DNA of 64,000 bases from a virus. Numbering within the stretch: position 1 is the first letter of the stretch; every line of letters starts with the position of its first letter. The stretch lies in the IMG/VR virus record IMGVR_UViG_3300045988_091674; one strand, written 5' to 3'. Under the pieces are notes generated by a model. That model was not told the DNA's origin. It saw nothing but the letters and a program-made list of their open reading frames with translations, and did no database searches. The position numbers were made by a program, and so were the translations under genes. Of this stretch, positions 1 through 64,000 are shown piece by piece.

Positions 1-385
1 GAATAAGACCATAGTTAAGTTGTAGAATTTTACGAATCGCTTCGTCAAACTCTGAACTTACAAGCGCATACCCTTTTCCATAAGGAATATCACCAATAGT
101 ATCGACGCCTTCTCTGCTACAAATAAATTTTTCACAGTATCCGTACGCAATGTCTGCGGTATCAATTACAATAGTTTGAAATTTTTCTTGCACTTCTGGA
201 GTTTTTAATTCACTAAACAGTTTCTTAAATTCGCCCCAGCTATTAATTGGCTAGGCGTATACTCCAGGTAATGCATTATAGCCTTTCTCAAAAGCAAGTA
301 AAAGTGCTTTTGGAAACTTGCTTGCGATAGTGGTTTTACCACTCTTTGGCGGGTGAGCGGATAACCCCGGACTATATCTTATCAT
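1..385 (-). CDS. P-loop NTPase (RecA/Sak4-like ATPase?), partial at window edge; one in-frame TAG
   Basis: Minus frame from ATG at 385 reads MIRYSPGLSAHPPKSGKTTIASKF...VIDTADIAYGY. Walker A is PPKSGKTT and a hhhhD Walker B-like IVIDTAD follows. One TAG is read as sense. The ORF runs off the window. Confidence 0.45.
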
Positions 386-470
386 ACTTATAAAGTACGA
401 TCTCAGCGCTTCGAATGGTGCTTATCTCCATTCTACTCTACTCACTCTATTATAGGTTTTCGATAGTCTC

Positions 471-956
471 TTAACCTTCCTCTTGTTTGAGGCTTGGCAC
501 AGGATTGCCGTTAGCTGTTTCCCTGTTAGCAAAATTATTAGCAGGCATTTCCTCCTGGTCTTGATTTAACTTAATATCTCCACTATGGATTTGACGATGG
601 CAATTTGCACATACTAATATACACTTATCTATTTCTATTTTTACTTTATCCCATTTGACGGTAGATGTCTTATCCCCTAAAGAGAAATCTTTTAAATTAG
701 GATCTTTATGGTGAAAATCATATACTGATAAAGGATATGATTTTCCACAACATTCACATTTATCTCCTTTATATTCAACAGCTTTCTTCTTTATTAACCT
801 TCGTATTAAAGCTGCATCATTACTTCTACCATCTGGTATACATTCATAACAACTTTTTCTAATTACAGAAGTATCTCTGTAATATTGAAATTGTTTTCCA
901 CAATACTGACAAGTGCAAGTTATCCATCCCGGATTTGAAATTTTCCCTTTTGGCAT
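471..956 (-). CDS. HNH homing endonuclease
   Basis: 161 aa ORF. HNH motifs VYDFHHKDP and ILVCANCHRQIH, with Cys-rich zinc ligands. Confidence 0.8.
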   Translation of the reverse strand: MPKGKISNPGWITCTCQYCGKQFQYYRDTSVIRKSCYECIPDGRSNDAALIRRLIKKKAVEYKGDKCECCGKSYPLSVYDFHHKDPNLKDFSLGDKTSTVKWDKVKIEIDKCILVCANCHRQIHSGDIKLNQDQEEMPANNFANRETANGNPVPSLKQEEG

Positions 957-1221
957 TTTATAGCCCTCCTTTTTCTTTTCTACTATTATTGAAAATAGGA
1001 AAGGGAAAATTGAAAAAGTTTAACCAATTAATTTTACACCTATTAAGCAATAGTTCACTGAGTTAGGTGACCCATATTAGCTAACGATTAATCACCATAA
1101 AAGAATACTGAATAACCTCTTAAATCTCTCGATACTTCATGAGGTTTAATATCTAACAAACTCATTTATATTCGCTCCTTATCAAAATATTTAGGGGAAA
1201 AGGGAGATAAACTCCCTTTTC

Positions 1222-2178
1222 TTAGAATTTATATTCTCCCTTTGCAGGAGCAGCAGTAGATGCTCCACTTAGAGCATTACCCTTTGTTGCTTGATACTCA
1301 TCTTGACGCTTTTTAATCTCAGCAAGAGTAACCTCACGCGCGGCCATCTTTTCATTAAGCTCAGATACGAGAAGAGTTTCCTCACTATCCCATTCATAAA
1401 TGTCAGGCTGTGCCCAGTTAATTACAAAATCACGCTGAGAGTTACGGACTTCTTTTACTCTGGAGTCGCCAAAAGCGCTCTCTTCCTCAACTTTACGAAC
1501 TACAGTCTTAGATACTTGAATTCCCTGCACTCTAGTAAAGACAGGAGAGCTAGAAGTGGCTCCCAAATTCTCGAAGTAATCCAAAGCCTTTTCCGGTGCA
1601 TATGGAGCATATACACTAAACTCAACAGGAAGAAGTGCTCCACGGAAATCAAATACGCATCCCTTTACAGTAACCTTCTCAGGAAGATCACGCTCTTCAT
1701 CTGCTTCTGCGCGCAATACTCCTGTAATTACCATATCGACATCAAAAGTAGCACGATTCTTCTCTTCTGCCAGCTCTTGAGTTACATGGACGAATCCGCC
1801 CTCATTTCTCTTGACACTTACAAGAGGGTGACCATTAGTATTATTATCATACCACTCATTTAGCCCAATAGCGGAATCAACGCGAATCTTTCCTGCGTTT
1901 TCCTTACCATGCTCCATTACGGAACCAATCTTTCCATCAATGATATTCAAAAGAACTCCATAGGTTGAATTTGCTTTACCATTCTTGGTTGTCTCAGTTA
2001 CATAGCTAAAATGAACATCAACAACATTCAGCATATCATCGTCCGTGGCAATTCTCAAGATACCATTAATAAATTCGGTTCCAGGATTTTTAGAGTTCTC
2101 TCCAGAAACCTTCTTTTCAAGTTTATGTTCATAGACATACCCTTCGATGTGAGTGTTATTAATCATTTTCTTGCTCAT
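1222..2178 (-). CDS. hypothetical protein (possible ssDNA-binding or recombination-associated)
   Basis: 318 aa ORF with no in-frame TAG. Acidic and aromatic C-terminal tail (AAPAKGEYKF) reminiscent of SSB-like proteins. No firm motif. Confidence 0.3.
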   Translation of the reverse strand: MSKKMINNTHIEGYVYEHKLEKKVSGENSKNPGTEFINGILRIATDDDMLNVVDVHFSYVTETTKNGKANSTYGVLLNIIDGKIGSVMEHGKENAGKIRVDSAIGLNEWYDNNTNGHPLVSVKRNEGGFVHVTQELAEEKNRATFDVDMVITGVLRAEADEERDLPEKVTVKGCVFDFRGALLPVEFSVYAPYAPEKALDYFENLGATSSSPVFTRVQGIQVSKTVVRKVEEESAFGDSRVKEVRNSQRDFVINWAQPDIYEWDSEETLLVSELNEKMAAREVTLAEIKKRQDEYQATKGNALSGASTAAPAKGEYKF

Positions 2179-2560
2179 TACTTAATTCTCCTTTATATTT
2201 CTCAATATCAAAGTTTTTACCTTTTTCTGTCAGGGTATAGACAACAGGGTTAGAACCAAATTTTTCTACGAAACCATCTGACACTAATTTTCTGATTGAG
2301 CCAGATACTTTTCTTGAGGAAATCTCCATTCCATCTGCAATATCCTTTGCTTTTAAGGATTTCGCCTCATGTTTTTGAAGATGTTCAAGAATTTGTAATC
2401 CAGTTTCTGTAAAGAGAGGTTTCTCAACCTGCATATCTTGCTGTGAGCGAAGAATATTATAAAATTCTTGCACTTCATCTGGAATAGTGATTGGCTCTTG
2501 GTAATTAGCTACAAGCCAATCAAAATAATCTAAAAAGTTTTTACATTTACTCATAATCAT
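2159..2560 (-). CDS. winged-helix DNA-binding protein (MarR-like)
   Basis: 133 aa. Helix-turn-helix-like segment LKAKDIADGMEISSRKVSGSIRKLVSDGFV. Confidence 0.35.
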   Translation of the reverse strand: MIMSKCKNFLDYFDWLVANYQEPITIPDEVQEFYNILRSQQDMQVEKPLFTETGLQILEHLQKHEAKSLKAKDIADGMEISSRKVSGSIRKLVSDGFVEKFGSNPVVYTLTEKGKNFDIEKYKGELSNEQEND

Positions 2561-2607
2561 TTCCTCTTTATTTTATATACATATAATAACATATAAAATA
2601 AAGATTG

Positions 2608-3234
2608 TCAATCAGGAGTAATATCATCAAAAATTACAGGAATCTTTTCCTTGACTTTATTCAAACCGAGGATTGCAACTTCTCTCATTTGTGGATGCGC
2701 GGCTGGAGAGCAACGAAGCTTGAAGAAATGTCGCCACTCACGCAAGTCCGCAGTCATAACTACCTCAGTTTTTAAACTATTAGGCAGAACTGCTCTTGCT
2801 TCTTGTGGAGTGCAGCCTTCGAACAAAAGCTCAAAATATTTTTTTTCAGATTCCGCACAAGACATTTCCCATAGTATATATTTTGAACTATTTGGTTCAA
2901 GATAACAAGGTTCAATTACCGTAATTTCATTTCCAAATCCATCTTTTGAGTAATTACAATATCTCGTAGATTCCTAACAATAAGCTGCCAATCTATGGCG
3001 TACAATTTCATGACTTACGCCTCTATCGCAAATAAATTTAAGGGTAAAAGAACAATGCTCAAGAACCGCCTCATGGCCTCTCTTGATAATATTCTATACG
3101 AATTTTACAGCGCTATCTTCTGTAATTTTATCCTCGGATTTATAACATACTCTACCACACTATTCAATTCGTTTAAGGATTGTTTCACCATCAATAGGTG
3201 TAATAAGTTCAACATCTGGCTTAATAATCTTCAT
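2608..3234 (-). CDS. thyX: flavin-dependent thymidylate synthase ThyX, three in-frame TAG codons
   Basis: Codon-by-codon translation from ATG at 3234 gives 209 aa. ThyX signature HEIVRHRLAAYCQESTRY, and C-terminal ARAVLPNSLKTEVVMTADLREWRHFFKLR. TAG at 2974-76, 3094-96 and 3160-62. Ends in TAA. The ORF track shows only the C-terminal 85 aa. Confidence 0.8.
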
Positions 3235-3236
3235 AA

Positions 3237-3515
3237 TTATTCCTCACTTAAATTATATCCAATAAGTTTCATAGAAGGGTTTATCAATCGCAATAATGTT
3301 TCTGCTTCATCTATTACAATCTTATCCTTCATTCCTCTGCTGTGATTTAAATATTCTGAATAATTCATAAATCTAAGTCCAATAATTCCATAACTTTCCG
3401 CTTTACTTCTCATTGAGTGAGGGTTACTACATACGAATATAGCATTATTATCCTTAGCGTATTGCATTAACTGATAAGTTTTTCCAGTGCATCTATCACC
3501 AATAATTCTAAACAT
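3237..3515 (-). CDS. small P-loop protein (Walker A GDRCTGKT, Walker B VIDEAE)
   Basis: 92 aa. TAA stop is 2 nt before the ThyX ATG. NTP-binding motifs only. Confidence 0.4.
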   Translation of the reverse strand: MFRIIGDRCTGKTYQLMQYAKDNNAIFVCSNPHSMRSKAESYGIIGLRFMNYSEYLNHSRGMKDKIVIDEAETLLRLINPSMKLIGYNLSEE

Positions 3516-3919
3516 TAAGCTCCTCCTTTAGTTCCATTAAGACCTAATTCTTTAGTCTTATAGAACTCAATCCAATAGGTTTCTCTCTCGTTTAGTTTGT
3601 CTCTGGTTACTTCTTCTAAGACTTCAAACACGAAATTATGAACTCCAGATTTCTGCATAGCAGAGTATAACTTATTAGTTACCTTTCCATAGGTTAAAGC
3701 AGATTTAATATGCTATCTAAATCGTTCTTTTATATCAACCGATTGTCCAATATAGGACTTGCCTGTAGTTAAATCAGTTATTCTATAGATACCGCAATAT
3801 TTAACTGCCTTGGGAAACAAATGGGCCATTAAAATATCATAAGCTGGCTTATAATATACTTCCCATATTAGTTTATCTATACTTTCTTTCTTTACAAATC
3901 TTGGTTGTAATTCGCGCAA
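3515..3919 (-). CDS. GIY-YIG homing endonuclease with in-frame TAG
   Basis: CGIYRITDLTTGKSYIGQSVDIKERFR, then TAG at 3713-15, then HIKSALTYGKV...ETYWIEFYKTKELGLNGTKGGA ending in TAA at 3515-17 and overlapping the next ATG. N-terminal extent is uncertain. Confidence 0.6.
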
Positions 3920-4468
3920 TAACGTAATATCATTAATATCTATTTCATCAAGAGCAAGACGATAATAATCTTGATTAGAGTCAATTTCTTCCTATCTCTA
4001 TTTGGCCTAAATATAGGAAAGCTACTTAGCCTATAAATCAGCTAATTTCCCGGCTTCAATAGAAATTTTCTTTAGCAAATCTTGATTTTTAGCATCAAAA
4101 GTCAAAGAAAGTTCCTATTCTTTTTCTTTGTAGGATTTTACAAGTGCGGAGACGCGTGCCCAATAGGCTTCATCAGCTTGTTTCTAAGCACTTTCCCGCA
4201 TTTCTTCCTAAGATTTTAATAAAGAAGAAAGAATATCGTTCTCAAATGTTATATTATTTTTTATGTTAGATAACACTTCTCTATTATGTGCTATTTCTTT
4301 TTCTATTTCAGCGTTTTTTCTTTGATTATCTGTGTTAATCTAAACTACTTCAAGGGTTTGCTTTTTGAGATAATAGATATAAATTATTAACCCGATTATA
4401 GCTATTAATAATAATCCTATAATCATAATTAAAAAATCGGGAAGAGTTAAAACTCTTCCCGATAGACA

Positions 4469-4735
4469 TTACTCTTGTGCGTCGGGATCTAGATCAAGAC
4501 CACTCTGGGTAAGACGAAGATACTTTACCTTCTGATGGGAACCATCCTCAAGAGTTACTTCATCGGGAACGCGCTCGCCCAATCCCTTGCGCTGGAACGC
4601 AGAAGTAAAGATACCATCAACTTGACGCTTCTCAAGACCGAGAGCTTCAGCAACATCTGCGGCTGTCAAATTAGTATCATTGTTTTCCTTTAAATAATCT
4701 AAAACCTTACGAGTATTTTCTTTCATAGCTGCCAT
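4469..4735 (-). CDS. hypothetical small DNA-binding-like protein
   Basis: 88 aa. Resembles the 58513..58953 product in its N-terminal region. Confidence 0.3.
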   Translation of the reverse strand: MAAMKENTRKVLDYLKENNDTNLTAADVAEALGLEKRQVDGIFTSAFQRKGLGERVPDEVTLEDGSHQKVKYLRLTQSGLDLDPDAQE

Positions 4736-5042
4736 AATTAGACATTCTCCTTTAAAATATATTATTTATTGTTGTGTTGCTAAATCTTGAACCATAACAT
4801 CAATTTCTAGCAAAATATTTATCCCGTCATTCAATGCCATAATCTAATTAGTGATTTGCATAATTCGATTTTCAGCCCGGGATTTTTCCTCTTTTGAGGA
4901 AGATTCATTTTGGTGAATTTGCTCACACTAATATAGTTCTTTAGCGAGCTTTTTCATCTATTTTCGGGTCATATAATTTCTATCCTTTATCCCTGAATTA
5001 CAAATATATAATACAATAATTTTATTTTAGTGTCAAACAGAT

Positions 5043-6131
5043 TTATTTAAAAATTTCATCTATGAGACAGTCTTTAGCATCCTTATCATCCCTCATACAT
5101 TTGAAAACAGGGTGTCGTAGGGTATGATCTTTTCTATTGATGGACATACAATCAAGAGCTACTACGTGTCCAACAAAGTTTCCTGGAAACTCTGTCATTA
5201 GCCTTTTCATATCATCCGTAATACCTGAGCTAACTGTGCCAAGATCAACTAAATTATTATCATTATCGTATGCTCCAATTTTAATAGCTGATTTCCAGCC
5301 ATTATAATAGTATTTAGTTATTGGAACATACCCTTCCGTGATTAAGTCTCCTTTAGGTACAGCATCAATAAAATCACATAGCTCACCATCAGGACTTTCC
5401 CAATATGGCCATGTATCTAGCTCTTTCCCAGTGTATTCCTTTGTTGGAGGACAGAGACCTGTGCAAACTAAATCAATAGAATCCATTTGTTTGACTTTTA
5501 CTGTAGACCAAGCTGGACGTTTACCCGGAGTATATGGATAATCCTTTTTCTTTAAAACAGCTCCTTCTCCTCCAGAGTTTAAGATTTTAGAAATCTCTTC
5601 TTCAAGATTTTCAGTAATCTTTAGAGCCAATTTCAAGAAATCATATTGAGATAAATTATGTCTATTCCATACACCAGTAAGAATCTTATATCTATCTTCT
5701 GCGCCCAGATTAATTAAGTTAATTCCATCATACTCAATTATATCATGTATATAATAATGAATTGGATTATTTGCTTGTCTTTTAACAGCTAGTTCTGGTA
5801 AACATCCCATAACAGTTGTTACTGTTTTAGAAGTACACCCAGGGTAATATATTTCTCCTATTAAAATTGTATTAGGAGGCATACAATCAAGAGCTTCCAT
5901 AATATGGGGAACATTAGCTCCTTTTTCGGAGAGCAGCCCTGTTGTGGTACTGGTATTTCGCGAAAAAAGATAGCTATAATTCTCTGTTTTTTCATACTCA
6001 TACCAATAGCCGTCAATCTTTTCTTCTAGGAAGTAGTCTCCAGACTGGCAAATTTCTGAAAGCATAGATTCTTTTCCAGAAGGAAGTTTCCATACCTTCA
6101 TTGCATCTATCATTTTAGCTTCAGGATACAT
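5043..6131 (-). CDS. ATP-dependent ligase (DNA ligase-like nucleotidyltransferase)
   Basis: 362 aa. Motif I EEKIDGYW (KxDG), motif IV GGEGAVLKKK, motif V VKVKQMD. Size is close to T7-type DNA ligases. Confidence 0.6.
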   Translation of the reverse strand: MYPEAKMIDAMKVWKLPSGKESMLSEICQSGDYFLEEKIDGYWYEYEKTENYSYLFSRNTSTTTGLLSEKGANVPHIMEALDCMPPNTILIGEIYYPGCTSKTVTTVMGCLPELAVKRQANNPIHYYIHDIIEYDGINLINLGAEDRYKILTGVWNRHNLSQYDFLKLALKITENLEEEISKILNSGGEGAVLKKKDYPYTPGKRPAWSTVKVKQMDSIDLVCTGLCPPTKEYTGKELDTWPYWESPDGELCDFIDAVPKGDLITEGYVPITKYYYNGWKSAIKIGAYDNDNNLVDLGTVSSGITDDMKRLMTEFPGNFVGHVVALDCMSINRKDHTLRHPVFKCMRDDKDAKDCLIDEIFK

Positions 6132-6432
6132 TAATCAAACTCCTCATAATAAACATACACTCCCAAAAACGCCCCGATAGGAATTGCGTAGAGGAGTATA
6201 AACCAAACACTAACTTTAATCATTAGAATAAGTGGTAATGCAATAGAAATCATTATTACAAATAATATAACAATACCCGCTAGAGCAAAGAGAGCAATCT
6301 TTTTTTAATTTATCTCTATCGTCCATACTATAACCTTTCTTATTATAATATTACTTTTATTATATATAATATTATATTCTTATTAAAAATAAAAGTCAAC
6401 TAAAGATAAGAGTAGCAAAGCTACTCTTATCT

Positions 6433-8796
6433 TTAAATCTTAGATGTTGAAATTATTTGCTCATTATCTTTCAGCATAATATTTCCCATAGAAGTTCTAT
6501 TTAACAAAGGAAAATCTGACACTTTAATAACTATAGAAGTTTTATTTCCAGAAATTAAAATCAGATCATCATCATTCACTAACTCTGCACCCGAGATAGC
6601 ACCTTTATAACAGGAGATGCCCTTTCCTCCACGGTTTTGCAATGTAAATTCTTTTAACTCAACCTTTTTTCCTAATCCGTTAGAAGAAACAATAGCCAAA
6701 TATTTAGATTGGTCGATAGGCAATGCTGCAATTACATAATCATCTTCTGCAACATTCATGCCCTTAACTCCTTGCGCGGTTCTGGAAGAAATTGGCATTT
6801 CCGCAGTTGGGAATCTAATAACCATACCATTCTTTGTAACTAACATCATTTCCTCTTGATTGATAAATGTGATTGAAGAAAGCTCGTCGTTTTCTTTTAG
6901 CTTAATAGCAACGATACCGGTTCTCTTCATTGCATCATACTCTTCTAAGGGAACCTTTTTAATAATTCCTCGTTTTGTAGCAAAGAATATAAACTTTTTA
7001 TCTGTATCTCTTGCTAAAGTAGTATAAGCAATAGGAACTTCATTATCTTCAAATTCAATAATTGCTGATAACGGAGTGCCAACAGAAGTATTAGTTCCCT
7101 CGGGAATATTATCAACAAGGACACGATACATTTTTCCTTTTGAAGAAAAGACCATCAACATATCTTGTGTATTGGTTTTTTGTGAAAATACTGTAATATC
7201 TCCATTGGTCTTTACCCCAGTAGTATTTCTCTTCTGAGACTTAAAATTCTTTATATCTATTCTTTTTACGGTATTCTTTTTTGTTACTATTACCATACAG
7301 TCTTTGGCTTCTACTACTACTTGCTCTTTCTCAGCCTTAGGAATATCGGTATTTAGAAGTTTTGTTCTTCTGGCATCACCATATTTATCTCGAAGTTCTT
7401 TAATTTTAGCAGTAAGTTTAAGATTTCTAACTTCTTGCTTTGTTAGAATTTCTACACATTGAGCAATAAAACTTCTCTTTTCTTGAAGCTCATTTATTAA
7501 TTCATCCTTATCAATTCTTGTAAGTTTTCCTAATTTCATATCCAAGATGGCACCAGCTTGAATATCATCAACAGATAAGAACTCAATCAACTTTGCTTTC
7601 GCATCTGCCCTTCCCGCAGACTGCTTAATTAAACTGATTACTTCATCAATTTTATCAACTGCGGCGATTAGCCCTTCAAGAACGTGTGCTCTTGCTTCGG
7701 CTTTCTCTTTATCAAATTTAGTAGCGCTAATTAATACAGTCTCTTGATGTTTAATGTATTCTTTAAGCAAATCCAGCATTGAGCATAATTTAGGAGTTCC
7801 ATTTACAATATAATTCATATTGTATGATAGAGTAGATTGTAAATCAGTTAGCAGGAATAAGGTATTAAGAGCTTTAGAAACAGATACACCAGATTTTATA
7901 TGGAATACTAACTTATTTTGCCCAATATTGGATTCATCATCGAAATCATCCAATAGCTCACTAAATGTGTCTATATTCTTTTCAATTTGCTCCTTTATCT
8001 TGTTTCTGTAAGTTCGATAAGGGATACTTGTAAAGGTAATTGTTTGCCCATCTATCTCATAGTCGCCTTGAATTTTAAGAGAGATTTTTGATTTTCCAGT
8101 TTCAAATGCGGACTTTATATCTTTGATATTTAGGACAGTTCCGCCAAGAGGGAAATCTGGCCCGGGCATATAAGAAAGCAATTCATCAATAGTAAGATCG
8201 CCCTTTTCGATTAGAGCAATGGCTGCGTTACATACCTCTGTTAAATTATGCGGGGCTGAATTATGCGCCATAGAAATTCCGATAGCTTGTCGTCCGTTAC
8301 AGATAGCATTAGGAAATAAAGAAGGAAGAACTACAGGTTCCATAAATTCTCCATTATAAGTTTCTTTAACTGGAACGACTTCCTTCTTGTAGTCATTCAT
8401 CATTAAATCAGCAAATAATGAAGGTTTAGCCTCTGTATAACGAGAGGATGAAAACATATCATTATTTTCTTGAGTTCCCAGTTGCCCCTGACCTGTAATC
8501 AGTGGGTATCTCATTAAAAATGATTGAGCCATTTTTCTCAAAACGCCATAGCAAGCTATATCACCATGGAAGTAAGATGTTGCAAGAGTAGAGCCAACAA
8601 TAGCATTACACTTTTTTGTTTTACTCTTATTATCCATCTTTAAATAATCTTCCATAGTCCAAAGAATTTTTCTTTGGGCGCTTAGAAGTCCATCTTCTGC
8701 GGCTGGGATAGCTCTATCAGTAAGAACCTCTTCTGCATAAGTTAAGAAGTTTTCTTTAGCTTCATCAAGAATATCAACTTCAGTAATTAAACTCAT
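6433..8796 (-). CDS. type II DNA topoisomerase subunit A (GyrA/ParC-like)
   Basis: 787 aa with no TAG. Active-site-region motifs RYTEAKPS and ISMAHNSAPHNLTEV are like GyrA. Confidence 0.8.
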   Translation of the reverse strand: MSLITEVDILDEAKENFLTYAEEVLTDRAIPAAEDGLLSAQRKILWTMEDYLKMDNKSKTKKCNAIVGSTLATSYFHGDIACYGVLRKMAQSFLMRYPLITGQGQLGTQENNDMFSSSRYTEAKPSLFADLMMNDYKKEVVPVKETYNGEFMEPVVLPSLFPNAICNGRQAIGISMAHNSAPHNLTEVCNAAIALIEKGDLTIDELLSYMPGPDFPLGGTVLNIKDIKSAFETGKSKISLKIQGDYEIDGQTITFTSIPYRTYRNKIKEQIEKNIDTFSELLDDFDDESNIGQNKLVFHIKSGVSVSKALNTLFLLTDLQSTLSYNMNYIVNGTPKLCSMLDLLKEYIKHQETVLISATKFDKEKAEARAHVLEGLIAAVDKIDEVISLIKQSAGRADAKAKLIEFLSVDDIQAGAILDMKLGKLTRIDKDELINELQEKRSFIAQCVEILTKQEVRNLKLTAKIKELRDKYGDARRTKLLNTDIPKAEKEQVVVEAKDCMVIVTKKNTVKRIDIKNFKSQKRNTTGVKTNGDITVFSQKTNTQDMLMVFSSKGKMYRVLVDNIPEGTNTSVGTPLSAIIEFEDNEVPIAYTTLARDTDKKFIFFATKRGIIKKVPLEEYDAMKRTGIVAIKLKENDELSSITFINQEEMMLVTKNGMVIRFPTAEMPISSRTAQGVKGMNVAEDDYVIAALPIDQSKYLAIVSSNGLGKKVELKEFTLQNRGGKGISCYKGAISGAELVNDDDLILISGNKTSIVIKVSDFPLLNRTSMGNIMLKDNEQIISTSKI

Positions 8797-8813
8797 TATT
8801 CCACCACCATCAT

Positions 8814-10703
8814 TTAATCAAAATTAAATCCAAGCTCATTGGCATTGTCATAAATATATTGCTTTCTAGGTTCAACTGCACTACCCATAAGGACATTTAA
8901 TAGCTTTGTAGCCTCTTCTGCATCAGAGATAGTGATTCTCTTATATCTTTCGTTCATGAAGCAAACTTTCTGCAAATCTTCTGGATTTAATTCTCCGAGT
9001 CCTTTTGCTCTTAAAATATCATAAGAGCCATTATGACTTTTTTTCCACTCTTCTAGCTCATCGTCAGAGTAACAGTAGTATTCGTTTCCTCTTTGGCGAA
9101 CAATATATAAGGGGGTTACAGCTCGATATAGCTTACCTGCCTCTACCAATGGACGCATATAAGTAAAAAAGAATGTAATAAGCATTAGCTCAATATCTGC
9201 TCCATCGCTATCAGCATCAGCGGTAATAACTACTTTATCAAAGTTTATCTTTGATACATCAAAAGAAGTACCAAATCCACCACCTATAACTCTAACTACA
9301 TCAGACATTTCTTGGTTAGATAAAATCTTCTCTATGGCAGTTTTCAAGGGAGAAATAATTTTACCTCTTAGCATATAAATACAGTCTGTTTTTGGATTGC
9401 GGGCTTCTACGGCAGAAGCGCCAGCAGACAAACCCTCTACGAGAAGTAAATTTCGCTCTTTGGGATTTTTGTTTATGCAATCAATAAATTTATTACTAAT
9501 TTGCATTTTTGCCTTTAGTCCATTTTCTTTTTTAGGCTTTAATCCTCTGGCTGCTTCTCTAGCTTTTCTGGCTGCTTCTCTAGCTTTACGCGCATTAAGC
9601 GCCTTGTCCGCGATTCCTTTTATATCTTTTTCGTTTGCTGCAAACCAATATTGCAATTCCTCTGCTATTGCTTGCGTAAATGGTTTCATATCAAGTTTTG
9701 TGATTCTTGACTTAACCTGTGCGTCGTAGGCTACATTGGGGGCGGTAATATTAAAGACGAGATACATTCCTTCTTGACAGTCTTCGCCAGTAAGATTATC
9801 GTCTTTTTCTTTTAACCACCCTTTTTCACGGAAAAACTTATTCATTTCTCTTGTTAAAAGGGTTTTAATTTGCGTAATATGTGGACCTGTTTCTGTTAAA
9901 CCAGTATTAACATAAGGAACAATGGTAGAAGAATAATTATTTGTATAAGTTAGAGCTAAATCCAACTTATTTTTAGCTTCGGAAAAATTAATTGATAGAC
10001 GATTTTTTAAGATCTCTTTCCCTTTAACGGCCTCGTCTAGTAAATCCATTAGACCATTCTTTGAGAAGAATTCTGTTTTTTCTCCGTTGTTATCGAGCTT
10101 GATAGTTAAACCCGGACAGAGACATACAATAGTTTTAAACAGTTCAGTTAGAGCCTTTACATCTGGACGAGGATCAGTGAAAAACTCCTCGCTTGCTCTC
10201 CAGAATACAGAAGTTCCATGAATATTTTTATCAACCTCAGTAGAATCTCTATCTGCGAAAACTCCCTCATTAAAAGTGATTCGCTCTCCCTGTCCATCTC
10301 TATATGTTGTAACAATTAATTCGTGACTGAGATAAGTAGCGAGTTTACTACCGATACCAAAGCTACCTAAAGAAGTACCTTCATAAGTTCCATCTTCTCT
10401 ATATTTTCCGCTTGTGTTTAAAACACTAAAAGCAGCTTCAAGAATTGTCTTTCCATCTTCTCTAAAAGAATTTGGAATGAATCCTTGTCCCTGATCACCA
10501 ACTGTGACTCTTGCTCCATGGATTTCTACTGTGATTAAATTTCCATGACCTAATCTAAATTCATCAACAGCATTAGAGACAATCTCTACAACTAACTGCG
10601 TGGAAGTAGATGTGTCTCCGCAATAAACTCCGGGTCTTAAACGAGTAAATTCAAGAGGAGAAAGAGATTCAATACTTTTTTCATCATATAATTTTCCAGC
10701 CAT
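8814..10703 (-). CDS. type II DNA topoisomerase subunit B (GyrB/ParE-like ATPase plus toprim)
   Basis: 629 aa. Toprim EGLSAGASA...LRGKI, GHKL ATPase-like N-terminal domain. Lies immediately upstream of the A subunit. Confidence 0.8.
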   Translation of the reverse strand: MAGKLYDEKSIESLSPLEFTRLRPGVYCGDTSTSTQLVVEIVSNAVDEFRLGHGNLITVEIHGARVTVGDQGQGFIPNSFREDGKTILEAAFSVLNTSGKYREDGTYEGTSLGSFGIGSKLATYLSHELIVTTYRDGQGERITFNEGVFADRDSTEVDKNIHGTSVFWRASEEFFTDPRPDVKALTELFKTIVCLCPGLTIKLDNNGEKTEFFSKNGLMDLLDEAVKGKEILKNRLSINFSEAKNKLDLALTYTNNYSSTIVPYVNTGLTETGPHITQIKTLLTREMNKFFREKGWLKEKDDNLTGEDCQEGMYLVFNITAPNVAYDAQVKSRITKLDMKPFTQAIAEELQYWFAANEKDIKGIADKALNARKAREAARKAREAARGLKPKKENGLKAKMQISNKFIDCINKNPKERNLLLVEGLSAGASAVEARNPKTDCIYMLRGKIISPLKTAIEKILSNQEMSDVVRVIGGGFGTSFDVSKINFDKVVITADADSDGADIELMLITFFFTYMRPLVEAGKLYRAVTPLYIVRQRGNEYYCYSDDELEEWKKSHNGSYDILRAKGLGELNPEDLQKVCFMNERYKRITISDAEEATKLLNVLMGSAVEPRKQYIYDNANELGFNFD

Positions 10704-11165
10704 TTATTCACCATACTCTCTTAAAATTTCTTCTTTAGTCATTCTTTCAGTGGCTAACGCGTCGGCTAGTTCATTATAAAGCTCACCATCATGACCTTTA
10801 ATTTTTCTTAGATCAATCTTGTAATCTTGTCTTAGCATATCATAAATTTTAATTAAATCAAGATTTTCAAGTTTCTTTCCGCCTGCGCGTACCCATCCAT
10901 TTGCTTTCCAGCTATTTATCCATGAATTGAAACTATTTACACAATAAGAAGAATCGCTATAGACTATTGGGACAAAGAAATCTCCCTCTTTTGCGCCATA
11001 GTGTTCTAGCGCATATATAATAGCTTTCATTTCCTCTCTATTGTTTGTAGTTTGTGGTTCACGCTCTGAGTAAGCGTCTATAACGACATCATTATCAACT
11101 ACAATAACTCCAAAACCTCCTGGCCCAGGATTACCTAGGCAAGAACCATCGGTATATATAGTCAT
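10704..11165 (-). CDS. rnhA: ribonuclease H (RNase HI)
   Basis: 153 aa. TDGSCLGNPGPGG, conserved E, D and H catalytic context, and C-terminal NELAD. Confidence 0.85.
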   Translation of the reverse strand: MTIYTDGSCLGNPGPGGFGVIVVDNDVVIDAYSEREPQTTNNREEMKAIIYALEHYGAKEGDFFVPIVYSDSSYCVNSFNSWINSWKANGWVRAGGKKLENLDLIKIYDMLRQDYKIDLRKIKGHDGELYNELADALATERMTKEEILREYGE

Positions 11166-11261
11166 AAGACATAAATCTCCTTTATTTTAATTCTTTTCAT
11201 TTTCTGAATATATAATATCATATATTTTAAGAAAAATCAAGCTACAAACAAATAAAGGCTT

Positions 11262-11300
11262 AATGGGATAAATACCCATTAAGCCTTTATATTAAATAGG
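11262..11300 (-). terminator. rho-independent terminator after the lysis cassette
   Basis: Hairpin aaaggcttaatgggtatttatcccattaagccttt followed by a T-rich tract on the minus strand. Confidence 0.6.
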
Positions 11301-11348
11301 GCCATCGAGATCAATAGGAATATCATTAGATGCCGAAAAATCTTCTGT

Positions 11349-11633
11349 CTAAACAGTATATATAGATGCGGAATTAGATTCAATTTCTTTTAAAGCTAAA
11401 TCGTAGGTTATTCCACCCTTTTTATGATCTGATTTAGCCATCGTTAGATAGAAGGAGCAAACTATACCATGAGCACTCCATGGTAAACCTATAAGAGCAC
11501 TAATCCATGGCAAAGTCCCCAAATAACCCATATAGACGCACATAAATGCTAAAAGTATTCCTGATATGGTTATAATCCACAATAGCAAGCGAATATCATT
11601 TATGAGCTTCTTAGAAAATTCTATCTTTTTCAT
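11349..11633 (-). CDS. holin-like membrane protein
   Basis: 94 aa with two hydrophobic segments. Starts 2 nt after the endolysin TAA. Confidence 0.5.
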   Translation of the reverse strand: MKKIEFSKKLINDIRLLLWIITISGILLAFMCVYMGYLGTLPWISALIGLPWSAHGIVCSFYLTMAKSDHKKGGITYDLALKEIESNSASIYTV

Positions 11634-11634
11634 C

Positions 11635-13041
11635 TTAAAGTCCTAGCTTTTCCGCCAATCTTCTAATCATAGTTACTGTTTCTAATCTAGTACAGAATTT
11701 GTTTGGCATCATTCTTCCAGCGCTGTCGCCGGCCATAATTCCATTTGTCTTAGCCCATTCGAGATTATCGGAACCCCATGTCTCTTTTTCATTAGCTTTA
11801 TTGGTTAGCCAAGTATTCATAAGCTCAGCGAATTTTTCATCAGTCATATCTTCATCATCCTCCTAAATATTTGTCATTAGGTTATAAACGTCTGTTCTTG
11901 CTGTTTCCATGCTTTTTCCAAATTTTGGAAACCAATGGTTTACATCTGCATGGTTAGAACCTAATCCTAGTTTATGACTATCAGCATGACATAAAATGGT
12001 TGGAACAGTGATACCATTTAAAGTAGTCGTTCCTAATGGATTTATGTTATACATCTTACATAAATAGGCAGTAATCTAACAAGCTTCTTCATAAATCTTA
12101 TTAAAATAGTCTGCATTATTTAAACCATCTTCGCAAATTTCAAACTAAATCCATCCATTATTACAAGAGCCTTTAGTTCCAGAACCACATCCCCAAGGAC
12201 GATAATTCCATGGCATTGTCTATATTGTTGTTACTGTTCCATCTGCTAGCTTGCCAATCCAGCAATTTAGCCCAGCTTGAATAGATACATGATTCCAGTC
12301 ATTTTTACTTGTATTCTTTCCTATTTTACTTATTAAAGTATTATAGTTGGGATCATTATCGCTAGGTTGAACATATCTTTTTAAATTAGGATTATTCGCG
12401 CCTGTACTATGCCATAAAATTCCTTTAACTTGCATAGTGCGTGTCTATTTATAGCAAGTGCTATTAGTCATCATGCATTGAAGTGGTTTATTGCTATCAC
12501 TATATTTCATTTTATTACCTCCTTCAATTATATTTGAAATATTAGCAAATTTATTATAATACTATTGACCATAACTTGTTCTCTTTTGTTGCATATAAAT
12601 ACTCTAATCCGCAGGTTTTTCAAACTAAATCAATACTGCCGTAGATGCTACTTCAACAGAAACGGCAGAAATTAAAATATTAACTAAAGAAGAAAAACTT
12701 GTAACTAACTCCTAATATAAAAAATCTAATTGGGTGTTTAAATCTCCAATAGATCTTCCACGATTTTGACAGAACTAAAGTAGATTTTGTTTTCTGCTCC
12801 AGAATGTCCATTGAGCTAGGCCATAGCCGGCTCCGTCTTTTACAAAGTTTTTATACCTTCCATCATCAACTGCGGAGGTATATCCTGCGTCGGTCATTTT
12901 TAATTTTTTTTCATAGGTGTTCTATAAGTTAATAGAATTAAGACCACTTTCGGCATAAAGATTACCCATTAAACCGGCAATTCCGCAATCACTAAAACCT
13001 TTGCCTTTAAAATATTTCCAAATAATTTGAGCATTAGTCAT
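11635..13041 (-). CDS. three-domain endolysin: phage tail-type lysozyme domain, amidase-like domain and C-terminal SLH domain; about 11 in-frame TAG codons
   Basis: Codon-by-codon translation from ATG at 13041 to TAA at 11635-37 shows no TAA or TGA in frame. N-terminal GIAGLMGNLYAESG...GAGYGLAQWT (Phage_lysozyme2-like), central ILWHSTGANNP...CHADSH...NHADVNHW, and C-terminal SLH-like WAKTNGIMAGDSAGRMMPNKFCTRLETVTMIRRL. An internal GGAGG-ATG sits at 12510. Confidence 0.75.
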
Positions 13042-13043
13042 TT

Positions 13044-13898
13044 TTATTTTTTTGTAATGAAAGAGCTATATCCAGCAGATTTTAATTTATCTTTTAGTCT
13101 TTCTGCATTTAATTTCACAGAGAAAGCACCTAATTGAACTTTATAAAAAATTCCTACTTTCTTGACATACCCGCTAAATCCTTTCTCTTCCAATTCCTTT
13201 AACATATTCTCTGCATTGGTTTTAGATAGAAATGCTCCTACTTGAACTCTGTAAAGAACTACCTCTTGTTCTTTCTTAAAATATACACACATTACATTAT
13301 CAACTGATCTTGCATAAATTTGAGAAGTTTTTCTTTTCCCATCTATTAGTAATCTAGTAGATCCGCCTCCATCTAAATTAATAGCATATTCTACTTTCAA
13401 TTCAAGAAAAATTTGCTATAGGGCAGCATAAACAAGACCTGGAGAATCTACGGTTACAATATAATAATTATTTTTATTCCATCCAATACAAGTCCTGCGG
13501 GCTTTATAATCTAATTCTTTTCCATCTGTTATAACTACTTTTTTGCTATCTACAATTAATGCAGGATAAGCTGCGATAAAATCTCTAGCGGTTTCATAAT
13601 CTTTTAATGTTGTATATATAAGTGTTTTATTGCCGCTAATTGCAACTCCATGACGAAAATCAGACTAAATAACAGTTCCTTCGTCTTTATAACTAAAGCA
13701 GGTGTTGCCATTATTCATGGCAAAGAAACCTCCATTAGTAATAATATCTGGTTTAGTAGCCTGTCTTTTATAATAAGCATCTGGAGTTTCCGTCGGTTGA
13801 TTGCATAAGGCAAAGTCAATTTTTTCAATGTCTGTGAAGGGAATTGTTACAATTTGAACATAAGAATAGAGACTATGTTTTTTGATACTATATCCCAT
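13044..13898 (-). CDS. cell-wall binding protein: DUF2233-like (phosphodiester glycosidase-like) domain plus two SPOR repeats; in-frame TAGs
   Basis: ORFs 13665..13898 and 13044..13400 join in frame through TAG codons. INLDGGGST motif, then YRVQVGAFLSKTNAE and YKVQLGAFSVKLNAE SPOR repeats. TAA stop at 13044-46. Confidence 0.6.
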
Positions 13899-13904
13899 AC
13901 TTTA

Positions 13905-13945
13905 TCTCCTTTCAATAATAAAACCCAATCTCTAAAGAGATTGGG
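13905..13945 (-). terminator. rho-independent terminator downstream of the PhoH-like gene
   Basis: Hairpin aacccaatctctaaagagattgggtt flanked by an A/T run. Confidence 0.5.
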
Positions 13946-13951
13946 TTTAAA

Positions 13952-15208
13952 TCAAATATATTCAGCTATTTGCGCGATTCTAGATCTATAAATATTACGG
14001 AGTTCTACTTCACCGTATATATCTTGTCCTCTATAAACTTTAGAAACTCGTTTCATTCCATTGTTTATGCCAGCAAAATGAATATCATCAACTTGAGTTT
14101 TTTCATCGCCGTCAATGATACAAATGCAATCCTCTCCAATTCTTTGAAGAGCCAACTTAATAAGTGTACGATCTAAATTCTGAGCTTCAGAAATGTATAT
14201 ACCTGCTCTTGAACCATTGGTATCATATCCTCTAATATCCGACATTGGTAGTAAAATTAATTTTTCTTCGCTCATAAGATGTTCTACTCCCGTTCTACCG
14301 CTGAATTTAGATATTAAGAGATTGCCGATTTGAGAGTCTAATAGTTTTTCATCTCTTGTTCCAGGTAGAAATCCTAATCTTGCACTATTGGCTGTGGCAA
14401 CGGTATTGCAAAATACAATAATATGATCAAGTTCGCCTTTTTCTAGCTTAGACATTAAATAGGCTAAGCTAATAAATGTTTTACCAGATCCCGCAGGCCC
14501 TTTAATCAAGGTAATTTTATTATTAGATAAGCTATCAAAAAGTAATTTTTGGTAAATATCATTTTGATATGGCTTTACTTTTCCAAACCAATTTGAATTA
14601 AAGTCATTATAATTTAGATATCTATGGTCGTTTCCAGTCCATACTCTCAAATCTACCACTTTATCATCCATATCTCTTATAATGAGATATTCTCCAACAT
14701 GAAGATTAAAATGATTCAGCTCTGGTTTTTGATAAAACTCTGTAAGATTCTCATCACTAGCAGAAATTTCTTTATATCCACTATAATTATCAGTTTCTTC
14801 TGGAATACTTTCTATCATGTCAGACCCGAAGAATAGATTTGCAATATGCTTTAGGCTTAAATCATTTGTTACAAAGATGACTTCATCCACTCTTTTATTA
14901 TTATTATACCAAATTGCATCAGACAGTATCCTTGTATCATCCGTTACGTCAAGACACATTTCTTTAATATAGTCTTCAAAATCTGTTTGATGGATTACTA
15001 CTTCATACATATCAGGGTGCGTTTCAAATAAATGTAGCAATAATCTAGCTGAATATTTTATATCTGAATCTTTATTGTTAGCGGTTTTAATTCTTTCCAA
15101 TTCCTGAAAAGTAATTGATGATACAATAAATTTTTCATCATTATTGAATAAGCCTTCTCCGCATATCAATAGTGAACAAGTATCATAGAACCGAATATCT
15201 TTATTCAT
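13952..15208 (-). CDS. phoH: PhoH-like ATPase with N-terminal PIN domain
   Basis: 418 aa. Walker A GPAGSGKT, PhoH-family C-terminal region, PIN-like N-terminus. Confidence 0.75.
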   Translation of the reverse strand: MNKDIRFYDTCSLLICGEGLFNNDEKFIVSSITFQELERIKTANNKDSDIKYSARLLLHLFETHPDMYEVVIHQTDFEDYIKEMCLDVTDDTRILSDAIWYNNNKRVDEVIFVTNDLSLKHIANLFFGSDMIESIPEETDNYSGYKEISASDENLTEFYQKPELNHFNLHVGEYLIIRDMDDKVVDLRVWTGNDHRYLNYNDFNSNWFGKVKPYQNDIYQKLLFDSLSNNKITLIKGPAGSGKTFISLAYLMSKLEKGELDHIIVFCNTVATANSARLGFLPGTRDEKLLDSQIGNLLISKFSGRTGVEHLMSEEKLILLPMSDIRGYDTNGSRAGIYISEAQNLDRTLIKLALQRIGEDCICIIDGDEKTQVDDIHFAGINNGMKRVSKVYRGQDIYGEVELRNIYRSRIAQIAEYI

Positions 15209-15476
15209 AATTTTCCTCTTCCTCTTCTGATGTAGTAGTAGTAAATCCTATAGCTTTTACACTCTTATTTATAGAGTTATTTAATCTATCTATTTTAGCA
15301 TTACACTCTACTATTTTTATACTTAATCTCGCTTTTAAGAGTTCTACAAAGACAGAAATAAGCTCTTTCAAGTCCAAAATGATTGGAATACCCAACGATC
15401 CAATAAGAATACCTATAAGTAAATATAACAAAATGTACCACCTTCTTCTTTATATATAACAAAAAAAGAAGGAGAT

Positions 15477-15938
15477 TTAATTATTATTGCCCTGACGAAA
15501 TTTTCTAACTATCGAGAGCGCCTTAGTTTGATTTTTAATGTAAGTTTTTAAGTTAGTTTCTTCTGTTTTTAATGCTTTTTTAAGAGCGGAAATGCGAGAT
15601 ATATAGCGCGTTATAGCATGATAAAAGTTGCCAGTAGGGTCCACTTCCGCGGGACCTGCTTTTCCGTACTTCGTTGCCTCTTGATAGAAATCATATCTAT
15701 ATTCCATTTCTTTTCGAGATTTTTTAATCTCGTAGTTCATAGCATTCATTCTTGCTTTTGATAAAGCGATATTTCTACCAACTCTATAGGAATAAAAACC
15801 TTTATCATTTTCTGCTAATTTTGCGTTCCCTGTAAATAACTTACCGTCATATAATATACCTATAATTGTATCTCCAATATTTTCATCAATTACTTCAGTT
15901 ACTATTGGAGCTTTATATATTGCGCTTACTACACTCAT
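15477..15938 (-). CDS. hypothetical protein
   Basis: 153 aa ORF with no TAG. Confidence 0.3.
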   Translation of the reverse strand: MSVVSAIYKAPIVTEVIDENIGDTIIGILYDGKLFTGNAKLAENDKGFYSYRVGRNIALSKARMNAMNYEIKKSRKEMEYRYDFYQEATKYGKAGPAEVDPTGNFYHAITRYISRISALKKALKTEETNLKTYIKNQTKALSIVRKFRQGNNN

Positions 15939-16087
15939 TATAAGTTTCTCCTAATCTTTTAAATCTTATATTTAGATTATATCATTTATTTATAGAAAAA
16001 TCAATTATTTTAAGTATTTTGAAGAAAAAATTGCTGGGCCTATGCGCACGGAAACTCGGAGTATCACGAAGCTAGGCATAAAAAAAA

Positions 16088-16120
16088 GACCTCTAACCAT
16101 ATTGGTTAGAGGTCTGATAA
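16088..16120 (-). terminator. rho-independent terminator
   Basis: Hairpin agacctctaaccaatatggttagaggtct followed by T8 on the minus strand. Confidence 0.65.
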
Positions 16121-16121
16121 A

Positions 16122-16808
16122 TTAATTATTGTTTGGATGTATTATGAAGGTACTCGTTTCTAATAGCAAATCTTTAAGTTCTATATCTTGATAATGCGTA
16201 TATGGAATGCGAATTATTGGGATGTTATTATCGAAGCAATAGTTATTCTTTTCAGTATCTCGAATTTGTTGACTTTCTTTTGTATGAATTTCATTTCCCC
16301 ATTTGCTATCCTAGAAATGCTATTTTCCATCATATTCTATAACATATTTATCCTATATAAAGAAGTCATATCGGAATAATGTACCATAAAAAATTTTTTC
16401 TTTAACAAAAGGAATTTTAGCATCTCGTAGTATTTCTGCAATCTTTTGCTCACCTAGAGATTTTATACATCCACAGCTTTTTGTATTTTCTTGTTGTAAA
16501 GAATTACCAGACACAATAATGGTATTTCCACAATCGCATTTGCACTTCCAATAACTTTTTGTTGATCCGTTTGGATTTTTCTTAGTGCCATTAAATTCTA
16601 TCACTGTTAATAATCCAAACTTCTATCCAACAAGATTTTTTAAATTATCATGTCCAGTTTTCTTTGCCGCTTCTTTTTGTAAGCATCCACAGCTCTTTTT
16701 ATGGCCAGATTTAAGGTCTGCGCTAGACGCATAAGTTTCATTTCCACAAGAGCATTTACATCTCCAAATAACTCCACCTCTATGATCTCGCTGCTTTGTT
16801 TCTTCCAA
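16122..16808 (-). CDS. zinc-ribbon-repeat endonuclease-like protein (paralog 1), four in-frame TAGs
   Basis: ORFs 16623..16808 and 16353..16604 are in frame, separated by TAG. Two WxCxCxCGN...SCGC zinc ribbons, then YDFFI-TAG-DKYVIEYDGK-TAG-HF... (PD-(D/E)xK-like). True stop is TAA at 16122-24. Confidence 0.6.
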
Positions 16809-16905
16809 GACGGTTAATTGATTAAATTGCTAACCAACTAAATTTATTTTTTTACCCAATTCAATCACCTCTAATATTAGTAAATGTTAGAGTAGATAAA
16901 TTAAA

Positions 16906-17460
16906 TCAATTTGTAAAATTTTTTATATCATTGATAATGTTGTCTAGTAAAACTGGATAGCTATTATGGGCATCAACTTCACAATGATAAATAATTCCTT
17001 TGTCCATATCAACAAAAGGATTAGTAGTATGAGTATGTCCGCAAAGATTTATAATTTTATTTTTTAGAGGTTTATTTAAATCATCAAGATTACCAGTTAA
17101 AGTGGGGAAATGAGACATATAGAAGTGATATTTCTTGTATTTAAGAGCAATAGCCCAAGCAGTTTCCATCACATTAGGAAGCTTGGCATACATTTTCTTG
17201 CGGCTATCCGTACAGTGGTTTCCAAAAGCAATGTGGAGTTTTCCATTCATAGAGGAAATAAACTCCTTATTTCTCTCAAGACCGTCTGCTCCACCGAGGC
17301 AGAGGTCCCCAAGAACATATACATCATCTTCTGGAGTGACAATAGAGTTATGCCTCTCGATAAGAGCAACATTCATCTCTTCAACAGAGTTGAATCCACG
17401 AGATTTATAGACAAATTCACGGTCATGCGAGAAGTGCCAATCCGAGGTTACGAAAATCAT
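16906..17460 (-). CDS. calcineurin-like metallophosphoesterase (possible 3'-phosphatase partner of Pnk)
   Basis: 184 aa. GDLCLGG and GNHC motifs. Overlaps the start of the kinase gene. Confidence 0.6.
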   Translation of the reverse strand: MIFVTSDWHFSHDREFVYKSRGFNSVEEMNVALIERHNSIVTPEDDVYVLGDLCLGGADGLERNKEFISSMNGKLHIAFGNHCTDSRKKMYAKLPNVMETAWAIALKYKKYHFYMSHFPTLTGNLDDLNKPLKNKIINLCGHTHTTNPFVDMDKGIIYHCEVDAHNSYPVLLDNIINDIKNFTN

Positions 17461-17990
17461 TTATCTCTCTCCTCCATTCCATGATGATTAATTCTTACTT
17501 CTTTAAATCCGTACTTATAAAGTTTAAATTCTGCGGGAGTGGGAGATCTATAGTTTCTAGCCATCTTCCTAATTGCGGACTCTGGGACTTGAGAAAATCC
17601 TTCTCTCAAGCTATTGCGAGCGATACAGGTATCAATCCCGCAATCGCAAACTTCGAAGACAAGTCTTGTTTTTCCGTCCGGCCGCAGTCTACCCAATAGC
17701 TTTGCTCTTGATCCTTGGGAAATATGAGTTGCGTCAACAAAGACGTAATCAATTCCGATTTCGAGACATTCGTTAATCTGACGGACAAATTCTTCGAATA
17801 CATCATTCTCTTTTCCGAAGTAACTTCCATCACCAACGAAAGATTTTCTTATCTCGTCACGGGAGATAATAGTAGTATGAAAACCATCCATTTCAAGCAA
17901 CTCAGCTTCTTTATGCGCCCAAGTAGATTTTCCACTACCGGGGATACCGACCATAACTTTTACTTCAATAGTCATACTGCTTTCCTCCAT
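17457..17990 (-). CDS. pnk: polynucleotide 5'-kinase (T4 Pnk kinase-domain-like)
   Basis: 177 aa. GIPGSGKSTWA is nearly identical to T4 Pnk GCPGSGKSTWA. Confidence 0.7.
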   Translation of the reverse strand: MEESSMTIEVKVMVGIPGSGKSTWAHKEAELLEMDGFHTTIISRDEIRKSFVGDGSYFGKENDVFEEFVRQINECLEIGIDYVFVDATHISQGSRAKLLGRLRPDGKTRLVFEVCDCGIDTCIARNSLREGFSQVPESAIRKMARNYRSPTPAEFKLYKYGFKEVRINHHGMEERDK

Positions 17991-18051
17991 TCATTTAACT
18001 TTCTATAAATATTATAATATATTTTTTATAAAATATCAAAAGATTTTTATT

Positions 18052-18939
18052 TTAAATCTCAACTGGTTGAATTAGTTCTTCAATATAAGTCCTACCTTCA
18101 TCTTTGAATAGAGGAATATTAAGGTCAATAAACCAATAGTGTTTAAAATGAATTGAGCCATCTTCTCTTTCCGTTTCTTCGCAGTCTTTTATACAACAAG
18201 AACCTCTCTTCAAATAGGTCGGTAGACTATTCCAATCTATCCCCTTTTTGGAAATAAGCATCTCTAAAATTTCACTACTGCACTTACCCTGAAGTTCACT
18301 ATGAGAAAAATTTGCTTGACCAACCATTTGAATAGAATTGCGAATGGCATCTAACTGTCGCCAGTAAATGAGATTTGTTACCTCTTCTTTTGGGATATTA
18401 AAAACACGTGCATCAAACATAGCACCTTTTGCGCTTGCCATCCGTAAAGTTTTCATATATTCTTGATGTTTCTGTCGGATTTCTACACTTTGCGGAGTTA
18501 GAGAACACTTCCAATCAACTTCGTATGCTTCAATCGCTCGATGAAAAGCTTTATTAAAAGCCATTGTCGCCATAGATGCTGCAACAGAGCACATCTTTTG
18601 AACTTCGTAGTCAAACCACGCTTCACTATTTAATTTCTTGTAATCAACAAGAATTAGAGTTATTTCATCACTTTGTGTATATCCAAGAACACATCCTTGA
18701 ATATTTCTGCACAAATACTCTGTAGTTTCTTGCATAGCTTCAACTAACACTTCGTCAAATGGTTTTTTAAATCCTTTAGTGAAGGTATGAAATGCTTTTC
18801 CATCAATTCTAATTGCTACTGGAGTTCTGCGCATGAGGTGAGTTTTAGGTACCTGTTCATAAAACTCCTTCATACGAGTACCAAGTTGGTCATTCATACT
18901 GTTTATCCTCCATATCAACCATAAAAATATGCTCGTCAA
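18052..18939 (-). CDS. Thg1-like protein (tRNA-His guanylyltransferase family / tRNA 5'-end repair)
   Basis: 295 aa. IRIDGKAFHTF matches the Thg1 RxDGRxFHxF motif. Confidence 0.6.
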   Translation of the reverse strand: MTSIFLWLIWRINSMNDQLGTRMKEFYEQVPKTHLMRRTPVAIRIDGKAFHTFTKGFKKPFDEVLVEAMQETTEYLCRNIQGCVLGYTQSDEITLILVDYKKLNSEAWFDYEVQKMCSVAASMATMAFNKAFHRAIEAYEVDWKCSLTPQSVEIRQKHQEYMKTLRMASAKGAMFDARVFNIPKEEVTNLIYWRQLDAIRNSIQMVGQANFSHSELQGKCSSEILEMLISKKGIDWNSLPTYLKRGSCCIKDCEETEREDGSIHFKHYWFIDLNIPLFKDEGRTYIEELIQPVEI

Positions 18940-19624
18940 AGGTATCGAGATTTAAGAGAACGGTTTGTCCAGTAAAGAAACTGCCACAATCAATATTTAC
19001 CTTATGGTCATTGCAGTACCAAAAAGCACCCTCAACATAAGAGTCTTCTCTCGCTCCAAAGAAATTTTTTAGACTTCCTCTATAGCCTCTAATCATACCG
19101 GGGATAGGAGTATGTCCATGAACACAGATAGTATTATTTTCATAGTAAGTATCCCAAATATGTTCTCTATCCCAGATTAAATCTCTTGTATTTGGATTAG
19201 AACCTGCTGTAAGCCCTGCATGACAAAGAGCTATTTTAACATCGTCTTTATTGCAGTATTCCATATAAGTAGGTAACTTACTTAAATAATTACACCAATC
19301 AGGGTTCGCACCATCACTTATCCAACCTTCAAAGGTGTCTTTCCCTCCATTAAAACAAAGCAAAGCATAATCTCTGTCGAAACATTCATACTTCGCATAT
19401 TCTCTCATTGCATTGACAAGCATATCTTCGTGATTACCCTTGATGTAGATAAATTGCGGATCTGCGGCAACTGCTTTAATGGTTTCCCAAGGATCAGGTC
19501 CCCGATCGCCGCAATCGCCCAGGCAATAAACTTTATCTTCTGGTTTTAAAAATTTCTTTACCTCTTGATAAAGACATAACATACCATGAAGATCACTAAT
19601 AGCGTATACGCTCACTTTAATCAC
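18890..19624 (-). CDS. metallophosphatase (PPP-family or diadenosine-tetraphosphatase-like)
   Basis: 244 aa. DLHGML, GDCGDRGPD and GNHE motifs. Confidence 0.65.
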   Translation of the reverse strand: MIKVSVYAISDLHGMLCLYQEVKKFLKPEDKVYCLGDCGDRGPDPWETIKAVAADPQFIYIKGNHEDMLVNAMREYAKYECFDRDYALLCFNGGKDTFEGWISDGANPDWCNYLSKLPTYMEYCNKDDVKIALCHAGLTAGSNPNTRDLIWDREHIWDTYYENNTICVHGHTPIPGMIRGYRGSLKNFFGAREDSYVEGAFWYCNDHKVNIDCGSFFTGQTVLLNLDTFDEHIFMVDMEDKQYE

Positions 19625-19687
19625 TTCCTTTATTATATTATACCATAATAAAATATAAAAATAAAGAGAGCGTAAAGCTCTCTTTAT

Positions 19688-20410
19688 TTAAAAGAAGGGG
19701 CAGATTGGCATTTCCTCTGTTTTATGTAGGTTTCTCTTGTGTCTCTGCTCAATATTTTTATATACTTCATACGGAGGAGTAATACGATATAGCAAAAAGT
19801 TATCAAGAGTTTTATAAGAAAAACCTAGATTCTCTTCATCTGAGAGTCCAGTTAATCCATCTTCTGGAACTTTTTCTATAAATTTCTCCGGTAGACCAAG
19901 TTCTAAACCAATCTCTTTAACTTCTGTTACTGTGTAATTGTGCAGAATTGAAAAATCTCCCGCGGAATCACCAAATTTGGTTGAATAACCAACATAATTT
20001 TCACTTCTATTACAAGTGTTTGCAACTCTACCATGTCGAGCAGCCGCGATGGCATAAAGAATATTCATTCTTTCTCTTGCTGGAACGTTACTTACAACTT
20101 GAGGAAGATTACGAATATCAGAGGGTAGGGAGAAAAAAGTTGCTTTGCAAGCCTCTCCAATGTTGATATTATAATGTTCTTTAATGCCTAGATACTCAAT
20201 AACTTCATTTGAAATATCAATGTCTGATTGATACCCTTGTGGCATTTGAACTGCAATTACATTTTCTGGCCCAATAGCTTTACAAAGCAGTGCGGCAGCG
20301 ACAGTAGAATCTTTTCCTCCAGAAATACCAATAACAGCTTTGCAGTCCGGGCCGTTGTCGATAAAATATTTTTTAATCCAGTTAATGATTCTTTGAACTC
20401 TTATTGTCAT
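19688..20410 (-). CDS. nadE: NH3-dependent NAD+ synthetase
   Basis: 240 aa with PP-loop SGGKDS. Confidence 0.75.
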   Translation of the reverse strand: MTIRVQRIINWIKKYFIDNGPDCKAVIGISGGKDSTVAAALLCKAIGPENVIAVQMPQGYQSDIDISNEVIEYLGIKEHYNINIGEACKATFFSLPSDIRNLPQVVSNVPARERMNILYAIAAARHGRVANTCNRSENYVGYSTKFGDSAGDFSILHNYTVTEVKEIGLELGLPEKFIEKVPEDGLTGLSDEENLGFSYKTLDNFLLYRITPPYEVYKNIEQRHKRNLHKTEEMPICPFF

Positions 20411-20415
20411 AAGAT

Positions 20416-22005
20416 TTACTCTCCCATCAGTCGATTCTTAATTGTATAAAAATCTTCCTCGTTTTCGCGTACAAAAACACCATCTTTTACTTTGAATTTC
20501 ATTACATTATCCTTATATTCGATGGCTTCTTTAAGAGTAAGATTTTCAACAAGCCTATATTGGCCCTCTGAGTCTTTAACAACCGCTACGCATCCACGAG
20601 GAGATTTTTTCCCAGGATCGGTTTTTGGCATCTTGTAGATTTGGATTTCATCTTCTCCAAGAATACAATCGGTAGCCTTAATTGCATAGCCTCTAGTGTC
20701 ACGAGTTACATATTGATAAGTATATGCGCCAATTCCAAAACAGATATTTGATACTGAAATAGAATTATTGACACACCAATTACATATTTTTTCAGTGATC
20801 TCGGGAGTGATCGCATCGCCATAAATAACACGAATACAAGAGGGAAGCTCAAAATAACCCTTTCTATTAAGGTTGCCGCCAAAAGTATCAAAGAGACTGA
20901 CAAGAGTTCCTTTACCCTCCGGGGAGTCAGGATCAACAGCAAAACTTGTGTCCCCGCAAATGATTTTTACTGGATCTCCGCTATCGGGGCGGATGGAAAG
21001 GCATCCATCCCGCTGCTCGATAATGTCTCTCAATGCAGGAACAATTTTAGATACTACACCCCAATAATCATATGTATCTGCTACATAAGTCATTGTCCCA
21101 GTAGGCTGAATATTGATAAGAAGATGGCGCAGGAAGAGCATCTCAGCAATAAGATTAACTTCCCAATTTTCAGAGAGGCAAGTATTGAGTAGAGCTTGCT
21201 CCTCGGCTTCTAGCTCACCATTGAACATCTGCGCTCTTTTCCATGCTACACCCTGTTCAACAACAGAGTGCTCCAGAGATGGAGTTCCCATTAGAGGAGG
21301 ATTATTCTCTAAATCTGCTCCATAATATTTCTCCAAAAGAAGATTAGAACCAATGGTCGCAGTCCTATCAAAAGACAAAGCGTGCGCGGCGCCAGAGATA
21401 TAGCCCGCTTCAAGTGAAGTGTGACCGCGGAGAGAGAAGTCACCGCACATATGAGGGAGAGCAGACATATCGTCACAGGTCATCTTAACATAAGGCTCGA
21501 TTAGCTTACGTCGATAGAAGGCTGTCGTGGCAGAAGTAGAAGGAAGCCAGTTATTTGCACTCCACTGATCTTCAATAAACTGCGGAAGCCATGCAAATTC
21601 AGGATCAGTAGAAAAGATAACATGATCTGGAATACCGATAGGAAGAAGTGTACCTTCGGGAACTCCCATAATTGAAATGGGAAGATAGCCAAGCTCATAA
21701 AGTTTCCTAAACTTGCTGAAATCTGCATAGCCAGGATGGAAAGTATCCTTGATTACCCTGTTCCACTCGCTTTCAAGCAGATCAATGGGCTGATTAAAAA
21801 ATTCTGCCTGCCAGTAATTAAGCAGTCGCTGGATGGTATATTGATGGCCAAACACCATAGTTTTGGCGCAGTCTTTATGATATTTATTGCTGCGAGCAGT
21901 CCAAGTAGAATACACCATCTTTGCGTCGGCAGGCTGCATTTTAACCGCATGACCAATCTTATAATAGTCTGCCGCAAACATAGGTGCTACATCAAAGAAA
22001 CTCAT
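20416..22005 (-). CDS. nicotinamide phosphoribosyltransferase-like (NAMPT/NadV)
   Basis: 529 aa. Size and context within an NAD-salvage block. Assignment by overall similarity pattern, not a single motif. Confidence 0.55.
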   Translation of the reverse strand: MSFFDVAPMFAADYYKIGHAVKMQPADAKMVYSTWTARSNKYHKDCAKTMVFGHQYTIQRLLNYWQAEFFNQPIDLLESEWNRVIKDTFHPGYADFSKFRKLYELGYLPISIMGVPEGTLLPIGIPDHVIFSTDPEFAWLPQFIEDQWSANNWLPSTSATTAFYRRKLIEPYVKMTCDDMSALPHMCGDFSLRGHTSLEAGYISGAAHALSFDRTATIGSNLLLEKYYGADLENNPPLMGTPSLEHSVVEQGVAWKRAQMFNGELEAEEQALLNTCLSENWEVNLIAEMLFLRHLLINIQPTGTMTYVADTYDYWGVVSKIVPALRDIIEQRDGCLSIRPDSGDPVKIICGDTSFAVDPDSPEGKGTLVSLFDTFGGNLNRKGYFELPSCIRVIYGDAITPEITEKICNWCVNNSISVSNICFGIGAYTYQYVTRDTRGYAIKATDCILGEDEIQIYKMPKTDPGKKSPRGCVAVVKDSEGQYRLVENLTLKEAIEYKDNVMKFKVKDGVFVRENEEDFYTIKNRLMGE

Positions 22006-22088
22006 AAAATCTTCCTTTCCTTATTTCTTTATTATATTATAACATATATTTTTATAAAAATAAAAAGCTCTCATAAGAGAGCTTTTTA

Positions 22089-22457
22089 TCAATTTTGAAG
22101 CAAGCTGAATAATGCTTCAATTCCTACGTATTCTGGCGCAATAATGCAAGTAATAATTGGAACACAAACTGTAATAATGACTGAAAGTATGGGCACGAAT
22201 GTAAGAATGTGCAGGTGCCATTTTTTAAAATCGACTTCAATCATTAGATATAGTATAAACCATATAATACTAGAAATAATAGCACCTATAAAAACCCCAA
22301 CAAAAATGTTAAATCCTAAATCTTTAACGGTTACGTACCAGCCATATTTAGCCAACCACATTGGAGCATTTTCCATAATAGTTTGAGTGGTTACTCCAAA
22401 AAAGTTAGCAAGAGACTGTAAAATAGAAGCCAACGTCTGCTCTAAAGTCAAACTCAT
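22089..22457 (-). CDS. small multi-pass membrane protein
   Basis: 122 aa with three hydrophobic segments. Confidence 0.4.
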   Translation of the reverse strand: MSLTLEQTLASILQSLANFFGVTTQTIMENAPMWLAKYGWYVTVKDLGFNIFVGVFIGAIISSIIWFILYLMIEVDFKKWHLHILTFVPILSVIITVCVPIITCIIAPEYVGIEALFSLLQN

Positions 22458-33208: not shown

Positions 33209-33587
33209 AATTACCCCTTCATCAATTTATCATAAAAGTCTGCCCAATCATCTCTATCAGTGTCTTCCATAATAGCAAGATGCCAAAATTCTTCACTGAA
33301 AGAGTCATCGAACTTTTTATCAAACTGGTCAAAAATCATCTTCTCCATAATATCAAGAGGAGAAGCGAACTCAGACTCAAAATATTCTACTCCTGTTACG
33401 TCACTGGTTTTAGTAAGCATAAGGCAATAGTCTTGCACTTCGCCTGCATATTCAATAAACTTACTTTTTGTCATTACAACAAATCCTTTCTTTATTTCTA
33501 TTTATATTATATAATATTTTTAATTAAATGTCTATAAATAGAAATAACGGGGAAATGGCATTTTTCTTGCCATTTCCCCGAATAGGG

Positions 33588-35111
33588 TTAGTGGATTACC
33601 GCATATCTCTGACTATTGAGCTTATCAAGGATAAGATCAATACCAGTCTTGCCGGTCATAATCTGCTCGAAAAGCACAGGAGAATAACCACTGACAAAGG
33701 TAACTCTGCCATTATCTCTCATAGGAATGTTATCCTGACGAGCCTGGACATTCCAGAAAACGAGCTTAGGTAATTCATAACCATGGGCCTTCCAAATGTC
33801 TGCAATCTTCTCCATTTCAGACTTGGTATCTCTATTGTAACGACTCCAATAACCGTAATTATCGTCGAATGAGGCGCAGGAATCGAACTCCATATCAGAA
33901 ATTACGATTACATTCTTAGGCATATCCTCCTGCTTTACTCCATTCTCAATAGCGAGCTTGAGAATTAAGTCGAATACACTCTTAATGTTAGTATTCTCAC
34001 AGAGATTCTTGCTATAAATGCGATGTACCTTGTCAACGAAGTCGATGCCCTCAACAGGTACCAGTCTAGCCTGACGAGAGAAGGTGATGTAGTGACCATA
34101 CCAAGGAGAACTTTCATTACACTTTTCAGCGCAATACATTCCCAGAGAGATAGCCACATCAATAGGATTAATCTCATTGAAGCCACCTGTCATAGACGCA
34201 GAAGTATCTACAACAGCAACCCCATTGAAAACGGCATCATGGAAATAATCTGCCAGATTATCCCAGTACTTGCCAATCATCAGACGATCGGTATCATCAG
34301 CATGATATGCTCTACTCAACTTAACCGCCTCATGGACAACCTCACAGGGGTTCAAGGCCTTGGCATTTACCTTTGTGTCAGTGCTCTTAGCAAACTCCGC
34401 ATAAGTCTGCTTATCAGCCTTCTCCCTCATAATGTCATGACGGGCGAAAGCATTACGATAGATCAATCCCGCCTTAGAGGGAATCTTATCGAACTCGATT
34501 TCGTCCCAACGATTCTCGGACATAAGTCTCTCAAGAACCTTAATGCGCTTGCGGAGAACGGACAAAGTCTTGCGATACTGGCGAGGAGTCATACGGAAGT
34601 GGGTGCGAGTAATAGTAGCCAACTTACGAGATTCTGCGGAGCTGGTATTTTCAGACTTCAACCACTTAGCCAGAAGAGAAGGGGTCTTACACTCAACATC
34701 AAGAGCCAACTGATGGTACATAATGTCGAAAGCCTCATCTTCCAGGGGAGTTCCAACGAAGACGTAGAGGTCATCCCATCTGCCGAACTCGGGAACATAC
34801 TTCAGATTGCGGCGCATTGCATCGGTGTGGTGATTTGCCAACCACTTAGTTGCTACTCGGAAAAATCTGCGCTCGCCCTGTCCACCACGCACATCGCGCA
34901 GATAAAACAAGCACTTGAGCGCATAAGTTTCATCTTCCTTAAAAGCCTTATCGAACAGGAAGATTACGTCATCCTCGGAGCGCTTGCGGTAAGCAGCTCC
35001 CATGGCGAACAAATCCATGATTCCACTCATCGTAGACTTATAGGTAATGCCGCCGTTTTCAGTAGTGGTGATGTTGTCCATCTGCTTCATAGCGTTAAGA
35101 ATTGTATTCAT
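33588..35111 (-). CDS. vWA-domain protein (DUF2828 / TROVE-like family)
   Basis: 507 aa. MIDAS motif VVDTSASMTGG. N-terminal TENGGITYKSTMSG...ALKCLFYLRDVRGGQGERRFFR resembles the DUF2828 N-terminus. Confidence 0.55.
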   Translation of the reverse strand: MNTILNAMKQMDNITTTENGGITYKSTMSGIMDLFAMGAAYRKRSEDDVIFLFDKAFKEDETYALKCLFYLRDVRGGQGERRFFRVATKWLANHHTDAMRRNLKYVPEFGRWDDLYVFVGTPLEDEAFDIMYHQLALDVECKTPSLLAKWLKSENTSSAESRKLATITRTHFRMTPRQYRKTLSVLRKRIKVLERLMSENRWDEIEFDKIPSKAGLIYRNAFARHDIMREKADKQTYAEFAKSTDTKVNAKALNPCEVVHEAVKLSRAYHADDTDRLMIGKYWDNLADYFHDAVFNGVAVVDTSASMTGGFNEINPIDVAISLGMYCAEKCNESSPWYGHYITFSRQARLVPVEGIDFVDKVHRIYSKNLCENTNIKSVFDLILKLAIENGVKQEDMPKNVIVISDMEFDSCASFDDNYGYWSRYNRDTKSEMEKIADIWKAHGYELPKLVFWNVQARQDNIPMRDNGRVTFVSGYSPVLFEQIMTGKTGIDLILDKLNSQRYAVIH

Positions 35112-35230
35112 AGTATCAATCTCCTTTAAAGTTTAGTTGCTCCCTTGGACAAGGGAGAGAGATAACGATTCAATGACTTAGGCCCCACAAGCATCTAAAT
35201 CCCAAGGTATCGTTAAACCTGGAGGTAGCT

Positions 35231-35307
35231 AACCTCATACTGGAGGCAATGGCCAGATTCGAACTGGCGTATACTTGTTTTGCAGACAAGCCTCTTGATC
35301 CACTTGA
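35231..35307 (-). tRNA. tRNA-Cys (GCA)
   Basis: Reverse complement folds as a cloverleaf. Anticodon loop CUGCAAA, T-loop TTCGAAT, CCA encoded. Confidence 0.7.
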
Positions 35308-35432
35308 GTACATTGCCATATCGTGCGGCGACCAACCTTCGCTCCGCACATGGACGCATTTAACTTTCACAGCGCCAACCATCCTGAGTTCTGCTAACGA
35401 GGCACAGGAAGCTCCCGTTCTTTATAAAGAAA

Positions 35433-35509
35433 TGGTACTCGAGGTGAGACTCGAACTCACAAACATCAAGGTTTGAGCTTGACGGCTATACCAATTAGCC
35501 CACTCGAGC
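35433..35509 (-). tRNA. tRNA with anticodon CAA (Leu) but type-I body with short variable loop
   Basis: Acceptor gctcgag/ctcgagt, anticodon stem tcaag/cttga, loop CUCAAAC, 5-nt variable loop, discriminator A. Atypical for Leu. Confidence 0.5.
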
Positions 35510-36132
35510 ATTTAAATCTTTGAGCATCATTTCAATTCTGTCCAATTTACTGTTCATAGCATCTAACAGAATTTTGGTTTGTTCATCAAAGCGTTTAGAA
35601 ACTTCATTTCTTAATCTTTCCACTTCGTGACTTTCAGCATTTTGCAACTAAAGCACAAAAGAAATAATCGAAATAATATCTAAAAATTCAATATTATTTT
35701 GCCACATAAATTGCCAACTCCTCAATAAAAGAAATGCGAGAGAGCTATTAGTATTTATTTAAGATAACTCTCTCGCGGTTAAAAGAAAGGAAGGATTTAT
35801 TTTCTCAAGTACCATCTCTGGTATGTCTGCCAAAGCTCTTTTCTGGTGGGAGGAGTTTCAGGATTTCTCCTTCCTAGCCTAGCTCTATTTCTCTTCCATC
35901 TTTCCAACCATCTCTCTGAAAAAACTTCAAAGGAAGGAGCTACTTCTCGATAATCTCGAATATCCCAAGAGCAATAAGCCTTTTTAAAAGACCCTTTATC
36001 AAAGTTTACTTCCGGGTCTTTAAGGAGCCTTCTAACTTTTTTATTGGCTCTTCTCTTTCCTCCATTATAAGAGATAGAAGATACAGCCGGGGTTTTCTTA
36101 CGAGACTTTCCCATGTTAGACCTCCTTATTAT

Positions 36133-36207
36133 TGGCAGCGGAGGTGGGATTCGAACCCACTCCCGAGGTTTTAGAGACCCCTGCGCTAACCATTACGCTA
36201 CTCCGCA
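36133..36207 (-). tRNA. amber suppressor tRNA (anticodon CUA), tRNA-Trp-like scaffold
   Basis: Anticodon stem ggggt/acctc, loop CUCUAAA giving anticodon CUA, T-arm gtgggttcgaatcccac, CCA encoded. Loop and T-arm are nearly identical to the window's tRNA-Trp (47063..47138). Confidence 0.75.
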
Positions 36208-36865
36208 ACATACATATCAAGACACTATATTAAAAACCTACAAGTATTTGAAAAAAAATAAAATTTACTTTATGTAAAGATAGCTGTTAGTGTCTTATGT
36301 TACTGTCGTTCTTGCATAATAGCAACTGATGTTCTATCAGTCGCATCTCTGTATGTTCCTGATGTAAGCCCGTTTAATGGACACCAATCAGGAATTTCGC
36401 ATTTTTCTCTTAGCTCAGACCAATGACTTGCTACTGTAATCCATGGGTTTACCGGAAGAGGACTTTCTGCAAACGCGGAATTATAACCTAAAGGCATTAG
36501 ATACGAAATTTCGTTGCATTTCATTCCTCTTGCTTTAGACTCTGAGCAGAAAACAGCTAAACAAGTATCATCCTCTGGGTCAGGGTCTTTTACGACCCAA
36601 CATTTATCACAGTCTAAACAGTTGCTCATACCTTTCAACTTTCTATAAGTATTATATCAAAAAAATTTTTTATTGTCAAAATTTCCACCAGGATTTGTGA
36701 TAGCCGCATTTTTTACAATAACATGAAACTTTCATTCCTCGATGAAATGAACCGCTGCTATTGGAAGTTTCAGCCCATCCTTCACTAAAAACAAATTCGT
36801 GTTTACAAAAAACTTGTCGGATATAGTTGACTAACCAGCGCATTACTCTATCCCCTTGTATAAAA

Positions 36866-36955
36866 TGGCGACGGAGGTGGGATTCGAACCCACGGACGCC
36901 TTTCAGCGTCTCTAGTTTTCAAGACTAGTGCCTTCAACCACTCGGCCACTCCGCC
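36866..36955 (-). tRNA. tRNA-Ser (TGA), type II
   Basis: Loop CUUGAAA and a long variable arm. 90 nt. Confidence 0.7.
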
Positions 36956-37396
36956 ATAAAAGGGCCGAAGCCCTTATATTAAAGGTCGTTCAAGATTTCT
37001 GCGAGGTAATCCTCAGCCTCTGTAACTCTTGCCTCAGAATCAATAAGGTAATCATACATCTTCTCATGATGAGCCTCTGCGGCGCGACAGGCTTCGTAAG
37101 CTTCTTTTGTCTTACGAGTAGCTCGATCATAACGCTTATAGGCAATCTTCAAAGCGCATCGAGCGGCCGCAAGCTCCTTTCCCTTCTCCATAGAGAACTC
37201 GTCACTGGGGTCACAGGTTGCTACACCACGAACAGTCTTTCCAGCATAAGTAGAAACGGCGATAACTCGCCGGCCATTGGTGTAATAACGATACTTCTCA
37301 GTGGGATACATCATAATTCTTCTCCTTTATAATTTTAATTTTTCTTTTCTTTAACTTTCTGTATATATTATATTATAATTTTTAATTTTTTGCAAA

Positions 37397-37597
37397 TTAG
37401 AAAGTACCCCAGGAAACACCGGTTTCAACAAATGGCAACTCTAAATAATGACTTGTACCATTTCCGACCTTAAAACGGATTTCGCCAGAATCTTCAATCA
37501 CAATAATCAATTCTCCATTTAATAGAATAGGATTATTGGCTTCCCAATTCTCGCTTGTATCTTTCTTATTCGAAATTCTACTATTAAAAGTTACCAT
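37397..37597 (-). CDS. small protein with tail-fiber N-terminal-type domain
   Basis: 66 aa. ENWEANNPILLNGEL...KVGNG matches the N-termini of the two larger paralogs upstream. Confidence 0.45.
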   Translation of the reverse strand: MVTFNSRISNKKDTSENWEANNPILLNGELIIVIEDSGEIRFKVGNGTSHYLELPFVETGVSWGTF

Positions 37598-37650
37598 TTT
37601 AAGCCTCCTTAAATAAAAATAAAGCCCATTTAAAAATGGGCTTTATTAAA

Positions 37651-38988
37651 TTACATCACTGTATTAGAACTTCCACAATTAAAAATAATTGTAGCAGTTT
37701 GAGTTAAATCATCAATTTTCCCACTTTTGGCTACAGTAGATAGATCGGAATTATTGGCTTTCTAAGCAAGAGCTGCGGATAATCCGTTAACATTCTCAAT
37801 AGTAGGCTGCGCACGAGTTACATTGATAACACCATCAACCTCGGAAACCGCAGTTACAAATTGATTTGCTACCGCAGAATCCTCTTTGTCTAAGGCATTA
37901 ATTTTAGAATCTGCATATTGTTGTGCCTCTTGTTTTGCTGTATTAATCTTTTCTTGTGTTACTGTTGCAGTATCATATGCAGAAAGATCTACCATTCCAG
38001 CAAGAACGTCCCACTTAAACTCATCCTCGCCGGTATCAATACATACTACATTAGTACCAGCAGGATAGTCTTTACCAGCTCCTTCCACGAAGTCAGCAGT
38101 TGTGGTAAATTCATCAATGATATTATATACTTTGCCTTCCTCTACTGCACTTAATTCTGGAAGGGAATCAAAAGCAACAGATCCTCCAGCTTTGTAAGTA
38201 GAAGCAAGTTTCGCAGCAATCTAATTATCAGTATAGGTCTTAGCTTCATCATATGCGCCTTTAATAGTTGTAGAAGAGCCACTACCAGTACCGATTAATT
38301 CTGTTTTTGCTTGAGTAATTTTCTACTCTACCTCTGTAGTTTTTGCATATTGGGAGATATTTAGAGCAGTAATTTTTTCATCGGCCGCGGTTCCAGCCTC
38401 TTCAATAGCTTCTTCTTTTGCTGTTTCTGCGCTACCGGCAGGATCATAGGCAGAACTCTCAGTATAAGCAGCAGAGCCAAGCCCGTGAACTTTTACTTCT
38501 ACTTCAGAGCCAGTTACTCCAAATTTAACAGTACCATTGGTTGCTCCTTCAAGCAAACTATAGGTTGGAGCAACAAGAGCGATTGTGCTTACATCGGTCC
38601 AAGAACTATCATTTTTTGGCTTAGATTGAAGTTTGAATCCCATATTACCATTTTTGACAATCTGATACTGTGTATCGGTATCTTCAACTTTCTCTCCAAT
38701 GAAGTCCTCAAGTCCTTGAATTTCACTTGCTTGATATGTAGGTTTAGTAGCTGCTTTTGCCCAAGCGTAAACATCAGCAGCAGTTCCACTCACCCACTTT
38801 AAAGTTTTAAAATCTGATTCTCCATCACCTATTTTTAATAAATAGGTAGGCTCGTTTTGAGCTACACCTGTTTCAACTGGAACTTCAACAACAGCCATTT
38901 CCCCTTTTAGAAGAGTTGGATTGTTGGTGTTCCAATTTTCATAGGTGTCATATTTTAATTGGATTCTAGTTTTTAATTCATTGGCCAT
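37651..38988 (-). CDS. tail fiber protein, three in-frame TAGs
   Basis: ORFs 38323..38988 and 37762..38088 are in one frame. TAGs at 38323-25, 38218-20 and 37759-61. Ends in TAA at 37651-53. N-terminal ENWNTNNPTLLKGE...KIGDG motif. RBS AAGGAGG. Confidence 0.7.
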
Positions 38989-39007
38989 CTTTAAAATGCC
39001 TCCTTAT

Positions 39008-39569
39008 TTTAGTCTACTGCTGTCCCACAGTTTAATATTAAAGTAAAACCTTCAACATCCACTATTTTATCAAGTCCTACAGAATTAATTTCTCCGGTTC
39101 CATCTGAAAGTATTTTTATCTAGTTATTCTAACTACTCCCCTTAATTAAACCAAGATTTTCTTCTGTTCCCGCCGGAATAGTAACTTTATTATCTTCAAC
39201 CGGCAAATCTTTATTTCCGATAGAGATAGTTTCTATTACTTTATCCTAAGATATTGGAGTATACCACTCTAATGTGCCATCTTCTCTTTTTCTAATAGAT
39301 TGCCCTGTTGATGCTTCTGCAAATCCTTTTAATGAAATCTGTCCAATTCCATCAATAACAATAGATTGATTGTCTACATCAACATTTACCAAACTACTAT
39401 TTATATATTTTAACTATTTCCACTCGGTGGCTCCATCTCCAATTTTTAACTTTCCAGTATCTATTTCAAATCCCGGCTCACCTTGACGAAGAATTGGATT
39501 TAATTCGGTCCACTTCTCTGATGTTCCTCGCTTGAACTAAAATATTGTTTTATAAACAACTTCAGCCAA
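39008..39569 (-). pseudogene. tail fiber paralog with a +1 frame break near codon 30 (TTG start)
   Basis: TTG at 39569 with RBS AAAGGAGGG. After ...ILRQ the reading needs a 1-nt skip at the plus-strand caccc tract (39479-82) to continue as GEPGFEIDTGKLKIGDG... to TAA at 39008-10. Carries TAG codons as well. Confidence 0.4.
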
Positions 39570-39583
39570 AGTCACTCCCTCCT

Positions 39584-39841
39584 TTAGCCAATTAGTCCGC
39601 CATCATAAATAATAGTTGTATCTTCTGGAGGAAGAGGCTAATCTCCGCCTCCACCAGAGGGCTACAACACCCATTCATGATCAGAATTGAGAATATATTT
39701 ATTTCCATTTTCAATTACATATGCCGAACTGCCTGGCTTTCGGTTTGTAGGGAGATTAGCAACATCACTTTGGTAATCACATAAAAAATGAATCGCGCCA
39801 TATATAATTTTATTGGCTGTATTTTTACCAACAGTAATCAT
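39584..39841 (-). CDS. Gly-rich small protein, two in-frame TAGs
   Basis: ATG at 39841. ...VLQPSGGGGDQPLPPEDTTIIYDGGLIG then TAA. Confidence 0.4.
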
Positions 39842-40115
39842 ACTTATTCTCCTTTCTTTAAAGAGTAGAGAAAATTATCTCTCTTTATACTATATAACAA
39901 TAATGACAAAAGGTTTTACATAAATTGTCCAAAGCCTATTTTTGAAAGAAAAATTTGGTGGGCCTGTGCGAACGAAAACTCGGAGCAGGACGGGTAAACA
40001 GAAAGAGGGGCTACCTATTTGGTAGCCCCTCTAGGGGATTGGAATTTTGCAGAACTCCAATCATACATATTACATTTATAAATGAAATATATATAAACAC
40101 CGCTGCAACGATGGA

Positions 40116-40191
40116 TGGTTGCGGGTATGAGAATCGAACTCATTCCTCAAGCCTTATGAGGGCTGCGACTTAACCACTTGTCCTACCCGCA
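40116..40191 (-). tRNA. tRNA-Met (CAT)
   Basis: Loop CUCAUAA, T-loop TTCGATT, U1-A72, CCA encoded. Confidence 0.65.
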
Positions 40192-40230
40192 ATATATAAA
40201 GCAGTTTTAAGACTTGCTTAGGTCTTTATA

Positions 40231-41352
40231 TTAAAGGTCAATATACTTATTGACATTATAAAATGTAACTTTAGTAAAGGTTACTCCTTCAACTCTCACG
40301 TTCTCGTTAAATTCTTTTCTCGCTCTTTCTCTCTCTTCCTCAGAGGGATAATTCAAATCGAAAGTATCGAAGTCGCAACAAATCTCAGCGTCCATTCCCA
40401 TAAGAGTTAGGGTGCCATTCACTGATTTGATATTGCTTGGAGAAAAAACAAGAATAAAATCATTCTTATCTTTTCTAAATCTAATTCGCTGCTCTTCTTT
40501 GTCATAGAGGTTAAGAGAATAGCCATACACTGTCATAGCCCAACCATTGGTTAGTCGAACACTAATATCAAAGACAGAATTTCTTTCATAGTTAATGTTC
40601 AAATCCATCAGGGTTTCCTCAAGAGGGTAGCCCTGCTTCAAATCAAAAGCAATGGCTCTCAGACTGTCATAGGTAATATCCGCGATCTGCGATAGCTTAA
40701 TTACCTTTTCAATCTCCTCTTGAAATCCTGTTCCCACCGCATCAATCATATAGTCTCTTACTTCATCCGCGGTTGGGCATCCAATTTCAAAATGATAATG
40801 GAAACGACCGGGTCTGTTAATGAGGAACTCGTTCAATCTCTTAGTATCGTTGCACGTGATAACGAAAAGTTTCTTTCCATCATCAACGCCGTCAAACAAA
40901 CTTAAAAGCTCTACCTGCGGATCCCCGTCATCATTTCTTGCGAAAGTCTTTTCAAACTCGTCGAAGATGATAACTACTTCCTGCTCAATAGAACTTAGAA
41001 AGTTGCTAATTCCGGGGATTGGACAATCGACTATAATCACCGGCATATCTCGCTTAATCGCGGCTTCCGCAATCATACGAGCAAAAAGAGATTTGCCAAT
41101 ACCTTTCTTACCAGAAAGAATTATGCCAAAGTTTCTTTCAGCTTTCTCAAAAGAGTTAAAAACCTTTTCTACTTTTCTTTCGTGCGAACCATAAACCTTT
41201 TCTTCTTTTACTTGAAGGTTATTATGCAACTGAAGCCAAATTCCCATTTGAGGATGGAAGCCGATCGAATATGTACCCGCAGGCAACTCCTTATAAGTTT
41301 TTACATCATCCCCATATACTTGGAAACGGTTTCCTGTATGAACAATATTCAT
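40231..41352 (-). CDS. AAA+ ATPase
   Basis: 373 aa. Walker A GKKGIGKS, Walker B IIVDCP. Confidence 0.6.
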   Translation of the reverse strand: MNIVHTGNRFQVYGDDVKTYKELPAGTYSIGFHPQMGIWLQLHNNLQVKEEKVYGSHERKVEKVFNSFEKAERNFGIILSGKKGIGKSLFARMIAEAAIKRDMPVIIVDCPIPGISNFLSSIEQEVVIIFDEFEKTFARNDDGDPQVELLSLFDGVDDGKKLFVITCNDTKRLNEFLINRPGRFHYHFEIGCPTADEVRDYMIDAVGTGFQEEIEKVIKLSQIADITYDSLRAIAFDLKQGYPLEETLMDLNINYERNSVFDISVRLTNGWAMTVYGYSLNLYDKEEQRIRFRKDKNDFILVFSPSNIKSVNGTLTLMGMDAEICCDFDTFDLNYPSEEERERARKEFNENVRVEGVTFTKVTFYNVNKYIDL

Positions 41353-41443
41353 TACATACTTCCTTTCCTATTGTTTGGTTTGGTGGGCCAGGAGGGAATC
41401 GCACCCACTCGAGCTCGAAAGCACCGGTTTTTGGAGTTAAATC

Positions 41444-41848
41444 TTAGATTCGAACTAAGTATTTACTGGTATCCAATTTACAATTTGGGGCACTGGTTGT
41501 TCTCAAAGTTATTGATTTTACATTTCCAGCTTGAATCAAATCGTTCATTGGAATTACAAACATATTCATATCTTGATTAGCGCAAAACAACAAGTCTAAA
41601 GGATGGTTAAGTATCGAATCATAAACATTTCCTTTAGTTCCACCTGCGGATTTTAGATTAATTTCTCCAGTTTTCGATGATGTAAATTTGCACTAAACTG
41701 TTTGGAAAACTCCATCTTTTTCAATAACTAAATCATACCATTGAGTATCATTCAGTGGGACTGATACAGTGTATCCATTAGAACCAAAGTATCCTATTGC
41801 TAAAGATAGACCAGCATTTCCTTTCTACTGATTGTTTGTAATGACCAT
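41444..41848 (-). CDS. hypothetical protein with in-frame TAG
   Basis: RBS AGGAGG then ATG at 41848. Read with TAG as sense, ends in TAA at 41444-46. Not in the ORF track. Confidence 0.4.
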
Positions 41849-42015
41849 TAATATCCTCCTAAGTAGGAATTTAACACAGACCGGGGTGTCTACTTTATCA
41901 CTTTACTGACCCATATATAAAAGCGCCGAACATCCTATTAGAACGCCTTCCCCATGCGGGACTTCTATTGTTTATTTGCTGGCAGAATTTGAACCATTAA
42001 CCATGGCGCTATTAG

Positions 42016-42101
42016 TGGTGCGGGAGAAGGGATTCGAACCCTCACGAGCCAAGCTCAACGGATTTTAAGTCCGTGGCGTCTACCGGTTCCGCCACTCCCG
42101 C
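42016..42101 (-). tRNA. tRNA-Leu (TAA), type II
   Basis: Loop CUUAAAA and a long variable arm. Confidence 0.7.
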
Positions 42102-42187
42102 ATAATGCACATTTTTATGCTGAGTTGCGCTTCTCACCTTTCTCTTCTTCTTCCCCGACGGATGAAAGTATCTTCGGCATATTCGGT

Positions 42188-42307
42188 GGGGAGTGCAGGA
42201 CTCGAACCTGCGACATCGTGCACCATAAGCAAGTAGTAAAGATTGCTGTTACGGTCTTTGACAAGACCAAACTATTAACGCGCTCTACCTACTGAGCTAA
42301 CTCCCCA
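42188..42307 (-). tRNA. 120-nt tRNA-like gene with about 45 extra nt between the D-arm and T-arm
   Basis: Perfect acceptor ggggagt/actcccc, canonical D-arm tagctcagtaggtagagc, T-arm gcaggttcgagtcctgc. No canonical anticodon arm in the intervening 70 nt. Confidence 0.4.
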
Positions 42308-43188
42308 TATTAAAAACGATTTTGGTTAAGGTTAATCGTGAACCTTGTCAGTGTGCTACTACGCCAAAGGCGAGTCCTGCAGGTCTACTCGCCACTCTTT
42401 GAATGGTGGACGCTTTCAATCCTACATCCTGACAATAGAAGTCTTATTTACGATTTCTATACGTATTGCTTCTATTACTGGCACCGCTTCTTCGTGTTGA
42501 ACGAAGACCTCTTGGTTCAGAGCCAAGCGTGCAGACCGCTACACTAAAGCGGTATAAAGAAAATAGAATAACTTAAATATAACTATAATGCGGGCCTTCG
42601 CCCTACCAACTGTTTAATCTTCATCTATATTCAACCATTGAGGAGACAAGTCTGAGCTTCGAGGAGCGACCTCTAACTTCTTGCCCCAGAACTTTTGTTC
42701 CATTTCTCAAAAGGGATTGATTACCCTTACCTTTCACCCGTCATTCAGAAATTTGATTTTAGAACAAGCAATATCTTATTATCTAATCATCAAAGTCTTT
42801 GCACATTTGGGCTACTCAGATCATGACCTTATCTTATACCCAGATTTCTCTGGTTCAAGTGCAAACTCTCTTGTTGGCATTTCCAAGGATTGCCAAAGTT
42901 GCCACACTTTAACCTAACTTGGATTATTCCCCACAGGGGCGTCTATTGCGAGAGCGATAAGACAGTGTTTTTAGATGCGATTATGTCAGCACAACCCTCC
43001 TAGGAGCCGGTCATTCGACCACGAGAACTCTAATGTCACCATTAAAGCCCATTACGGATGGTTGGGGTATCCTCCATTATCCGATTCTCCCAGCCTAAGC
43101 TCGGATTGGGTTTCTCAGCCACATGACGTTGTGTCTTCACTGAGTTGCATTATAGCCATATCTAAGTTATTCTATTTTCAAGGTACAG

Positions 43189-43262
43189 TGGCAGCCGGTA
43201 GAGGAGTCGAACCTCTAACAAAGGAGTCAAAGTCCCCTACGTTACCATTACGCCAACCGGCT
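43189..43262 (-). tRNA. tRNA-Gln (TTG)
   Basis: Loop CUUUGAC. Anticodon stem has G-U pairs. Confidence 0.55.
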
Positions 43263-43335
43263 ATAAATACAAGACGCATTAAAGAAAAGACTGTTTATCA
43301 GACAGTTGCGTGAACCATTCCGCCAAAAAGCCAAT

Positions 43336-43402
43336 GGGCTTTTACAGGATTTGAACCTGTATCTTCTTAATAGAAGAATTGCTGTATGCGTCTTTAAAAG
43401 AC
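43336..43402 (-). tRNA. atypical 67-nt tRNA-like element
   Basis: T-arm acaggttcaaatcctgt plus an acceptor stem. D-arm is degenerate and the anticodon is ambiguous. Confidence 0.25.
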
Positions 43403-43622
43403 TACTTTATATCTTAATTACACTCGCTACCATATCACTTCCAGATAAATCTTGATAAATCTCTTCCAATGAAGCATTTTCATCAACGATATATCCATTC
43501 AAAAGAGAATGTTTCATTAGAGCTTCTTTTTCTGATTCGGCAGAAATTTTCTCTAATTCAATCTCATTCTCAAAAAAGCTAAGAACTCCAACAACAAAGT
43601 CCATAATTATCTCCTTATTAAG

Positions 43623-43699
43623 TGGTGCCCGGTGACGGGTTCGAACCGCCGACCCCATCCTTGTAAGGGATATGCTCTACCAAGCTGAGCTAACCGGGC
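43623..43699 (-). tRNA. tRNA-Val (TAC)
   Basis: Loop CUUACAA, canonical D-arm. Confidence 0.75.
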
Positions 43700-43889
43700 A
43701 TTTAATTTAGAAAGATGTTTCTAAATTCATCCTCGAGCATGAAAAAAACTTCGCTTGCACAGCCACCTTTGCCTACTTGAACATAAGCAATCATTGCATC
43801 ACCAGAGTTAGCATCAAAACCGCGACAAACGGTCTTAACTAAACCATAAGGATTAGCCCGATAAAACTGACCCATGCCAACAAAATTCT

Positions 43890-43960
43890 TCATTTGAAAC
43901 ATCCTTTCCTTAACTTTCTATATATATTATATCATTTATTTTTTAATTTTTCAAAAGTTT
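43890..43960 (-). promoter_or_regulatory. sigma70-type promoter cassette (TTGAAA, 17 nt spacer, TGaTATAAT) with conserved 5'UTR and RBS
   Basis: Minus strand TTGAAAAATTAAAAAATAAATGATATAATATATATAGAAAGTTAAGGAAAGG then ATG of the 43902 gene. Confidence 0.55.
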
Positions 43961-44154
43961 TTCAATCTAGGCTCAAAAGGGCTTGTTGCATAGCTCCATA
44001 CTTCTTAACTTCCCTTTGCACATAGAAGCATTTCATAGCATAAAACTTAATAGTAATAGAACTATTTGGTTTTCCCAAGTATTACATATACATTTGTTTG
44101 CTGTATTGAGCCTTTATAGGAAAGGAGTGATACATATTCTCGCTCTAAGCGAGA

Positions 44155-44231
44155 TGGTCTGAGTGGTGGGACTCGAACCCACAAGCCTCGTGAACCCAAA
44201 TCACGCCGTCTACCAGTTGACTTACACCCAG
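44155..44231 (-). tRNA. tRNA-Pro (TGG)
   Basis: Loop UUUGGGU, C1-G72. Confidence 0.65.
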
Positions 44232-44499
44232 ATATTCGGGGTTTCTCGCACTTCCGCAGATTTCCATGCCTGGTCCTTACCGTTTCCTCTAATGCTATAT
44301 GAGGCACCGACCCTGAACCCTTCTGCTCTATGCCGGTTGTGTACTGATACCGGAAAACATCTTGGGGACTTTATTTTTACCTTCGTTGCTCCAATCCTCG
44401 AAGGGTATCTCGGAATATAGCTTTCCTATTATTGGCTCGGATTTAAGGCCCTACGATTTATTCTTACTGCCTTTCGGACTTGTATGCAAGATACCAATG

Positions 44500-44587
44500 T
44501 GGCGCAGAGGGTAGGATTTGAACCCACGGGCCTTTCGACCGCCTGCTTTCTAGGCAGGTGCCATAAACCAGACTCGGCCACCTCTGC
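44500..44587 (-). tRNA. type II tRNA with anticodon AGA (Ser-like)
   Basis: Perfect anticodon stem cctgc/gcagg with loop CUAGAAA, long variable arm. A34 is unusual for a bacterial-type Ser tRNA. Confidence 0.5.
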
Positions 44588-44590
44588 ATA

Positions 44591-44667
44591 TGGTACGCCA
44601 GAGAAGATTCGAACTCCCACTAGCCAAGGTCCGTAGCCTTGTGCACTTTCCATTATGCTACTGGCGC
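44591..44667 (-). tRNA. tRNA-Arg (ACG)
   Basis: Loop CUACGGA. Confidence 0.7.
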
Positions 44668-44746
44668 AAATAACTAGGCTCTATGTAAAGTCTGATTAAC
44701 TGTCAGATGCCCCATCAAGGCGATAATTGCTGAATGAGCCTATAAT

Positions 44747-45202
44747 TTAGTTACGAGTGCGTAACCAATAATTCTTCATCTTATAATCTGTATTCTCAGT
44801 TACTTCGACTGCATCATCAATAGGAAGTTGGAAGCAGCGGGCCTGCTCCTCCGATTCGAATTCGACCTCTGCGTAGATAAAAGCTCCATCATCTACTACA
44901 GAAACCGCGAGTGGATATCCGCCGCAATTAAAGATAGAATAATCTTTCTTAATCGGAGGTTTATTCACGAACTCTTTGACTTGATTATAGAAGTTTTCAG
45001 AAATCTTTGTTTCAATCTCTTCTCTTGCTAGAGTTCCTTCGCCCTTAATTGTAATCCTAAAAGGTTCGTTGCTTGCGGGATTGTGCCTCAAGCGCACTTC
45101 AGGACTTGTTGAAACGTAGAATTGCTCTACCTGAGAATTTCTAACTAATCGAAACTCTGTTGGAACTCTTTGAAGAATCCACTTTCTTTCAATCTCCATC
45201 AT
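44747..45202 (-). CDS. CYTH-domain protein (triphosphate tunnel metalloenzyme)
   Basis: 151 aa. N-terminal MEIERKW matches the CYTH ExExK motif. Confidence 0.55.
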   Translation of the reverse strand: MMEIERKWILQRVPTEFRLVRNSQVEQFYVSTSPEVRLRHNPASNEPFRITIKGEGTLAREEIETKISENFYNQVKEFVNKPPIKKDYSIFNCGGYPLAVSVVDDGAFIYAEVEFESEEQARCFQLPIDDAVEVTENTDYKMKNYWLRTRN

Positions 45203-45337
45203 AAACTTCCTTTCCTCTTGTTATGTAAATTATTCTATCTTGAAAAATTCTTCTTCAAATTTAAGTTTTTGCTATTTTATTTCTTCAGAATATCTTCCAT
45301 TTCTAGGAGTTAAGCGTATATAGTCTTTAATTATTAA

Positions 45338-45631
45338 CTAAGCTCTAGCTTTTTTCTTTGGTTCATTAAGATAACTGACAATCTCTTCTAATAAAGAAAT
45401 AGCCTTTCTCCGCTCTATCTTCCAAATATAAGCCTGTTTCCATTTTGGATTACGCTCATTTTTCTTGGAAATAACTCCTCCAAAATGCTCTTTAAGATAT
45501 TCTACAATTTGATATGTTGTACTAGACACTTCTAATACTGGATACCTAAACTATTTATCCTTGGTGAGAGTAATACTTCCTTCACCATCAATAATGCCAG
45601 CCAAATATCCTCTTTCTAATTCTGTCATATT
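45338..45631 (-). CDS. LAGLIDADG homing endonuclease (single-motif type), one in-frame TAG
   Basis: RBS GGAGG then ATG at 45631. LAGIIDGEGS motif. TAG at 45551-53 joins the sequence to ORF 45338..45529. Confidence 0.55.
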
Positions 45632-46147
45632 AATTCCTCCACATATGTTATATATGGAGCCGAATTGGGTTTCGATTATCCACCACTTTCTTTTTAAGAG
45701 AAGAAAGAAACTCTTGGTGGAGATGACGGAGAGTCGCACTCCGTGTCCGAAATAACTACATAACTAGAATATTATTACACGATAGTTTCACTTTAAACTT
45801 TTATAAATGGAGTTTTAGCTGAAACTACTAATAACCATAGAGCAGTACCAGTTGTACTCTGCCTCCACCACTCTATTTAATTAAAGGCAAATAGAGAAAT
45901 CCAAGGGATTAAAACAGCGAGCTATGCTCAAGCTGCGATATTACTAGAAAAATAATCGTTGTCGTTTAATTTTGTTGCCCCTTAAGGCGGTATGCCTACC
46001 CGTGTATTCTAGTTTCTCATTACCCCGTCGAACCTACGCATCCCCATATAGTGACCCTCTATCTATTGCAGAAAGAATCGAACTCTAGACTCTATAGCCA
46101 TAGAGGGTCTTTTGTAATGAAATTAAAATGTCTGCCGATTTCTCGGC

Positions 46148-46222
46148 TGGTGGGTTATCGAGGACTCGAACCTCGTCCCGTAGGGCTTCAACCTACTGCT
46201 CTGCCCGTTAAGCTAACAACCC
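46148..46222 (-). tRNA. tRNA-Phe (GAA)
   Basis: Loop UUGAAGC. Confidence 0.65.
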
Positions 46223-46225
46223 GTA

Positions 46226-46302
46226 TGGTACCCCGTATTGGACTCGAACCAATGACCTACCGCTTAGAAGGCGGTTGCTCTTTCCAGCTGAGCTAACGGG
46301 GC
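46226..46302 (-). tRNA. tRNA-Arg (TCT)
   Basis: Loop CUUCUAA. Confidence 0.7.
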
Positions 46303-47062
46303 TTACTAAAATCCCTTAAACTGCTTACCTTTATATGGTAACTCTTCACAAAGAATACCATGACTCATCATCCATTCCTGTAATACTTTTCTTTCAGAAC
46401 AGGGATTATTGATTGCTTCATGGACGATAAGAACAATAATAGGTTCTCCCTCGAAATTATTAGCGGATTGGATAATTCTTGTTATTCTATCGCATCTTTC
46501 AAGAAAGTCTATAAAATCAACTTTAGATAGTTGAGTTCTATATCTTTGTAAAAATAAACAATTATCTGGAGTTTCTGGACAAGCCATACCTTCGCATAAT
46601 CCAGAACAAGAATTATCTGGATGAAGCATTTCAGCTCTTAGCCCATTGATAACTCCATTTTTATCAAAGAAAGTATAACCGTTATCCATGCCCTTATGAA
46701 ACCATAAGGGGTCTCCGCAAGCAGTAGAAAGAGGTATCATATTAGGAGTAAAATTGCGGATTTGATAGAAATAAGAAGTATAAAACTTCATTCAAATCCT
46801 CCACGCTCTTGTTTCACGGAGCTGCTCTTCAATATCTTCTTGATAGTTATATACTTCCATCACTCTTTGCATACTTGAACTATTGATTTCTCCAATTTTA
46901 ACAATGGCATCCTCATAGCTAACTGCATATGTTGGATAATCCTCAAAAGAAAATCCATCGCAAGCAATAATACAATATTTATTGATACCATTGTCTCCGC
47001 GAGTTACCATATCTCTGACTTCGATATAATTAGCAGCCATGAGTAGCCTCCTCTCATAATAT

Positions 47063-47138
47063 TGGCAAGATGGGTGGGACTCGAACCCACAGTCATGGTT
47101 TTGGAGACCATTGGTTTAGCCAATTAACCGACCACCTT
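47063..47138 (-). tRNA. tRNA-Trp (CCA)
   Basis: Loop CUCCAAA. Confidence 0.7.
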
Positions 47139-47142
47139 ATAT

Positions 47143-47218
47143 TGGTGCAACCAGCAGGGATTGAACCTGCGACCCCAGCGTTATCAGCACTGTGCTCTAC
47201 CAACTGAGCTATGGTTGC
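47143..47218 (-). tRNA. tRNA-Ile (GAT)
   Basis: Loop CUGAUAA. Confidence 0.7.
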
Positions 47219-47448
47219 ATATAATATCCATGAGCACCACTCTTCGACAAGGATTGTGCCGCCACTCCATGTTCGTTTCAGGAAAGGCCTAACGAGCATA
47301 TTTCGTCTGCCAGTCGCCGAGCTTTTCTGGTTAAGAGGTACTCGAAACCATACCTTAGTCTATTCACGGTAACTAACCGGAGCTGTTACTCTCACCCAGT
47401 CCGTCTTTAATTGTCAGGTGCCGGGCGCGGACTTTCCCTAACCTTACT

Positions 47449-47525
47449 TGGACCGGCTGACGGGACTTGAACCCGCAGTCCCCTGCTTGGAAGGCAGGTG
47501 CGTTAGCCAATTACGCTACAACCGG
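47449..47525 (-). tRNA. tRNA-Gly (TCC)
   Basis: Loop CUUCCAA, U73. Confidence 0.65.
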
Positions 47526-47528
47526 ATA

Positions 47529-47604
47529 TGGTGCGTCCGGGGAGACTCGAACTCCCGATCCCCTCATTAAAAGTGAGGTGCCTTACCAACTTGGCCACGG
47601 ACGC
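47529..47604 (-). tRNA. tRNA-Lys (TTT)
   Basis: Loop CUUUUAA. Confidence 0.7.
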
Positions 47605-47879
47605 GAATTTAGCCTTTATTCAGGCCAAATATCTTCACTAAAAAGCTCTCTATATTTATCATCATCTTCGATTAATTGACGACATTTGCGAGCCTCAATC
47701 TTTGCATCATATCTATCAAGAAATCTTCCATCATCTGTGAAAAAACCCTGAACCAACTCTTCTTTGCCCCACTCATAACCCATCTGGTAAGCCTCTTCTA
47801 AGCAATCTGCATGGCGCTTCCCGCAAATCACGACAGGATATTTACCAAAGTGAGGAGTAAACTTGATTGCAGAAGCAAT

Positions 47880-47950
47880 AATCATAACTCAAAACTTCCT
47901 TTCCTTAACTTTCTATATATATTATATAATAAAAATTAAGAATTTTCAAG
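47880..47950 (-). promoter_or_regulatory. sigma70-type promoter cassette copy
   Basis: TTGAAA, 17 nt spacer, TATAAT, then TATATAGAAAGTTAAGGAAAGGAAG, upstream of the ATG at 47885. Confidence 0.5.
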
Positions 47951-48164
47951 AAGATTTTTATGCTTAGACTTTCTACTAAAAGAGCCTTTTCCTTTCTTTG
48001 CTCTTGTTATAGAGCCTCTTCGTTTGAAATATAAATACTCCTGTAATTCAGCAGGAGATTTCTTTTGTGCTTGTTTAATTATTTTTAAATTCATTATACT
48101 AGACCCCTTTTCATCTTCTTATGTACCCAAAAACATATGATTGAAAATTTGCTGAATAGGTCTA

Positions 48165-48241
48165 TGGGTTGTAAGACGAGATTCGAACTCGCACTAACCT
48201 CGGCCACAACGAGGGACTCTACCAGTTAAGCTACTCACAAC
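48165..48241 (-). tRNA. tRNA-His (GTG) with genomically encoded G-1
   Basis: Loop UUGUGGC, discriminator C73, extra G at 48241 opposite C73. Confidence 0.65.
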
Positions 48242-48433
48242 ATATTGGCAATAGATTTTAATATCAGGTATCGGCGTCCTGCCTTTGCACTCGGAATTAG
48301 CGGTACAATTCTCTGCGCCCTATCCAACCCTATCCGACTCGGTTTACCATACGGACTGCTCGATAAAGTGGCCACAATATCTTACAGGTAGGAGGAATCA
48401 CTCCATTGCCGCGTTTAAACGCCTCTGCCGAGG

Positions 48434-48509
48434 CTGGAGCTGGATAAGAGACTCGAACTCTTAACCTATCGCTTACAAGGCGATTGCTCTGCCTATTGAG
48501 CTAATCCAG
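48434..48509 (-). tRNA. tRNA-Thr (TGT)
   Basis: Loop CUUGUAA. Confidence 0.7.
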
Positions 48510-48820
48510 CATATAATGGTCGATATAAATCTCGGCCTAGATTAAAGAAGATTGACAGTATGCTCGTTTCCACACTATACACCAACCGCCAGCCTAATCG
48601 CCGGCCGTATGGGAATCGAACCCATTCCTCTGTCTTGTGGTTTTGGCCCCCTGTCCCTCTCGGCGTCCGCAGCAGTACCACCAAACTTGTCGGACTTATT
48701 AAGTTGCTTGTATTATCGCCGCAAGCGAACGGAATAGCTTAGTCGGTTTTCGCTATTAACACAAATCGCCTCGTTTATATGCGGCCGGCATATACAACAG
48801 TGTCTGTCCCGATTGGCGAT

Positions 48821-48912
48821 TGGCGAAGGGGAGAGGATTCGAACCTCCGGGTCACATTTCTATGGCCGAGGGATTAGCAATCCCTTGCATTCAACCACTC
48901 TGCCACCCCTCC
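48821..48912 (-). tRNA. tRNA-Ser (GCT), type II
   Basis: Loop UUGCUAA and a long variable arm. Confidence 0.7.
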
Positions 48913-49128
48913 AAATATGTTTCCTCTGCGTTTCATGGGCTTGGAACCAACACCTCTCGGTGGCCGCATTGAACATATAAGTTATCTTACCTATTGCTGG
49001 GGATAACTTCTGTTTCTGCGAAAATGAAATCATCAATATCCATCATTTTATTACCTCCTTAATACTTTTTATCTTGAGAATTAGCATTACCCAAAGTGCG
49101 CCACGTGGAGGCTTCTCAAATGCACTTC

Positions 49129-49200
49129 TTGCGGGAGCGAGAATCGAACTCGCGTAATTAAGTTTATGAGACTCAACTGAGAACCAACACCCTTCCCGCG
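49129..49200 (-). tRNA. tRNA-Met (CAT) #2 with C1·A72 mismatch
   Basis: Loop CUCAUAA. 1:72 is C·A, which is initiator-like, but the anticodon stem lacks three G-C pairs. CCA is not encoded. Confidence 0.5.
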
Positions 49201-49504
49201 ATATACGGCCATTAGAATTAAATTATAATGAAACCAAAATATATTTCTACTACTTAACGCCTAGACGCTCTTGAGTTGGTCTGCGTTGCCACTCCTCGCT
49301 TTTTATTCTCGCCTCATATATTCTATATTTTGGAATAACTCTAATAGCCACGGTACTCTTGCGCCCCTCCGCTGGATGTATCAGCCGGAACCGTTTCCCT
49401 TTATAAAGCAAGGGCGTGCCAATTAATAATTACATTCTTGCCGTACCATACTCTACGCACAAGAAAGACCCGTTTTCTCTGTTGAGCCGTGGAGTCCATA
49501 CGTC

Positions 49505-49581
49505 TGGTGACGCCTATGAGATTCGAACTCATATTGCCGGAGTGAGGTTCCGGCCTCCTATGCCATTTAGAGGAAGGCGCC
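49505..49581 (-). tRNA. tRNA-Glu-like (CTC), non-canonical C33
   Basis: D-arm and anticodon-arm layout resemble tRNA-Glu. Loop ACCUCAC. Confidence 0.4.
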
Positions 49582-49895
49582 ATATAACAAGCAGTTTATC
49601 GACTTGCTTAGGTCTCCACTTATTTAAGTATTGTCAATCTCAATAGTGCCACACTTTGTGAGCACCTGCACGGGAGTTCCCTTCAAATCTGCATCCTCAA
49701 GAGTTCCGTAATCACAAACATAGACATTTGTGTTACCAACCTTGCGAAGCTCATTCCCGCAATTAGGGCACTTATGTACCTTCTCAGCTTCAACCGCACA
49801 CTTAATACCAAAGGCCTGACCGAGCGCGACAAAAGAATTGAACTTCCCGTGAACATTCTTCATAATAAGATTTATCTCCTTTTCCTATTGATTTA

Positions 49896-49970
49896 TGGTA
49901 CTCGGTACGGGAGTCGAACCCGTGCTTCTGGCGTGAAAGGCCAGCGTCTTTACCGCTTGACTAACCGAGC
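49896..49970 (-). tRNA. tRNA-Glu (TTC)
   Basis: Loop CUUUCAC. Confidence 0.7.
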
Positions 49971-50180
49971 ATATTACGCACTTTTAGTATCTTACTTCTA
50001 TCATCTACTTTATTAAGATACTAACTTTTCTTCCAGTTGGTGAACAGCGGCGTCACTGAAAACCACCTATTTCTATTGAGGGCGGAAATAGATAATGCCC
50101 TATTGTTTTATGGCAATGAAATCAATAAAAACCTGTAATCATTAGATGGTATCATATGTATAATTGTTAGTAGATACCTA

Positions 50181-50256
50181 TGGTGGAACATACGAGGGTC
50201 GAACTCGTGACCTCCTGCTTGCAAGGCAGGCGCTCTCCCAACTGAGCTAATGCCCC
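50181..50256 (-). tRNA. tRNA-Ala (TGC)
   Basis: Loop CUUGCAA, G3·U70 identity pair. Confidence 0.75.
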
Positions 50257-50423
50257 ATACTATGGTTAAGATGATTGGTCGTGTCAATCAAGGAGAACTA
50301 CGCTCTAATTTATCGGCTACTACAGTCCAATGTGCCAGGCATCAACCCAAAGGGGACACCGCATTGCTGATTCACTTGCGCGCTATCGCTGCCTATATAC
50401 GACTTGCGATACTTTGTTCTTTC

Positions 50424-50460
50424 TCAACCTTGTATAAACATTATACAATATTTTTTATTG
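50424..50460 (-). promoter_or_regulatory. sigma70-type promoter (TTGAAA, 17 nt spacer, TGTATAAT) upstream of the tRNA-Ala segment
   Basis: Reverse complement ATTTGAAAAACAATAAAAAATATTGTATAATG. Confidence 0.5.
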
Positions 50461-50501
50461 TTTTTCAAATTGGCGATGACGACGGGGTTTGAACCCGTGA
50501 C

Positions 50502-50979
50502 CTTCGGCGTGCCTTAGTGATTATAGTGTGGATAGAATATCTTCAGCTTTAAAATCTTTAGCCTGCTTTTGAGTAGATAATCTTGTGGCAACAGTCCAAA
50601 ACTTAGTCTCTACTGTTCCAAAAACAGGGAACATATAAAACCTTCCATTAAACTCTGTCATAAAATAGTCTACATCTTTAGCAGAATAAGTCATTTTTTT
50701 AACTTTTCCATTTTCTCGCACTTCATATTTAGTACGAACAAGAAATCCAGTTTCCTCTACCGGCATAGCGTGTTTTACTTGAATTTTATAGAATTTGCCG
50801 TTCTTCTCTATCACTAAATCATACTTTTGATGATTTCCAATCGGAATAAGAACATTCCAACCATTCTCAATTAAATACGCCTAACATTTAAGCTCTGTAA
50901 TATCTCCAATCTGGGATGGATTTAATTTCTCCAATGCTATCAATCCTCCCTCTAAAGATATTCTCTATTAATCTCCAAG
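50502..50979 (-). mobile_element. putative self-splicing (group I-like) intron in the tRNA-Asp anticodon loop, carrying a 97-aa ORF
   Basis: Bounded by the tRNA halves. The U|...G| boundary nucleotides fit group I rules. ORF 50521..50814 lies inside. Group I core P-elements were not verified. Confidence 0.45.
50521..50814 (-). CDS. intron-encoded ORF (97 aa, unknown function)
   Basis: ORF located inside the intervening sequence of the split tRNA-Asp. No recognisable homing-endonuclease motif. Confidence 0.35.
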   Translation of the reverse strand: MIEKNGKFYKIQVKHAMPVEETGFLVRTKYEVRENGKVKKMTYSAKDVDYFMTEFNGRFYMFPVFGTVETKFWTVATRLSTQKQAKDFKAEDILSTL

Positions 50980-51119
50980 ACAGGCCGACGTTCTAGCCTA
51001 CTGAACTACGCCACCGTATAAGGCGAGGAAGGGTCGTACGCACCCCGTGTGCTTTGCGCCTCGTCGTTCACATATATCACACTTCTGACTTATTGGGCAT
51101 GGGAAATCAGTAGAAACCA

Positions 51120-51206
51120 TGGTGCGCATGATGGGACTTGAACCCATACGCTCTTACGAACACGAGCACCTCAAGCTTGCCTGTCTGCCTATTCCAGCAC
51201 ACGCGC
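51120..51206 (-). tRNA. tRNA-Leu (GAG), type II
   Basis: Anticodon stem caagc/gctcg with one A·C mismatch, loop UUGAGGU, long variable arm tgttcgtaagagcgt. Confidence 0.5.
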
Positions 51207-51364
51207 ATATTTCTATGGTATTGATCGAGTTCCAAGGCTTCCTCTTTTAATACTGACTAGCCATCATAAATGCTTGGCCATTTACGACAAGAAATCCAGT
51301 CTTCAACTACGGGCCATAGCTCCGCCGGTTTATATGGGTTTAAGACAATGTCACCGGAACCATC

Positions 51365-51441
51365 TGGTGTTCCCGGCGGGAATCGAACCCGCAACATCAT
51401 GGTTCTAAACCACGCGTGTCTGCCTATTGCACCACGAGAAC
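51365..51441 (-). tRNA. tRNA with anticodon TAG (Leu CUA) on a type-I body
   Basis: Stem cgtgg/ccatg, loop UUUAGAA, 5-nt variable loop, A73. Confidence 0.5.
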
Positions 51442-51566
51442 ATAAAAGAGCAACTATTTGTTTCAGAACTACCCGTCGCTCTATGGGCCAGCCTATTATT
51501 TTAGTTCGCAGTGGACGAATTGAGAGTTTAGGGTTAAAGTCACGACGCTACTCACAAACTTGACTC

Positions 51567-51640
51567 TGGCGGATCGCCATGGAGTTGAACCATGCTATCA
51601 AGGTTAACAGCCTTGCGTTCTACCGATGAACTAGCGATCC
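51567..51640 (-). tRNA. tRNA-Asn (GTT)
   Basis: Loop CUGUUAA. Confidence 0.7.
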
Positions 51641-51650
51641 ATATTGAGGA

Positions 51651-52172
51651 TTATGAAATCAAATCCTCAAGAGTTTTGAAATACTTCTCTTCATCAAATA
51701 AGATTGGCGTAAAATCATCTAAAGAAATTAGACCATTTTCAATTCTTCTGTGACAATTAGCACATAGCATTATACACTTTTTTGCTTCATCTGCATAAGC
51801 CTATTTACTTCTTGTAGTAGAAGAATTTGCGATACCAAAACTTTTTGTAGATGGGTCAACGTGATGAAAGTCGTATAACTGAGGTGCATCCCGCAATCCG
51901 CAGTAAGAGCATTTATGAGAAAAACCTTCCACCAATGCTAGCTTAATTCGTTTTCTAAAATTAACTACATTTTTTCCACTATTTTTCTTTAAATGCTACT
52001 TACATCCGCAGCTCTAAATAGCTCCAGAAGTTAAATGACCTGTCTAAACTTCTTTCTCGTTCCCACATTCACATCTACATAGCCAATATGTTTTACCACT
52101 TCTACTTGGAGCTTTTGAAACTGCTGTTAATGCTCCAAATTTTTGTCCAGTTAAATCCAACGCTGTCGGCAT
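51651..52172 (-). CDS. HNH homing endonuclease with N-terminal zinc-ribbon module, in-frame TAGs
   Basis: RBS AAAGGAGAG then ATG at 52172. MPTALDLTGQKFGAL...YWLCRCECGNE...SCGCK...DFHHVDP...CANCHRRIE. Ends in TAA at 51651-53. Not in the ORF track. Confidence 0.6.
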
Positions 52173-52340
52173 AACAATTCACTCTCCTTTATATAATATA
52201 TAAGAATTAGTGAATTATCTTTAGCTCACTTTACCCAAAAATTTTTCTGAGCTACCGACCCAAGCTCAAGGCAGAATAAATAAACTTTCTTAAACCAAAA
52301 TAAGCGTTTTATTTGTAAATAATTTGCTGTATCTGCCTTA

Positions 52341-52379
52341 TATAAATATTATAACATATTTTTTATTGTTTTTCAAAAA
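52341..52379 (-). promoter_or_regulatory. sigma70-type promoter copy (TTGAAA, 17 nt spacer, TGTTATAAT)
   Basis: Reverse complement of ccttatataaatattataacatattttttattgtttttcaaaaag. A roughly 160-nt leader precedes the HNH gene. Confidence 0.5.
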
Positions 52380-52650
52380 GATTCAGTTGTTTAGCTTCAT
52401 CATAGGAAATACCAAAGGTATCCTTAAAAACCTTGAGAAAGTTTTCCCACTGTTCCTCTGGCCCACCAATGCCGCCATTCATAAGCCAAAGGCTATCACA
52501 AACTACATCTTCATCGCTGTAACAGGACATGGCCTTAGCGGCAAGTTGCGCGAGGTATAATTTCTTATCCATAAACAACTTCCTCTCTCACTTTCTATAA
52601 ATATTATATCATATTTATAAAAGTTTTTCAAATAATTTCAAGGCACTAGA

Positions 52651-52724
52651 TGGCTTCCAAAATGGGATTCGAACCCATAACTTTTTATTTCAATTAAAAT
52701 GTCCAACCATTAGACTATTCGGAA
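52651..52724 (-). tRNA. tRNA with anticodon TGA (Ser UCA) on a type-I body
   Basis: Perfect stem tttta/taaaa, loop AUUGAAA, 4-nt variable loop, G73. Confidence 0.45.
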
Positions 52725-52786
52725 AATAACTTTGCTGTATGTGCCTTCTGTGATACCTCTTTCGAGGGCGTGCGGCGTTACGCCTA

Positions 52787-52881
52787 TGGTCCCGCGCCAG
52801 GGATTCGAACCCCAAACCTCACGCTAATCTGGCGCTAATACCGGGTATAAGCCGGCTGCTCTACCGTTGAGCTACCGCGGG
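52787..52881 (-). tRNA. 95-nt tRNA-like gene, anticodon TAT?, with a 23-nt extra region
   Basis: Canonical D-arm tagctcaacggtagagc, anticodon arm gccgg-CUUAUAC-ccggt. The long insert before the T-arm is not an obvious hairpin. Confidence 0.35.
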
Positions 52882-52952
52882 ATATAAAAGTGAGTATAAA
52901 GCCCTCACTTGCGGCTTATAAGTTCTGCTGCAACAGAACAACTCACATAAAT

Positions 52953-52981
52953 ATTATACAATATTTTTTATTGTTTTTCAA
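52953..52981 (-). promoter_or_regulatory. sigma70-type promoter directly upstream of tRNA 52787..52881
   Basis: TTGAAA (52976-81), exact 17-nt spacer, TGTATAAT (-10 at 52953-58). Confidence 0.55.
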
Positions 52982-53858
52982 CTTTCTTAAAAATCCAGCC
53001 TTTGGTATCTGGATTACCTTTACCGGTCTCCATGGCCGCGTAAATAACATCAAGAGCATGAAGAACCTGGGCCGCAGTTTTAAATCTGCCCGTATGAACG
53101 AACCCTTTTACTTCATAAATCTCTTTAAAGGGAATTTCACGCTCACCCTTAATCGCCACTCCCGCAATCTTATACTTATCGTCATCAATAGCAGGACAAT
53201 TCCTAATCGCTTCATTTCTGCGGGAACGCGGCTGTTTCGCCGTCAGTCTGCGATTCATCAGCTCTTCCGGGCTTGCAGGATTAGCCTTGCTTTTACCATA
53301 AGACATCTTGACCTTAGGTACTTTTACCGGCTCAATCCCATCAGGAAGAGTGTATCCATCAATATTTTCCCAAACGTATTTCAACATCCAGGCATCTTCT
53401 AAAGCATTATGATTCTGAATTGGATCCTCAGAAGAAAGTTTCATGGTCAGATACGCAGACCTAAGACCAATCGCATCCCTGCGAAAATGAGACGCCACCC
53501 TTTTGTCAACATTTTCACATCTATTGTGAATGTATTGCAGAGTAGTAAGAGCTTTCATATCAGTCGTAAAGCCCATAGAAGCTCTAAGAAAACCCCTATC
53601 ACTCTTGCCGTAGTGATAGAAAGTATTTTCTTCATCAAGAAAGGAAAGGAACTCTCTAACTCCTAACATTGCTTCTTCAAGACTAGGAGCCTGGTCTGCA
53701 TCTTCCTGAGAAACTCCTGTCAAAACCTTTATATTATGGTCAAGTTTCGTATGCGGACGAATGAGACTATAAAATGTATCTCCATTCTCTGTTACCATAC
53801 CAATAGAAATTGCTTCATTGGTGGTGCAATTAGCTTCCAGGTCGAGATAAATCTTCAA
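52968..53858 (-). CDS. DEDDh-family 3'-5' exonuclease (DnaQ/RNase T-like) with a C-terminal extension
   Basis: 296 aa. Exo I YLDLEAN, Exo III HNALEDA. Possible TTG start. Confidence 0.6.
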   Translation of the reverse strand: MKIYLDLEANCTTNEAISIGMVTENGDTFYSLIRPHTKLDHNIKVLTGVSQEDADQAPSLEEAMLGVREFLSFLDEENTFYHYGKSDRGFLRASMGFTTDMKALTTLQYIHNRCENVDKRVASHFRRDAIGLRSAYLTMKLSSEDPIQNHNALEDAWMLKYVWENIDGYTLPDGIEPVKVPKVKMSYGKSKANPASPEELMNRRLTAKQPRSRRNEAIRNCPAIDDDKYKIAGVAIKGEREIPFKEIYEVKGFVHTGRFKTAAQVLHALDVIYAAMETGKGNPDTKGWIFKKVEKQ

Positions 53859-53859
53859 A

Positions 53860-53920
53860 CTCAGAACTTCCTTTCCTTAACTTTCTATATATATTATATA
53901 ATAATTTTTTTTAATTTTCA
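53860..53920 (-). promoter_or_regulatory. sigma70-type promoter cassette copy
   Basis: TTGAAA-attaaaaaaaattatta-TATAAT then TATATAGAAAGTTAAGGAAAGGAAG. Confidence 0.5.
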
Positions 53921-54005
53921 AGAGAGGCGTAAAATCTAAAGTCTTTTCTTTACGCCTCTCTTTAGTGAGGGAAGTGTACTATTATTAAACTTTATACTGA
54001 ATAAT

Positions 54006-54953
54006 TTAATTACCCATACCCAAAAATCTTTCAATAATTTCTTGAATTTTTTCGTAATCTGTATAGGCGATTCTTAACAAAGGTATATTATGCTCTTTAG
54101 CATACTCAGTTTTTAAAGAATCTCTTTTTAAGTTATCCTCACTATACCACTAACTACTTGTATCAAAATGTTGCCTACCGTCATATTCAATTAACCCTAT
54201 AAGTCTTTCATTTTTGAAAATAGCAAAATCATATCTTAAATAAGATTTATCTTTTAAATCTTTAAATTTATATTCTCTTATAAAAGGTATATCATACTAA
54301 GTTAAAATTTCTGCTATCTTAGTCTCTCCGCGAGAATTTCCAATACATCCGCAACTCTGCGTATCATGATTCATCAGAGCACTACGGGATACTGTTTTTA
54401 TATTACCACAGTCACATTTACAAATCCAATATCTGTGATCATCTTCTGATCGTTTTAGAGCAGTTAATCTACCAAAACGCTATCCAGTAAGATCCCCTTG
54501 AGCTAAGCGCGTTTCAACTCCTATAGGCTAAACTATTTCTTTCATAATCTAGCCTGATATTTCTTTTTGTAGACATCCGCAAGATTTTTTAGCTCCGTTA
54601 TTTAATTCTGCGGTTTTTGCATAGGTTATATTTCCACAATCACACTAGCATTTCCAAAATACGGCAGTCCCAGTATGCGTTTGTTTCCACGAGTCTGTAT
54701 ATTCCTAGTCATAACCTAATACAGTTAATCTTCCAAATTTTTGTCCAGTTAAATCTTTCCTGTATAAAGTCCTAGAACATTTTGGACAAGAAGTTTTTGC
54801 TCCACTTGTCAACTAATTTGTTATAGTTATAACTTCATTTCCGCAGTCGCATTTACAAAGCCACTATGCTTTATTAGCTTTAGTGTTCTCTACTCTTTTA
54901 ATAACCAACAATTTTCCAAAACGCTATCCCGTTAAATCTTTTAATGGTGCCAT
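54006..54953 (-). CDS. zinc-ribbon-repeat endonuclease-like protein (paralog 3), multiple in-frame TAGs
   Basis: ATG at 54953. MAPLKDLTG-TAG-RFGKL, four WxCxCDCGN...SCGC repeats, C-terminal YDFAIF...IEYDGRQHF...RIAY. Ends in TAA at 54006-08. Length 948 nt, divisible by 3. Confidence 0.55.
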
Positions 54954-55337
54954 AAAATTCTCTCCTTTATCATATATCGTTTCAATAAATATAAAAATTA
55001 TTAAAACAGATATAATCAAAAGTGACCAGTTAAATAATATTTAATTTTCTTTTTAGCTCTTCGATCTTGGCCTTATCTTCAGGAGCTAACTCAGTAGGAG
55101 TAAACTCAGTTGCTGGTGCCCCTCCTGAGCTTGATGTAGAGGGCGCATTATCTCCACCACCCGCAATCGGTGTCTTTGGCATAGTAATAGAAACCGCAAA
55201 TTGAATTTTCTCTCCATTTACGCCATCTTGTGCCCACACATAGATTTTTTTATCTTGAATTCCAACAAAGTCTTCTCCAAAAGCCTTGCAAATTGTATCC
55301 ATTACATTTTGACGAGCTGCATCTCCACGTTTAGCCA

Positions 55338-56642
55338 TTATTCATCGTCCTCCTCGATTAATCTATCCTCTTGTTGCATTAGATTATGGCACTTTTTACA
55401 ATATGGTCTACCATCCATCCAATAAATTTCATCTTCATCATATATTCTACGATAACAACTATCACAAGTCAAAAAGAAATCTTCATCTGCCTCTTTTTCT
55501 GAAATACAATAGTCACAAAGAAATGAATCTTCACGTTTAATATGTTCAGTTCCACAGCATGGACAGATTGGCCGCTCTCCAATTTTAATTTCAAAAGCGT
55601 GATTGAAGAACATTTCCTCAACTTCTTTACCCTTGTCTATACTTTCAGCATATTCATGAAATTTGTCATCATTTACTGATATAATCGGAGCATATGTACT
55701 AGAGATAATTAAATCAGAATAGCCAAGATAGTCACTTGTATCAATCACGTCTCTAGCATCAAAAGTGCGTCCACCCGCGTTGATCTGATTATATGTAAGC
55801 ATCCCGCTACTCCATTGAGATTGGATTACTTTAAAGCCATAGTCAATCGGTTCAGTCATTTCATTTTTTATTAATGAAACTAACATACTATGGACACTAG
55901 ATAATAAATCTCTAGATTCATATGGATATTGTCTATTGTAGTAGATATTTCTTTCTCCATCTGTATGGACTAACATTCTCCATTTTTTGCTATTCCATGT
56001 CATTCCTTTTGGTAAACATTTTAAATATTCTCGTTTCCCATTTGATAGATATGCTACTATTGTAGTCTTATCTACTAAATAACTCAAATTTCCACTTCTA
56101 TAATCCCCGTCTAAAGATTGACATGACCACCAATTTTCATTATTCTCTGATATAGTAAGAAAATCAATAGGATGAACAGATAAATATAAATATCCTTCTA
56201 TTTTATTCTCTTGAATATATCTTGATGCTATATCTTGAGCCCATCTGACAATCTCATTACTATTAAGAAACTTTTTGAAAGATTTTGAGAGCTTTGATCC
56301 TAACGGAATATTAAAAGATGGATAAGGTAACATAACTTTATTATCAAAGAATCCATCTTTATTAACGCGCAAAAATAATTCAAATTCCTCTGTTAGAATC
56401 CCGTTTTCATCAAGAGCCTGTAAGAACTCTTCAAATCTTTTATCTCTCTGTTCTTCTGTTAAGAAAATTTTAACTGGTTCTTTACTCCTTAATACCAACT
56501 CTCCACCAAAAAGGTTGATTATATCCCTTTTAGCCTCTAACCATTGAGAAATCAAATTCTCCGAGTTTAAATAAAAGGGGTAATCCTGAGAATGAACAAG
56601 TATAGATTCAAAATCATTTTTTAATTCTCTTAAATCTATCAT
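55338..56642 (-). CDS. hypothetical protein with C-terminal Cys4 zinc ribbon
   Basis: 434 aa. CPCCGTEH...CDYC. Confidence 0.3.
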   Translation of the reverse strand: MIDLRELKNDFESILVHSQDYPFYLNSENLISQWLEAKRDIINLFGGELVLRSKEPVKIFLTEEQRDKRFEEFLQALDENGILTEEFELFLRVNKDGFFDNKVMLPYPSFNIPLGSKLSKSFKKFLNSNEIVRWAQDIASRYIQENKIEGYLYLSVHPIDFLTISENNENWWSCQSLDGDYRSGNLSYLVDKTTIVAYLSNGKREYLKCLPKGMTWNSKKWRMLVHTDGERNIYYNRQYPYESRDLLSSVHSMLVSLIKNEMTEPIDYGFKVIQSQWSSGMLTYNQINAGGRTFDARDVIDTSDYLGYSDLIISSTYAPIISVNDDKFHEYAESIDKGKEVEEMFFNHAFEIKIGERPICPCCGTEHIKREDSFLCDYCISEKEADEDFFLTCDSCYRRIYDEDEIYWMDGRPYCKKCHNLMQQEDRLIEEDDE

Positions 56643-56663
56643 CTATATGCTTTATCTCCCATC

Positions 56664-57377
56664 TTATAGAGTCCAGTCAATAGGTTCTCCTCCCATTGAA
56701 AGCAATAAACTATTCGCTGTTGAAAATGGTTTACTACCTTTAAACGAGGGAGTTCCCTTACATGGCTTACTTACACTAAAGGGACTTGGATGGGAGGATA
56801 AAATATAGGCTTTCTTAATTAAATTCTCTCTTGCTATTCCCGGACCGTCCCATACCATAGGACTAGAATTTAAATCCTTCAATAAATTCTGAGCATTAGC
56901 TCCCCATAGCATAAAAACAATAGGCTGCGGTAACTGGGTAGCAGCCTTTAATATTGCTGTTGTAAACTTATTCCATCCCCAATTAACGCAACTATTAGCT
57001 TGATGTTCATAAACGGTTAGACTCGCATTAATGAGTAACACTCCTCGTTCAGCCCAGGGCGTTAAATCTCCTGACTGCGGGATTGGCAGCCCTAAGTCGC
57101 TATTAAGCTCGCTAAAAATATTTCTTAAAGAAGGTTGAATTGGACTTCCATCAGAAATAGAAAACGCCAAACCGTTAGCTGCGCCTTGGGTATGATATGG
57201 ATCTTGCCCAACAATACAAACTTTTACATCTTCAGGACGCGTGAGATTAAGTGCTCGAAAAATTTTATCCTACTCTGGAAATAAAACTTTCCCTCTTGAA
57301 CGCTCTTCCAAAGCATAATTTTCAAGTTGAACACTCAAATTTAACGCGTCTTGAGGGAGAATTTCTGACCATTTCAT
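56664..57377 (-). CDS. ung: uracil-DNA glycosylase (family 1 Ung), one in-frame TAG
   Basis: The ORF track has only the C-terminal 168 aa (VVFMLWGANAQ..., HPSPFS). Extending upstream through one TAG gives MKWSEILPQDALNL...LFPE-TAG-DKIFRAL...VCIVGQDPYH. The TAG aligns with Q of Ung PPQ(K/E)DVF. Confidence 0.7.
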
Positions 57378-58512
57378 TTTAGAAACACTCCTTTTATTAT
57401 CTTTATAATTATATTATAATATATAAAAATAATAAAATCTAATTTTACTTTTTACTAAGTTGAGCGAATTCGTTTAAACGAGAAGCAACAGAGAAATAAG
57501 TGTCGCAGTAATGACAATGATGACCTGGGATATTACATTTTTGTTTACAGTTTAAACGAGTTTTTCCAAATTCTTCCTTAAATAATAGATTATTTCTTGA
57601 AGGTAGCCCATCAATAAGAAGGTTTATATCATAACTAAAAGAACCTCTAGTATAGATACTGAATAATGTATCTTCTTTATCTTTAGATGGTTGACTAAAA
57701 TCTATTACATCAATAGCAGAATAGAGACTAAGATCTTCTGGGCGAATAAAGAAGCTCGTTGGTTTTCTTTCTGCGGACAGTGAGGCATTAGGAGAAATAG
57801 TGGGTGATACCCTAATCTTTATATCTCCTTTATATTTCTCTAATAGATCCATTTGAAACCCTAGTGGTCCATCTATATAGATGTCACTAACCTCGGCTTC
57901 CCGCAATTCCTGAAAAGTTTCCCAATCAGTAACAGGGAAACGCAAATATCTATTATATCCCATATTTTTTAAGTCTTGTAATTGTAAGATATTTCCGCAT
58001 TGAATTGTGTAATCCTATGCTATTGATTTTACTATATCTACTTGTTCAATTAATCTTGTTAATTCTATTTGAACTAAATCATCTGGAATTATAATATTAT
58101 ATCTCTTTGTTGGATTTTCTTTAATAAATTTAATAATAGTTCCTAGTTGATTATAAGGGCATCTAATCTCTCCAGCCTTTTTCTTATTGTCGGAATGATA
58201 ATTTAAACTAAATATCATTGAACAACCCTCCTTTATTATATATTTATTATAGCATATAATAAATAACCCGTCAATCTTGAGAAGAAAATGCCAAATTGAC
58301 ATTGTGCTTTTGCTTTGTTATAATAAATATATAATAAAAGTTAAAGGAGTTTGACCTATGTTTCTGATTATTATTGCTATTGTTATTATATTATGTGCGG
58401 TATGTCACATTATGAATTTCCCAGGAGGGCCCTCTGGCTTTGCAATTTGTACTAAAATGTGGATAAAAAGAAAGGTAGCTACTCTTCGTAGCTACCTTTC
58501 TAAAGGTTTTAA

Positions 58513-58953
58513 TTAGCCAATTCTGCGGTAAGCAGAAAGCTTCTTGCTCTTTCCACCCTCGCTAGAGGCAGGAACACTCACAGTCTCCTTCACAACACGG
58601 TTAACCTCAGGAGAAGCGAGCTGAGTCAGACGTGCAGTTACCATCTGAGCAGAAATGTCCTCGTCGTTCAGAGCCTTTACAATGTCACTAATGGTCATAG
58701 GCTCATCGGTAAGGACATCATAAATCTTCTCGCGAAGAGCATCTCCCTCGACCTTCTTAGCAGCAGCTCTCTTAGCGGCAGCAGCGGCCTTATTATCAAG
58801 GAGCTCAACCTCATGCTCAATGAACTCGCGCAGACTATCATAGGTAATCTCTGTGGACTCGAGAACGAGACCCTCGCCTTCAGCGGCGGACAGAATGCTC
58901 AAAATAGCATTATAATTGGCTTTCTTAGTGGGCTTCTTTACAGTGTTAGACAT
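58513..58953 (-). CDS. hypothetical Ala/Lys-rich DNA-binding-like protein
   Basis: 146 aa. Shares an N-terminal pattern with the 4469..4735 product. Confidence 0.3.
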   Translation of the reverse strand: MSNTVKKPTKKANYNAILSILSAAEGEGLVLESTEITYDSLREFIEHEVELLDNKAAAAAKRAAAKKVEGDALREKIYDVLTDEPMTISDIVKALNDEDISAQMVTARLTQLASPEVNRVVKETVSVPASSEGGKSKKLSAYRRIG

Positions 58954-60727
58954 AAATTAATCAATTCCTCTCTTGTTTTATTGTATTTATATTATATGAT
59001 ATTTTTTGAGTAGAGTCAAGAAAATTTCTTGGACTATGAGACACAATGAATTGCATACCATGCAAATTCTCGTGTAACGCCGAGTTCACGGAGAATATTT
59101 TCCACTTTATCCATTTCGGGAATGATTTCAGGAAGCGCAATCTTTCTAGCTGTACCTTCCTCAATAGCGCCGCCTATTTCAACACCGATGACAATATCGC
59201 TAGCATCAGTATAACAGTCGGCTATGTGAATAAAATTACAATTTGTATCCCGAAATTCATCATCCTTTTGATTAAGAATGTTAATTTCATTCTTATCAAG
59301 AAGAACTCCGTAGACTATTTCGGTGCGATAATCAACGCTCACTACAAGAAATCTCCTTTCTCACTTTCTATAATTATTATAACTTATTTTTTTGTTTTTT
59401 GCAAACCGATTTCTTGAACTGATGTGGTAATTAGATTGCCAATTCTCTGATTATAGTAAGAATACAGTTGACCAACCAACAAACTGCTGTGACACTGTTT
59501 AATACTTTAACAGTCTTTCCGTCGGCTAAAGCAGCCAAAACGAAGAACGATGCAGACATAAGAGCGTAAAGAACAATCAATAGGATACTCATTTCATTTT
59601 CACCCACTCTTTCGCTCTTGCTTTTTTATCCAATAGGGTAGACAGATCCGCAGGCTTCTTCATATGACGGTCATCTCCATCGCGGAATTCGTCCCATCCG
59701 AGCAAGAGATACTTCAGATGATCAGGTGCATCATCAGGGAAAGTATCAGTCGAAGCGATATACCAACCAATCCCTACGGCATATCGAGCTACGGATTCCC
59801 GCAACCAATCTTCATCCGCAGCTTTATTACCACGAATTACAAGGATAGGGCCATTATCAAAGCCTCTTGCGTGCTTCAATCCGTCATATCCTTTATCAGT
59901 ATCTACGATTTTCTTACCATATGCTTTGGCGAATTCAGCTTCAGAATACCAACGAACATCTCGATGATTTTTGGTATTGGGGTGTTCTACAGTCACATAA
60001 TACTTACCATTTTTAATGAAAGGCTCTTCACTGATACGCTTATAGGATTGAAAACTAGGAGCAACAGGCATAATTTAAACCTCCTTAATCACTTTCTATA
60101 ATTATTATATCATTATTTTTTAATTTTTGCAAAAGAAAAAGAGCTTCCTTAAGGAAGCTCTTTGTCAATTAATGAAGTTTTAAAGTAGCCGAAATCATCT
60201 ATATAAATATCATCGTCAAAGTCATTCATGCAATAGACATACCCCATCCCTAAACAAAAGAGATAAGAGTCGTATGCAGCACTCTCCCAGAAAGAAAGAA
60301 CCATCTCTTGCGCATCCGATTCTGACGAAACTGCGCACTTATATTCAGGCGTATCTTCATACTCCGGCCAAGAATAGACTACAAAAATATCTTTCATTAC
60401 TCTTCCTCCTTGATTTTATAATCATAATCAAGCTTTTTGAGAAATTCGCCAAAATCGTATCCAGAAATAAGACGACCAAATCTTGCGATGAACTGAGTCT
60501 GTGCGAACAGAATAGCAAGTCGATATGCCTCATCCGCGATCATATACTCAGGAGTTCCCTTATCAATAGCAAAATGGCTCTCGAAAGTTGCATCCTCGAT
60601 AGAACAAGTAATAATAGCAGTCATTGGCAATCCTCTTCCTTTCTTATTCTTTATGTATATATTATATTATAAAATATATAAAAAATCAAAAGAAGAAAGA
60701 GGATGGCTTTCTGCCATCCTCTTTAAA

Positions 60728-61603
60728 TTACTTATTTTGAGTGTTGAGATTGAAATTAAACATATTGCCAAAGGGATTGGAGTTGCCGGACAGCATAGAA
60801 ATCATCATCAGCTTGCTCATATCCATGTTGCCGAAGGTAGAGTCTTCATCCTCATTGAATACCATGCTAGCCATGATAATAGGCATAATATTACCAAAGG
60901 GCTGCTCCTCGGTGGGAGTAGAAGAACCAAAATTGAGGAAAGATACGATCTTGGTGATGAAATTAAAGCCGAACATATTGGTAATGGGAATGACGGTCTT
61001 TACCTCAGAATTGATAATATCTACAACTCCGATATTAGAATCGGTAATTTCAGTCACATACATAGGCTTCTTCTGATGGATAATCAGATCGCCCACGGAA
61101 ACGTCTTTAATGGTGGCAGGAATCTTGTAAATCATGCCCTTAAAATCAAAAGTAAAGCCAGTTACTTCAACAGTCTGCGCGGTTGCGGGATTGTAGGTCA
61201 GCCAACGATAATCTGCGGTGAGGACAGCAAGGCCGTAAGGAGAAATAGCCACGCCTTCATTGATGGGGCCGAAATCAAAATTCATATTAAGCGCAGTTTT
61301 CTTCTTCGCAGGCATGGGATAAGTGGAATTGGTATCAGTCATCTTAATCAACCTTTCTTTCATAACATTTACAAAACCGTAGGTAACAGGGATCTCGTAG
61401 TGGAGGGAATCGCTAGTCAAACATAGGTGGATTTCTCCGTTTTTGAGCTTAGTTTCAACTTCAAAAATTAAATCTGAAGAAGCAAGTTTCTTTAGAAGTC
61501 TCCACGATTCATATGGAATTTTATAATATCCAGACTTAGAATTAACTCTTTCAGTATATTTATTTAAGATAGAGTCAATAAGAGCAGAGGGGAGAAGATA
61601 CAT
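60728..61603 (-). CDS. hypothetical protein
   Basis: 291 aa ORF with no TAG. Confidence 0.3.
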   Translation of the reverse strand: MYLLPSALIDSILNKYTERVNSKSGYYKIPYESWRLLKKLASSDLIFEVETKLKNGEIHLCLTSDSLHYEIPVTYGFVNVMKERLIKMTDTNSTYPMPAKKKTALNMNFDFGPINEGVAISPYGLAVLTADYRWLTYNPATAQTVEVTGFTFDFKGMIYKIPATIKDVSVGDLIIHQKKPMYVTEITDSNIGVVDIINSEVKTVIPITNMFGFNFITKIVSFLNFGSSTPTEEQPFGNIMPIIMASMVFNEDEDSTFGNMDMSKLMMISMLSGNSNPFGNMFNFNLNTQNK

Positions 61604-61605
61604 AA

Positions 61606-62217
61606 TTACACCTTCAATCTCTTGTTAAGCTCGGCAATCAATTCCTCATTGGTGAAATCACTAAGAGACTTGTTAAAATACTGGTTTTTGTCGAGGATGA
61701 AAGCCGGCGCCAGTCCGTAGCTGAAGTTGTAGTAGTAGTTGACCGCAGACCCATCGTTGCCGACAATGCAAACGTAGCTCGAGGCCCAATTATCCTTTTC
61801 GGGACTTCCCCAAGGGGTAACCAACCAGAACGAATTCTTGATATGAGGAGTCAGAATATGATTGTACTTTCGGTATTCATCGAAAGTAAGGGGCGCGACA
61901 GTAGTATTTAGTGTGCCGTACCCTTTATATCCATCCATTGCGGTGAGATCGACATCACGGGCGATAGCCTTGATACCGGTATTTTTAAACCAAGACTCAA
62001 TAGTCTTCCGCGAACCACTCTCTTTATAGTTATTGGAGTCTCCAAAAACAGAATAAATTTCTACCTCAAGGGCAATCACGAAGGGATTACCATTAATTTC
62101 GTCAAGAACGAGGCACTTTACTCCATTTACAGTAATAGTTTCACCAATCATGTTATTTCTTCCTTTCTTAATTAGCAAATTCTTCAACCATGCGGGACAA
62201 CATTTCAACTTCATCAT
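61606..62217 (-). CDS. hypothetical protein
   Basis: 203 aa ORF. Confidence 0.3.
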   Translation of the reverse strand: MMKLKCCPAWLKNLLIKKGRNNMIGETITVNGVKCLVLDEINGNPFVIALEVEIYSVFGDSNNYKESGSRKTIESWFKNTGIKAIARDVDLTAMDGYKGYGTLNTTVAPLTFDEYRKYNHILTPHIKNSFWLVTPWGSPEKDNWASSYVCIVGNDGSAVNYYYNFSYGLAPAFILDKNQYFNKSLSDFTNEELIAELNKRLKV

Positions 62218-62799
62218 CAGTTATATTTTCTAGGAAAATTCCATATTTGCGGCAGATCTTAGCTTGTAGGTCAAAGTCATCTTGCGCTTCTGGGGTTTTA
62301 GCAAGTTCTCTTGCCGCTAACTCGAAGGAGCCTGTATAGATAAGAAATGACATATTTATTTCCTCTTCTCTATAGAGTCGAATTCGTGAATTAGAATGGC
62401 TCCATCAGAGATCTTTTCTGCGCAAGTAATGTGTTTGATTTCATATTTACTTTCATCGGGGCAATAAATAATATGCCCACTTTTCAGCAAAGAAAGAAAG
62501 TCACTTTGATAATAGATATTGCCTCCGTGCTCGTTGCAAACTTTGAGACAAATTTTATATCCTTTATCAACAGAGTAAAGTTCATCCACATCATTATTTA
62601 CTTCGCATAGCCGCCAAGTCGGATCTCCATTATTTATACTAATTCCGAGAACCGGGATAGGACTATAAGTTTCTTGGATAGCAAAGAATTTAGCTCTTTT
62701 GAGCTGATCAGTGTCAGAAAAATCGAGGAACTCACAAATTTTTACAGTAGAGTTCTTATATCCTTTTGTCTCAACTAGCTTACTAATCTCCATGACTTT

Positions 62800-62850
62800 A
62801 CTTCCTTTCTTACTTTCTATATATATTATATAATATTTTTATAAAAAAAT
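62800..62850 (-). promoter_or_regulatory. -10 (TATAAT), 5'UTR and RBS cassette variant
   Basis: TTATATAATATATATAGAAAGTAAGAAAGGAAGTAAAGTC then ATG at 62793. Preceded by the terminator hairpin aaagactcccttaaaagggagtcttt. Confidence 0.45.
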
Positions 62851-63439
62851 AAAGACTCCCTTAAAAGGGAGTCTTTATTTACTCAAGGCTAATGCCATAT
62901 CCATCTTGGATAAATGACCCTTCTGGAATATAGATATTATATTCTGTAGACCAAGAGCCAAACAAAACATTTAGGACGGGATTTTTAAAGCGGACAGTGT
63001 TTTCTGTTGCATATGGAGCGTCGGAAGTTTCTTGAATGTAAGTTTTATCTGCTTTAATAGACTTTGAAGTGATGCCTTTATCCGTTTGATATAGGAACGA
63101 ATAGCAAAGTCCATCTTCTGAACTAAAGTTATCACTTAGTGCGATAATATCATAGGTTGCGATAGTTTCTGCTGAATAGGTTTCGGGGGTTTGCACATTC
63201 AATGATGAATACGCATACTACGAGTGATAGAAATGTTAGAAATATAGAGCCAAACATGGAAAAGAGTGAGCATACTATATACTCGATAATGCTGTCACAA
63301 CCTGCGAGCAAAAAGATGAGCAGCATAATACAGAAAGCAATAGGTAGAATAATAGGTAGCATTACATTAACCTCCTTTATATATAAATATAATACCATAT
63401 AAAATATACAATTTCAAATGCGGGGGGCATACAACGAAT

Positions 63440-63590
63440 CGTCATAATTTCTCACGGATGCGGGAAAATTTTAGGCAAGAAAATTGCCAGTCCGCAGTTG
63501 TTATATTGTTTATTTTTTTAGAAAAAAGTTTAACAAATTTTAGGACAAAGCGGGAAAATTATGGTATAATAAAAGTGAAATATAGTAGAG
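63440..63590 (+). promoter_or_regulatory. divergent control region with direct repeats (GCGGGAAAATT twice, AATTTTAGG(A/C)CAA twice) and a plus-strand TGgTATAAT promoter
   Basis: Repeats near 63456 and 63549. TTTAAC...TATGGTATAAT lies upstream of the RHH gene. Confidence 0.45.
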
Positions 63591-63600
63591 AGGTGATAAT

Positions 63601-63744
63601 ATGAATTATTCGACTGTTTCTGTTAGATTAACAGAGGAAGAAAAAAAGACTTTAGAAGAGTTTGCGAAGGATAGAGATTTAACTATGTCGCAAGTAATTA
63701 GAAAAGCAGTAAAAGAATATATAGAAAACCATTCAAACGACTAA
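63601..63744 (+). CDS. ribbon-helix-helix (CopG/Arc-like) DNA-binding protein
   Basis: 47 aa. MNYSTVSVRLTEEEKKTLEEFAKDRDLTMSQVIRKAV fits the RHH beta-strand plus two helices. Confidence 0.55.
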   Translation: MNYSTVSVRLTEEEKKTLEEFAKDRDLTMSQVIRKAVKEYIENHSND

Positions 63745-63760
63745 AGGAGACGAAAACAAA

Positions 63761-63979
63761 ATGACTAATAATTATAAGGTTTTTACTTTGAAGTTAGCTA
63801 GAAAGCTATGTGAGTTGGGATTTAAGGTTGTTGGAACAGCACCAAATGCTTAGAAACCTTGGTTAAATGTTTATCTTTTTGAAGATACTTAGGAATTAAG
63901 AGAAGCGATTGAGAAATATAAGGGACAAAGTTCGCTATTGGAGGATGATTGCCATGGCAGACAAAAGAAGAAGTCCTAA
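63761..63979 (+). CDS. hypothetical plus-strand protein with two in-frame TAGs
   Basis: RBS AGGAGA then ATG at 63761. TAGs at 63848-50 and 63899-901. TAA at 63977-79. Confidence 0.4.
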
Positions 63980-64000
63980 TTAGCGAACAGTAAGTCATAT

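Follow-up and report, generated by a model that had tools for sequence, protein, structure and literature searches.

Several clades of gut phages, namely Lak, crAss-like, Garnet, Amethyst, Agate and Topaz, translate TAG as Gln (genetic code 15), and a pattern of standard-code early genes and recoded late genes has been described in gut phages (Borges et al., bioRxiv 10.1101/2021.08.26.457843). Only some code-switching members carry RF2 or an aminoacyl-tRNA synthetase, and in the phages that read TGA as Trp (code 4; Jade, Sapphire and some Agate), a suppressor tRNA unlocks the recoded late genes (Borges et al., bioRxiv 10.1101/2021.08.26.457843). In Peters et al. (PMC9523058), code 15 in gut phages is verified by metaproteomics.

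Here we analysed a 64,000-nt stretch of viral DNA (hereafter the window), which has no DNA-level match in the GenBank phage collection. The window very probably derives from a phage with a code 15-type reading of UAG as Gln, its own suppressor tRNA with the anticodon CUA, and mosaic use of TAG. Like the code 15 clades, it comes from the gut, carries TAG in lysis and structural genes, keeps its replication genes TAG-free, retains TAA and TGA as stops, and has its tRNA-CUA in a standard-code context; as in the larger of these clades, the recoded modules form several scattered islands. Unlike in these clades, over half of the TAGs lie in homing-endonuclease-type genes. The source phage is large (at least ~147 kb) and very common in the human gut. 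Its contigs span ~142-150 kb, with a few of 290-298 kb, and the likeness to the Agate phages, reported at 154 ± 27 kb, is one of size.

Genes carrying in-frame TAG codons

When TAG is treated as sense, 71 in-frame TAG codons are found in 18 minus-strand genes (4,433 codons), 16 of which end in TAA and two in TGA. About 15 recoded genes had been expected from the original prediction; the recoding stands but the number does not, and one of the 18 (57445-58218) lies beyond the range of that prediction. The genes are as follows.

2608-3234, minus: ThyX, 208 aa, 3 TAG, stop TGA (Pfam Thy1 11-191/191 in a single stretch, E 5e-47)
3515-4426, minus: coiled-coil + GIY-YIG endonuclease, 303 aa, 10 TAG (Pfam)
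11292-11633, minus: holin-like membrane protein, 113 aa, 1 TAG (hydrophobic segments in the translation)
11635-13041, minus: endolysin, 468 aa, 11 TAG (Pfam Phage_lysozyme2 2-140/140, Amidase_2 and SLH)
13044-13898, minus: second cell-wall enzyme, 284 aa, 2 TAG (NAGPA phosphodiester glycosidase + SPOR)
16122-16859, minus: zinc-ribbon/DUF2726 homing-endonuclease-like paralog, 5 TAG, start codon uncertain (translation, Pfam, motif comparison)
24339-25211, minus: zinc-ribbon paralog, 290 aa, 6 TAG, stop TGA (translation, motif comparison)
25297-26571, minus: RNA ligase, 424 aa, 1 TAG (Pfam RNA_ligase)
37651-38988, minus: tail fibre, 445 aa, 3 TAG (Pfam Mtd_N)
39009-39569, minus: second tail-fibre protein, 5 TAG, start TTG or GTG after AGGAGG (Mtd_N)
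39584-39841, minus: 85-aa protein upstream of the tail fibres, 2 TAG (also called as 85 aa in public assemblies)
41444-41848, minus: PD-(D/E)XK endonuclease, 2 TAG (Pfam)
45230-45628, minus: LAGLIDADG endonuclease, 132 aa, 3 TAG (Pfam)
50521-50934, minus: PD-(D/E)XK endonuclease, 1 TAG (Pfam)
51651-52172, minus: zinc-ribbon + HNH endonuclease, 173 aa, 4 TAG (HNH_2, weak match, E 5e-4)
54006-54953, minus: triple zinc-ribbon/DUF2726 paralog, 315 aa, 10 TAG (Pfam, motif comparison)
56664-57377, minus: Ung (uracil-DNA glycosylase), 237 aa, 1 TAG (Pfam UDG)
57445-58218, minus: unannotated 257-aa protein, 1 TAG (also called as 257 aa in public assemblies)

The frames of these genes are interrupted by TAG only, never by TAA or TGA. 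As anticipated, the TAG-read ORFs are long and end in TAA or TGA; Pfam domains span the TAGs uninterrupted, and the products are domain-complete. ThyX and Ung contain the three and one TAGs foreseen for them, and the endolysin contains the expected 11, although its length is 468 aa rather than 469 aa. In ThyX, alignments with PDB ThyX entries cover all three TAGs, and the TGA stop falls exactly where the Thy1 profile ends. TAG accounts for 48% of the Gln-type codons of the endolysin. The protein encoded at 11292-11633 gave no match in family searches, and its position directly downstream of the endolysin suggests a holin. By category, nine endonuclease-type genes hold 41 of the 71 TAGs, the lysis cassette 14 and the tail fibres 10.

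TAG does not serve as a stop codon

Among 48 curated genes, 37 end in TAA, 11 in TGA and none in TAG, an outcome with P ~4e-4 if 15% of stops were TAG. A readthrough test, which takes the open length following a TAG that ends a standard ORF and is independent of the ORF definition, gave a consistent picture. On the coding strand, the open stretch after the ORF-ending codon has a median of 29 codons for TAG, 11 for TAA and 8 for TGA (Mann-Whitney p = 2.5e-4), and the same test on the opposite strand showed no effect (p = 0.19). ARAGORN detected no tRNA with the anticodon UCA or UUA in the window. TAA and TGA remain the only working stops, and TGA was rightly predicted not to be recoded, since it ends 11 of the 48 genes and no tRNA-UCA is present. 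The phage shares the suppressor-tRNA logic of the code 4 phages but differs from them in the codon and the amino acid.

Assignment of TAG to glutamine

In codon-level alignments, the residues of relatives at the TAG columns of the window are Q 161, E 52, G 35, N 29 and K 22. TAG codons of the relatives were left out of these counts because circularity had to be avoided. The Gln enrichment at TAG expected from the original prediction is therefore present (161 Q against 52 E). A Codetta-like score gives Gln +43.7 bits, and all other residues score below zero (next K, -46; W, -93); under the same method, nine control codons regain their true residue. When the comparison is restricted to standard-code relatives, defined as TAG-free ORFs only, Gln makes up 69 of 153 aligned residues against a background of 3.1% and scores +24.4 bits, with N next at -28.4 bits.

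Three columns of the endolysin show Gln without exception, across 11, 44 and 49 distinct relatives, and only CAA, CAG or TAG is present there. Among close strains (at least 80% identical), TAG was exchanged 33 times, in 24 cases with a Gln codon (CAA 15, CAG 9). Since CAA is two mutations away from TAG, these exchanges reflect meaning and not mutational proximity alone. In individual genes, two of the ThyX TAGs are replaced by CAG and CAA in close relatives, the TAG of the RNA ligase is CAG in one close relative, and CAG or CAA is found in relatives at two TAGs of the tail fibre 37651-38988. The Gln-type codons of the TAG-bearing genes are 71 TAG, 95 CAA and 31 CAG, and those of the TAG-free genes are 152 CAA and 95 CAG; CAG is rarer in the TAG-bearing genes.

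Many single TAG columns vary, relatives having N, E, K or G there, and single sites such as the Ung TAG therefore prove little. This TAG had been placed on a conserved Gln, but of the five best solved Ungs, one has Gln there and the other four have S, V, R and G; the column is therefore not a conserved Gln. Two TAGs of the triple zinc-ribbon paralog lie within DLTG-TAG-RFG, where paralogs read DLTGQKFG. The two copies of the former motif agree with the prediction, and the latter occurs four times instead of three; two further copies carry TAG in NLVG-TAG-(Q/K)F. At the ribbon position (W-x-C-x-C), for which K, R and Q had been reported, we found K, R, E or TAG, but not Q. Taken over all columns, the alignments support a code 15-type reassignment, in which UAG would be read as Gln.

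A suppressor tRNA downstream of a putative consensus promoter

The window encodes a tRNA able to read UAG, together with a promoter-like element and two ordinary tRNA-Gln genes.

36133-36207, minus: suppressor tRNA, anticodon CUA (ARAGORN; Rfam tRNA 61.6 bits; sequence and fold)
36300-36638, minus: TAG-free ORF of 109-112 aa between promoter and tRNA-CUA (ORF)
36651-36679, minus: putative sigma-70-type consensus promoter, TTGACA-17-TATAAT with TG (consensus match)
42479-42553, minus: tRNA-Gln CUG (ARAGORN, Rfam)
43189-43262, minus: tRNA-Gln UUG (ARAGORN, Rfam)

The tRNA-CUA folds into a canonical cloverleaf with a 5-bp anticodon stem, a 4-nt variable loop and an encoded CCA, and has an unpaired U1.U72, G2-C71, G10, U35, A37 and G73. 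It is 100% identical in eight strain variants (L079-L086). Its T arm and anticodon loop resemble those of the phage's own tRNA-Trp, and 22 nt are common with a tRNA-Ser. The two ordinary tRNA-Gln genes, both with A1-U72 and G73, flank a ROOL RNA.

The identity set by which E. coli GlnRS recognizes tRNA-Gln comprises U35, A37, G10, G2-C71, G73 and a weak or open 1:72 pair. E. coli supE (glnV) is an amber suppressor tRNA-Gln with the anticodon CUA, which inserts Gln at UAG. The phage tRNA has the CUA anticodon and all of these elements in common with supE. On the other hand, it has a U.U mismatch at 1:72, departs from the E. coli set at 3:70 (C-G) and 38 (A), and is a phage gene rather than a mutated host gene. 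The host could also form its Gln-tRNA by the alternative route of GluRS and GatCAB.

Perfect sigma-70 matches number two in 64 kb against 0.10 expected by chance, and the match at 36651-36679, located ~445 nt upstream of the tRNA-CUA, probably functions as a promoter. The proteins flanking the tRNA-CUA, a Cys-rich one of 109-112 aa and a very basic one of 105 aa, are both unannotated and TAG-free, and they are likely co-transcribed from this perfect consensus promoter.

TAG-free genes and the mosaic pattern

The remaining 30 genes contain no TAG in 9,211 codons (P ~1.5e-21 at the pooled rate), and include three blocks.

5043-11165, minus: ATP DNA ligase, GyrA, GyrB and RNase H, 0 TAG in 1,931 codons
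16906-24255, minus: RNA/tRNA repair (Metallophos, AAA_33 kinase, Thg1), NAD salvage (NadE, NAPRTase, PRPP-synthetase-like, isochorismatase) and YqeY
27970-35111, minus: Metallophos, RlaP, major-vault-protein-like and TROVE-like

The recoding is a mosaic, with two thirds of the examined coding capacity free of TAG, as in published code-switching phages. ThyX (3 TAG), Ung (1) and the RNA ligase (1) are exceptions to the enrichment of TAG in lysis and structural genes relative to TAG-free replication genes. We found no release factor or aminoacyl-tRNA synthetase domain, including Gln-charging ones, in the window, in ~5.6 kb past its low-coordinate end or in 6-7 kb past the other; unlike some recoded phages, this phage has no RF2 in the region read.

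Proposed mechanism of UAG decoding and alternative explanations

We consider that the suppressor tRNA would be made from a TAG-free transcription unit behind the consensus host-type promoter, and that, once charged with Gln, it would compete with release factor 1 (RF1) at UAG. Ribosomes could then finish the 18 TAG-bearing genes for lysis, tail fibres, homing endonucleases, ThyX, Ung and RNA ligase. Since the tRNA bears Gln-type identity marks, charging would most likely be performed by the host's own enzymes. A host with the standard code is suggested by the TAG-free genes and by the promoters of sigma-70 type. Genes for replication, NAD salvage and RNA repair are free of TAG and would therefore be translatable in an unmodified host from the start, and the TAG split may serve to time the late and lysis genes. 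The strong, constitutive-looking tRNA promoter does not sit well with a delayed late switch, unless the lag arises from tRNA build-up or from competition with RF1. TAG also occurs in ThyX and Ung, neither of which is a classic late gene.

The GenBank TPA and IMG records, which under the standard code call only 40-117-aa pieces of the endolysin and ThyX, would be correct if the TAGs were true stops, arising from pseudogenes, assembly or sequencing errors, or deliberate truncation. This explanation is hardly tenable: the frames are broken by TAG alone, domains are intact beyond each TAG, and no gene ends in TAG. These TAGs are found again in assemblies made independently from many samples, exact full-length Gln translations occur on 259 contigs for the endolysin and at least 1,000 for ThyX, and a cognate suppressor tRNA is conserved. 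It is also very improbable that TAG encodes another residue (Glu, Lys, Asn, Trp, Leu, Ser or pyrrolysine), even though N, E, G or K dominate some TAG columns in relatives and the tRNA-CUA has the likeness to tRNA-Trp and tRNA-Ser noted above. In the main Codetta-like score, all non-Gln log-likelihoods are strongly negative (-46 bits or lower), and the invariant columns are solely Gln. ARAGORN labels the tRNA at 36133-36207 'Pyl', but it gives this label to any CUA anticodon. tRNA-Pyl has an atypical shape, whereas the tRNA-CUA is a standard cloverleaf with 61.6 bits on the general tRNA model, and no genes for Pyl synthesis or charging were detected in the window.

Two further explanations retain the Gln reading. 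Partial suppression at TAG might mainly attenuate toxic genes (endolysin, homing endonucleases) throughout infection with no early/late switch. The concentration of TAGs in the endonuclease-type genes and the lysis cassette accords with this, as do the perfect promoter ahead of the tRNA, a sign that the tRNA may be expressed as soon as infection begins, and the failure to find a gene for RF2 or an inhibitor of RF1 within or close to the window. We nevertheless regard it as rather unlikely, since the tail-fibre genes, whose products are required in quantity, bear TAG too, up to 11 TAGs per gene would leave a vanishingly small yield unless suppression is efficient, and the published relatives are read as temporal switches. 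Attenuation and temporal switching are compatible with each other. With much lower probability, an undescribed code-change module may stand in for RF2 or a synthetase, promoting Gln charging or blunting RF1. Its parts may be the U1.U72 suppressor tRNA, the two flanking TAG-free small proteins and possibly the free-standing YqeY/GatB-tail protein, which we take to have a tRNA-Gln-binding fold.

Significance of the recoding

The TAG code switch described here is clear, but it is of a kind already well described and leaves knowledge of the genetic code itself unchanged. Annotation under the standard code breaks up about a third of the genes of this phage. The phage is widespread in human-gut metagenomes, and public assemblies contain its exact GyrB protein in 923 indexed blocks. 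For both reasons, reading its genes in the right code is important when viromes are annotated, when endolysins are mined and when tail fibres are used to study host range. The window adds one more well-resolved case in which stop recoding may gate the lysis and structural genes, and the distribution of its TAGs suggests heavy recoding of the resident homing endonucleases.

In-frame TAG codons and stop usage

With TAG read as sense, 71 in-frame TAG codons are found in 18 genes on the minus strand (4,433 codons), all of which stop at TAA or TGA. The Pfam domains of these genes are unbroken across the TAG positions. ThyX matches Thy1 over positions 11-191 of 191 (E 5e-47), and the 468-aa endolysin, which contains 11 TAG codons, matches Phage_lysozyme2 over positions 2-140 of 140 together with Amidase_2 and SLH. 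The same is true of the UDG, RNA_ligase, NAGPA and SPOR, Mtd_N, GIY-YIG, LAGLIDADG, HNH_2, and PD-(D/E)XK domains. Since defining ORFs by TAA and TGA makes the lack of other stops partly circular, we measured on each strand how far the frame remains open beyond the stops ending standard ORFs 50 or more codons long. The median open length on the coding strand is 29 codons past TAG versus 11 past TAA and 8 past TGA (p = 2.5e-4), and the opposite strand showed no effect (p = 0.19). The unbroken domains and this readthrough confirm the original prediction that the TAG-containing frames are complete ORFs; its recoding of about 15 genes also stands, with the count corrected to 18.

The terminal stops of the 48 curated genes are TAA in 37, TGA in 11, and TAG in none, which has a probability of ~4e-4 if TAG were an ordinary stop used at 15%. 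TGA was proposed not to be recoded, and this agrees with its use as the stop of 11 of the 48 genes and with the window's tRNA genes, none of which reads UGA or UAA. The nucleotide context 3' of TAG shows no bias relative to that of CAA/CAG.

Two further minus-strand ORFs end in closely spaced stops.

46303-46791 (-), 161-aa ORF with the terminal sequence KGF-TAG-TAA, a tandem TAG TAA
42416-42424 (-), end of a 63-codon ORF that terminates as TAG-GAT-TGA

These ends may be relics of earlier TAG stops, with the second stop as a backup.

Identity of the amino acid inserted at TAG

Comparison with solved structures was not decisive, because their proteins diverge too far from those of the phage and the residues within the columns vary too much. 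The three TAGs of ThyX face F, R/E, and Q/E, and that of Ung faces Q, S, V, R, and G; the predicted placement of the Ung TAG on a conserved Gln is thus not borne out, as four of five solved Ungs have another residue in this column. A deep protein search with the endolysin returned 7,554 relatives, among which the proteins of recoded phages already carry Gln at TAG. Since such public protein sets make the inference circular, codon-level alignments excluding TAG were used.

Besides 14 strain variants of this phage, the alignments took in 72 viral loci whose endolysin relatives are 52-91% identical, and TAG codons in the relatives were ignored. Gln is enriched opposite the window TAGs, with 161 residues versus 52 for the next, Glu, followed by Gly (35), Asn (29), and Lys (22). 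The per-column log-likelihood for TAG is +43.7 bits for Gln and -46 or below for all other residues, and the same procedure gives the right residue for each of nine control codons. Gln is invariant at three columns of the endolysin alignment, which cover 11, 44, and 49 distinct relatives. Most endolysin-bearing loci have a standard-code signature, and when only TAG-free ORFs of standard-code loci are counted, Gln accounts for 69 of 153 residues versus a background of 3.1% (+24.4 bits). Strains with an identity of 80% or more show 33 exchanges of TAG for another codon, of which 24 involve CAA (15) or CAG (9). Because CAA is two substitutions from TAG, the CAA exchanges reflect the meaning of the codon and not its mutational origin alone. 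CAG is rarer in genes that use TAG. The repeated motif DLTGQKFG, cited in support of Gln, is present in four copies and not the three described. TAG stands for Gln in the window genes; the observation behind the original prediction is confirmed and its interpretation supported.

The suppressor tRNA and its neighborhood

36133-36207 (-), tRNA with anticodon CUA

This tRNA has the usual cloverleaf fold and scores 61.6 bits on the Rfam tRNA model; its anticodon stem is 5 bp long and its variable loop 4 nt. It has an unpaired U1.U72, G2-C71, G10, U35, A37, and the discriminator G73. Bacterial GlnRS recognizes a weak or unpaired 1:72, G2-C71, G10, U35, A37, and G73, and the amber suppressor supE is a tRNA-Gln(CUA). 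The phage tRNA-Gln(CUG) and tRNA-Gln(UUG) likewise have G73 and a weak 1:72 pair. The CUA tRNA is 100% identical across eight strain variants and lies ~445 nt downstream of a predicted promoter with a perfect TTGACA-17-TATAAT, one of only two such matches in the window versus 0.1 expected by chance. No release factor, aminoacyl-tRNA synthetase, or Gln-charging enzyme was found in the window and its flanks (~5.6 kb and 6-7 kb). HDV-like or theta ribozymes beside suppressor tRNAs are reported for some gut phages (PMC10879173); at 35100-37700 around the CUA tRNA, neither has an Rfam match at E <= 1.

Several observations concern the surroundings of this tRNA and tRNA-related genes.

35797-36638 (-), CUA tRNA between two unannotated TAG-free small ORFs, one for a very basic 105-aa protein and the other, which immediately follows the perfect consensus promoter, for a Cys-rich protein of 109-112 aa
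36866-36955 (-), tRNA-Ser(UGA) sharing an exact 22-nt stretch (T arm and 3' acceptor strand) with the CUA tRNA
22454-22903 (-), free-standing, TAG-free YqeY/GatB-tail protein (Pfam YqeY 2.6e-10; PHROG 1460 'tRNA amidotransferase')

Neither small protein matched a family in the Pfam and PHROG searches. The shared 22-nt stretch may point to past recombination or duplication within the set of phage tRNA genes. The YqeY/GatB-tail protein could be a helper in Gln-tRNA production; a comparison of its occurrence with recoding drew on 16 loci only, all from related phages and with mixed code signatures, and did not discriminate.

Distribution of TAG and a proposed code switch

TAG use is sharply bimodal, being zero in 30 genes (9,211 codons; P ~1.5e-21 at the pooled rate) that include gyrase, ligase, RNase H, PhoH, RNA repair, NAD salvage, and the vault-like and TROVE-like pair. 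In the endolysin, 48% of the Gln-type codons are TAG.

Distribution of the in-frame TAG codons among gene classes
Nine endonuclease-type genes: 41 of 71
Lysis cassette, 11292-13898: 14 of 71
Tail-fibre genes: 10 of 71
ThyX, RNA ligase, Ung, and one unknown gene: 6 of 71

TAG lies in frame in complete genes and is never a stop, the suppressor tRNA is conserved, and the genes split by class. The best-supported reading of these features is that the code-switch model as published accounts for the window. Standard-code genes would be translated at once, and TAG-bearing genes would be finished only once the Gln-accepting suppressor tRNA outcompetes RF1. We infer an enzyme that charges this tRNA, a host on the standard code, and a role of the gene-class split as a timing device. 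In a variant of this scheme, partial suppression may throttle toxic genes all through infection, and both the strong-looking promoter and the enrichment of TAG in endonuclease genes slightly favor it.

TAG-to-Gln recoding occurs in the Lak, crAss-like, Garnet, Amethyst, Agate, and Topaz gut phages, in which lysis and structural genes are recoded and replication genes are variably standard-coded; 35-40% of the alternatively coded phages carry suppressor tRNAs, whereas RF2 occurs only occasionally (Borges et al., bioRxiv 10.1101/2021.08.26.457843). Metaproteomic data have verified code 15 for gut phages (Peters et al., PMC9523058). The window shares every feature tested with these phages, and its phage adds to an already described kind. 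Its recoded genes appear as fragments in GenBank TPA and IMG annotation, and their exact Q-translations are already present in another public gene call.

The phage and its accessory genes

The window has a G+C content of 37% and a negative GC skew across ~60 kb, and the minus strand holds nearly all of its genes, including every one of 30 tRNA genes at 35.2-52.9 kb. Its Pfam annotation reveals a large-phage gene set.

Pfam gene content of the window
GyrA/GyrB, ATP DNA ligase, RNase H, PhoH-PIN
ThyX, Ung
RNA/tRNA repair: Thg1, RlaP, RNA ligase, AAA_33 kinase, three Metallophos proteins
Other: NAD salvage set, lysis cassette, Mtd_N tail fibres, many homing-endonuclease-type genes

The exact GyrB protein occurs in 923 indexed blocks of public assemblies, which, judging by sample names, come from human-gut cohorts; the contigs reach 290-293 kb, and most long ones cluster at 142-150 kb. 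The GenBank phage collection contains no DNA-level match to the window.

16906-30066 (-), two dense, TAG-free accessory clusters: RNA/tRNA repair (Thg1, RlaP, AAA_33 kinase, three Metallophos proteins) and NAD+ salvage (NadE, NAPRTase, a PRPP-synthetase-like protein, a nicotinamidase-type isochorismatase)
30773-35111 (-), TAG-free gene for a vault-like 811-aa protein (MVP_shoulder 8e-18, Vault_3, and Vault domains), adjoined by a TAG-free gene for a 507-aa DUF2828/DUF7788 protein

The RNA ligase gene, with one TAG, lies near the repair cluster. The two clusters may counter host defenses that cleave tRNA or deplete NAD+. We take the 507-aa protein to be TROVE/vWA-like. In the GenBank phage set, the only protein relatives of the vault-like gene are in three uncultured phages of 462-735 kb (38% identity), and the gene is split or truncated in some strain variants.

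Compared with the window at 3.5-55 kb, the strain-variant loci (L001-L006 and L079-L086) differ mainly in which endonuclease-type genes (zinc-ribbon/DUF2726, GIY-YIG, and PD-(D/E)XK) they carry or lack. In some variants, a Band_7 gene replaces the zinc-ribbon gene at 16 kb, the NAGPA-SPOR gene is missing, and the endolysin has 444 aa instead of 468.

Other RNA genes in the tRNA array

42573-43168 (-), full-length ROOL RNA (350 bits, model 1-574 of 574) between the two tRNA-Gln genes
45715-46045 (-), full-length tmRNA (Rfam 71.6 bits versus a gathering score of 47), directly followed by a LAGLIDADG gene
52651-52724 (-), 74-nt class-I tRNA with anticodon UGA (UCN Ser codons) and without a long variable arm
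42187-42306 (-), tRNA gene whose anticodon arm is interrupted by 43 inserted nt (Rfam 50.9 bits)

ARAGORN missed the tmRNA, even in the excised region. The tRNA at 52651-52724, whose anticodon stem contains only A and U, carries U1-A72 and G73 and would not be expected to be recognized by seryl-tRNA synthetase. The gene at 42187-42306 is absent from the standard ARAGORN run and is called as Ser(gct) in intron mode.

Follow-up and report, generated by a model that had tools for sequence, protein, structure and literature searches.

Zinc-ribbon, nuclease-like genes of a TAG-recoded phage: probable free-standing homing endonucleases

What kind of genes combine arrays of one zinc-ribbon unit with different nuclease domains, and how are they read when every one of them is interrupted by TAG codons? 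This question is raised by a 64,000-nucleotide stretch of viral DNA (IMG/VR record IMGVR_UViG_3300045988_091674), referred to below as the window. Four minus-strand genes, here called A to D, hold nine copies of the unit. In our view A–D probably (about 0.8) represent free-standing homing endonuclease genes, carried by a phage in which TAG encodes glutamine. This reading rests on sporadic presence at fixed sites, on recent lateral transfer and on the fidelity of C and D to their loci. Judged by their sequences, the genes appear to behave as mobile selfish cassettes of a widespread kind, not as a new class of system.

Gene organization and the reading of TAG

Gene A (16122..16859, 245 aa; PHROG 374/559/9084/7140) comprises two zinc-ribbon units (16683..16841 and 16467..16634), followed by a Vsr-like nuclease domain (16122..16460). 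Gene B (24339..25202, 287 aa; PHROG search) has three units (25032..25184, 24855..24998 and 24678..24827) and a nuclease domain of the same type (24339..24671). The same holds for gene C (54006..54953, 315 aa; Pfam and PHROG), with units at about 54780..54935, 54573..54752 and 54345..54491 and the nuclease domain at 54006..54335. In gene D (51651..52172, 173 aa; Pfam and PHROG) a single unit (52002..52154) is fused to an HNH nuclease domain (51651..51911). The unit takes the form (D)LTGQ(K/R)FGxLTV ... WxCxC(D/E)CGN ... LxSG..(S)CGC. A six-frame scan for C.C.CG returned nine matches, all on the minus strand inside A–D, and no match outside these genes.

The family proposed in the initial annotation is thus real, as are the ribbon–HNH fusion of gene D (HH...N...CANCH residues, HNH matches in PHROG and Pfam) and the C-terminal motifs YDF/FDF ... 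E(Y/F)DGxQH ... RIPY/RIAY, which are present in A, B and C. Two details had to be corrected. The paralogues had been credited with two to four ribbons; the actual numbers are two in A, three each in B and C and one in D. Gene A had been given an end at 16808, but its start is a TTG at 16859, preceded by the ribosome site AGAGGTG. The extension adds a fifth TAG, and the corrected N-terminus MGKKINLVG(TAG)QFNQLTV fits the family consensus MGxxIDLTGQxFGxLTV.

The mutual identity of A, B and C is 33–41%, which points to old lineages and not to a recent expansion within this genome. Gene C matches more than 7,600 database proteins, a lower bound, and has matches in 279 GenBank phage records. The architecture is therefore very common, yet it has no characterized member. 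Most of the matching entries are labelled ‘hypothetical’ or, wrongly, ‘HNH endonuclease’.

As had been noticed at the outset, all members of the family contain TAG. All 25 stops that interrupt the four frames are TAG (5 in A, 6 in B, 10 in C, 4 in D), with no internal TAA or TGA across ~1,020 codons and no frameshift found in A–D. Once TAG is read through, each gene is a single minus-strand frame. The in-frame TAG codons coincide with glutamine positions that are invariant or shared among homologues, for example in DLTG-Q, W.C-Q-C, DG.-Q-H and I-Q-SCGC; one of these residues, Q261, is invariant in 42 sequences. None of the genes in the window terminates with TAG, and the window encodes a suppressor tRNA with the anticodon CTA (36133..36207, minus strand), which is required for the translation of all four genes. 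From this codon usage the phage is read as one that uses genetic code 15, TAG for glutamine. That A–D are decaying pseudogenes in the standard code is hardly credible. Table 11 does split each of them into pieces of 40–80 codons, and the database entries P0201 and P0212 are such fragments. However, decay is refuted by the codon data just given, and the cassettes are 100% identical in two genomes.

Predicted nucleases and the ribbon module

The C-terminal domain had been described as probably PD-(D/E)xK-like, a reading that a model with a non-nuclease fold was to refute. An AF2 model of P0001, a protein 97% identical to gene C, gives this domain a restriction-endonuclease-like fold of the Vsr type at a pLDDT of 91, and a Foldseek search concurs. 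The earlier call is supported and can be narrowed: the modelled fold places the nuclease of A–C in the Vsr-like (EDxHD-like) branch rather than in a generic PD-(D/E)xK group. Pfam DUF2726 (PF10881, PD-(D/E)xK clan, gathering cut-off 24.7 bits) is matched by C above the cut-off (26.3 bits) and by A and B below it (21.6 and 11.7 bits); 33 of 42 homologues match it at E <= 0.01. DUF2726, Vsr and 3r3p have been grouped in one PD-(D/E)xK clade (PMC3424549). In the 42-sequence alignment D242, E256, G259, Q261, D278 and K281 are invariant and H262 nearly so, and A, B and C all retain GE...(Y/F)DF...E(Y/F)DG.QH...D..K. The GE motif, D242, E256, H262 and D278 are compatible in order and spacing with the E-D-x-H-D motif, compared by sequence positions only. 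Searches of all PDB sequences with phmmer and with a 42-sequence profile gave no relevant match at E <= 10; what ties these proteins to I-Bth0305I and Vsr is a predicted fold. For gene D, two PHROG HNH families match at E 6e-23 and 6e-20, and Pfam HNH_2 scores 20.9 bits against a cut-off of 21. Residues C88, C91, H103, H104, C137, N139 and C140 are invariant among D-type proteins, with H141 nearly invariant.

The ribbon unit is ~55–60 aa long, a small zinc-stabilized β-barrel with the cysteine pattern CxCxC ... CxC, and it probably constitutes the sequence-reading, DNA-binding part of the proteins. Pfam finds neither NUMOD nor helix-turn-helix domains in the N-termini of A–D, which are occupied by β-rich zinc-ribbon units. 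Among homologues the arrays comprise 2–9 units, and some proteins carry 5–9 ribbons and no nuclease domain. One type of ribbon is joined to two or more kinds of nuclease, Vsr-like and HNH among them, and occurs without any as well. In 645 aligned units a rigid scaffold surrounds positions −1, +1, +7 to +9, +11 to +14, +16, +17, +19 and +21, numbered from the first cysteine, which are the most variable. We tentatively raise the possibility, rather doubtful at present, that the unit is a modular DNA reader, with about one unit per short stretch of bases and arrays of 1–9 units setting the length and sequence of the target. Zinc-finger and TALE arrays read their targets in such a modular manner. 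The suggestion is based on the variable number of units, on the rigid scaffold with its variable positions and on the fact that no close solved structure was found for the unit. If true, these proteins would be nucleases of a natural zinc-module type, and their recognition code could be read.

A possibly related module is known from CapR, a cysteine-dependent DNA-binding domain common to homing endonucleases of phage ICP1 (PMC8096241). Pfam reports the CapR homology domain (PF21817) in none of the nine units of the window. Among relatives of C and D there are scores above threshold, as in P0055 (30.6 bits; cut-off 24.2), precomputed matches exist for P0131 and P0141, and of 42 C-type homologues only one matches. 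CapR and the T5orf172 homing endonucleases of Vibrio phage ICP1 (PMC8096241) resemble our proteins in having a small cysteine-dependent module, DNA-binding in CapR and predicted to be so here, at the N-terminus of phage homing endonucleases, and nuclease-free derivatives occur in both systems. However, the CapR cysteines follow CxxC...CxC, whereas ours follow CxCxC...CxC and are tandemly repeated, and the nuclease partner in ICP1 is T5orf172/GIY-YIG-like instead of Vsr-like or HNH.

Two further enzymes are close in design. I-Bth0305I (‘EDxHD’ family, PDB 3R3P; PMC3239194) shares with A–C a phage origin and the order of parts, with a C-terminal nuclease behind an N-terminus that binds DNA (predicted for A–C), and the conserved residues of A–C resemble its E, D, E/x, H and D set in order and spacing as compared by sequence positions; its family also includes free-standing phage genes of the Hef type (PMC3239194). 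Its N-terminus is of the NUMOD/helix-turn-helix kind in contrast to the zinc-ribbon array of A–C, there is no detectable sequence similarity, and A–C are free-standing and not inside an intron. I-MsaI is found in Staphylococcus phage MSA6 and other Kayviruses; its depositors describe it as encoded by an intron of the terminase gene, and the retrieved stretch around it gave no Rfam intron match. Its nuclease domain is homologous to ours at the sequence level (BLASTP E 6e-24 overall; shared blocks SxGE..I, FDF, IEYDGxQHF and IPLxRI.Y), whereas its N-terminal repeats have another cysteine motif, CGYEW...CPKC. The I-MsaI record bears the label ‘function unknown’. That free-standing homing endonucleases shape the evolution of phage genomes is known; A–D are a new architecture within this known kind.

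Identical cassettes at fixed sites

The initial annotation had proposed a comparison of insertion contexts in related phages. In five close IMG/VR relatives this gave a positive answer, namely polymorphism with sharp borders and identical cassettes between diverged flanks. Only one relative, contig 3300045988_084596, has A, C and D. These cassettes are 100% identical at the DNA level in the window and in 084596 (1154, 1054 and 689 bp), while the flanking DNA is 56–86% identical. Against its own siblings, which are 98–99% identical, 084596 carries C and D as clean insertions of ~1011 and 621 bp. The two genomes, ~15–25% apart, thus record a very recent transfer, and the three base-identical cassettes define precise candidate target sites.

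Gene A is present in one of the five relatives and replaced by other genes in three, where a different 1267-bp segment stands in place of 16086..17084. The tract shared with 084596 (16115..17268, minus strand) is a 1154-bp exact match that continues nearly exactly further downstream; the phosphoesterase gene 16906..17460 lies within it with its 3′ part. Gene B is absent from all five relatives. The B segment (24349..25364, minus strand), which holds gene B together with the final ~22 codons, diverged in sequence, of the gene upstream, substitutes for ~223 bp with a 50-codon membrane ORF found in all five.

The mobile tract of C (54006..55059, minus strand) begins within the upstream gene (55030..55338), of which it takes in the final 30 nt, and extends through the stop codon of C. 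Beside the cassette, the upstream protein ends in ‘...LNII’ as opposed to ‘...LGITD’. The co-conversion tracts around C are very short (~30 bp or less), which fits repair between diverged sequences and also an exchange of the cassette by some other kind of recombination. Genomes that lack gene C also have the 3′ end of its frame (TTTTGGGTATGGGTAATTAA), so in some lineages the gene may have been lost by deletion. Two distant phage types have C-type genes (57% and 47% identical) ~80 nt downstream of the 55030..55338 orthologue, and the neighboring large gene there is only 41% and 31% identical.

In all five other contigs with D-type genes (62–69% identical), these lie 4–14 nt upstream of a tRNA-Asn(GTT) gene. 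The corresponding tRNA gene of the window (51567..51640, minus strand) starts 10 nt downstream of the D stop codon; the D-linked tRNA-Asn has a perfect acceptor stem and a sequence unlike the resident allele of relatives lacking D. Upstream of the cassette, a 17-nt 5′ stub of the resident tRNA-Asn (GGGTCGGTAGCTCAGAA; 52245..52261, minus strand) is left, and the cassette opens directly after it with AAATTTTTGGG. Truncated stubs of this kind precede AAAATTTTTGG, the conserved leader of the cassette, in the window, in L031 and in L027. The mobile tract (51612..52300, minus strand) ends within the tRNA-Asn gene, where contig 084596 has a chimeric tRNA-Asn. The strategy of the D lineage would be to invade a tRNA-Asn gene and to supply a replacement tRNA. 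Target-specific homing would predict that the same neighbor is retained in distant phages, as observed for C and D; random shuffling of cassettes would not.

T4 SegB and T5 F-Tfl are homing endonucleases in phage tRNA gene clusters. D resembles them in its tRNA array setting and is tied to one tRNA gene. To our knowledge, a layout with a replacement tRNA and a 5′ stub has not been described for SegB. I-Ssp6803I is located in a tRNA intron (PMC3424549). D comes from a different protein family than these enzymes; its cassette brings a complete replacement tRNA-Asn and leaves a 5′ stub.

Homing, its alternatives and the TAG load of nuclease genes

We infer the following course, including its cleavage sites, its route through double-strand-break repair and its timing by TAG. 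In a cell infected at the same time by a relative without the gene, the enzyme would cut the DNA of this relative at or beside the empty site: for C the small gene 55030..55338 at its 3′ end, and for D the tRNA-Asn gene. Recombinational repair from the carrier genome would then copy the cassette together with an adjacent cleavage-resistant allele, which would be, for C, the upstream gene with its ‘...LNII’ C-terminus and, for D, the replacement tRNA-Asn. The only indirect signs of such cleavage and resistance are these diverged alleles beside the cassettes. Since each copy contains several TAG codons, full-length enzyme is expected only in the presence of the suppressor tRNA(CTA) of the phage; production of the nuclease would be confined to recoded phages and probably to later infection.

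The same cassettes could instead be passive cargo, moved by homologous or illegitimate recombination at repeated promoter- or terminator-like intergenic elements, with the nucleases serving other ends such as the degradation of competing-phage or host DNA. TTGAAA-17-TATAAT promoters and hairpins indeed flank the variable genes and recur at several sites in relatives, genes other than these nucleases vary as well (the exonuclease 52968..53858, an SPFH-like gene in relatives), and the co-conversion tracts are short. However, we regard this as improbable: C and D keep their neighbor across phages with adjacent proteins of 31–41% identity or with different tRNA orders, the stubs and the chimeric tRNA mark breaks within the tRNA-Asn gene itself, and Staphylococcus phages have this nuclease domain in a protein annotated as intron-encoded. 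Matches of relatives to the CapR homology domain, together with the nuclease-free homologues of 5–9 ribbons, raise a different thought, that A–D are domesticated DNA-binding regulators which have lost nuclease function, in the manner of the satellite protein CapR, a repressor derived from homing endonucleases (PMC8096241). This is very improbable, as every invariant nuclease residue is kept in A, B and C and the HNH residues are kept in D; in addition, close relatives differ in whether they have the genes and can do without them, which is a misfit with a fixed regulatory role. Homing thus remains our preferred reading.

Other genes of the window are likewise homing-endonuclease-like. The initial annotation had counted GIY-YIG and LAGLIDADG genes toward a heavy load of such genes, and Pfam identifies both (3515..4426 and 45230..45628); two I-Ssp6803I-type PD-(D/E)xK genes (PF11645; 41444..41848 and 50521..50943) can be added. 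Gene D, both PF11645 genes and the LAGLIDADG gene all lie within the tRNA array. In Agate phages a group I intron endonuclease was reported to be preferentially recoded, and it was proposed that in-frame stops hold back the endonuclease until late (Borges et al., 10.1101/2021.08.26.457843). The present case is alike in that endonuclease genes are recoded, all eight homing-endonuclease-like genes being TAG-rich. It differs in that TAG is read as Gln rather than TGA as Trp, that the genes are free-standing rather than an intron endonuclease and fall into five nuclease classes, and that the enrichment is quantified over the whole gene set. With eight TAG-rich selfish nuclease genes, recoding as a gate on nucleases, or as their confinement, becomes testable in one genome. 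TAG occurs in 8/8 homing-endonuclease-like genes against 12/56 others in the window (Fisher p = 2.8e-5), and it makes up 41 of 92 Gln-type codons in the former against 32 of 403 elsewhere (p = 1.6e-15).

Gene architecture and the reading of TAG

The window is AT-rich (G+C 31-45%), and its minus strand holds almost all genes. Under the standard bacterial code, the regions considered here break up into ORFs of 40-80 codons. Straight translation of the minus strand gives one frame for each of four genes: A (16122..16859), B (24339..25202) and C (54006..54953), which join zinc ribbons to a Vsr-like nuclease, and D (51651..52172), which joins a ribbon to an HNH nuclease. TAG is the only interruption of these frames (A has 5 with its corrected start and 4 within the range first given, B has 6, C has 10 and D has 4) and their terminators are TAA or TGA. 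This translation bears out the set of three paralogues and one HNH fusion, all containing TAG, which the initial annotation had proposed. Its start for A at 16808 was misplaced since it began after a TAG lying within the first ribbon; the real start is TTG 16859, preceded by a ribosome-binding site. A range of 2-4 ribbons per paralogue had also been given: ribbons are indeed repeated in A-C, and their actual number is two in A, three in B and three in C, with a single one in D.

A six-frame scan of the window for the C.C.CG core returned nine matches, all within A-D and zero elsewhere. Every match belongs to a unit of ~55-60 residues which runs from (D)LTGQ(K/R)FGxLTV through a variable loop to WxCxC(D/E)CGN and LxSG..SCGC. 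A, B and C share the C-terminal domain SxGE..I...(Y/F)DF...E(Y/F)DGxQH...D..K...IP..RI.Y; in D the ribbon is followed by CxxC...HH...N...CANCH. A, B and C share only 33-41% pairwise identity; these paralogues are old lineages and did not arise by recent duplication.

None of the window genes terminates in TAG, one of the 30 tRNA genes (36133..36207) has the anticodon CTA, and the TAG positions of A-D are Gln in paralogues and database homologues, for example in DLTG-Q-(K/R)FG, WxC-Q-C and I-Q-SCGC. Together, these sequence features indicate that TAG is read as Gln in this phage (code 15). Q261 of the DG.QH motif, an invariant residue, is encoded by TAG in A and B. At the matching positions, D-type homologues have either TAG or a standard Gln codon (CAA/CAG), each gene holding between 0 and 5 TAGs. 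The suppressor tRNA resembles tRNA-Gln (47/74) and tRNA-Trp (46/75) with no clear preference for Gln, so the Gln assignment is based on the protein alignments.

Nuclease fold, conserved catalytic-type residues and the ribbon unit

In PHROGs, A, B and C strongly match phrog_374 and phrog_559 ('HNH endonuclease'), phrog_9084 ('homing endonuclease') and phrog_7140 ('intron encoded nuclease'); D strongly matches the HNH families phrog_2255 and phrog_3106. In Pfam, C reaches 26.3 bits for DUF2726 (cut-off 24.7), A and B match it more weakly, and D scores 20.9 bits for HNH_2 against a cut-off of 21. A search of NCBIfam yielded nothing useful. DUF2726, a PD-(D/E)xK family, was grouped by Steczkiewicz et al. 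with Vsr, DUF559 and the I-Bth0305I structure 3R3P (PMC3424549).

At least 7,652 database proteins match C at E <= 1e-5, and 385 D-type genes were retrieved. In a 42-sequence alignment of full-length C-type homologues, D242, E256, G259, Q261, D278 and K281 are invariant and H262 is nearly so. The AlphaFold2 model derived from this alignment, with the database homologue P0001 (97% identical to C) as lead sequence, is confident (pLDDT 91.2), and a Foldseek search with it agrees on a Vsr-type restriction-endonuclease-like fold. The PD-(D/E)xK-like nuclease suggested at the outset for the C-terminal domain is thus upheld. The 'EDxHD' family of I-Bth0305I is defined by E170, D196, N208, H213 and D222 (PMC3239194); the C-type GE, D242, E256, H262 and D278, in identical order and at similar spacing, may correspond to it. 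A PDB sequence search with protein C and the 42-sequence profile found no relevant chain.

Among GenBank phages, tblastn detects the family in 279 records, mainly of phages infecting Firmicutes (Staphylococcus, Enterococcus, Streptococcus, Bacillus, Lactococcus and Clostridium), where its members are annotated as 'hypothetical protein' or 'HNH endonuclease'. The homologue in Staphylococcus phage MSA6 is I-MsaI, annotated as intron-encoded in a split terminase gene and of unknown function. In the I-MsaI locus as fetched, Rfam detects no intron, so the 'intron-encoded' label is based on the depositor's annotation.

For the ribbon unit, a close solved relative is absent. The Pfam 'CapR homology domain' (cut-off 24.2) scores 30.6 bits in P0055, a C-type relative, and is among the precomputed matches of two D-type relatives. 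CapR is a cysteine-dependent DNA-binding domain found in a satellite repressor and at the N-termini of ICP1 phage homing endonucleases, and mutation of its four cysteines abolishes DNA binding (PMC8096241). As the window's own units lie below the Pfam threshold, DNA binding by the ribbons is something we infer. Matches to the ribbon by itself extend to phages of Proteobacteria and cyanobacteria and to an archaeal virus; homologues comprise 2-9 units, some of them without a nuclease. The ribbon scaffold is rigid, with high variability at a few positions. It is conceivable, if rather unlikely, that the units form a modular array which reads DNA. Two database homologues, P0009 and P0003, consist of 7-9 tandem units without a nuclease domain, the units being near-alike save at a few positions.

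Identical cassettes in diverged genomes, site fidelity and tRNA-Asn scars

Queried with 13 kb and 8 kb of window sequence, megablast returned tRNA matches only and no relative among GenBank phages; relatives were therefore fetched from IMG/VR by way of neighbouring proteins. Five close ones come from a single metagenome (3300045988_080502, _091188, _084596, _081499 and _073130), and further ones are more distant. B is carried by none of the five (0/5): window 25364..24349 stands in place of ~223 bp encoding a 50-codon membrane ORF, and the last ~22 codons of the gene upstream of B differ from the relatives. C is missing in four relatives, where ~12 bp correspond to window 55051..54039, and D in three, where 55 bp correspond to 52245..51572. 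In three relatives a small membrane ORF and an SPFH-like gene take the place of A, and in these the 3' half of the phosphoesterase gene upstream of A is diverged.

The only carrier of A, C and D among the relatives is contig 084596. It is 98-99% identical to its siblings up to the borders of clean insertions, ~1011 bp long for C and 621 bp for D. Against the window, its DNA neighbouring the cassettes is 56-86% identical and the cassettes themselves are base-identical. Exact tracts, found by a k-mer method, extend over 1054 bp for C (55059..54006, which takes in the final 30 nt of the gene upstream and ends with the C stop codon), 689 bp for D (52300..51612) and 1154 bp for A (17268..16115, nearly exact for 3 kb beyond). 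Protein identities of 97-98% to the relatives are artefactual, because tblastn scored TAG codons as stops against Q in the query. Motif scanning of all 25 fetched IMG/VR loci places the family in 084596 and, at a different site, in the distant locus L005, and nowhere else. The presence or absence of A-D among relatives is the homing signature that the initial annotation had named, and the identical cassettes within diverged flanks agree with it.

Another variable segment, 52747..53857, contains an RNase T-like exonuclease gene (52968..53858) and a tRNA-Ile(TAT). It is replaced in all five close relatives by 418 bp with a 75-codon ORF and another tRNA-Ile; L005 has the RNase T-like exonuclease at the same place as the window. 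Near-consensus sigma-70-type promoters (TTGAAA-17-TATAAT; 53850..53921, 52942..52984, 52603..52631 and 52348..52376) sit in repeated intergenic elements which are found again at several places in relatives and border variable genes.

In empty relatives, the insertion point of D lies inside a tRNA-Asn gene. The window retains a stub comprising the first 17 nt of this tRNA (52261..52245), followed by the cassette, and a complete, different tRNA-Asn (51567..51640) begins 10 nt past the D stop codon; the cassette brings its own replacement tRNA. In 084596 the left junction is as in the window and the right crossover falls within the tRNA, and the chimeric tRNA-Asn is no longer recognised by ARAGORN. 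D-type genes 62-69% identical to D, on five other contigs with differing tRNA neighbours, all lie 4-14 nt upstream of a tRNA-Asn(GTT); two farther homologues (41-42% identical) have a tRNA-Asn or tRNA-Ile on the upstream side. The leader of D-type cassettes is conserved starting at AAAATTTTTGG, and 5' tRNA stubs of varied length precede it in the window and in the loci L031 and L027. Repeated breakage and repair within the tRNA-Asn gene would leave such a pattern. The resident tRNA-Asn of D-less relatives (12701..12777 of L001, contig 3300045988_091188) has two mid-acceptor-stem mismatches, GGGTCGG / CCTTCCC, and may itself be a recombination product.

Site fidelity also extends to C. Genes 57% and 47% identical to C lie ~80 nt downstream of an orthologue of the small gene 55030..55338, in phages that share only 41% and 31% identity with the window in the large gene next to it. 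The C-termini of the small gene read ...LNII or ...LNL in carrier alleles and ...LGITD in empty ones. On the distant contig L036, two ribbon and Vsr-like genes (1707..2582 and 3001..3945) flank this orthologue on both sides. The exact 11-mer ATTTTTGGGTA occurs at only two window sites, the left edge of cassette D (52232..52242) and the last codons of C (54017..54027); it was rejected as a significant shared element, its count with one mismatch (4) not being above the chance mean of 2.5. The spacer behind the small gene in C-less genomes (AAAATTTTGGGTATGGGTAATTAAGATA..., L001 11601..11640) resembles the D-type cassette leader. This may be chance, or a trace left by a previous cassette.

TAG enrichment, proposed mechanism and neighbouring elements

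The window encodes eight homing-endonuclease-like genes of five nuclease classes: A-D, a GIY-YIG gene (3515..4426), a LAGLIDADG gene (45230..45628) and two PF11645 (I-Ssp6803I-type) genes (41444..41848 and 50521..50943). TAG is present in 8/8 of them versus 12/56 other genes (Fisher p = 2.8e-5), and accounts for 41/92 of their Gln-type codons versus 32/403 elsewhere (p = 1.6e-15). The other TAG-bearing genes include lysis, tail-fibre-like and ThyX genes; replication and nucleotide-metabolism genes have zero TAG. Recoding as a brake on a selfish nuclease is not a new idea: Borges et al. described a single intron endonuclease that is recoded in Agate phages, which recode TGA, and proposed that in-frame stops delay production until late (10.1101/2021.08.26.457843). 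In the window, the idea would extend to an entire group of free-standing genes. A promoter difference between TAG-rich and TAG-free genes is not convincing: near C and D, TAG-free genes do have strong sigma-70-like sites in front of them, but the total number of sites is the one expected from shuffled sequence.

We favour the reading of A-D as free-standing homing endonuclease genes in a phage which reads TAG as Gln. The ribbon array would bind DNA next to the target, the Vsr-like or HNH domain would cleave the empty allele during co-infection, and recombinational repair would copy the cassette plus the adjoining resistant allele. Translation would need the suppressor tRNA, so production could be delayed or confined to recoded phages. 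Passive cassette shuffling at the repeated intergenic elements is less well supported, and so is the view that A-D are domesticated regulators. The same applies to pseudogenes, a reading which is excluded by interruptions consisting only of TAG at Gln positions, the lack of TAG terminators and the tRNA(CTA). Homing endonucleases that stand free in phage genomes are already known, as are nucleases of the Vsr-like and HNH types and the occurrence of such genes in tRNA clusters. In the searchable literature we found no description of a tandem zinc-ribbon array with a Vsr-like nuclease as a characterised enzyme, of the D-lineage layout of tRNA-Asn stub and replacement tRNA, or of uniform TAG enrichment across the selfish nuclease genes of one genome.

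The PF11645 gene 50521..50943 lies in a 468-bp insertion (50511..50979) which splits a tRNA-Asp in the anticodon loop after CTGTC (flanks 50471..51015). This tRNA is intact in L001 and L002, L004 and L006 have the insertion, and ARAGORN calls no tRNA-Asp in the window. A group I intron is not supported, since Rfam gave no match at either the gathering threshold or E <= 10, and the ORF leaves only ~45 nt of the insertion. Unless an unknown splicing route exists, the insertion looks like an intron-less invasion inactivating the tRNA.

Lastly, the tRNA array contains a full-length ROOL RNA (42573..43168, minus strand; Rfam RF03087, 350 bits). At 42187..42306 (minus strand) there is a 120-nt Rfam tRNA match uncalled by ARAGORN, which may be a tRNA with an insertion. 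A phage tmRNA (45715..46045, minus strand; Rfam, 71.6 bits) immediately precedes the LAGLIDADG gene; tmRNAs also occur in L001 and L005, where the tag peptides are DNDYFENYLAA and DNSYFENHLAA. The TAG-free block 18052..24255 includes a nicotinamide phosphoribosyltransferase-like gene of 529 aa (20416..22005), whose relatives served as synteny anchor, and a putative isochorismatase/nicotinamidase-like gene (23716..24255), recognised by eye.

Follow-up and report, generated by a model that had tools for sequence, protein, structure and literature searches.

Leucine tRNAs without a long variable arm (type I) are already known from Streptomyces. The type-I tRNA-Leu(CAA) of S. coelicolor (Fan et al. 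2019, PMC6614811) combines a Leu anticodon with a 5-nt variable loop, A73 and U8-A14, and shares one cytoplasm with type-II isoacceptors. It is charged with Leu by its own LeuRS, but not by the LeuRS of E. coli or S. purpurogeneiscleroticus (PMC6614811). In animal mitochondria, Leu and Ser anticodons are likewise found on bodies lacking the long arm; these are served by dedicated, co-evolved LeuRS and SerRS, and tRNA-Leu identity there rests on A73 and A14 (PMC9976931). The anticodon and the long arm are also dispensable in the tRNA-Leu identity set of E. coli (PMC9976931), and SerRS needs a long variable arm (PMC7609411). Body and anticodon are mismatched in remoulded tRNAs such as yeast mitochondrial tRNA-Thr(UAG), which is derived from tRNA-His and has an 8-nt anticodon loop (PMC7609411), and the nematode nev-tRNAs; their anticodons are fixed, and reassignment or mischarging has been demonstrated. 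Replacement of GNN by ANN anticodons in four-codon boxes accompanies a preference for the codons read (PMC13249217, PMC8007984) and needs ADAT or a TadA of expanded range to make inosine. Phage tRNA sets have been described as lacking ANN anticodons besides ACG (PMC8007984).

We examined a stretch of 64,000 nucleotides from a virus (hereafter, the window). The original prediction had pointed to three type-I tRNAs with Leu or Ser anticodons and a type-II tRNA with anticodon AGA, and had proposed either altered charging or sense-codon ambiguity, or simply unusual isoacceptors. ARAGORN and Rfam agreed with it on the coordinates, anticodons, variable loops and discriminators of all four tRNAs (Table 1), with RF00005 matches at E <= 2e-8. 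ARAGORN likewise found the predicted type-II tRNAs of conventional form, namely Leu(UAA), Leu(GAG), Ser(UGA) and Ser(GCU). Variable regions were read from the ARAGORN cloverleaves and a positional parse of each tRNA. Two metagenome contigs, 90-99% identical to the region, contain all four tRNAs, which are therefore not assembly artefacts. With a probability of roughly 70%, the four represent three different cases, namely two tRNA-Leu, one tRNA-Ser(AGA) and one orphan UGA tRNA, in a phage whose sense code is standard.

Table 1 tRNA genes of the window discussed in the text
tRNA	Positions	Strand	Identified by	Variable region	Other features
tRNA(CAA), assigned to type-I tRNA-Leu	35433..35509	-	ARAGORN; Rfam RF00005, 59.8 bits	TGTTT, 5 nt	G1-U72, A73, CCA encoded
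Amber suppressor tRNA(CUA)	36133..36207	-		4 nt	Gln-like end: U1.U72, G73
Type-II tRNA-Ser(UGA), conventional	36866..36955	-	ARAGORN, Rfam, isotype HMM		
Type-II tRNA-Leu(UAA), conventional	42016..42101	-	ARAGORN, Rfam, isotype HMM		Reference Leu body
tRNA(AGA), assigned to type-II tRNA-Ser	44500..44587	-	ARAGORN; Rfam RF00005, 52.7 bits	CGGTCGAAAGGCCC, 14-nt stem-loop	A34, loop CUAGAAA, G73, CCA encoded
tRNA-Arg(ACG)	44591..44667	-			Canonical A34/TadA type, loop CUACGGA
Type-II tRNA-Leu(GAG), conventional	51120..51206	-			D loop same as in type-I Leu(UAG)
tRNA(UAG), assigned to type-I tRNA-Leu	51365..51441	-	ARAGORN; Rfam RF00005, 57.4 bits	ATGTT, 5 nt	A73, CCA encoded
tRNA(UGA), type-I orphan	52651..52724	-	ARAGORN; Rfam RF00005, 59.9 bits	AGTT, 4 nt	U1-A72, G73, CCA encoded

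The bodies were compared using home-made isotype HMMs, which were trained on phage tRNAs labelled by anticodon, with the anticodon masked and the variable region stripped; the window and close relatives were excluded from training. The UAG tRNA scored best with the Leu model (39.8 bits; next 30.0), on a par with the 39.6 bits of the ordinary Leu(GAG). Leu was also the top model for the CAA tRNA (28.5 bits; next 22.9), although its margin of 5.6 bits is small, and several type-I Leu tRNAs from other phages score best as Lys, Arg or Pro. The AGA tRNA was assigned to Ser (49.9 bits; next 28.9). No model fitted the type-I UGA tRNA: its best score was 21.9 bits, whereas most ordinary tRNAs of the window reached 31-61, and Ser was not among its top scores. 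Thus, these home-made models agreed with the anticodon for CAA, UAG and AGA, which are the unusual isoacceptors that had been offered as an alternative, and the proposed mismatch of body and anticodon held for the type-I UGA tRNA alone. Overall, the original prediction was partly supported.

The descent of the two Leu-anticodon tRNAs was visible in related loci. The CAA tRNA, which has a Leu-type D arm (3-bp stem with AAUUGGUAUA; A15/U48) and identical copies in L010-L014, lies upstream of a DUF2828 gene, in the syntenic slot where seven relatives (L015, L017, L068, L072, L073, L075 and L080) carry an 82-87-nt tRNA-Leu(CAA). When it is aligned with these longer relatives (alignment A2), a gap of 10 nt falls cleanly within the variable region, and the orthologues record in situ how the arm was lost, shortening from 87 to 77 nt. 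The D loop of the UAG tRNA, AAUAGGCAGA, is that of the adjacent type-II tRNA-Leu(GAG); this tRNA is identical to its counterparts in L090-L092 at 76 of 77 positions, and it has almost the same anticodon arm as an 84-nt Leu(UAG) in L015. Relatives also have type-I Leu tRNAs with UAA, CAG and AAG anticodons, and several tRNA arrays have exclusively type-I Leu isoacceptors.

Among 14 distinct type-I Leu tRNAs of the phage family, 99.6% of cells were paired, and double changes were observed at 19 of 20 pairs, a level reached by 0 of 500 shuffles. The bases G1, U8, A14, A15, G18, G19, A20a, A21, U33, A35, U48 and A73 were invariant and match the E. coli LeuRS identity set. Furthermore, when the body pattern was searched with any NAR anticodon allowed, 128 bacterial genes matched and 128/128 had Leu anticodons, with neither GAA nor AAA among them; a genome scan showed this body to be common in Actinomycetota, always with Leu anticodons. 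Judged from their sequences, the CAA and UAG tRNAs are genuine tRNA-Leu in which the long variable arm has been lost. The original prediction was too strong in taking a short variable loop as a mismatch for Leu: tRNA-Leu of type I form an established class in bacteria (PMC6614811), where LeuRS identity is independent of the long arm (PMC9976931).

Both tRNAs retain A73, U8-A14 and the A15-U48 Levitt pair, together with G18G19/A20a, the 11-nt D loop and the 3-bp D stem. Since all known elements read by bacterial LeuRS are kept, the host LeuRS most likely leucylates them, and UUG and CUA/CUG, for which they are the only phage tRNAs in the window, would be decoded as Leu. Compared with S. coelicolor, the genes here are encoded by a 37%-GC phage with TAG recoded, carry two anticodons (the relatives adding three more) and retain a traceable record of arm loss; the Streptomyces tRNA is rejected by E. 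coli-type LeuRS. Unlike the situation in animal mitochondria, no synthetase gene was seen in the window.

The AGA tRNA is, by its scores and long arm, a bona fide type-II tRNA-Ser, and SerRS would be expected to recognise it via that arm and G73. The predicted perfect anticodon stem around CUAGAAA was confirmed (CCTGC/GCAGG), and A34 in a Ser tRNA is indeed unusual for bacteria and phages (PMC8007984). A34 and the whole loop are invariant in four lineages (the window; L090-92; L008/L097; L072/79/80) whose acceptor, anticodon and variable stems have changed in a compensatory manner. Ser(AGA) occurs in nine of the loci sampled and Ser(GGA) in one. The phage uses TCT for 38% of Ser codons and TCC for 9%. 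These data are consistent with a wobble base switched from G to A, which would allow Watson-Crick reading of UCU, the dominant Ser codon of the phage. A34 is probably unmodified, because the loop does not fit the known TadA motifs.

The remaining tRNA(UGA) is the sole true mismatch of body and anticodon among the four. In the Rfam alignment, UGA occupies positions 34-36 of the 74-nt orphan, and the variable loop is 4 nt. Its anticodon stem consists entirely of A/U, and its D arm is GUCU-AAUGGUU-GGAC. Taken together, its features suggest that it is not a serine tRNA but a member of a phage family built on a tRNA-Glu-like scaffold, with a Glu/Gln-like body rather than the Ser-derived body of mitochondrial tRNA-Ser. 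Two metagenome contigs carry the UGA gene with A26G, and the D arm TAGTCAAANGGTTAAGACA is common to 35 viral contigs with the anticodons ACA, GCA, UAA, UCC, CCU, UUA, UUU and UUC. Its positional orthologue has an 8-nt loop, ACUCAAAG, and no CCA in L090-L092, the anticodon GCA in L008 and an 8-nt loop, CUUGAAAA, in L017. The window copy is fully canonical: its acceptor stem is perfectly paired, CCA is encoded and every base of the tertiary interactions is in place, which is more in keeping with a working tRNA than with decay. The orphan would thus be a structurally intact RNA of a family whose anticodon loop changes from phage to phage. It is probably poorly charged or uncharged, because it lacks the arm required by SerRS and carries an anticodon that matches none of the synthetases reading this element; it is also not needed for decoding, because the normal type-II tRNA-Ser(UGA) is present and covers UCA/UCG. 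The nearest parallel is the remoulded tRNAs, with which the orthologues in L090 and L017 share 8-nt loops.

Two further readings concern the roles of the last two tRNAs. Either the host TadA or a deaminase that the phage encodes elsewhere might convert A34 of Ser(AGA) to inosine, so that UCU, UCC and UCA would be decoded as by eukaryotic tRNA-Ser(IGA). A deaminase normally accompanies A34 tRNAs (PMC8007984), the TadA range of Lactobacillales has widened to tRNA-Leu(AAG) (PMC13249217, PMC11472039), the gene lies only 3 nt downstream of tRNA-Arg(ACG), and ARAGORN found no Ser(GGA) in the window to read UCC. However, the CUAGAAA loop differs at positions 35 and 36 from both TadA consensus loops, YUACGAA and YUAMGRA (PMC11472039), and a search of the window and about 100 related loci, which are parts of phage genomes, revealed no deaminase zinc motif. 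Moreover, A34 occurs among relatives in Ser-ACU, Cys-ACA and Tyr-AUA, whose boxes are split; there, inosine would cause stop or Arg codons to be misread. We consider inosine somewhat unlikely and prefer an unmodified A34. It is less probable that the orphan family represents functional specialised RNAs with anticodon loops under diversifying selection, such as decoys or baits for host anticodon nucleases, quadruplet or frameshift decoders with 8-nt loops, or substrates of phage enzymes. Several features speak for it: the D and T arms are almost invariant across the 35 viral contigs and compensatory changes maintain the anticodon and T stems while the loop triplet alone varies; three different loops are found on a single acceptor lineage (TCCAGAA/TTCCGGA, in which an A4.C69 mismatch is conserved); in the window as in L008 and L090, the gene stays beside an exonuclease gene; and the other window tRNAs with a same-isotype L092 counterpart all keep their anticodon. 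Nevertheless, CCA is absent and acceptor tops are mismatched in many members, which decay would also explain, and the window and L092 copies of the orphan are 78% identical, which is within the ordinary tRNA range of 69-100%.

As for charging, the failure of the E. coli and S. purpurogeneiscleroticus enzymes on the S. coelicolor tRNA implies that leucylation of the phage tRNAs depends on the LeuRS of the host, and could also mean that they are not LeuRS substrates and act outside translation as decoys, processing signals or regulators. This is very unlikely, given the strict conservation of Leu anticodons and LeuRS identity bases in the 14 phage sequences and 128 bacterial genes, the want of other phage tRNAs for UUG and CUA/CUG in the window, and the arrays that are all type I for Leu, which would be pointless if inert. 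We regard as highly improbable that the type-I tRNAs carry an amino acid other than that of their anticodon so that the meaning of UUG, CUA/CUG or UCA becomes ambiguous or changes during infection. In its favour, TAG is already recoded in this phage, the body of the UGA tRNA has a Gln/Glu-like end and a Glu-like D arm, and remoulded tRNAs can reassign sense codons, as in yeast mitochondria (PMC7609411). Against this, both Leu tRNAs are descendants of type-II tRNA-Leu in which the Leu identity set is complete. GluRS and GlnRS rely on anticodon bases, notably U35, and the UGA anticodon lacks it. Furthermore, unlike in remoulded tRNAs, the anticodon of the orphan varies among close phages, which is hard to square with a fixed reassignment.

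The behaviour of codons in orthologue alignments bears on the same question. TCA and TCT aligned with Ser (0.47 and 0.49), TTG and CTA with Leu (0.62 and 0.57) and ATA with Ile (0.49), values resembling those of synonymous codons; at conserved Ser/Leu positions, TCA, TTG and CTA were as frequent as their synonyms, with no excess of Gln or Glu. Hence, the suggested sense-codon ambiguity was not borne out and reassignment is unsupported, in a test that is blind to low-level or recently acquired ambiguity. The predicted recoding of a stop codon was corroborated: in-frame TAG links many minus-strand ORF pieces, it aligns with TAG (0.27) and Gln (0.23) in orthologues, and the amber suppressor tRNA(CUA), with its Gln-like end, accounts for TAG=Gln. 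The sense code of the phage is standard, and TAG is read as Gln.

Thirty tRNA genes, all on the minus strand, were found by ARAGORN at 35241-52881 of the window. Rfam confirmed the ARAGORN tRNAs and also detected a ROOL RNA, a tmRNA and a further tRNA-like gene. Four of the tRNAs are considered here: three with Leu or Ser anticodons (CAA, UAG and UGA) on bodies with a short variable loop (type I) and one with the anticodon AGA on a body with a long variable arm (type II). They scored 52.7-59.9 bits with Rfam, and the positions, anticodons, variable regions and discriminators of the original prediction were borne out by the ARAGORN cloverleaves and Rfam. The window is phage DNA of 37% G+C, the minus strand of which carries most genes, and the genes include gyrase, ligase, PhoH, NAPRTase and a major-vault-protein (MVP) homologue.

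Positions of the four tRNAs and of other elements in the window and in related phage loci (L-numbers)
Feature	Position	Strand	Remarks
tRNA CAA (type I)	35433-35509	minus	variable region TGTTT (5 nt); G1-U72, A73; CCA encoded
tRNA UAG (type I)	51365-51441	minus	variable region ATGTT (5 nt); A73; CCA encoded
tRNA UGA (type I)	52651-52724	minus	variable region AGTT (4 nt); U1-A72, G73; CCA encoded
tRNA AGA (type II)	44500-44587	minus	14-nt variable stem-loop; G73; loop CUAGAAA; CCA encoded
Canonical tRNA-Ser(UGA)	36866-36955		
MVP homologue	30773-33208	minus	
DUF2828/DUF7788 protein	33588-35111	minus	
120-nt tRNA-like gene	42187-42306	minus	Rfam 50.9 bits
ROOL RNA	42573-43168	minus	350 bits, full length; between tRNA-Gln(CUG) and tRNA-Gln(UUG)
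tmRNA	45715-46045	minus	Rfam 71.6 bits; inside the tRNA array
tRNA-Met(CAU)-like gene	49128-49201	minus	29.5 bits (Rfam threshold 29); no CCA
tRNA-Ile(UAU)	52787-52881	minus	variable-region insert of about 25 nt; A73
Inserted tRNA-Ile(UAU), relatives	L019, L084, L093, L173, L210, L258, L170		
Further A34 tRNAs, relatives	L082:6884, L088:5465, L070-L080, L050:6989, L024:5964, L089:1315, L094:9324, L082:7224		
Stem-loop-armed tRNAs, relatives	L010:9671, L015:9862 and 8237, L055:6279, L082:3334, L063:104, L086:4312		

IMG/VR holds over 200 relatives of the DUF2828-family gene that adjoins the array, and with further anchor genes about 100 loci of the same phage family were collected, on which ARAGORN identified 896 tRNAs. 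Close syntenic relatives (L010-L014 and L090-L092) showed 77-100% nucleotide identity over aligned blocks. Two metagenome contigs, L259 (OGGG01000034.1, 148 kb) and L260 (ERZ1673746 NODE-1291), were 90-99% identical to 38.9-54.5 kb of the window and are probably nearly complete genomes belonging to the same species of phage. Phass-1, of the "code 15 clade", was the only related phage in GenBank, and its host is probably a member of Clostridia. Megablast of the whole array returned only pieces of Phass-1 tRNAs, and BLAST of single tRNAs against GenBank phages gave only partial T-arm/acceptor matches to unrelated tRNAs, which were uninformative as to isotype.

Isotypes were assigned with home-made HMMs built from the tRNAs of the family. 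The anticodon was masked, the variable region was stripped, and neither the window nor its close relatives entered the training. This version replaced a first run in which variable regions were kept and window sequences were included in the training, and which discriminated poorly and was partly circular. The training phage tRNAs were themselves labelled by anticodon. The models assigned 24 of the 26 conventional tRNAs of the window to the isotype matching the anticodon, and most ordinary tRNAs of the window scored 31-61 bits. Leu was the best model for the UAG tRNA (39.8 bits, against 30.0 for the next model) and likewise for the CAA tRNA (28.5 bits against 22.9, a margin of only 5.6 bits), and Ser was the best for the AGA tRNA (49.9 bits; next, 28.9). 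For the type-I UGA tRNA, Thr scored best at 21.9 bits, Leu reached 12.3 bits, and Ser was outside the top four.

The CAA and UAG tRNAs both had a canonical 7-nt loop with U33 and a Leu anticodon as folded by ARAGORN; Rfam, which reports no anticodon, confirmed them as tRNAs. Their D arm, a 3-bp stem with an enlarged 11-nt loop, is the architecture of tRNA-Leu, and the UAG tRNA shares an identical D loop with the adjacent type-II tRNA-Leu(GAG). The lengths of tRNA-Leu formed a continuum of 74-92 nt across the phage family, within which type-I molecules of 77-78 nt with CAA, UAG, UAA, CAG and AAG anticodons were found in many divergent lineages including Phass-1. The CAA tRNA occupies a slot just upstream of the DUF2828 gene, where relatives carry tRNA-Leu(CAA) of 82, 83, 84, 86 and 87 nt. 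Aligned with its type-II orthologues, it showed a clean gap of 10 nt that did not extend beyond the variable region, and the UAG tRNA bore the same relation to the 84-nt tRNA-Leu(UAG) of the related locus L015. In 14 distinct type-I Leu sequences, 99.6% of the cells were paired and 19 of 20 pairs had changed on both sides, a level of covariation that was reached in none of 500 shuffles; slid controls were about 40% paired. Compared with these controls, the pairing and the two-sided changes indicate that the tRNAs are under selection for structure.

The positions invariant in type-I tRNA-Leu (G1, U8, A14, A15, G18, G19, A20a, A21, U33, A35, U48 and A73) correspond to the E. coli LeuRS identity set, in which neither the anticodon nor the long arm is needed (PMC9976931). 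The CAA and UAG tRNAs both possess the LeuRS identity elements A73, U8-A14, A15-U48 and G18G19 together with A20a, all of which were invariant in two alignments (A1 and A2). From the invariant positions, a 74-nt body pattern that allowed any N-A-R anticodon was constructed and run on bacterial genomes. At least 128 matches were obtained, and among the matches listed all 128 had Leu anticodons (UAA, 59; CAA, 38; UAG, 21; GAG, 5; CAG, 5); the anticodon GAA occurred in none of these bacterial matches. Most of the matches listed were genes on the chromosomes of Actinomycetota, in agreement with the type-I tRNALeu(CAA) characterised in S. coelicolor (PMC6614811), and the others lay on MAG contigs in dense tRNA arrays whose Leu isoacceptors were all type I. 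Since the Streptomyces type-I tRNA is not charged by E. coli LeuRS (PMC6614811), charging of the phage type-I tRNA-Leu would depend on the host. Capture of the three type-I tRNAs by AlaRS was also considered and rejected, as G3-U70 is present in none of them. Taken together, the best HMM, the identity set, the orthology and the pattern scan agree with the anticodons, so that the body/anticodon mismatch originally proposed for the CAA and UAG tRNAs disappears. Judged from their sequences, the two are phage-borne new members of the known type-I tRNA-Leu class, which is apparently widespread in Actinomycetota, phages and mobile tRNA arrays.

The altered charging or sense-codon ambiguity that such tRNAs had been thought to raise was examined by aligning the minus-strand ORFs of the window to all loci by tblastn, using hits of at most 85% identity, and tallying the orthologue residue for each codon of the window. 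TCA and TCT were aligned with Ser at 0.47 and 0.49, respectively (synonymous codons, 0.39-0.55), TTG and CTA with Leu at 0.62 and 0.57 (synonymous codons, 0.57-0.66), and ATA with Ile at 0.49 (synonymous codons, 0.51). TAG, the positive control, was aligned with TAG at 0.27 and with Gln at 0.23. Thus TCA, TTG and CTA behave like their synonymous codons and give no support to the proposed ambiguity; no sense-codon reassignment was visible in the orthologue codon table, low-level or very recent ambiguity being beyond this test. The reassignment of the stop codon held: TAG pairs with TAG or Gln in orthologues, ORF fragments are joined through in-frame TAG codons, and a Gln-like CUA suppressor tRNA is present in the window.

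The AGA tRNA proved to have a normal type-II Ser body, and the same tRNA-Ser(AGA) gene was found in the window, L090-92, L008/L097 and L072/79/80. Compensatory changes among its copies affected the acceptor pairs 2:71, 3:70, 5:68 and 7:66 as well as the anticodon stem and variable arm, and the loop, including A34, was invariant across the four lineages. Among the sampled loci, tRNA-Ser(AGA) occurred in nine and tRNA-Ser(GGA) in one. TCT is the commonest Ser codon (38%; TCC, 9%), and NNU codons exceed NNC codons throughout. ANN anticodons except ACG are reported to be missing from the tRNA sets of bacteria and phages, apart from rare Leu-AAG and Thr-AGU exceptions (PMC8007984); the conserved A34 tRNA-Ser in a bacterial virus is a new variant. 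Further A34 tRNAs were observed in relatives, namely Ser(ACU), Cys(ACA), Tyr(AUA), Thr(AGU), Ile(AAU) and Leu(AAG).

Where A34 is present, it is deaminated by TadA (PMC13249217, PMC11472039), and the A34 of tRNA-Ser(AGA) may likewise be converted to inosine. However, the known consensus of bacterial TadA loops is YUACGAA or YUAMGRA (PMC11472039), from both of which the loop of tRNA-Ser(AGA) departs at positions 35 and 36 (G35, A36). The deaminase zinc motif H/C-A/V-E...PCxxC was absent from six-frame translations of the window and about 100 loci, which cover part of each genome. Furthermore, several of the A34 tRNAs in relatives belong to two-codon boxes (Ser-ACU, Cys-ACA and Tyr-AUA), in which an inosine would lead to misreading of Arg or stop codons. 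On these grounds, we consider the chance slightly better than even that A34 of tRNA-Ser(AGA) is unmodified and reads UCU by Watson-Crick pairing.

The type-I UGA tRNA is the only real body/anticodon mismatch among the four. For this tRNA alone the original suspicion stood, because no isotype HMM fits it and the arm used by SerRS is absent. It is structurally flawless by ARAGORN and Rfam, and of the type-II Ser traits tested it has G73 alone. We know of no anticodon-reading synthetase that the anticodon UGA would suit. SerRS requires the long variable arm (PMC7609411, PMC9976931). For these two reasons we think that this tRNA would be poorly charged or uncharged, and that, with a canonical tRNA-Ser(UGA) already present in the array, it would be unneeded for decoding. 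That it is a mis-oriented opal suppressor was rejected, since in both ARAGORN and Rfam the transcribed strand carries the loop AUUGAAA, with U33 and the anticodon UGA.

In L090-L092, the positional orthologue between tRNA-Ile(UAU) and tRNA-Asn has retained the D and T arms, and its stems have changed in a compensatory manner; it has an 8-nt loop (ACUCAAAG), an A4.C69 mismatch and no CCA. The loop of the homologue in L017 is CUUGAAAA. The place held by the UGA tRNA in the window, second among the tRNAs that follow the exonuclease gene, is taken in L008 by a tRNA with the anticodon GCA. Every other tRNA of the window for which a same-isotype counterpart was found in L092 keeps its anticodon. We defined a scaffold family by the D arm TAGTC-A/T-AA-N-GGTT-(A)-R-GACA, a variable loop of 4 nt, an anticodon stem that is rich in A/U and begins with UU, and positional orthology, and the type-I UGA tRNA falls within it. 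An nhmmer profile tied the copies of the window, L090 and L017 to ACA, GCA, UCC and AUA forms. The shared D arm was found in 35 viral contigs by a stricter scan pattern, which the window copy, being two D-arm bases off, does not match. In some contigs the scaffold is a bona fide tRNA-Glu(UUC), and in others it carries ACA, GCA, UAA, UCC, CCU, UUA or UUU. The anticodon and T stems of the family in viral contigs are kept, the acceptor ends are often mismatched, and CCA is missing. We found no description of such a variable-anticodon family.

The UGA tRNA may be a drifting paralogue or may have a non-decoding role. The mismatched acceptor ends and missing CCA of many members of the family accord with the former and the retained stems with the latter. 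Faster evolution than its neighbours was rejected, as its 78% identity to the L092 orthologue lies within the 69-100% of ordinary tRNAs. A loop-anchored pattern for the UGA tRNA had no matches in IMG/VR, and in metagenome contigs it matched only two near-identical strains, too close to test selection on the anticodon. A combined proposal was also considered, which we regard as improbable. According to this, the orphan would represent an undescribed phage tRNA-like class on a tRNA-Glu-type scaffold, with a deliberately variable loop (ACA, GCA, UAA, UCC, CCU, UUA, UGA or 8-nt) acting outside ordinary decoding, for example as anticodon-nuclease bait or as a quadruplet/frameshift decoder. Within this phage family, unmodified A34 tRNAs (Ser-AGA, Ser-ACU, Cys-ACA, Tyr-AUA, Thr-AGU and Leu-AAG) would be strict readers of U-ending codons, breaking the ANN-exclusion rule for bacteria and phages. 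Separately, a conserved 74-nt tRNA with an 8-nt anticodon loop, to which ARAGORN assigns the four-base anticodon 'uaaa', was observed in L068, L070-L073, L078, L080 and L081, at about 3.5-4.4 kb in each of these loci except L078, where it lies at 902. Its acceptor stem is good, A/G73 and CCA are present, and it might be a quadruplet or frameshift-type tRNA.

Variable-arm length seems to be generally labile in the phage family: Leu and Cys tRNAs have lost the arm, and Ile-UAU, Cys, His, Thr, Lys and CUA suppressor tRNAs have acquired one. The tRNA-Ile(UAU) of the window is an otherwise type-I Ile body with an insert; its gene has a length of 76 nt in L090-92, the closest relatives, and of 89-94 nt elsewhere. 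Forms of 89-93 nt recur on unrelated MAG contigs that bear dense tRNA arrays. All Leu tRNAs seen in L173, L210 and L258 are type I. Stem-loop variable arms were also observed in relatives in an 87-nt tRNA-Cys (GCA, U73), in His, Thr and Lys tRNAs, and in CUA suppressors of 88-95 nt with Gln-like ends (U1 or A1, G73); the tRNA-Cys of the window (77 nt) is without a variable arm.

Several other elements lie in or beside the array. The MVP homologue adjoins the DUF2828/DUF7788 protein; it matched Pfam MVP_shoulder/Vault and rat MVP in PDB (E=3.6e-17, residues 464-766), and its gene aligned in both close relatives checked (L010 and L013). The DUF2828 gene flanks the tRNA array in the relatives examined, and its protein had no match in a PDB sequence search. 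A vault-like shell protein lies here beside a large tRNA/ncRNA cluster in a phage. In L010, the two Gln tRNAs are adjacent without ROOL, which indicates a recent gain or loss within the array. The tmRNA of L008 encodes the tag peptide DNSYFENHLAA. In the 120-nt tRNA-like gene the acceptor, D and T arms are perfect and an insertion of 58 nt replaces the distal anticodon arm; ARAGORN detected this gene in intron mode only. The weak tRNA-Met(CAU)-like gene fits no isotype HMM and has 88% identity in L092.

The four-tRNA finding is thus real and largely explained. A Leu or Ser anticodon on a short-armed body is taken by pipelines and readers as a sign of mischarging or code change, which is sought in stop-codon-recoded phages, and this case shows how harmless type-I tRNA-Leu can be separated from a true mismatch, here one orphan tRNA. 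Variable-arm length is evolutionarily labile in a large family of gut and rumen-type phages, and the published generalisation is contradicted by the conserved A34 tRNAs found in phages. Should these A34 tRNAs be unmodified, or the variable-anticodon family be non-decoding, this would bear on the translation strategy of the phages and possibly on conflict between phage and host over tRNAs.

Follow-up and report, generated by a model that had tools for sequence, protein, structure and literature searches.

A homing-endonuclease gene within an anticodon-pairing RNA rod splits a phage tRNA-Asp gene: a putative protein-spliced mobile intron

Whether a phage tRNA gene that is interrupted in its anticodon loop can still yield a tRNA, and by what agent, is the question raised by the tRNA-Asp locus of the window, that is, the whole 64,000-nt stretch of virus DNA analysed here (IMG/VR record IMGVR_UViG_3300045988_091674). 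The insert appears to be a homing-endonuclease gene enclosed by a short, ribozyme-free RNA rod, a kind of element not described for bacteria or phages, and on balance it is judged, from sequence comparison, to be a mobile intron removed by a putative protein endonuclease together with an RNA ligase. Both halves of the gene were found on the minus strand where a preliminary description of the locus had placed them, at 50461-51015; the end at 51015 stands, whereas the 3' end of the tRNA falls at 50471 rather than 50461, and the insert measures 468 nt, not the 478 nt first given. The gene is laid out as follows.

50979..51015, minus strand: tRNA-Asp(GUC) exon 1, tRNA positions 1-36, ending ...UCGGC CUGUC; equal to the 5' part of the intact tRNA-Asp in contigs L010 and L012
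50511..50978, minus strand: intervening sequence, 468 nt, between tRNA positions 36 and 37, 5'-UUGGAG...CUAAGGC-3'
50471..50510, minus strand: tRNA-Asp exon 2, position 37 through the encoded CCA

The boundaries were taken from the intron-less alleles in L010 and L012, and a 1-nt ambiguity was settled through relatives, as a C present at both junctions in the window permits two placements. An exon 1 ending in U and an insert ending in G, as first described, are merely one of the two. Relatives with a unique placement fix the boundary at 36/37, giving an insert with U as its first base and C (or U) as its last. Uninterrupted IMG/VR matches to the exon pattern of the Asn clade read CUGUUAA in 111 of 111 cases, and for L005 and L017, if taken as tRNA-Asp, 36/37 is the sole option. 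The same site is used across about 35 relatives, in tRNA-Asp, -Asn, -Ile, -Lys and -Thr genes, and the 3' terminal base of the intron is C in nearly all of them (U in L017, A in L029 and L051).

The split tRNA-Asp(GUC) is a real gene by this comparison, as the very same exons adjoin each other in L010 (at 6901-6977) and in L012, which excludes chance and bears out the original view of the two halves. The acceptor stem (GGUGGCG/CGUCAUC, with two G.U pairs) and the anticodon stem (UCGGC/GCCGA) pair across the gap and the joined loop reads CUGUCAC, all as first described, and ARAGORN reads the exons joined in silico as a 77-nt tRNA-Asp(gtc). Spliced products formed in silico are valid tRNAs in 31 of 31 split genes. 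Among the 30 uninterrupted tRNAs of the window array, the only amino acids absent are Asp and Tyr, exactly those of its two split genes. Standard tRNA finders miss split tRNA genes, here overlooking Asp and Tyr, and phage tRNA repertoires are therefore under-counted.

In L010 and L012 the gene order Leu(gag)-Asp-Ala(tgc) is the same and the flanks are 96.7-99.7% identical to the window; since such near-identical contigs carry the exons contiguous, the insert is a clean presence/absence polymorphism, and the earlier suggestion of a tRNA gene disrupted by an insertion was correct at the DNA level. About 35 split tRNAs belonging to six tRNA species were found in IMG/VR and one, a tRNA-Asn split at 105242-105777 of KY549443, in the cultured Enterococcus phage EFP01, while a search of GenBank phages returned no close relatives of the locus, tRNA-sized matches alone. 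Introns in 31 relatives are 462-486 nt long with a tail of 8-14 nt, the ORF occupying the rest except for a short leader; an exceptional intron in a Thr gene reaches 665 nt and has a longer ORF. The second element of the window lies in its tRNA-Tyr gene.

41381..41912, minus strand: split tRNA-Tyr(GUA), broken at 35/36 by a 444-nt insert (41875-41432)
41848-41444: paralogous PDDEXK_5 ORF in the tRNA-Tyr insert (Pfam, E=8.8e-15)

An identical but uninterrupted tRNA-Tyr is present in L158, L159 and L173, and the Asp and Tyr introns come and go independently among sister contigs. Introns of the Tyr type occupy sites 35/36 or 34/35 and have a different junction, ending NCCA, so one splice geometry does not cover all introns.

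The content of the tRNA-Asp insert becomes clear once an in-frame TAG is read through.

50521..50934, minus strand: homing-endonuclease ORF, 137 codons plus stop, TTG start, I-Ssp6803I-like PD-(D/E)XK
50881..50883, minus strand: in-frame TAG read as Gln, opposite CAG in L003, L004, L005 and L007
50944..50950, minus strand: Shine-Dalgarno-like GGGAGGA, 9 nt 5' of the TTG start, read from the sequence
36133..36207, minus strand: tRNA with anticodon CUA (amber suppressor, ARAGORN), needed to read the TAG of the intron ORF

The 97-aa ORF noted earlier is merely the tail of this 137-codon frame. The intron protein matches Pfam PDDEXK_5 (PF11645, E=3.5e-23, 82.6 bits where the cut-off is 26.1) and the structure of I-Ssp6803I, 2OST (E=7.7e-10), in an alignment that runs across the TAG; the latter match settles the fold. 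Its YDLV...IQVK aligns with YDLV...VQVK of 2OST, keeping the catalytic D...(D/E/Q)-x-K, and E14, D39, Q52 and K54 are among the columns invariant in seven homologues down to 35% identity. By these matches the ORF encodes a homing endonuclease of the I-Ssp6803I PD-(D/E)XK type and no longer counts as having no known function; of the novel intron-encoded protein that had been proposed, the place of the gene within the intron stands, but the novelty does not. Reading TAG as Gln (genetic code 15) agrees with the TAG at Gln codons of homologues and with the tRNA(CUA); the intron ORF of L006 has TAG where other homologues have CAA, and in-frame TAGs occur in many ORFs of the window, read-through lifting the ORF total from 15,558 to 22,386 aa. 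AAGGAG or GGAGG occupies the equivalent Shine-Dalgarno place in relatives, and synonymous variation is spread over the entire intron ORF.

The PDDEXK_5 element is present or absent at one exact position of a conserved gene, as is typical of homing, and a DNA-level homing model is well supported for the insert. The I-Ssp6803I-like endonuclease would recognise the pseudo-palindromic anticodon stem-loop DNA of an intron-less tRNA gene and then cut it, after which the intron would be copied into the cut site by repair, and presence/absence polymorphism among near-identical phages would follow. The target of I-Ssp6803I itself is a 23-bp pseudo-palindrome (review). In relatives, and also in Bacillus phage BCP78, free-standing PDDEXK_5 copies lie beside an intact tRNA-Tyr or tRNA-Asn.

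At the RNA level, a 44-nt leader and a 10-nt tail (54 nt) are all that the ORF leaves non-coding in the 468-nt insert. This gives no room for a self-splicing ribozyme, so rejoining of the tRNA at the RNA level, if any, must be by proteins. The search with Rfam covariance models that had been proposed as a check was run: over the whole window at gathering score no match to RF00028 or another ribozyme lies inside the intron, the group I and group II models give no match in 50400-51100 even at E<=10, and in 20 related loci at E<=1 there is no group I/II match and no ribozyme inside any intron. The leader, at the 5' end of the intron, contains no internal guide sequence, the last base of exon 1 in Asp genes is C36 and not the U of group I, and fixing the boundary by comparison removes the terminal G (omega-G); the ORF encodes a nuclease and not the reverse transcriptase of group II. 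The compact self-splicing group I intron proposed at first is therefore unsupported.

What the intron ends form is a helix that takes in the anticodon.

50952..50982, minus strand: 5' strand of the closing rod, exon U33-C36 plus intron leader +1 to +27 (MFE, covariation)
50510..50546, minus strand: 3' strand of the closing rod, the final eight sense codons of the ORF, its stop, the 10-nt tail and exon A37 (MFE, covariation)
50511..50513, minus strand: last three intron bases GGC, pairing with anticodon G34 U35 C36 (50981-50979)

The predicted rod has 29 bp, joins the 44-nt leader to the final ~35 nt of the intron and continues the anticodon stem through U33-A37, G34-C(-1), U35.G(-2), C36-G(-3), U+1-A(-4) and onward. 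The splice sites 36|+1 and -1|37 thus lie on opposite strands of one helix, 3 bp apart, in a 3-nt 3'-overhang geometry with its dyad through the U35.G pair. The anticodon and the terminal trinucleotide of the intron co-vary among relatives (GUC/GGC, GUU/AGC or AAC, GAU/AUC, UUU/AAA, UGU/UCA, UUA/UAA), and pair 36/-3 is U-A 20 times and C-G seven times. Over 27 distinct split tRNAs, 91.4% of cells are paired as against 64% in shuffles and double changes are seen in 14 of 15 pairs; the covariation of 0.745, against 0.213, was reached by none of 500 shuffles, and slid controls were ~40% paired. The same helix was found independently by RNAalifold, the MFE fold of the full 545-nt precursor shows the cloverleaf arms and the rod (z=-4.5), and L019 and L020 have compensatory changes in its distal helix. 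G.U combinations number 58 and A.C combinations three, so selection acts on the tRNA-sense RNA; this rules out a DNA palindrome or terminal inverted repeat in place of an RNA helix. A bulge-helix-bulge was also looked for, and no register yields two 3-nt bulges 4 bp apart at the junctions.

Removal of the insert by proteins can be pictured on this rod. The leader and the intron end would pair, setting both splice sites on one helix; a dimeric protein endonuclease would cut both strands and release the intron; and an RNA ligase would join the tRNA halves, which the cloverleaf keeps together, their ends first being healed where necessary. RNase III was rejected as the cutter, its stagger being 2 nt against the 3 bp of the Asp type, and the EndA/Sen-type endonuclease (PF01974) has no match among the 30 window ORFs scanned. 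Candidates for the sealing steps are encoded in the window.

25297..26571, minus strand: RNA ligase (PF09414, 33.5 bits, cut-off 27), candidate exon-joining enzyme
17457..17990, minus strand: P-loop kinase (AAA_33/KTI12-like, Pfam), candidate for 5'-end healing
18890..19624, minus strand: metallophosphoesterase (Pfam), candidate for 3'-end healing
27970-28839: second Metallophos ORF (Pfam)
28836-29633: RlaP (Pfam)

The kit amounts to the RNA ligase and RlaP, two metallophosphoesterases plus a third phosphoesterase, the P-loop kinase and an enzyme resembling Thg1. The ligase has tblastn matches to genes annotated as RNA ligase in 381 phage records, and as far as gene presence goes an RNA ligase would be available to join the halves. 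It is not a universal partner, as tblastn of this ligase in the intron-bearing EFP01 found no homologue.

The intron's own homing endonuclease is a candidate for the splicing endonuclease, because the RNA helix copies one half-site and the centre of the presumed DNA target. I-Ssp6803I leaves a 3-nt 3' overhang. A PD-(D/E)XK homing endonuclease might thus double as the splicing endonuclease on a helix that mimics its DNA target at the same 3-bp stagger around position 35, with phage heal-and-seal enzymes rejoining the tRNA, although this extension is speculative and more doubtful than protein splicing as such; we know of no PD-(D/E)XK homing endonuclease that cuts RNA duplexes. Translation of the ORF would open up the rod, so that a transcript could be translated or spliced but not both. 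Enzymatic tRNA splicing of this kind, if true, would be without precedent in the bacterial world.

The alternative that survives best is a selfish insertion that is never spliced, in which a homing gene has invaded the very site that it targets, the tRNA gene no longer functions and the tRNA comes from the host or from other genes. The rod would then serve the endonuclease gene alone, through processing from the tRNA polycistron, mRNA stability or translation control. Consistent with this are the lack of a ribozyme, a splicing enzyme that is only putative, the intron-less sister phages and a decayed exon in one split-gene copy (L048); the free-standing copies beside intact tRNA genes further indicate that the endonuclease gene needs no intron context. 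It is nevertheless rather unlikely. The final three intron bases complement the anticodon in six tRNA species, the helix covers both junctions with compensatory changes, and exon bases 33-37 would be needless in a hairpin that only stabilised an mRNA. The validity of all 31 exon pairs and the position of the split genes as the sole Asp and Tyr genes of an otherwise complete array likewise speak for function; repeated re-homing into intact alleles alone could keep most exons intact.

Removal by an uncatalogued RNA activity, either a new small self-cleaving or ligating motif of the rod or a trans-acting RNA (ROOL, GOLLD) of the tRNA island, is improbable. A conserved internal loop, YUGAC opposite CUGAUGU, is found in the Asn/Lys clade, in EFP01, L019 and L031 the split tRNA has ROOL or GOLLD no more than 1.5 kb away, a ROOL is present at 42573-43168 in the window, and HDV-like and twister-like matches occur in related tRNA arrays. 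Both ROOL and GOLLD are known companions of phage tRNA clusters, so their proximity is expected anyway. The splice sites lie within a regular helix, unlike known self-cleaving sites, the CUGAUG loop is missing from the Asp clade, and the introns hold no Rfam ribozyme. As to the loop itself, a hammerhead reading of CUGAUG fails as the third stem is absent, and a K-turn or box C/D reading of the Asn-clade loop fails because its registers do not suit a K-turn.

Excision by host tRNA-processing enzymes (RNase P plus RNase Z or similar), with the intron end mimicking an acceptor stem, is more improbable still. It draws on the Tyr type, whose excised RNA would read 5'-G+1...C(-5)-N-CCA-3'; base +1 would pair with -5, and this acceptor-like helix with its NCCA recurs at two distinct insertion sites. 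Cleavage by RNase P and RNase Z yields 3'-OH and 5'-P termini, suitable for an ATP-dependent ligase. The Tyr-type introns are few and related in sequence, however, and the Asp/Asn/Ile/Lys type, including the tRNA-Asp intron of the window, is without a terminal CCA and has position 36, before the cut, paired, which disfavours RNase P.

Least probable of all is a group I intron whose ribozyme core overlaps the ORF: the related I-Ssp6803I resides in a group I intron of cyanobacterial tRNA-fMet, Patescibacteria have group I introns at 35/36 of tRNA-Asn/Asp and some tRNA introns escape RF00028 (PMC13011429), and the window alone permits a U...G boundary, but neither this locus nor 20 relatives gave a covariance match, the unique boundary in relatives leaves a terminal C or U and no universal omega-G, synonymous changes run along the full ORF, and known tRNA group I introns with homing-endonuclease genes exceed 500 nt, the shortest tRNA group I intron in PMC13011429 being 184 nt, while Bastillevirinae introns retain ~350 nt of non-coding sequence against 54 nt here. 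A P1 built by hand from GCAGGC near 50567 and exon GCCUGU (with a U.G pair) lies at the ORF 3' end, is expected by chance at ~0.1 and is lost in L007 and L019.

If the insert is indeed a protein-spliced intron, protein-dependent tRNA splicing would no longer be confined to archaea and eukaryotes, the RNA-repair kits of phages would gain a housekeeping role, and a plausible evolutionary path would lead from homing endonuclease to splicing endonuclease. To our knowledge, protein cutting and rejoining of a tRNA intron is undescribed for bacteria or their viruses. The presence of the element in the cultured phage EFP01 makes ribozyme-free removal of tRNA introns in bacteria and phages directly testable.

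Among known systems, the proposed sealing steps resemble those of T4 Pnkp and Rnl1 and of yeast and plant Trl1, in which kinase, phosphoesterase and RNA ligase reseal a tRNA broken in its anticodon loop; the window has genes for the same activities. T4 repairs damage done by a host defence nuclease and not a cut at an intron, and a splicing role in the window is the inferred part. T4 SegB and other free-standing endonucleases (PMC2330249) also target phage tRNA gene regions, but SegB is a GIY-YIG enzyme and never lies inside a tRNA. A 2014 review placed all phage introns then known in protein-coding genes, despite the many phage tRNA genes (PMC3984707). The sole later report found is that of the Lak megaphages (PMC6784885), where inserts termed 'enigmatic' occur in phage tRNAs including tRNA-Tyr, are unclassifiable by Rfam and are polymorphic between genomes; no encoded endonuclease is mentioned there, and no structure or mechanism is proposed. 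The present family, which is widespread, offers an anatomy for such elements, a homing-endonuclease gene in an anticodon-pairing rod.

The group I introns of Patescibacteria, at 35/36 of tRNA-Asn/Asp/Tyr, share the host tRNAs (GUN anticodons) and are likewise missed by standard tRNA finders, but they match group I models or splice in vitro, have a G end after a 5' U and are mostly without endonuclease genes (PMC13011429). The tRNA-fMet intron of Synechocystis (I-Ssp6803I, 2OST) is also mobile, lies in the anticodon loop, encodes a PDDEXK_5 PD-(D/E)XK homing endonuclease and has pseudo-palindromic anticodon stem-loop DNA as its target; it is, however, a self-splicing group I ribozyme of more than 500 nt at 33/34, whereas the tRNA-Asp intron of the window has 468 nt, lies at 36/37, is without ribozyme or terminal G and forms a rod that pairs with the anticodon. 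Archaeal bulge-helix-bulge introns are spliced by proteins and include rRNA and tRNA introns with LAGLIDADG homing-endonuclease genes. They are alike in outline, with no ribozyme, paired ends that present both splice sites, an ORF in the distal loop and pairing between intron and anticodon, and removal of the window intron would similarly require a protein endonuclease and a ligase. The archaeal sites lie in 3-nt bulges 4 bp apart, while those of the window intron lie 3 bp apart on a continuous helix, at position 36/37 and not the canonical 37/38 of archaea and eukaryotes, and in a bacteriophage host.

The minus-strand tRNA array of the window spans approximately 35.2 to 52.9 kb and contains 30 tRNAs called by ARAGORN, a tRNA with anticodon CUA, a tmRNA and a ROOL RNA; no tRNA for Asp or Tyr is found among the 30. 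Two further tRNA genes in the array are interrupted:

51015-50471, minus: the two halves of tRNA-Asp(GUC)
41912-41876, minus: exon 1 of a type II tRNA-Tyr(GUA)
41875-41432, minus: the 444-nt insert in tRNA-Tyr
41431-41381, minus: exon 2 of tRNA-Tyr
41848-41444, minus: paralogous PDDEXK_5 ORF (E=8.8e-15) with two in-frame TAGs

The Asp halves, GGUGGCGUAGUUCAGUAGGCUAGAACGUCGGCCUGUC and ACGCCGAAGGUCACGGGUUCAAACCCCGUCGUCAUCGCCA, lie where the preliminary description placed them, with a gap measuring 468 nt rather than 478 nt, and together form a 77-nt cloverleaf named tRNA-Asp(gtc) by ARAGORN. Their pairing is not due to chance, as IMG/VR contigs 3300045988_091188 (L010) and _084596 (L012) carry the same exons contiguously and in the window's gene order (neighbours tRNA-Leu(gag) and tRNA-Ala(tgc)), and their 300-nt flanks are 96.7-99.7% identical to those of the window. 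The insert also occurs in contigs _080502 and _081499, with 12 substitutions, all within the insert; across near-identical phages the insertion is thus a clean presence/absence polymorphism. Three sister contigs carry this tRNA-Tyr, identical in sequence, without an insert (CUGUAAAACCGG); the insertion site is therefore unique at 35/36, and the insert reads 5'-G...CUCCA-3'. The presence of one intron is independent of that of the other: _081499 and _080502 have the Asp intron only, _084596 the Tyr intron only, _091188 neither and the window both.

The 97-aa ORF reported in the Asp insert (50814-50521) is indeed present and shares the strand of the tRNA; its function, first given as unknown, emerges once it is extended upstream past an in-frame TAG (50883-50881) as far as a TTG start at 50934, 9 nt downstream of GGGAGGA. 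Translated through the TAG, the ORF gives a protein of 137 aa that matches Pfam PDDEXK_5 (PF11645; 82.6 bits where the cut-off is 26.1, E=3.5e-23) and structure 2OST of I-Ssp6803I (E=7.7e-10), the latter in an alignment that begins upstream of the TAG. I-Ssp6803I serves as homing endonuclease in the cyanobacterial tRNA-fMet intron. Residues E14, D39, Q52 and K54 show no variation in homologues down to 35% identity, and the nuclease is therefore under selection. Four homologues of the intron ORF have CAG opposite the TAG, and one further homologue has TAG where the remaining homologues have CAA; window ORFs of 100 aa or more sum to 15,558 residues with TAG as a stop and to 22,386 with TAG as a sense codon, and a suitable tRNA is encoded:

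36133-36207: tRNA(CUA)

The phage thus decodes TAG as Gln by means of its own tRNA(CUA). In-frame TAGs number 10-11 in some genes of the window and zero in many, the recoded use being patchy and gene-specific (for example, ORFs 3515-4426, 11635-13041 and 54006-55019). Further features of the window are as follows:

42187-42306, minus: 120-nt tRNA-like gene (Rfam tRNA, 50.9 bits; no ARAGORN call)
42573-43168, minus: full-length ROOL RNA (350 bits), within the tRNA array
45715-46045, minus: tmRNA, within the tRNA array
45230-45739, minus: LAGLIDADG endonuclease ORF, starting 25 nt before the tmRNA gene 3' end
52651-52724, minus: 74-nt tRNA, anticodon UGA (Ser), lacking a long variable arm; atypical for its assigned amino acid
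52787-52881, minus: 95-nt tRNA, anticodon UAU, with a long extra arm; atypical for its assigned amino acid
51651-52172, 24339-25211 and 54006-55019, minus: ORFs sharing repeated 'DLTGQKFGxLT ... C-x-C-x-CGN' modules
19688-24255, minus: NAD salvage/synthesis genes (NAD synthase, NAPRTase, phosphoribosyltransferase, isochorismatase/nicotinamidase) and a YqeY-like protein

In the tRNA-like gene the anticodon stem is reduced to its outer 3 bp and 58 nt replace the rest; the inner hairpin loop is UUGUCAAA in the window and related locus L174, and UUGUUAAA in L158, L159 and L173 (GUC versus GUU). The three module-bearing ORFs, one with HNH_2, one with a DUF2726 nuclease-like domain and two TAG-rich, are probably free-standing homing endonucleases.

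Scanning IMG/VR with a protein alignment of the intron endonuclease yielded 39 loci, nearly all with a split tRNA of ~540 nt around the ORF (ARAGORN, intron option). The cultured member is the Schiekvirus Enterococcus phage EFP01, in whose record the endonuclease ORF is labelled 'hypothetical' and the split tRNA is without annotation. That record (L052, 99311-111616) carries no annotation of tRNA genes, and its terminase large subunit is annotated as three pieces with other ORFs between, presumably due to introns. In the window the boundary of the insert can be placed in two ways that differ by one C (U35|...G| or C36|...C|), and the rule that exon 1 ends in U and the insert in G is an artefact of this ambiguity, because relatives with a unique placement give 36/37. 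In the largest clade the exons are tRNA-Asn, and 111/111 uninterrupted IMG/VR matches to their pattern read CUGUUAA, therefore the junction can only be CUGUU|UAC...AAGC|AA; Asp loci L005 and L017 are compatible only with CUGUC|...UU|AC. The sequences thus place insertion at 36/37 throughout these relatives, whose introns begin with U, or with C in one Lys gene, and end with C or U. In-silico splicing at 36/37 gives valid tRNAs in 31/31 (Asn 19, Asp 8, Ile(GAU) 3, Lys(UUU) 1), and inspection by eye adds tRNA-Thr(UGU) and a putative tRNA with anticodon UUA as hosts. In the split tRNA-Thr (L046, 1426-2175) the intron is 665 nt with a C-terminal extension of its ORF, and the tRNA(UUA) (L051, ~1450-1960) is an ochre-suppressor candidate. 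Free-standing copies of the endonuclease family stand directly beside intact tRNA-Tyr or tRNA-Asn in L175-L179, L184, L188, L193-L195, L200 and Bacillus phage BCP78 (L221, 1498-1893), therefore the gene can reside within its target or alongside it. Relatives of the Tyr paralogue are found in three contexts: introns at 35/36, introns at 34/35, and a free-standing position immediately 5' of an intact tRNA-Tyr.

The intron leader base-pairs with the intron tail. The minimum free energy fold of the 545-nt precursor (-149.9 kcal/mol, z=-4.5) retains the acceptor, T and anticodon stems, the last extending past a C32.C38 mismatch as a rod of 29 bp, which pairs 50982-50952 with 50510-50546 and contains the ORF stop codon. 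Its first pairs are U33-A37, G34-C(-1), U35.G(-2) and C36-G(-3), followed by U+1-A(-4), U+2-A(-5), G+3.U(-6) and G+4-C(-7). When the junctions of 27 distinct split tRNAs are aligned without gaps, with the register set by hand from the splice sites, 91.4% of cells are paired against 64.0% in shuffles and ~40% in controls slid by 1-3 columns; 14/15 pairs change on both sides, and covariation is 0.745 against 0.213, equalled in 0/500 shuffles. At 36/-3, 20 sequences have U-A and 7 have C-G, five pair types are seen at +2/-5, and the last three intron bases track the anticodon (GUC/GGC, GUU/AGC or AAC, GAU/AUC, UUU/AAA, UGU/UCA, UUA/UAA). RNAalifold recovers the same helix in the Asn/Lys clade, together with a distal helix bearing compensatory changes, and in the Asp clade L007/L019 have UAAAAUUUUCUU/AAGAAAGUUUUA in place of AGAAUAUCUU/AAGAUAUUCU. 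A DNA palindrome as the selected object is contradicted by 58 G.U pairs against 3 A.C mismatches; therefore, selection acts on the tRNA-sense RNA.

The conserved helix brings the two splice sites close together and hides the anticodon. Both sites lie on opposite strands of this one helix, the 5' site at 36|+1 and the 3' site at -1|37, facing 33|34, with three bp between them (34/-1, 35/-2, 36/-3), and a pseudo-dyad passes through pair 35/-2, mostly a wobble or mismatch. Cuts at both would produce 3-nt 3' overhangs, as is to be expected where a dimeric enzyme cleaves across the minor groove. The arrangement is not a bulge-helix-bulge, and the 2-nt stagger of RNase III does not fit the three bp of the Asp type. 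I-Ssp6803I reportedly leaves 3-nt 3' overhangs on an anticodon-centred target, a pattern that would agree with the rod. Its target is a 23-bp pseudo-palindrome according to a review; the exon-proximal RNA helix equals one half-site plus the centre of the intron-less DNA sequence, except at positions 32 and 35.

The element is mobile, with an intact homing endonuclease gene and without a ribozyme, and we consider protein-dependent splicing somewhat better than an even prospect. A protein endonuclease would cut both strands of the helix, after which a ligase would reseal the tRNA; the window encodes its own RNA ligase, a candidate for the sealing step, among these genes:

25297-26571, minus: RNA ligase (PF09414; 381 phage records carry homologues labelled RNA ligase)
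adjoining the RNA ligase: RlaP and a metallophosphoesterase
17457-19624 (17.4-19.6 kb), minus: P-loop kinase, another phosphoesterase and a Thg1-like enzyme
30773-33208, minus: major-vault-protein homologue
33588-35111, minus: DUF2828/DUF7788 protein

The last two are RNA-repair-associated genes, and the repair island (17457-19624 and 25297-35111, minus) directly adjoins the tRNA array. RlaP is named from its linkage to repair ligases (PMC12776372). Asp and Tyr, the amino acids of the interrupted genes, are exactly the only ones missing from the 30 intact tRNAs, which argues that both split genes are meant to work. Counting against splicing, no homologue of the window ligase was found in EFP01, one copy (L048) is decayed, with a degenerate exon 1, and intact-looking exons could be maintained by recurrent homing into unbroken alleles. 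A selfish insertion that is never spliced is a serious, if clearly less probable, reading.

No group I, group II or other ribozyme was found inside the insert at the Rfam gathering score, and ribozyme models gave no match at E<=10 on the tRNA-Asp locus, the search first proposed with group I and II models included, or at E<=1 inside the introns of 20 related loci. Intron length is 462-486 nt in 31 relatives, the exception being the Thr intron with its longer ORF, and outside the ORF only a short leader (44 nt in the window) and a tail of 8-14 nt are left; tRNA group I introns bearing endonuclease genes exceed 500 nt (PMC13011429), and those of Bastillevirinae retain ~350 nt of non-coding sequence (PMC11878797). 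Conserved amino acids use 1.6-2.6 different codons in each 15-codon bin of the ORF, with no long stretch frozen at the nucleotide level across these bins. Separately, intron-bearing tRNA arrays contain ribozyme-like or ncRNA matches (L021 1976-2043 and 538-654; L036 720-785 and 1086-1143; L040 2430-3016; L019 2777-3233), including sub-threshold HDV-like ribozymes directly after tRNAs, one abutting a split tRNA-Asn 3' end, a twister-P1-like match, Y-RNA-like matches, ROOL in EFP01 and a GOLLD-like RNA. Excision of the insert by an uncatalogued RNA catalyst seems improbable. Processing by RNase P/Z through tRNA mimicry is more doubtful still and relevant mainly to the Tyr type, whose forms pair +1 with -5 and end in an acceptor-stem-like N-CCA, a junction therefore unlike the Asp type. 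The compact self-splicing group I intron originally suggested is the least credible, as every group I criterion examined failed: Rfam gives no match, the intron does not end in G and the leader lacks a guide sequence.

In comparison with known systems, the phage introns known at the time of a 2014 review were all in protein genes (PMC3984707), and 'enigmatic' tRNA introns were noted in Lak megaphages with no mechanism given (PMC6784885); within an incomplete coverage of the literature, no description of ribozyme-free tRNA introns with an endonuclease gene was found. The phage element works most like the archaeal protein-spliced intron with a homing endonuclease gene, but it has neither the defining bulge-helix-bulge nor the position of that intron. 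With the I-Ssp6803I intron it has the endonuclease family and target logic in common, whereas it fails all group I criteria tested. The element belongs among the mobile tRNA introns, and there is a substantial chance that it represents a way of splicing new to the bacterial world.
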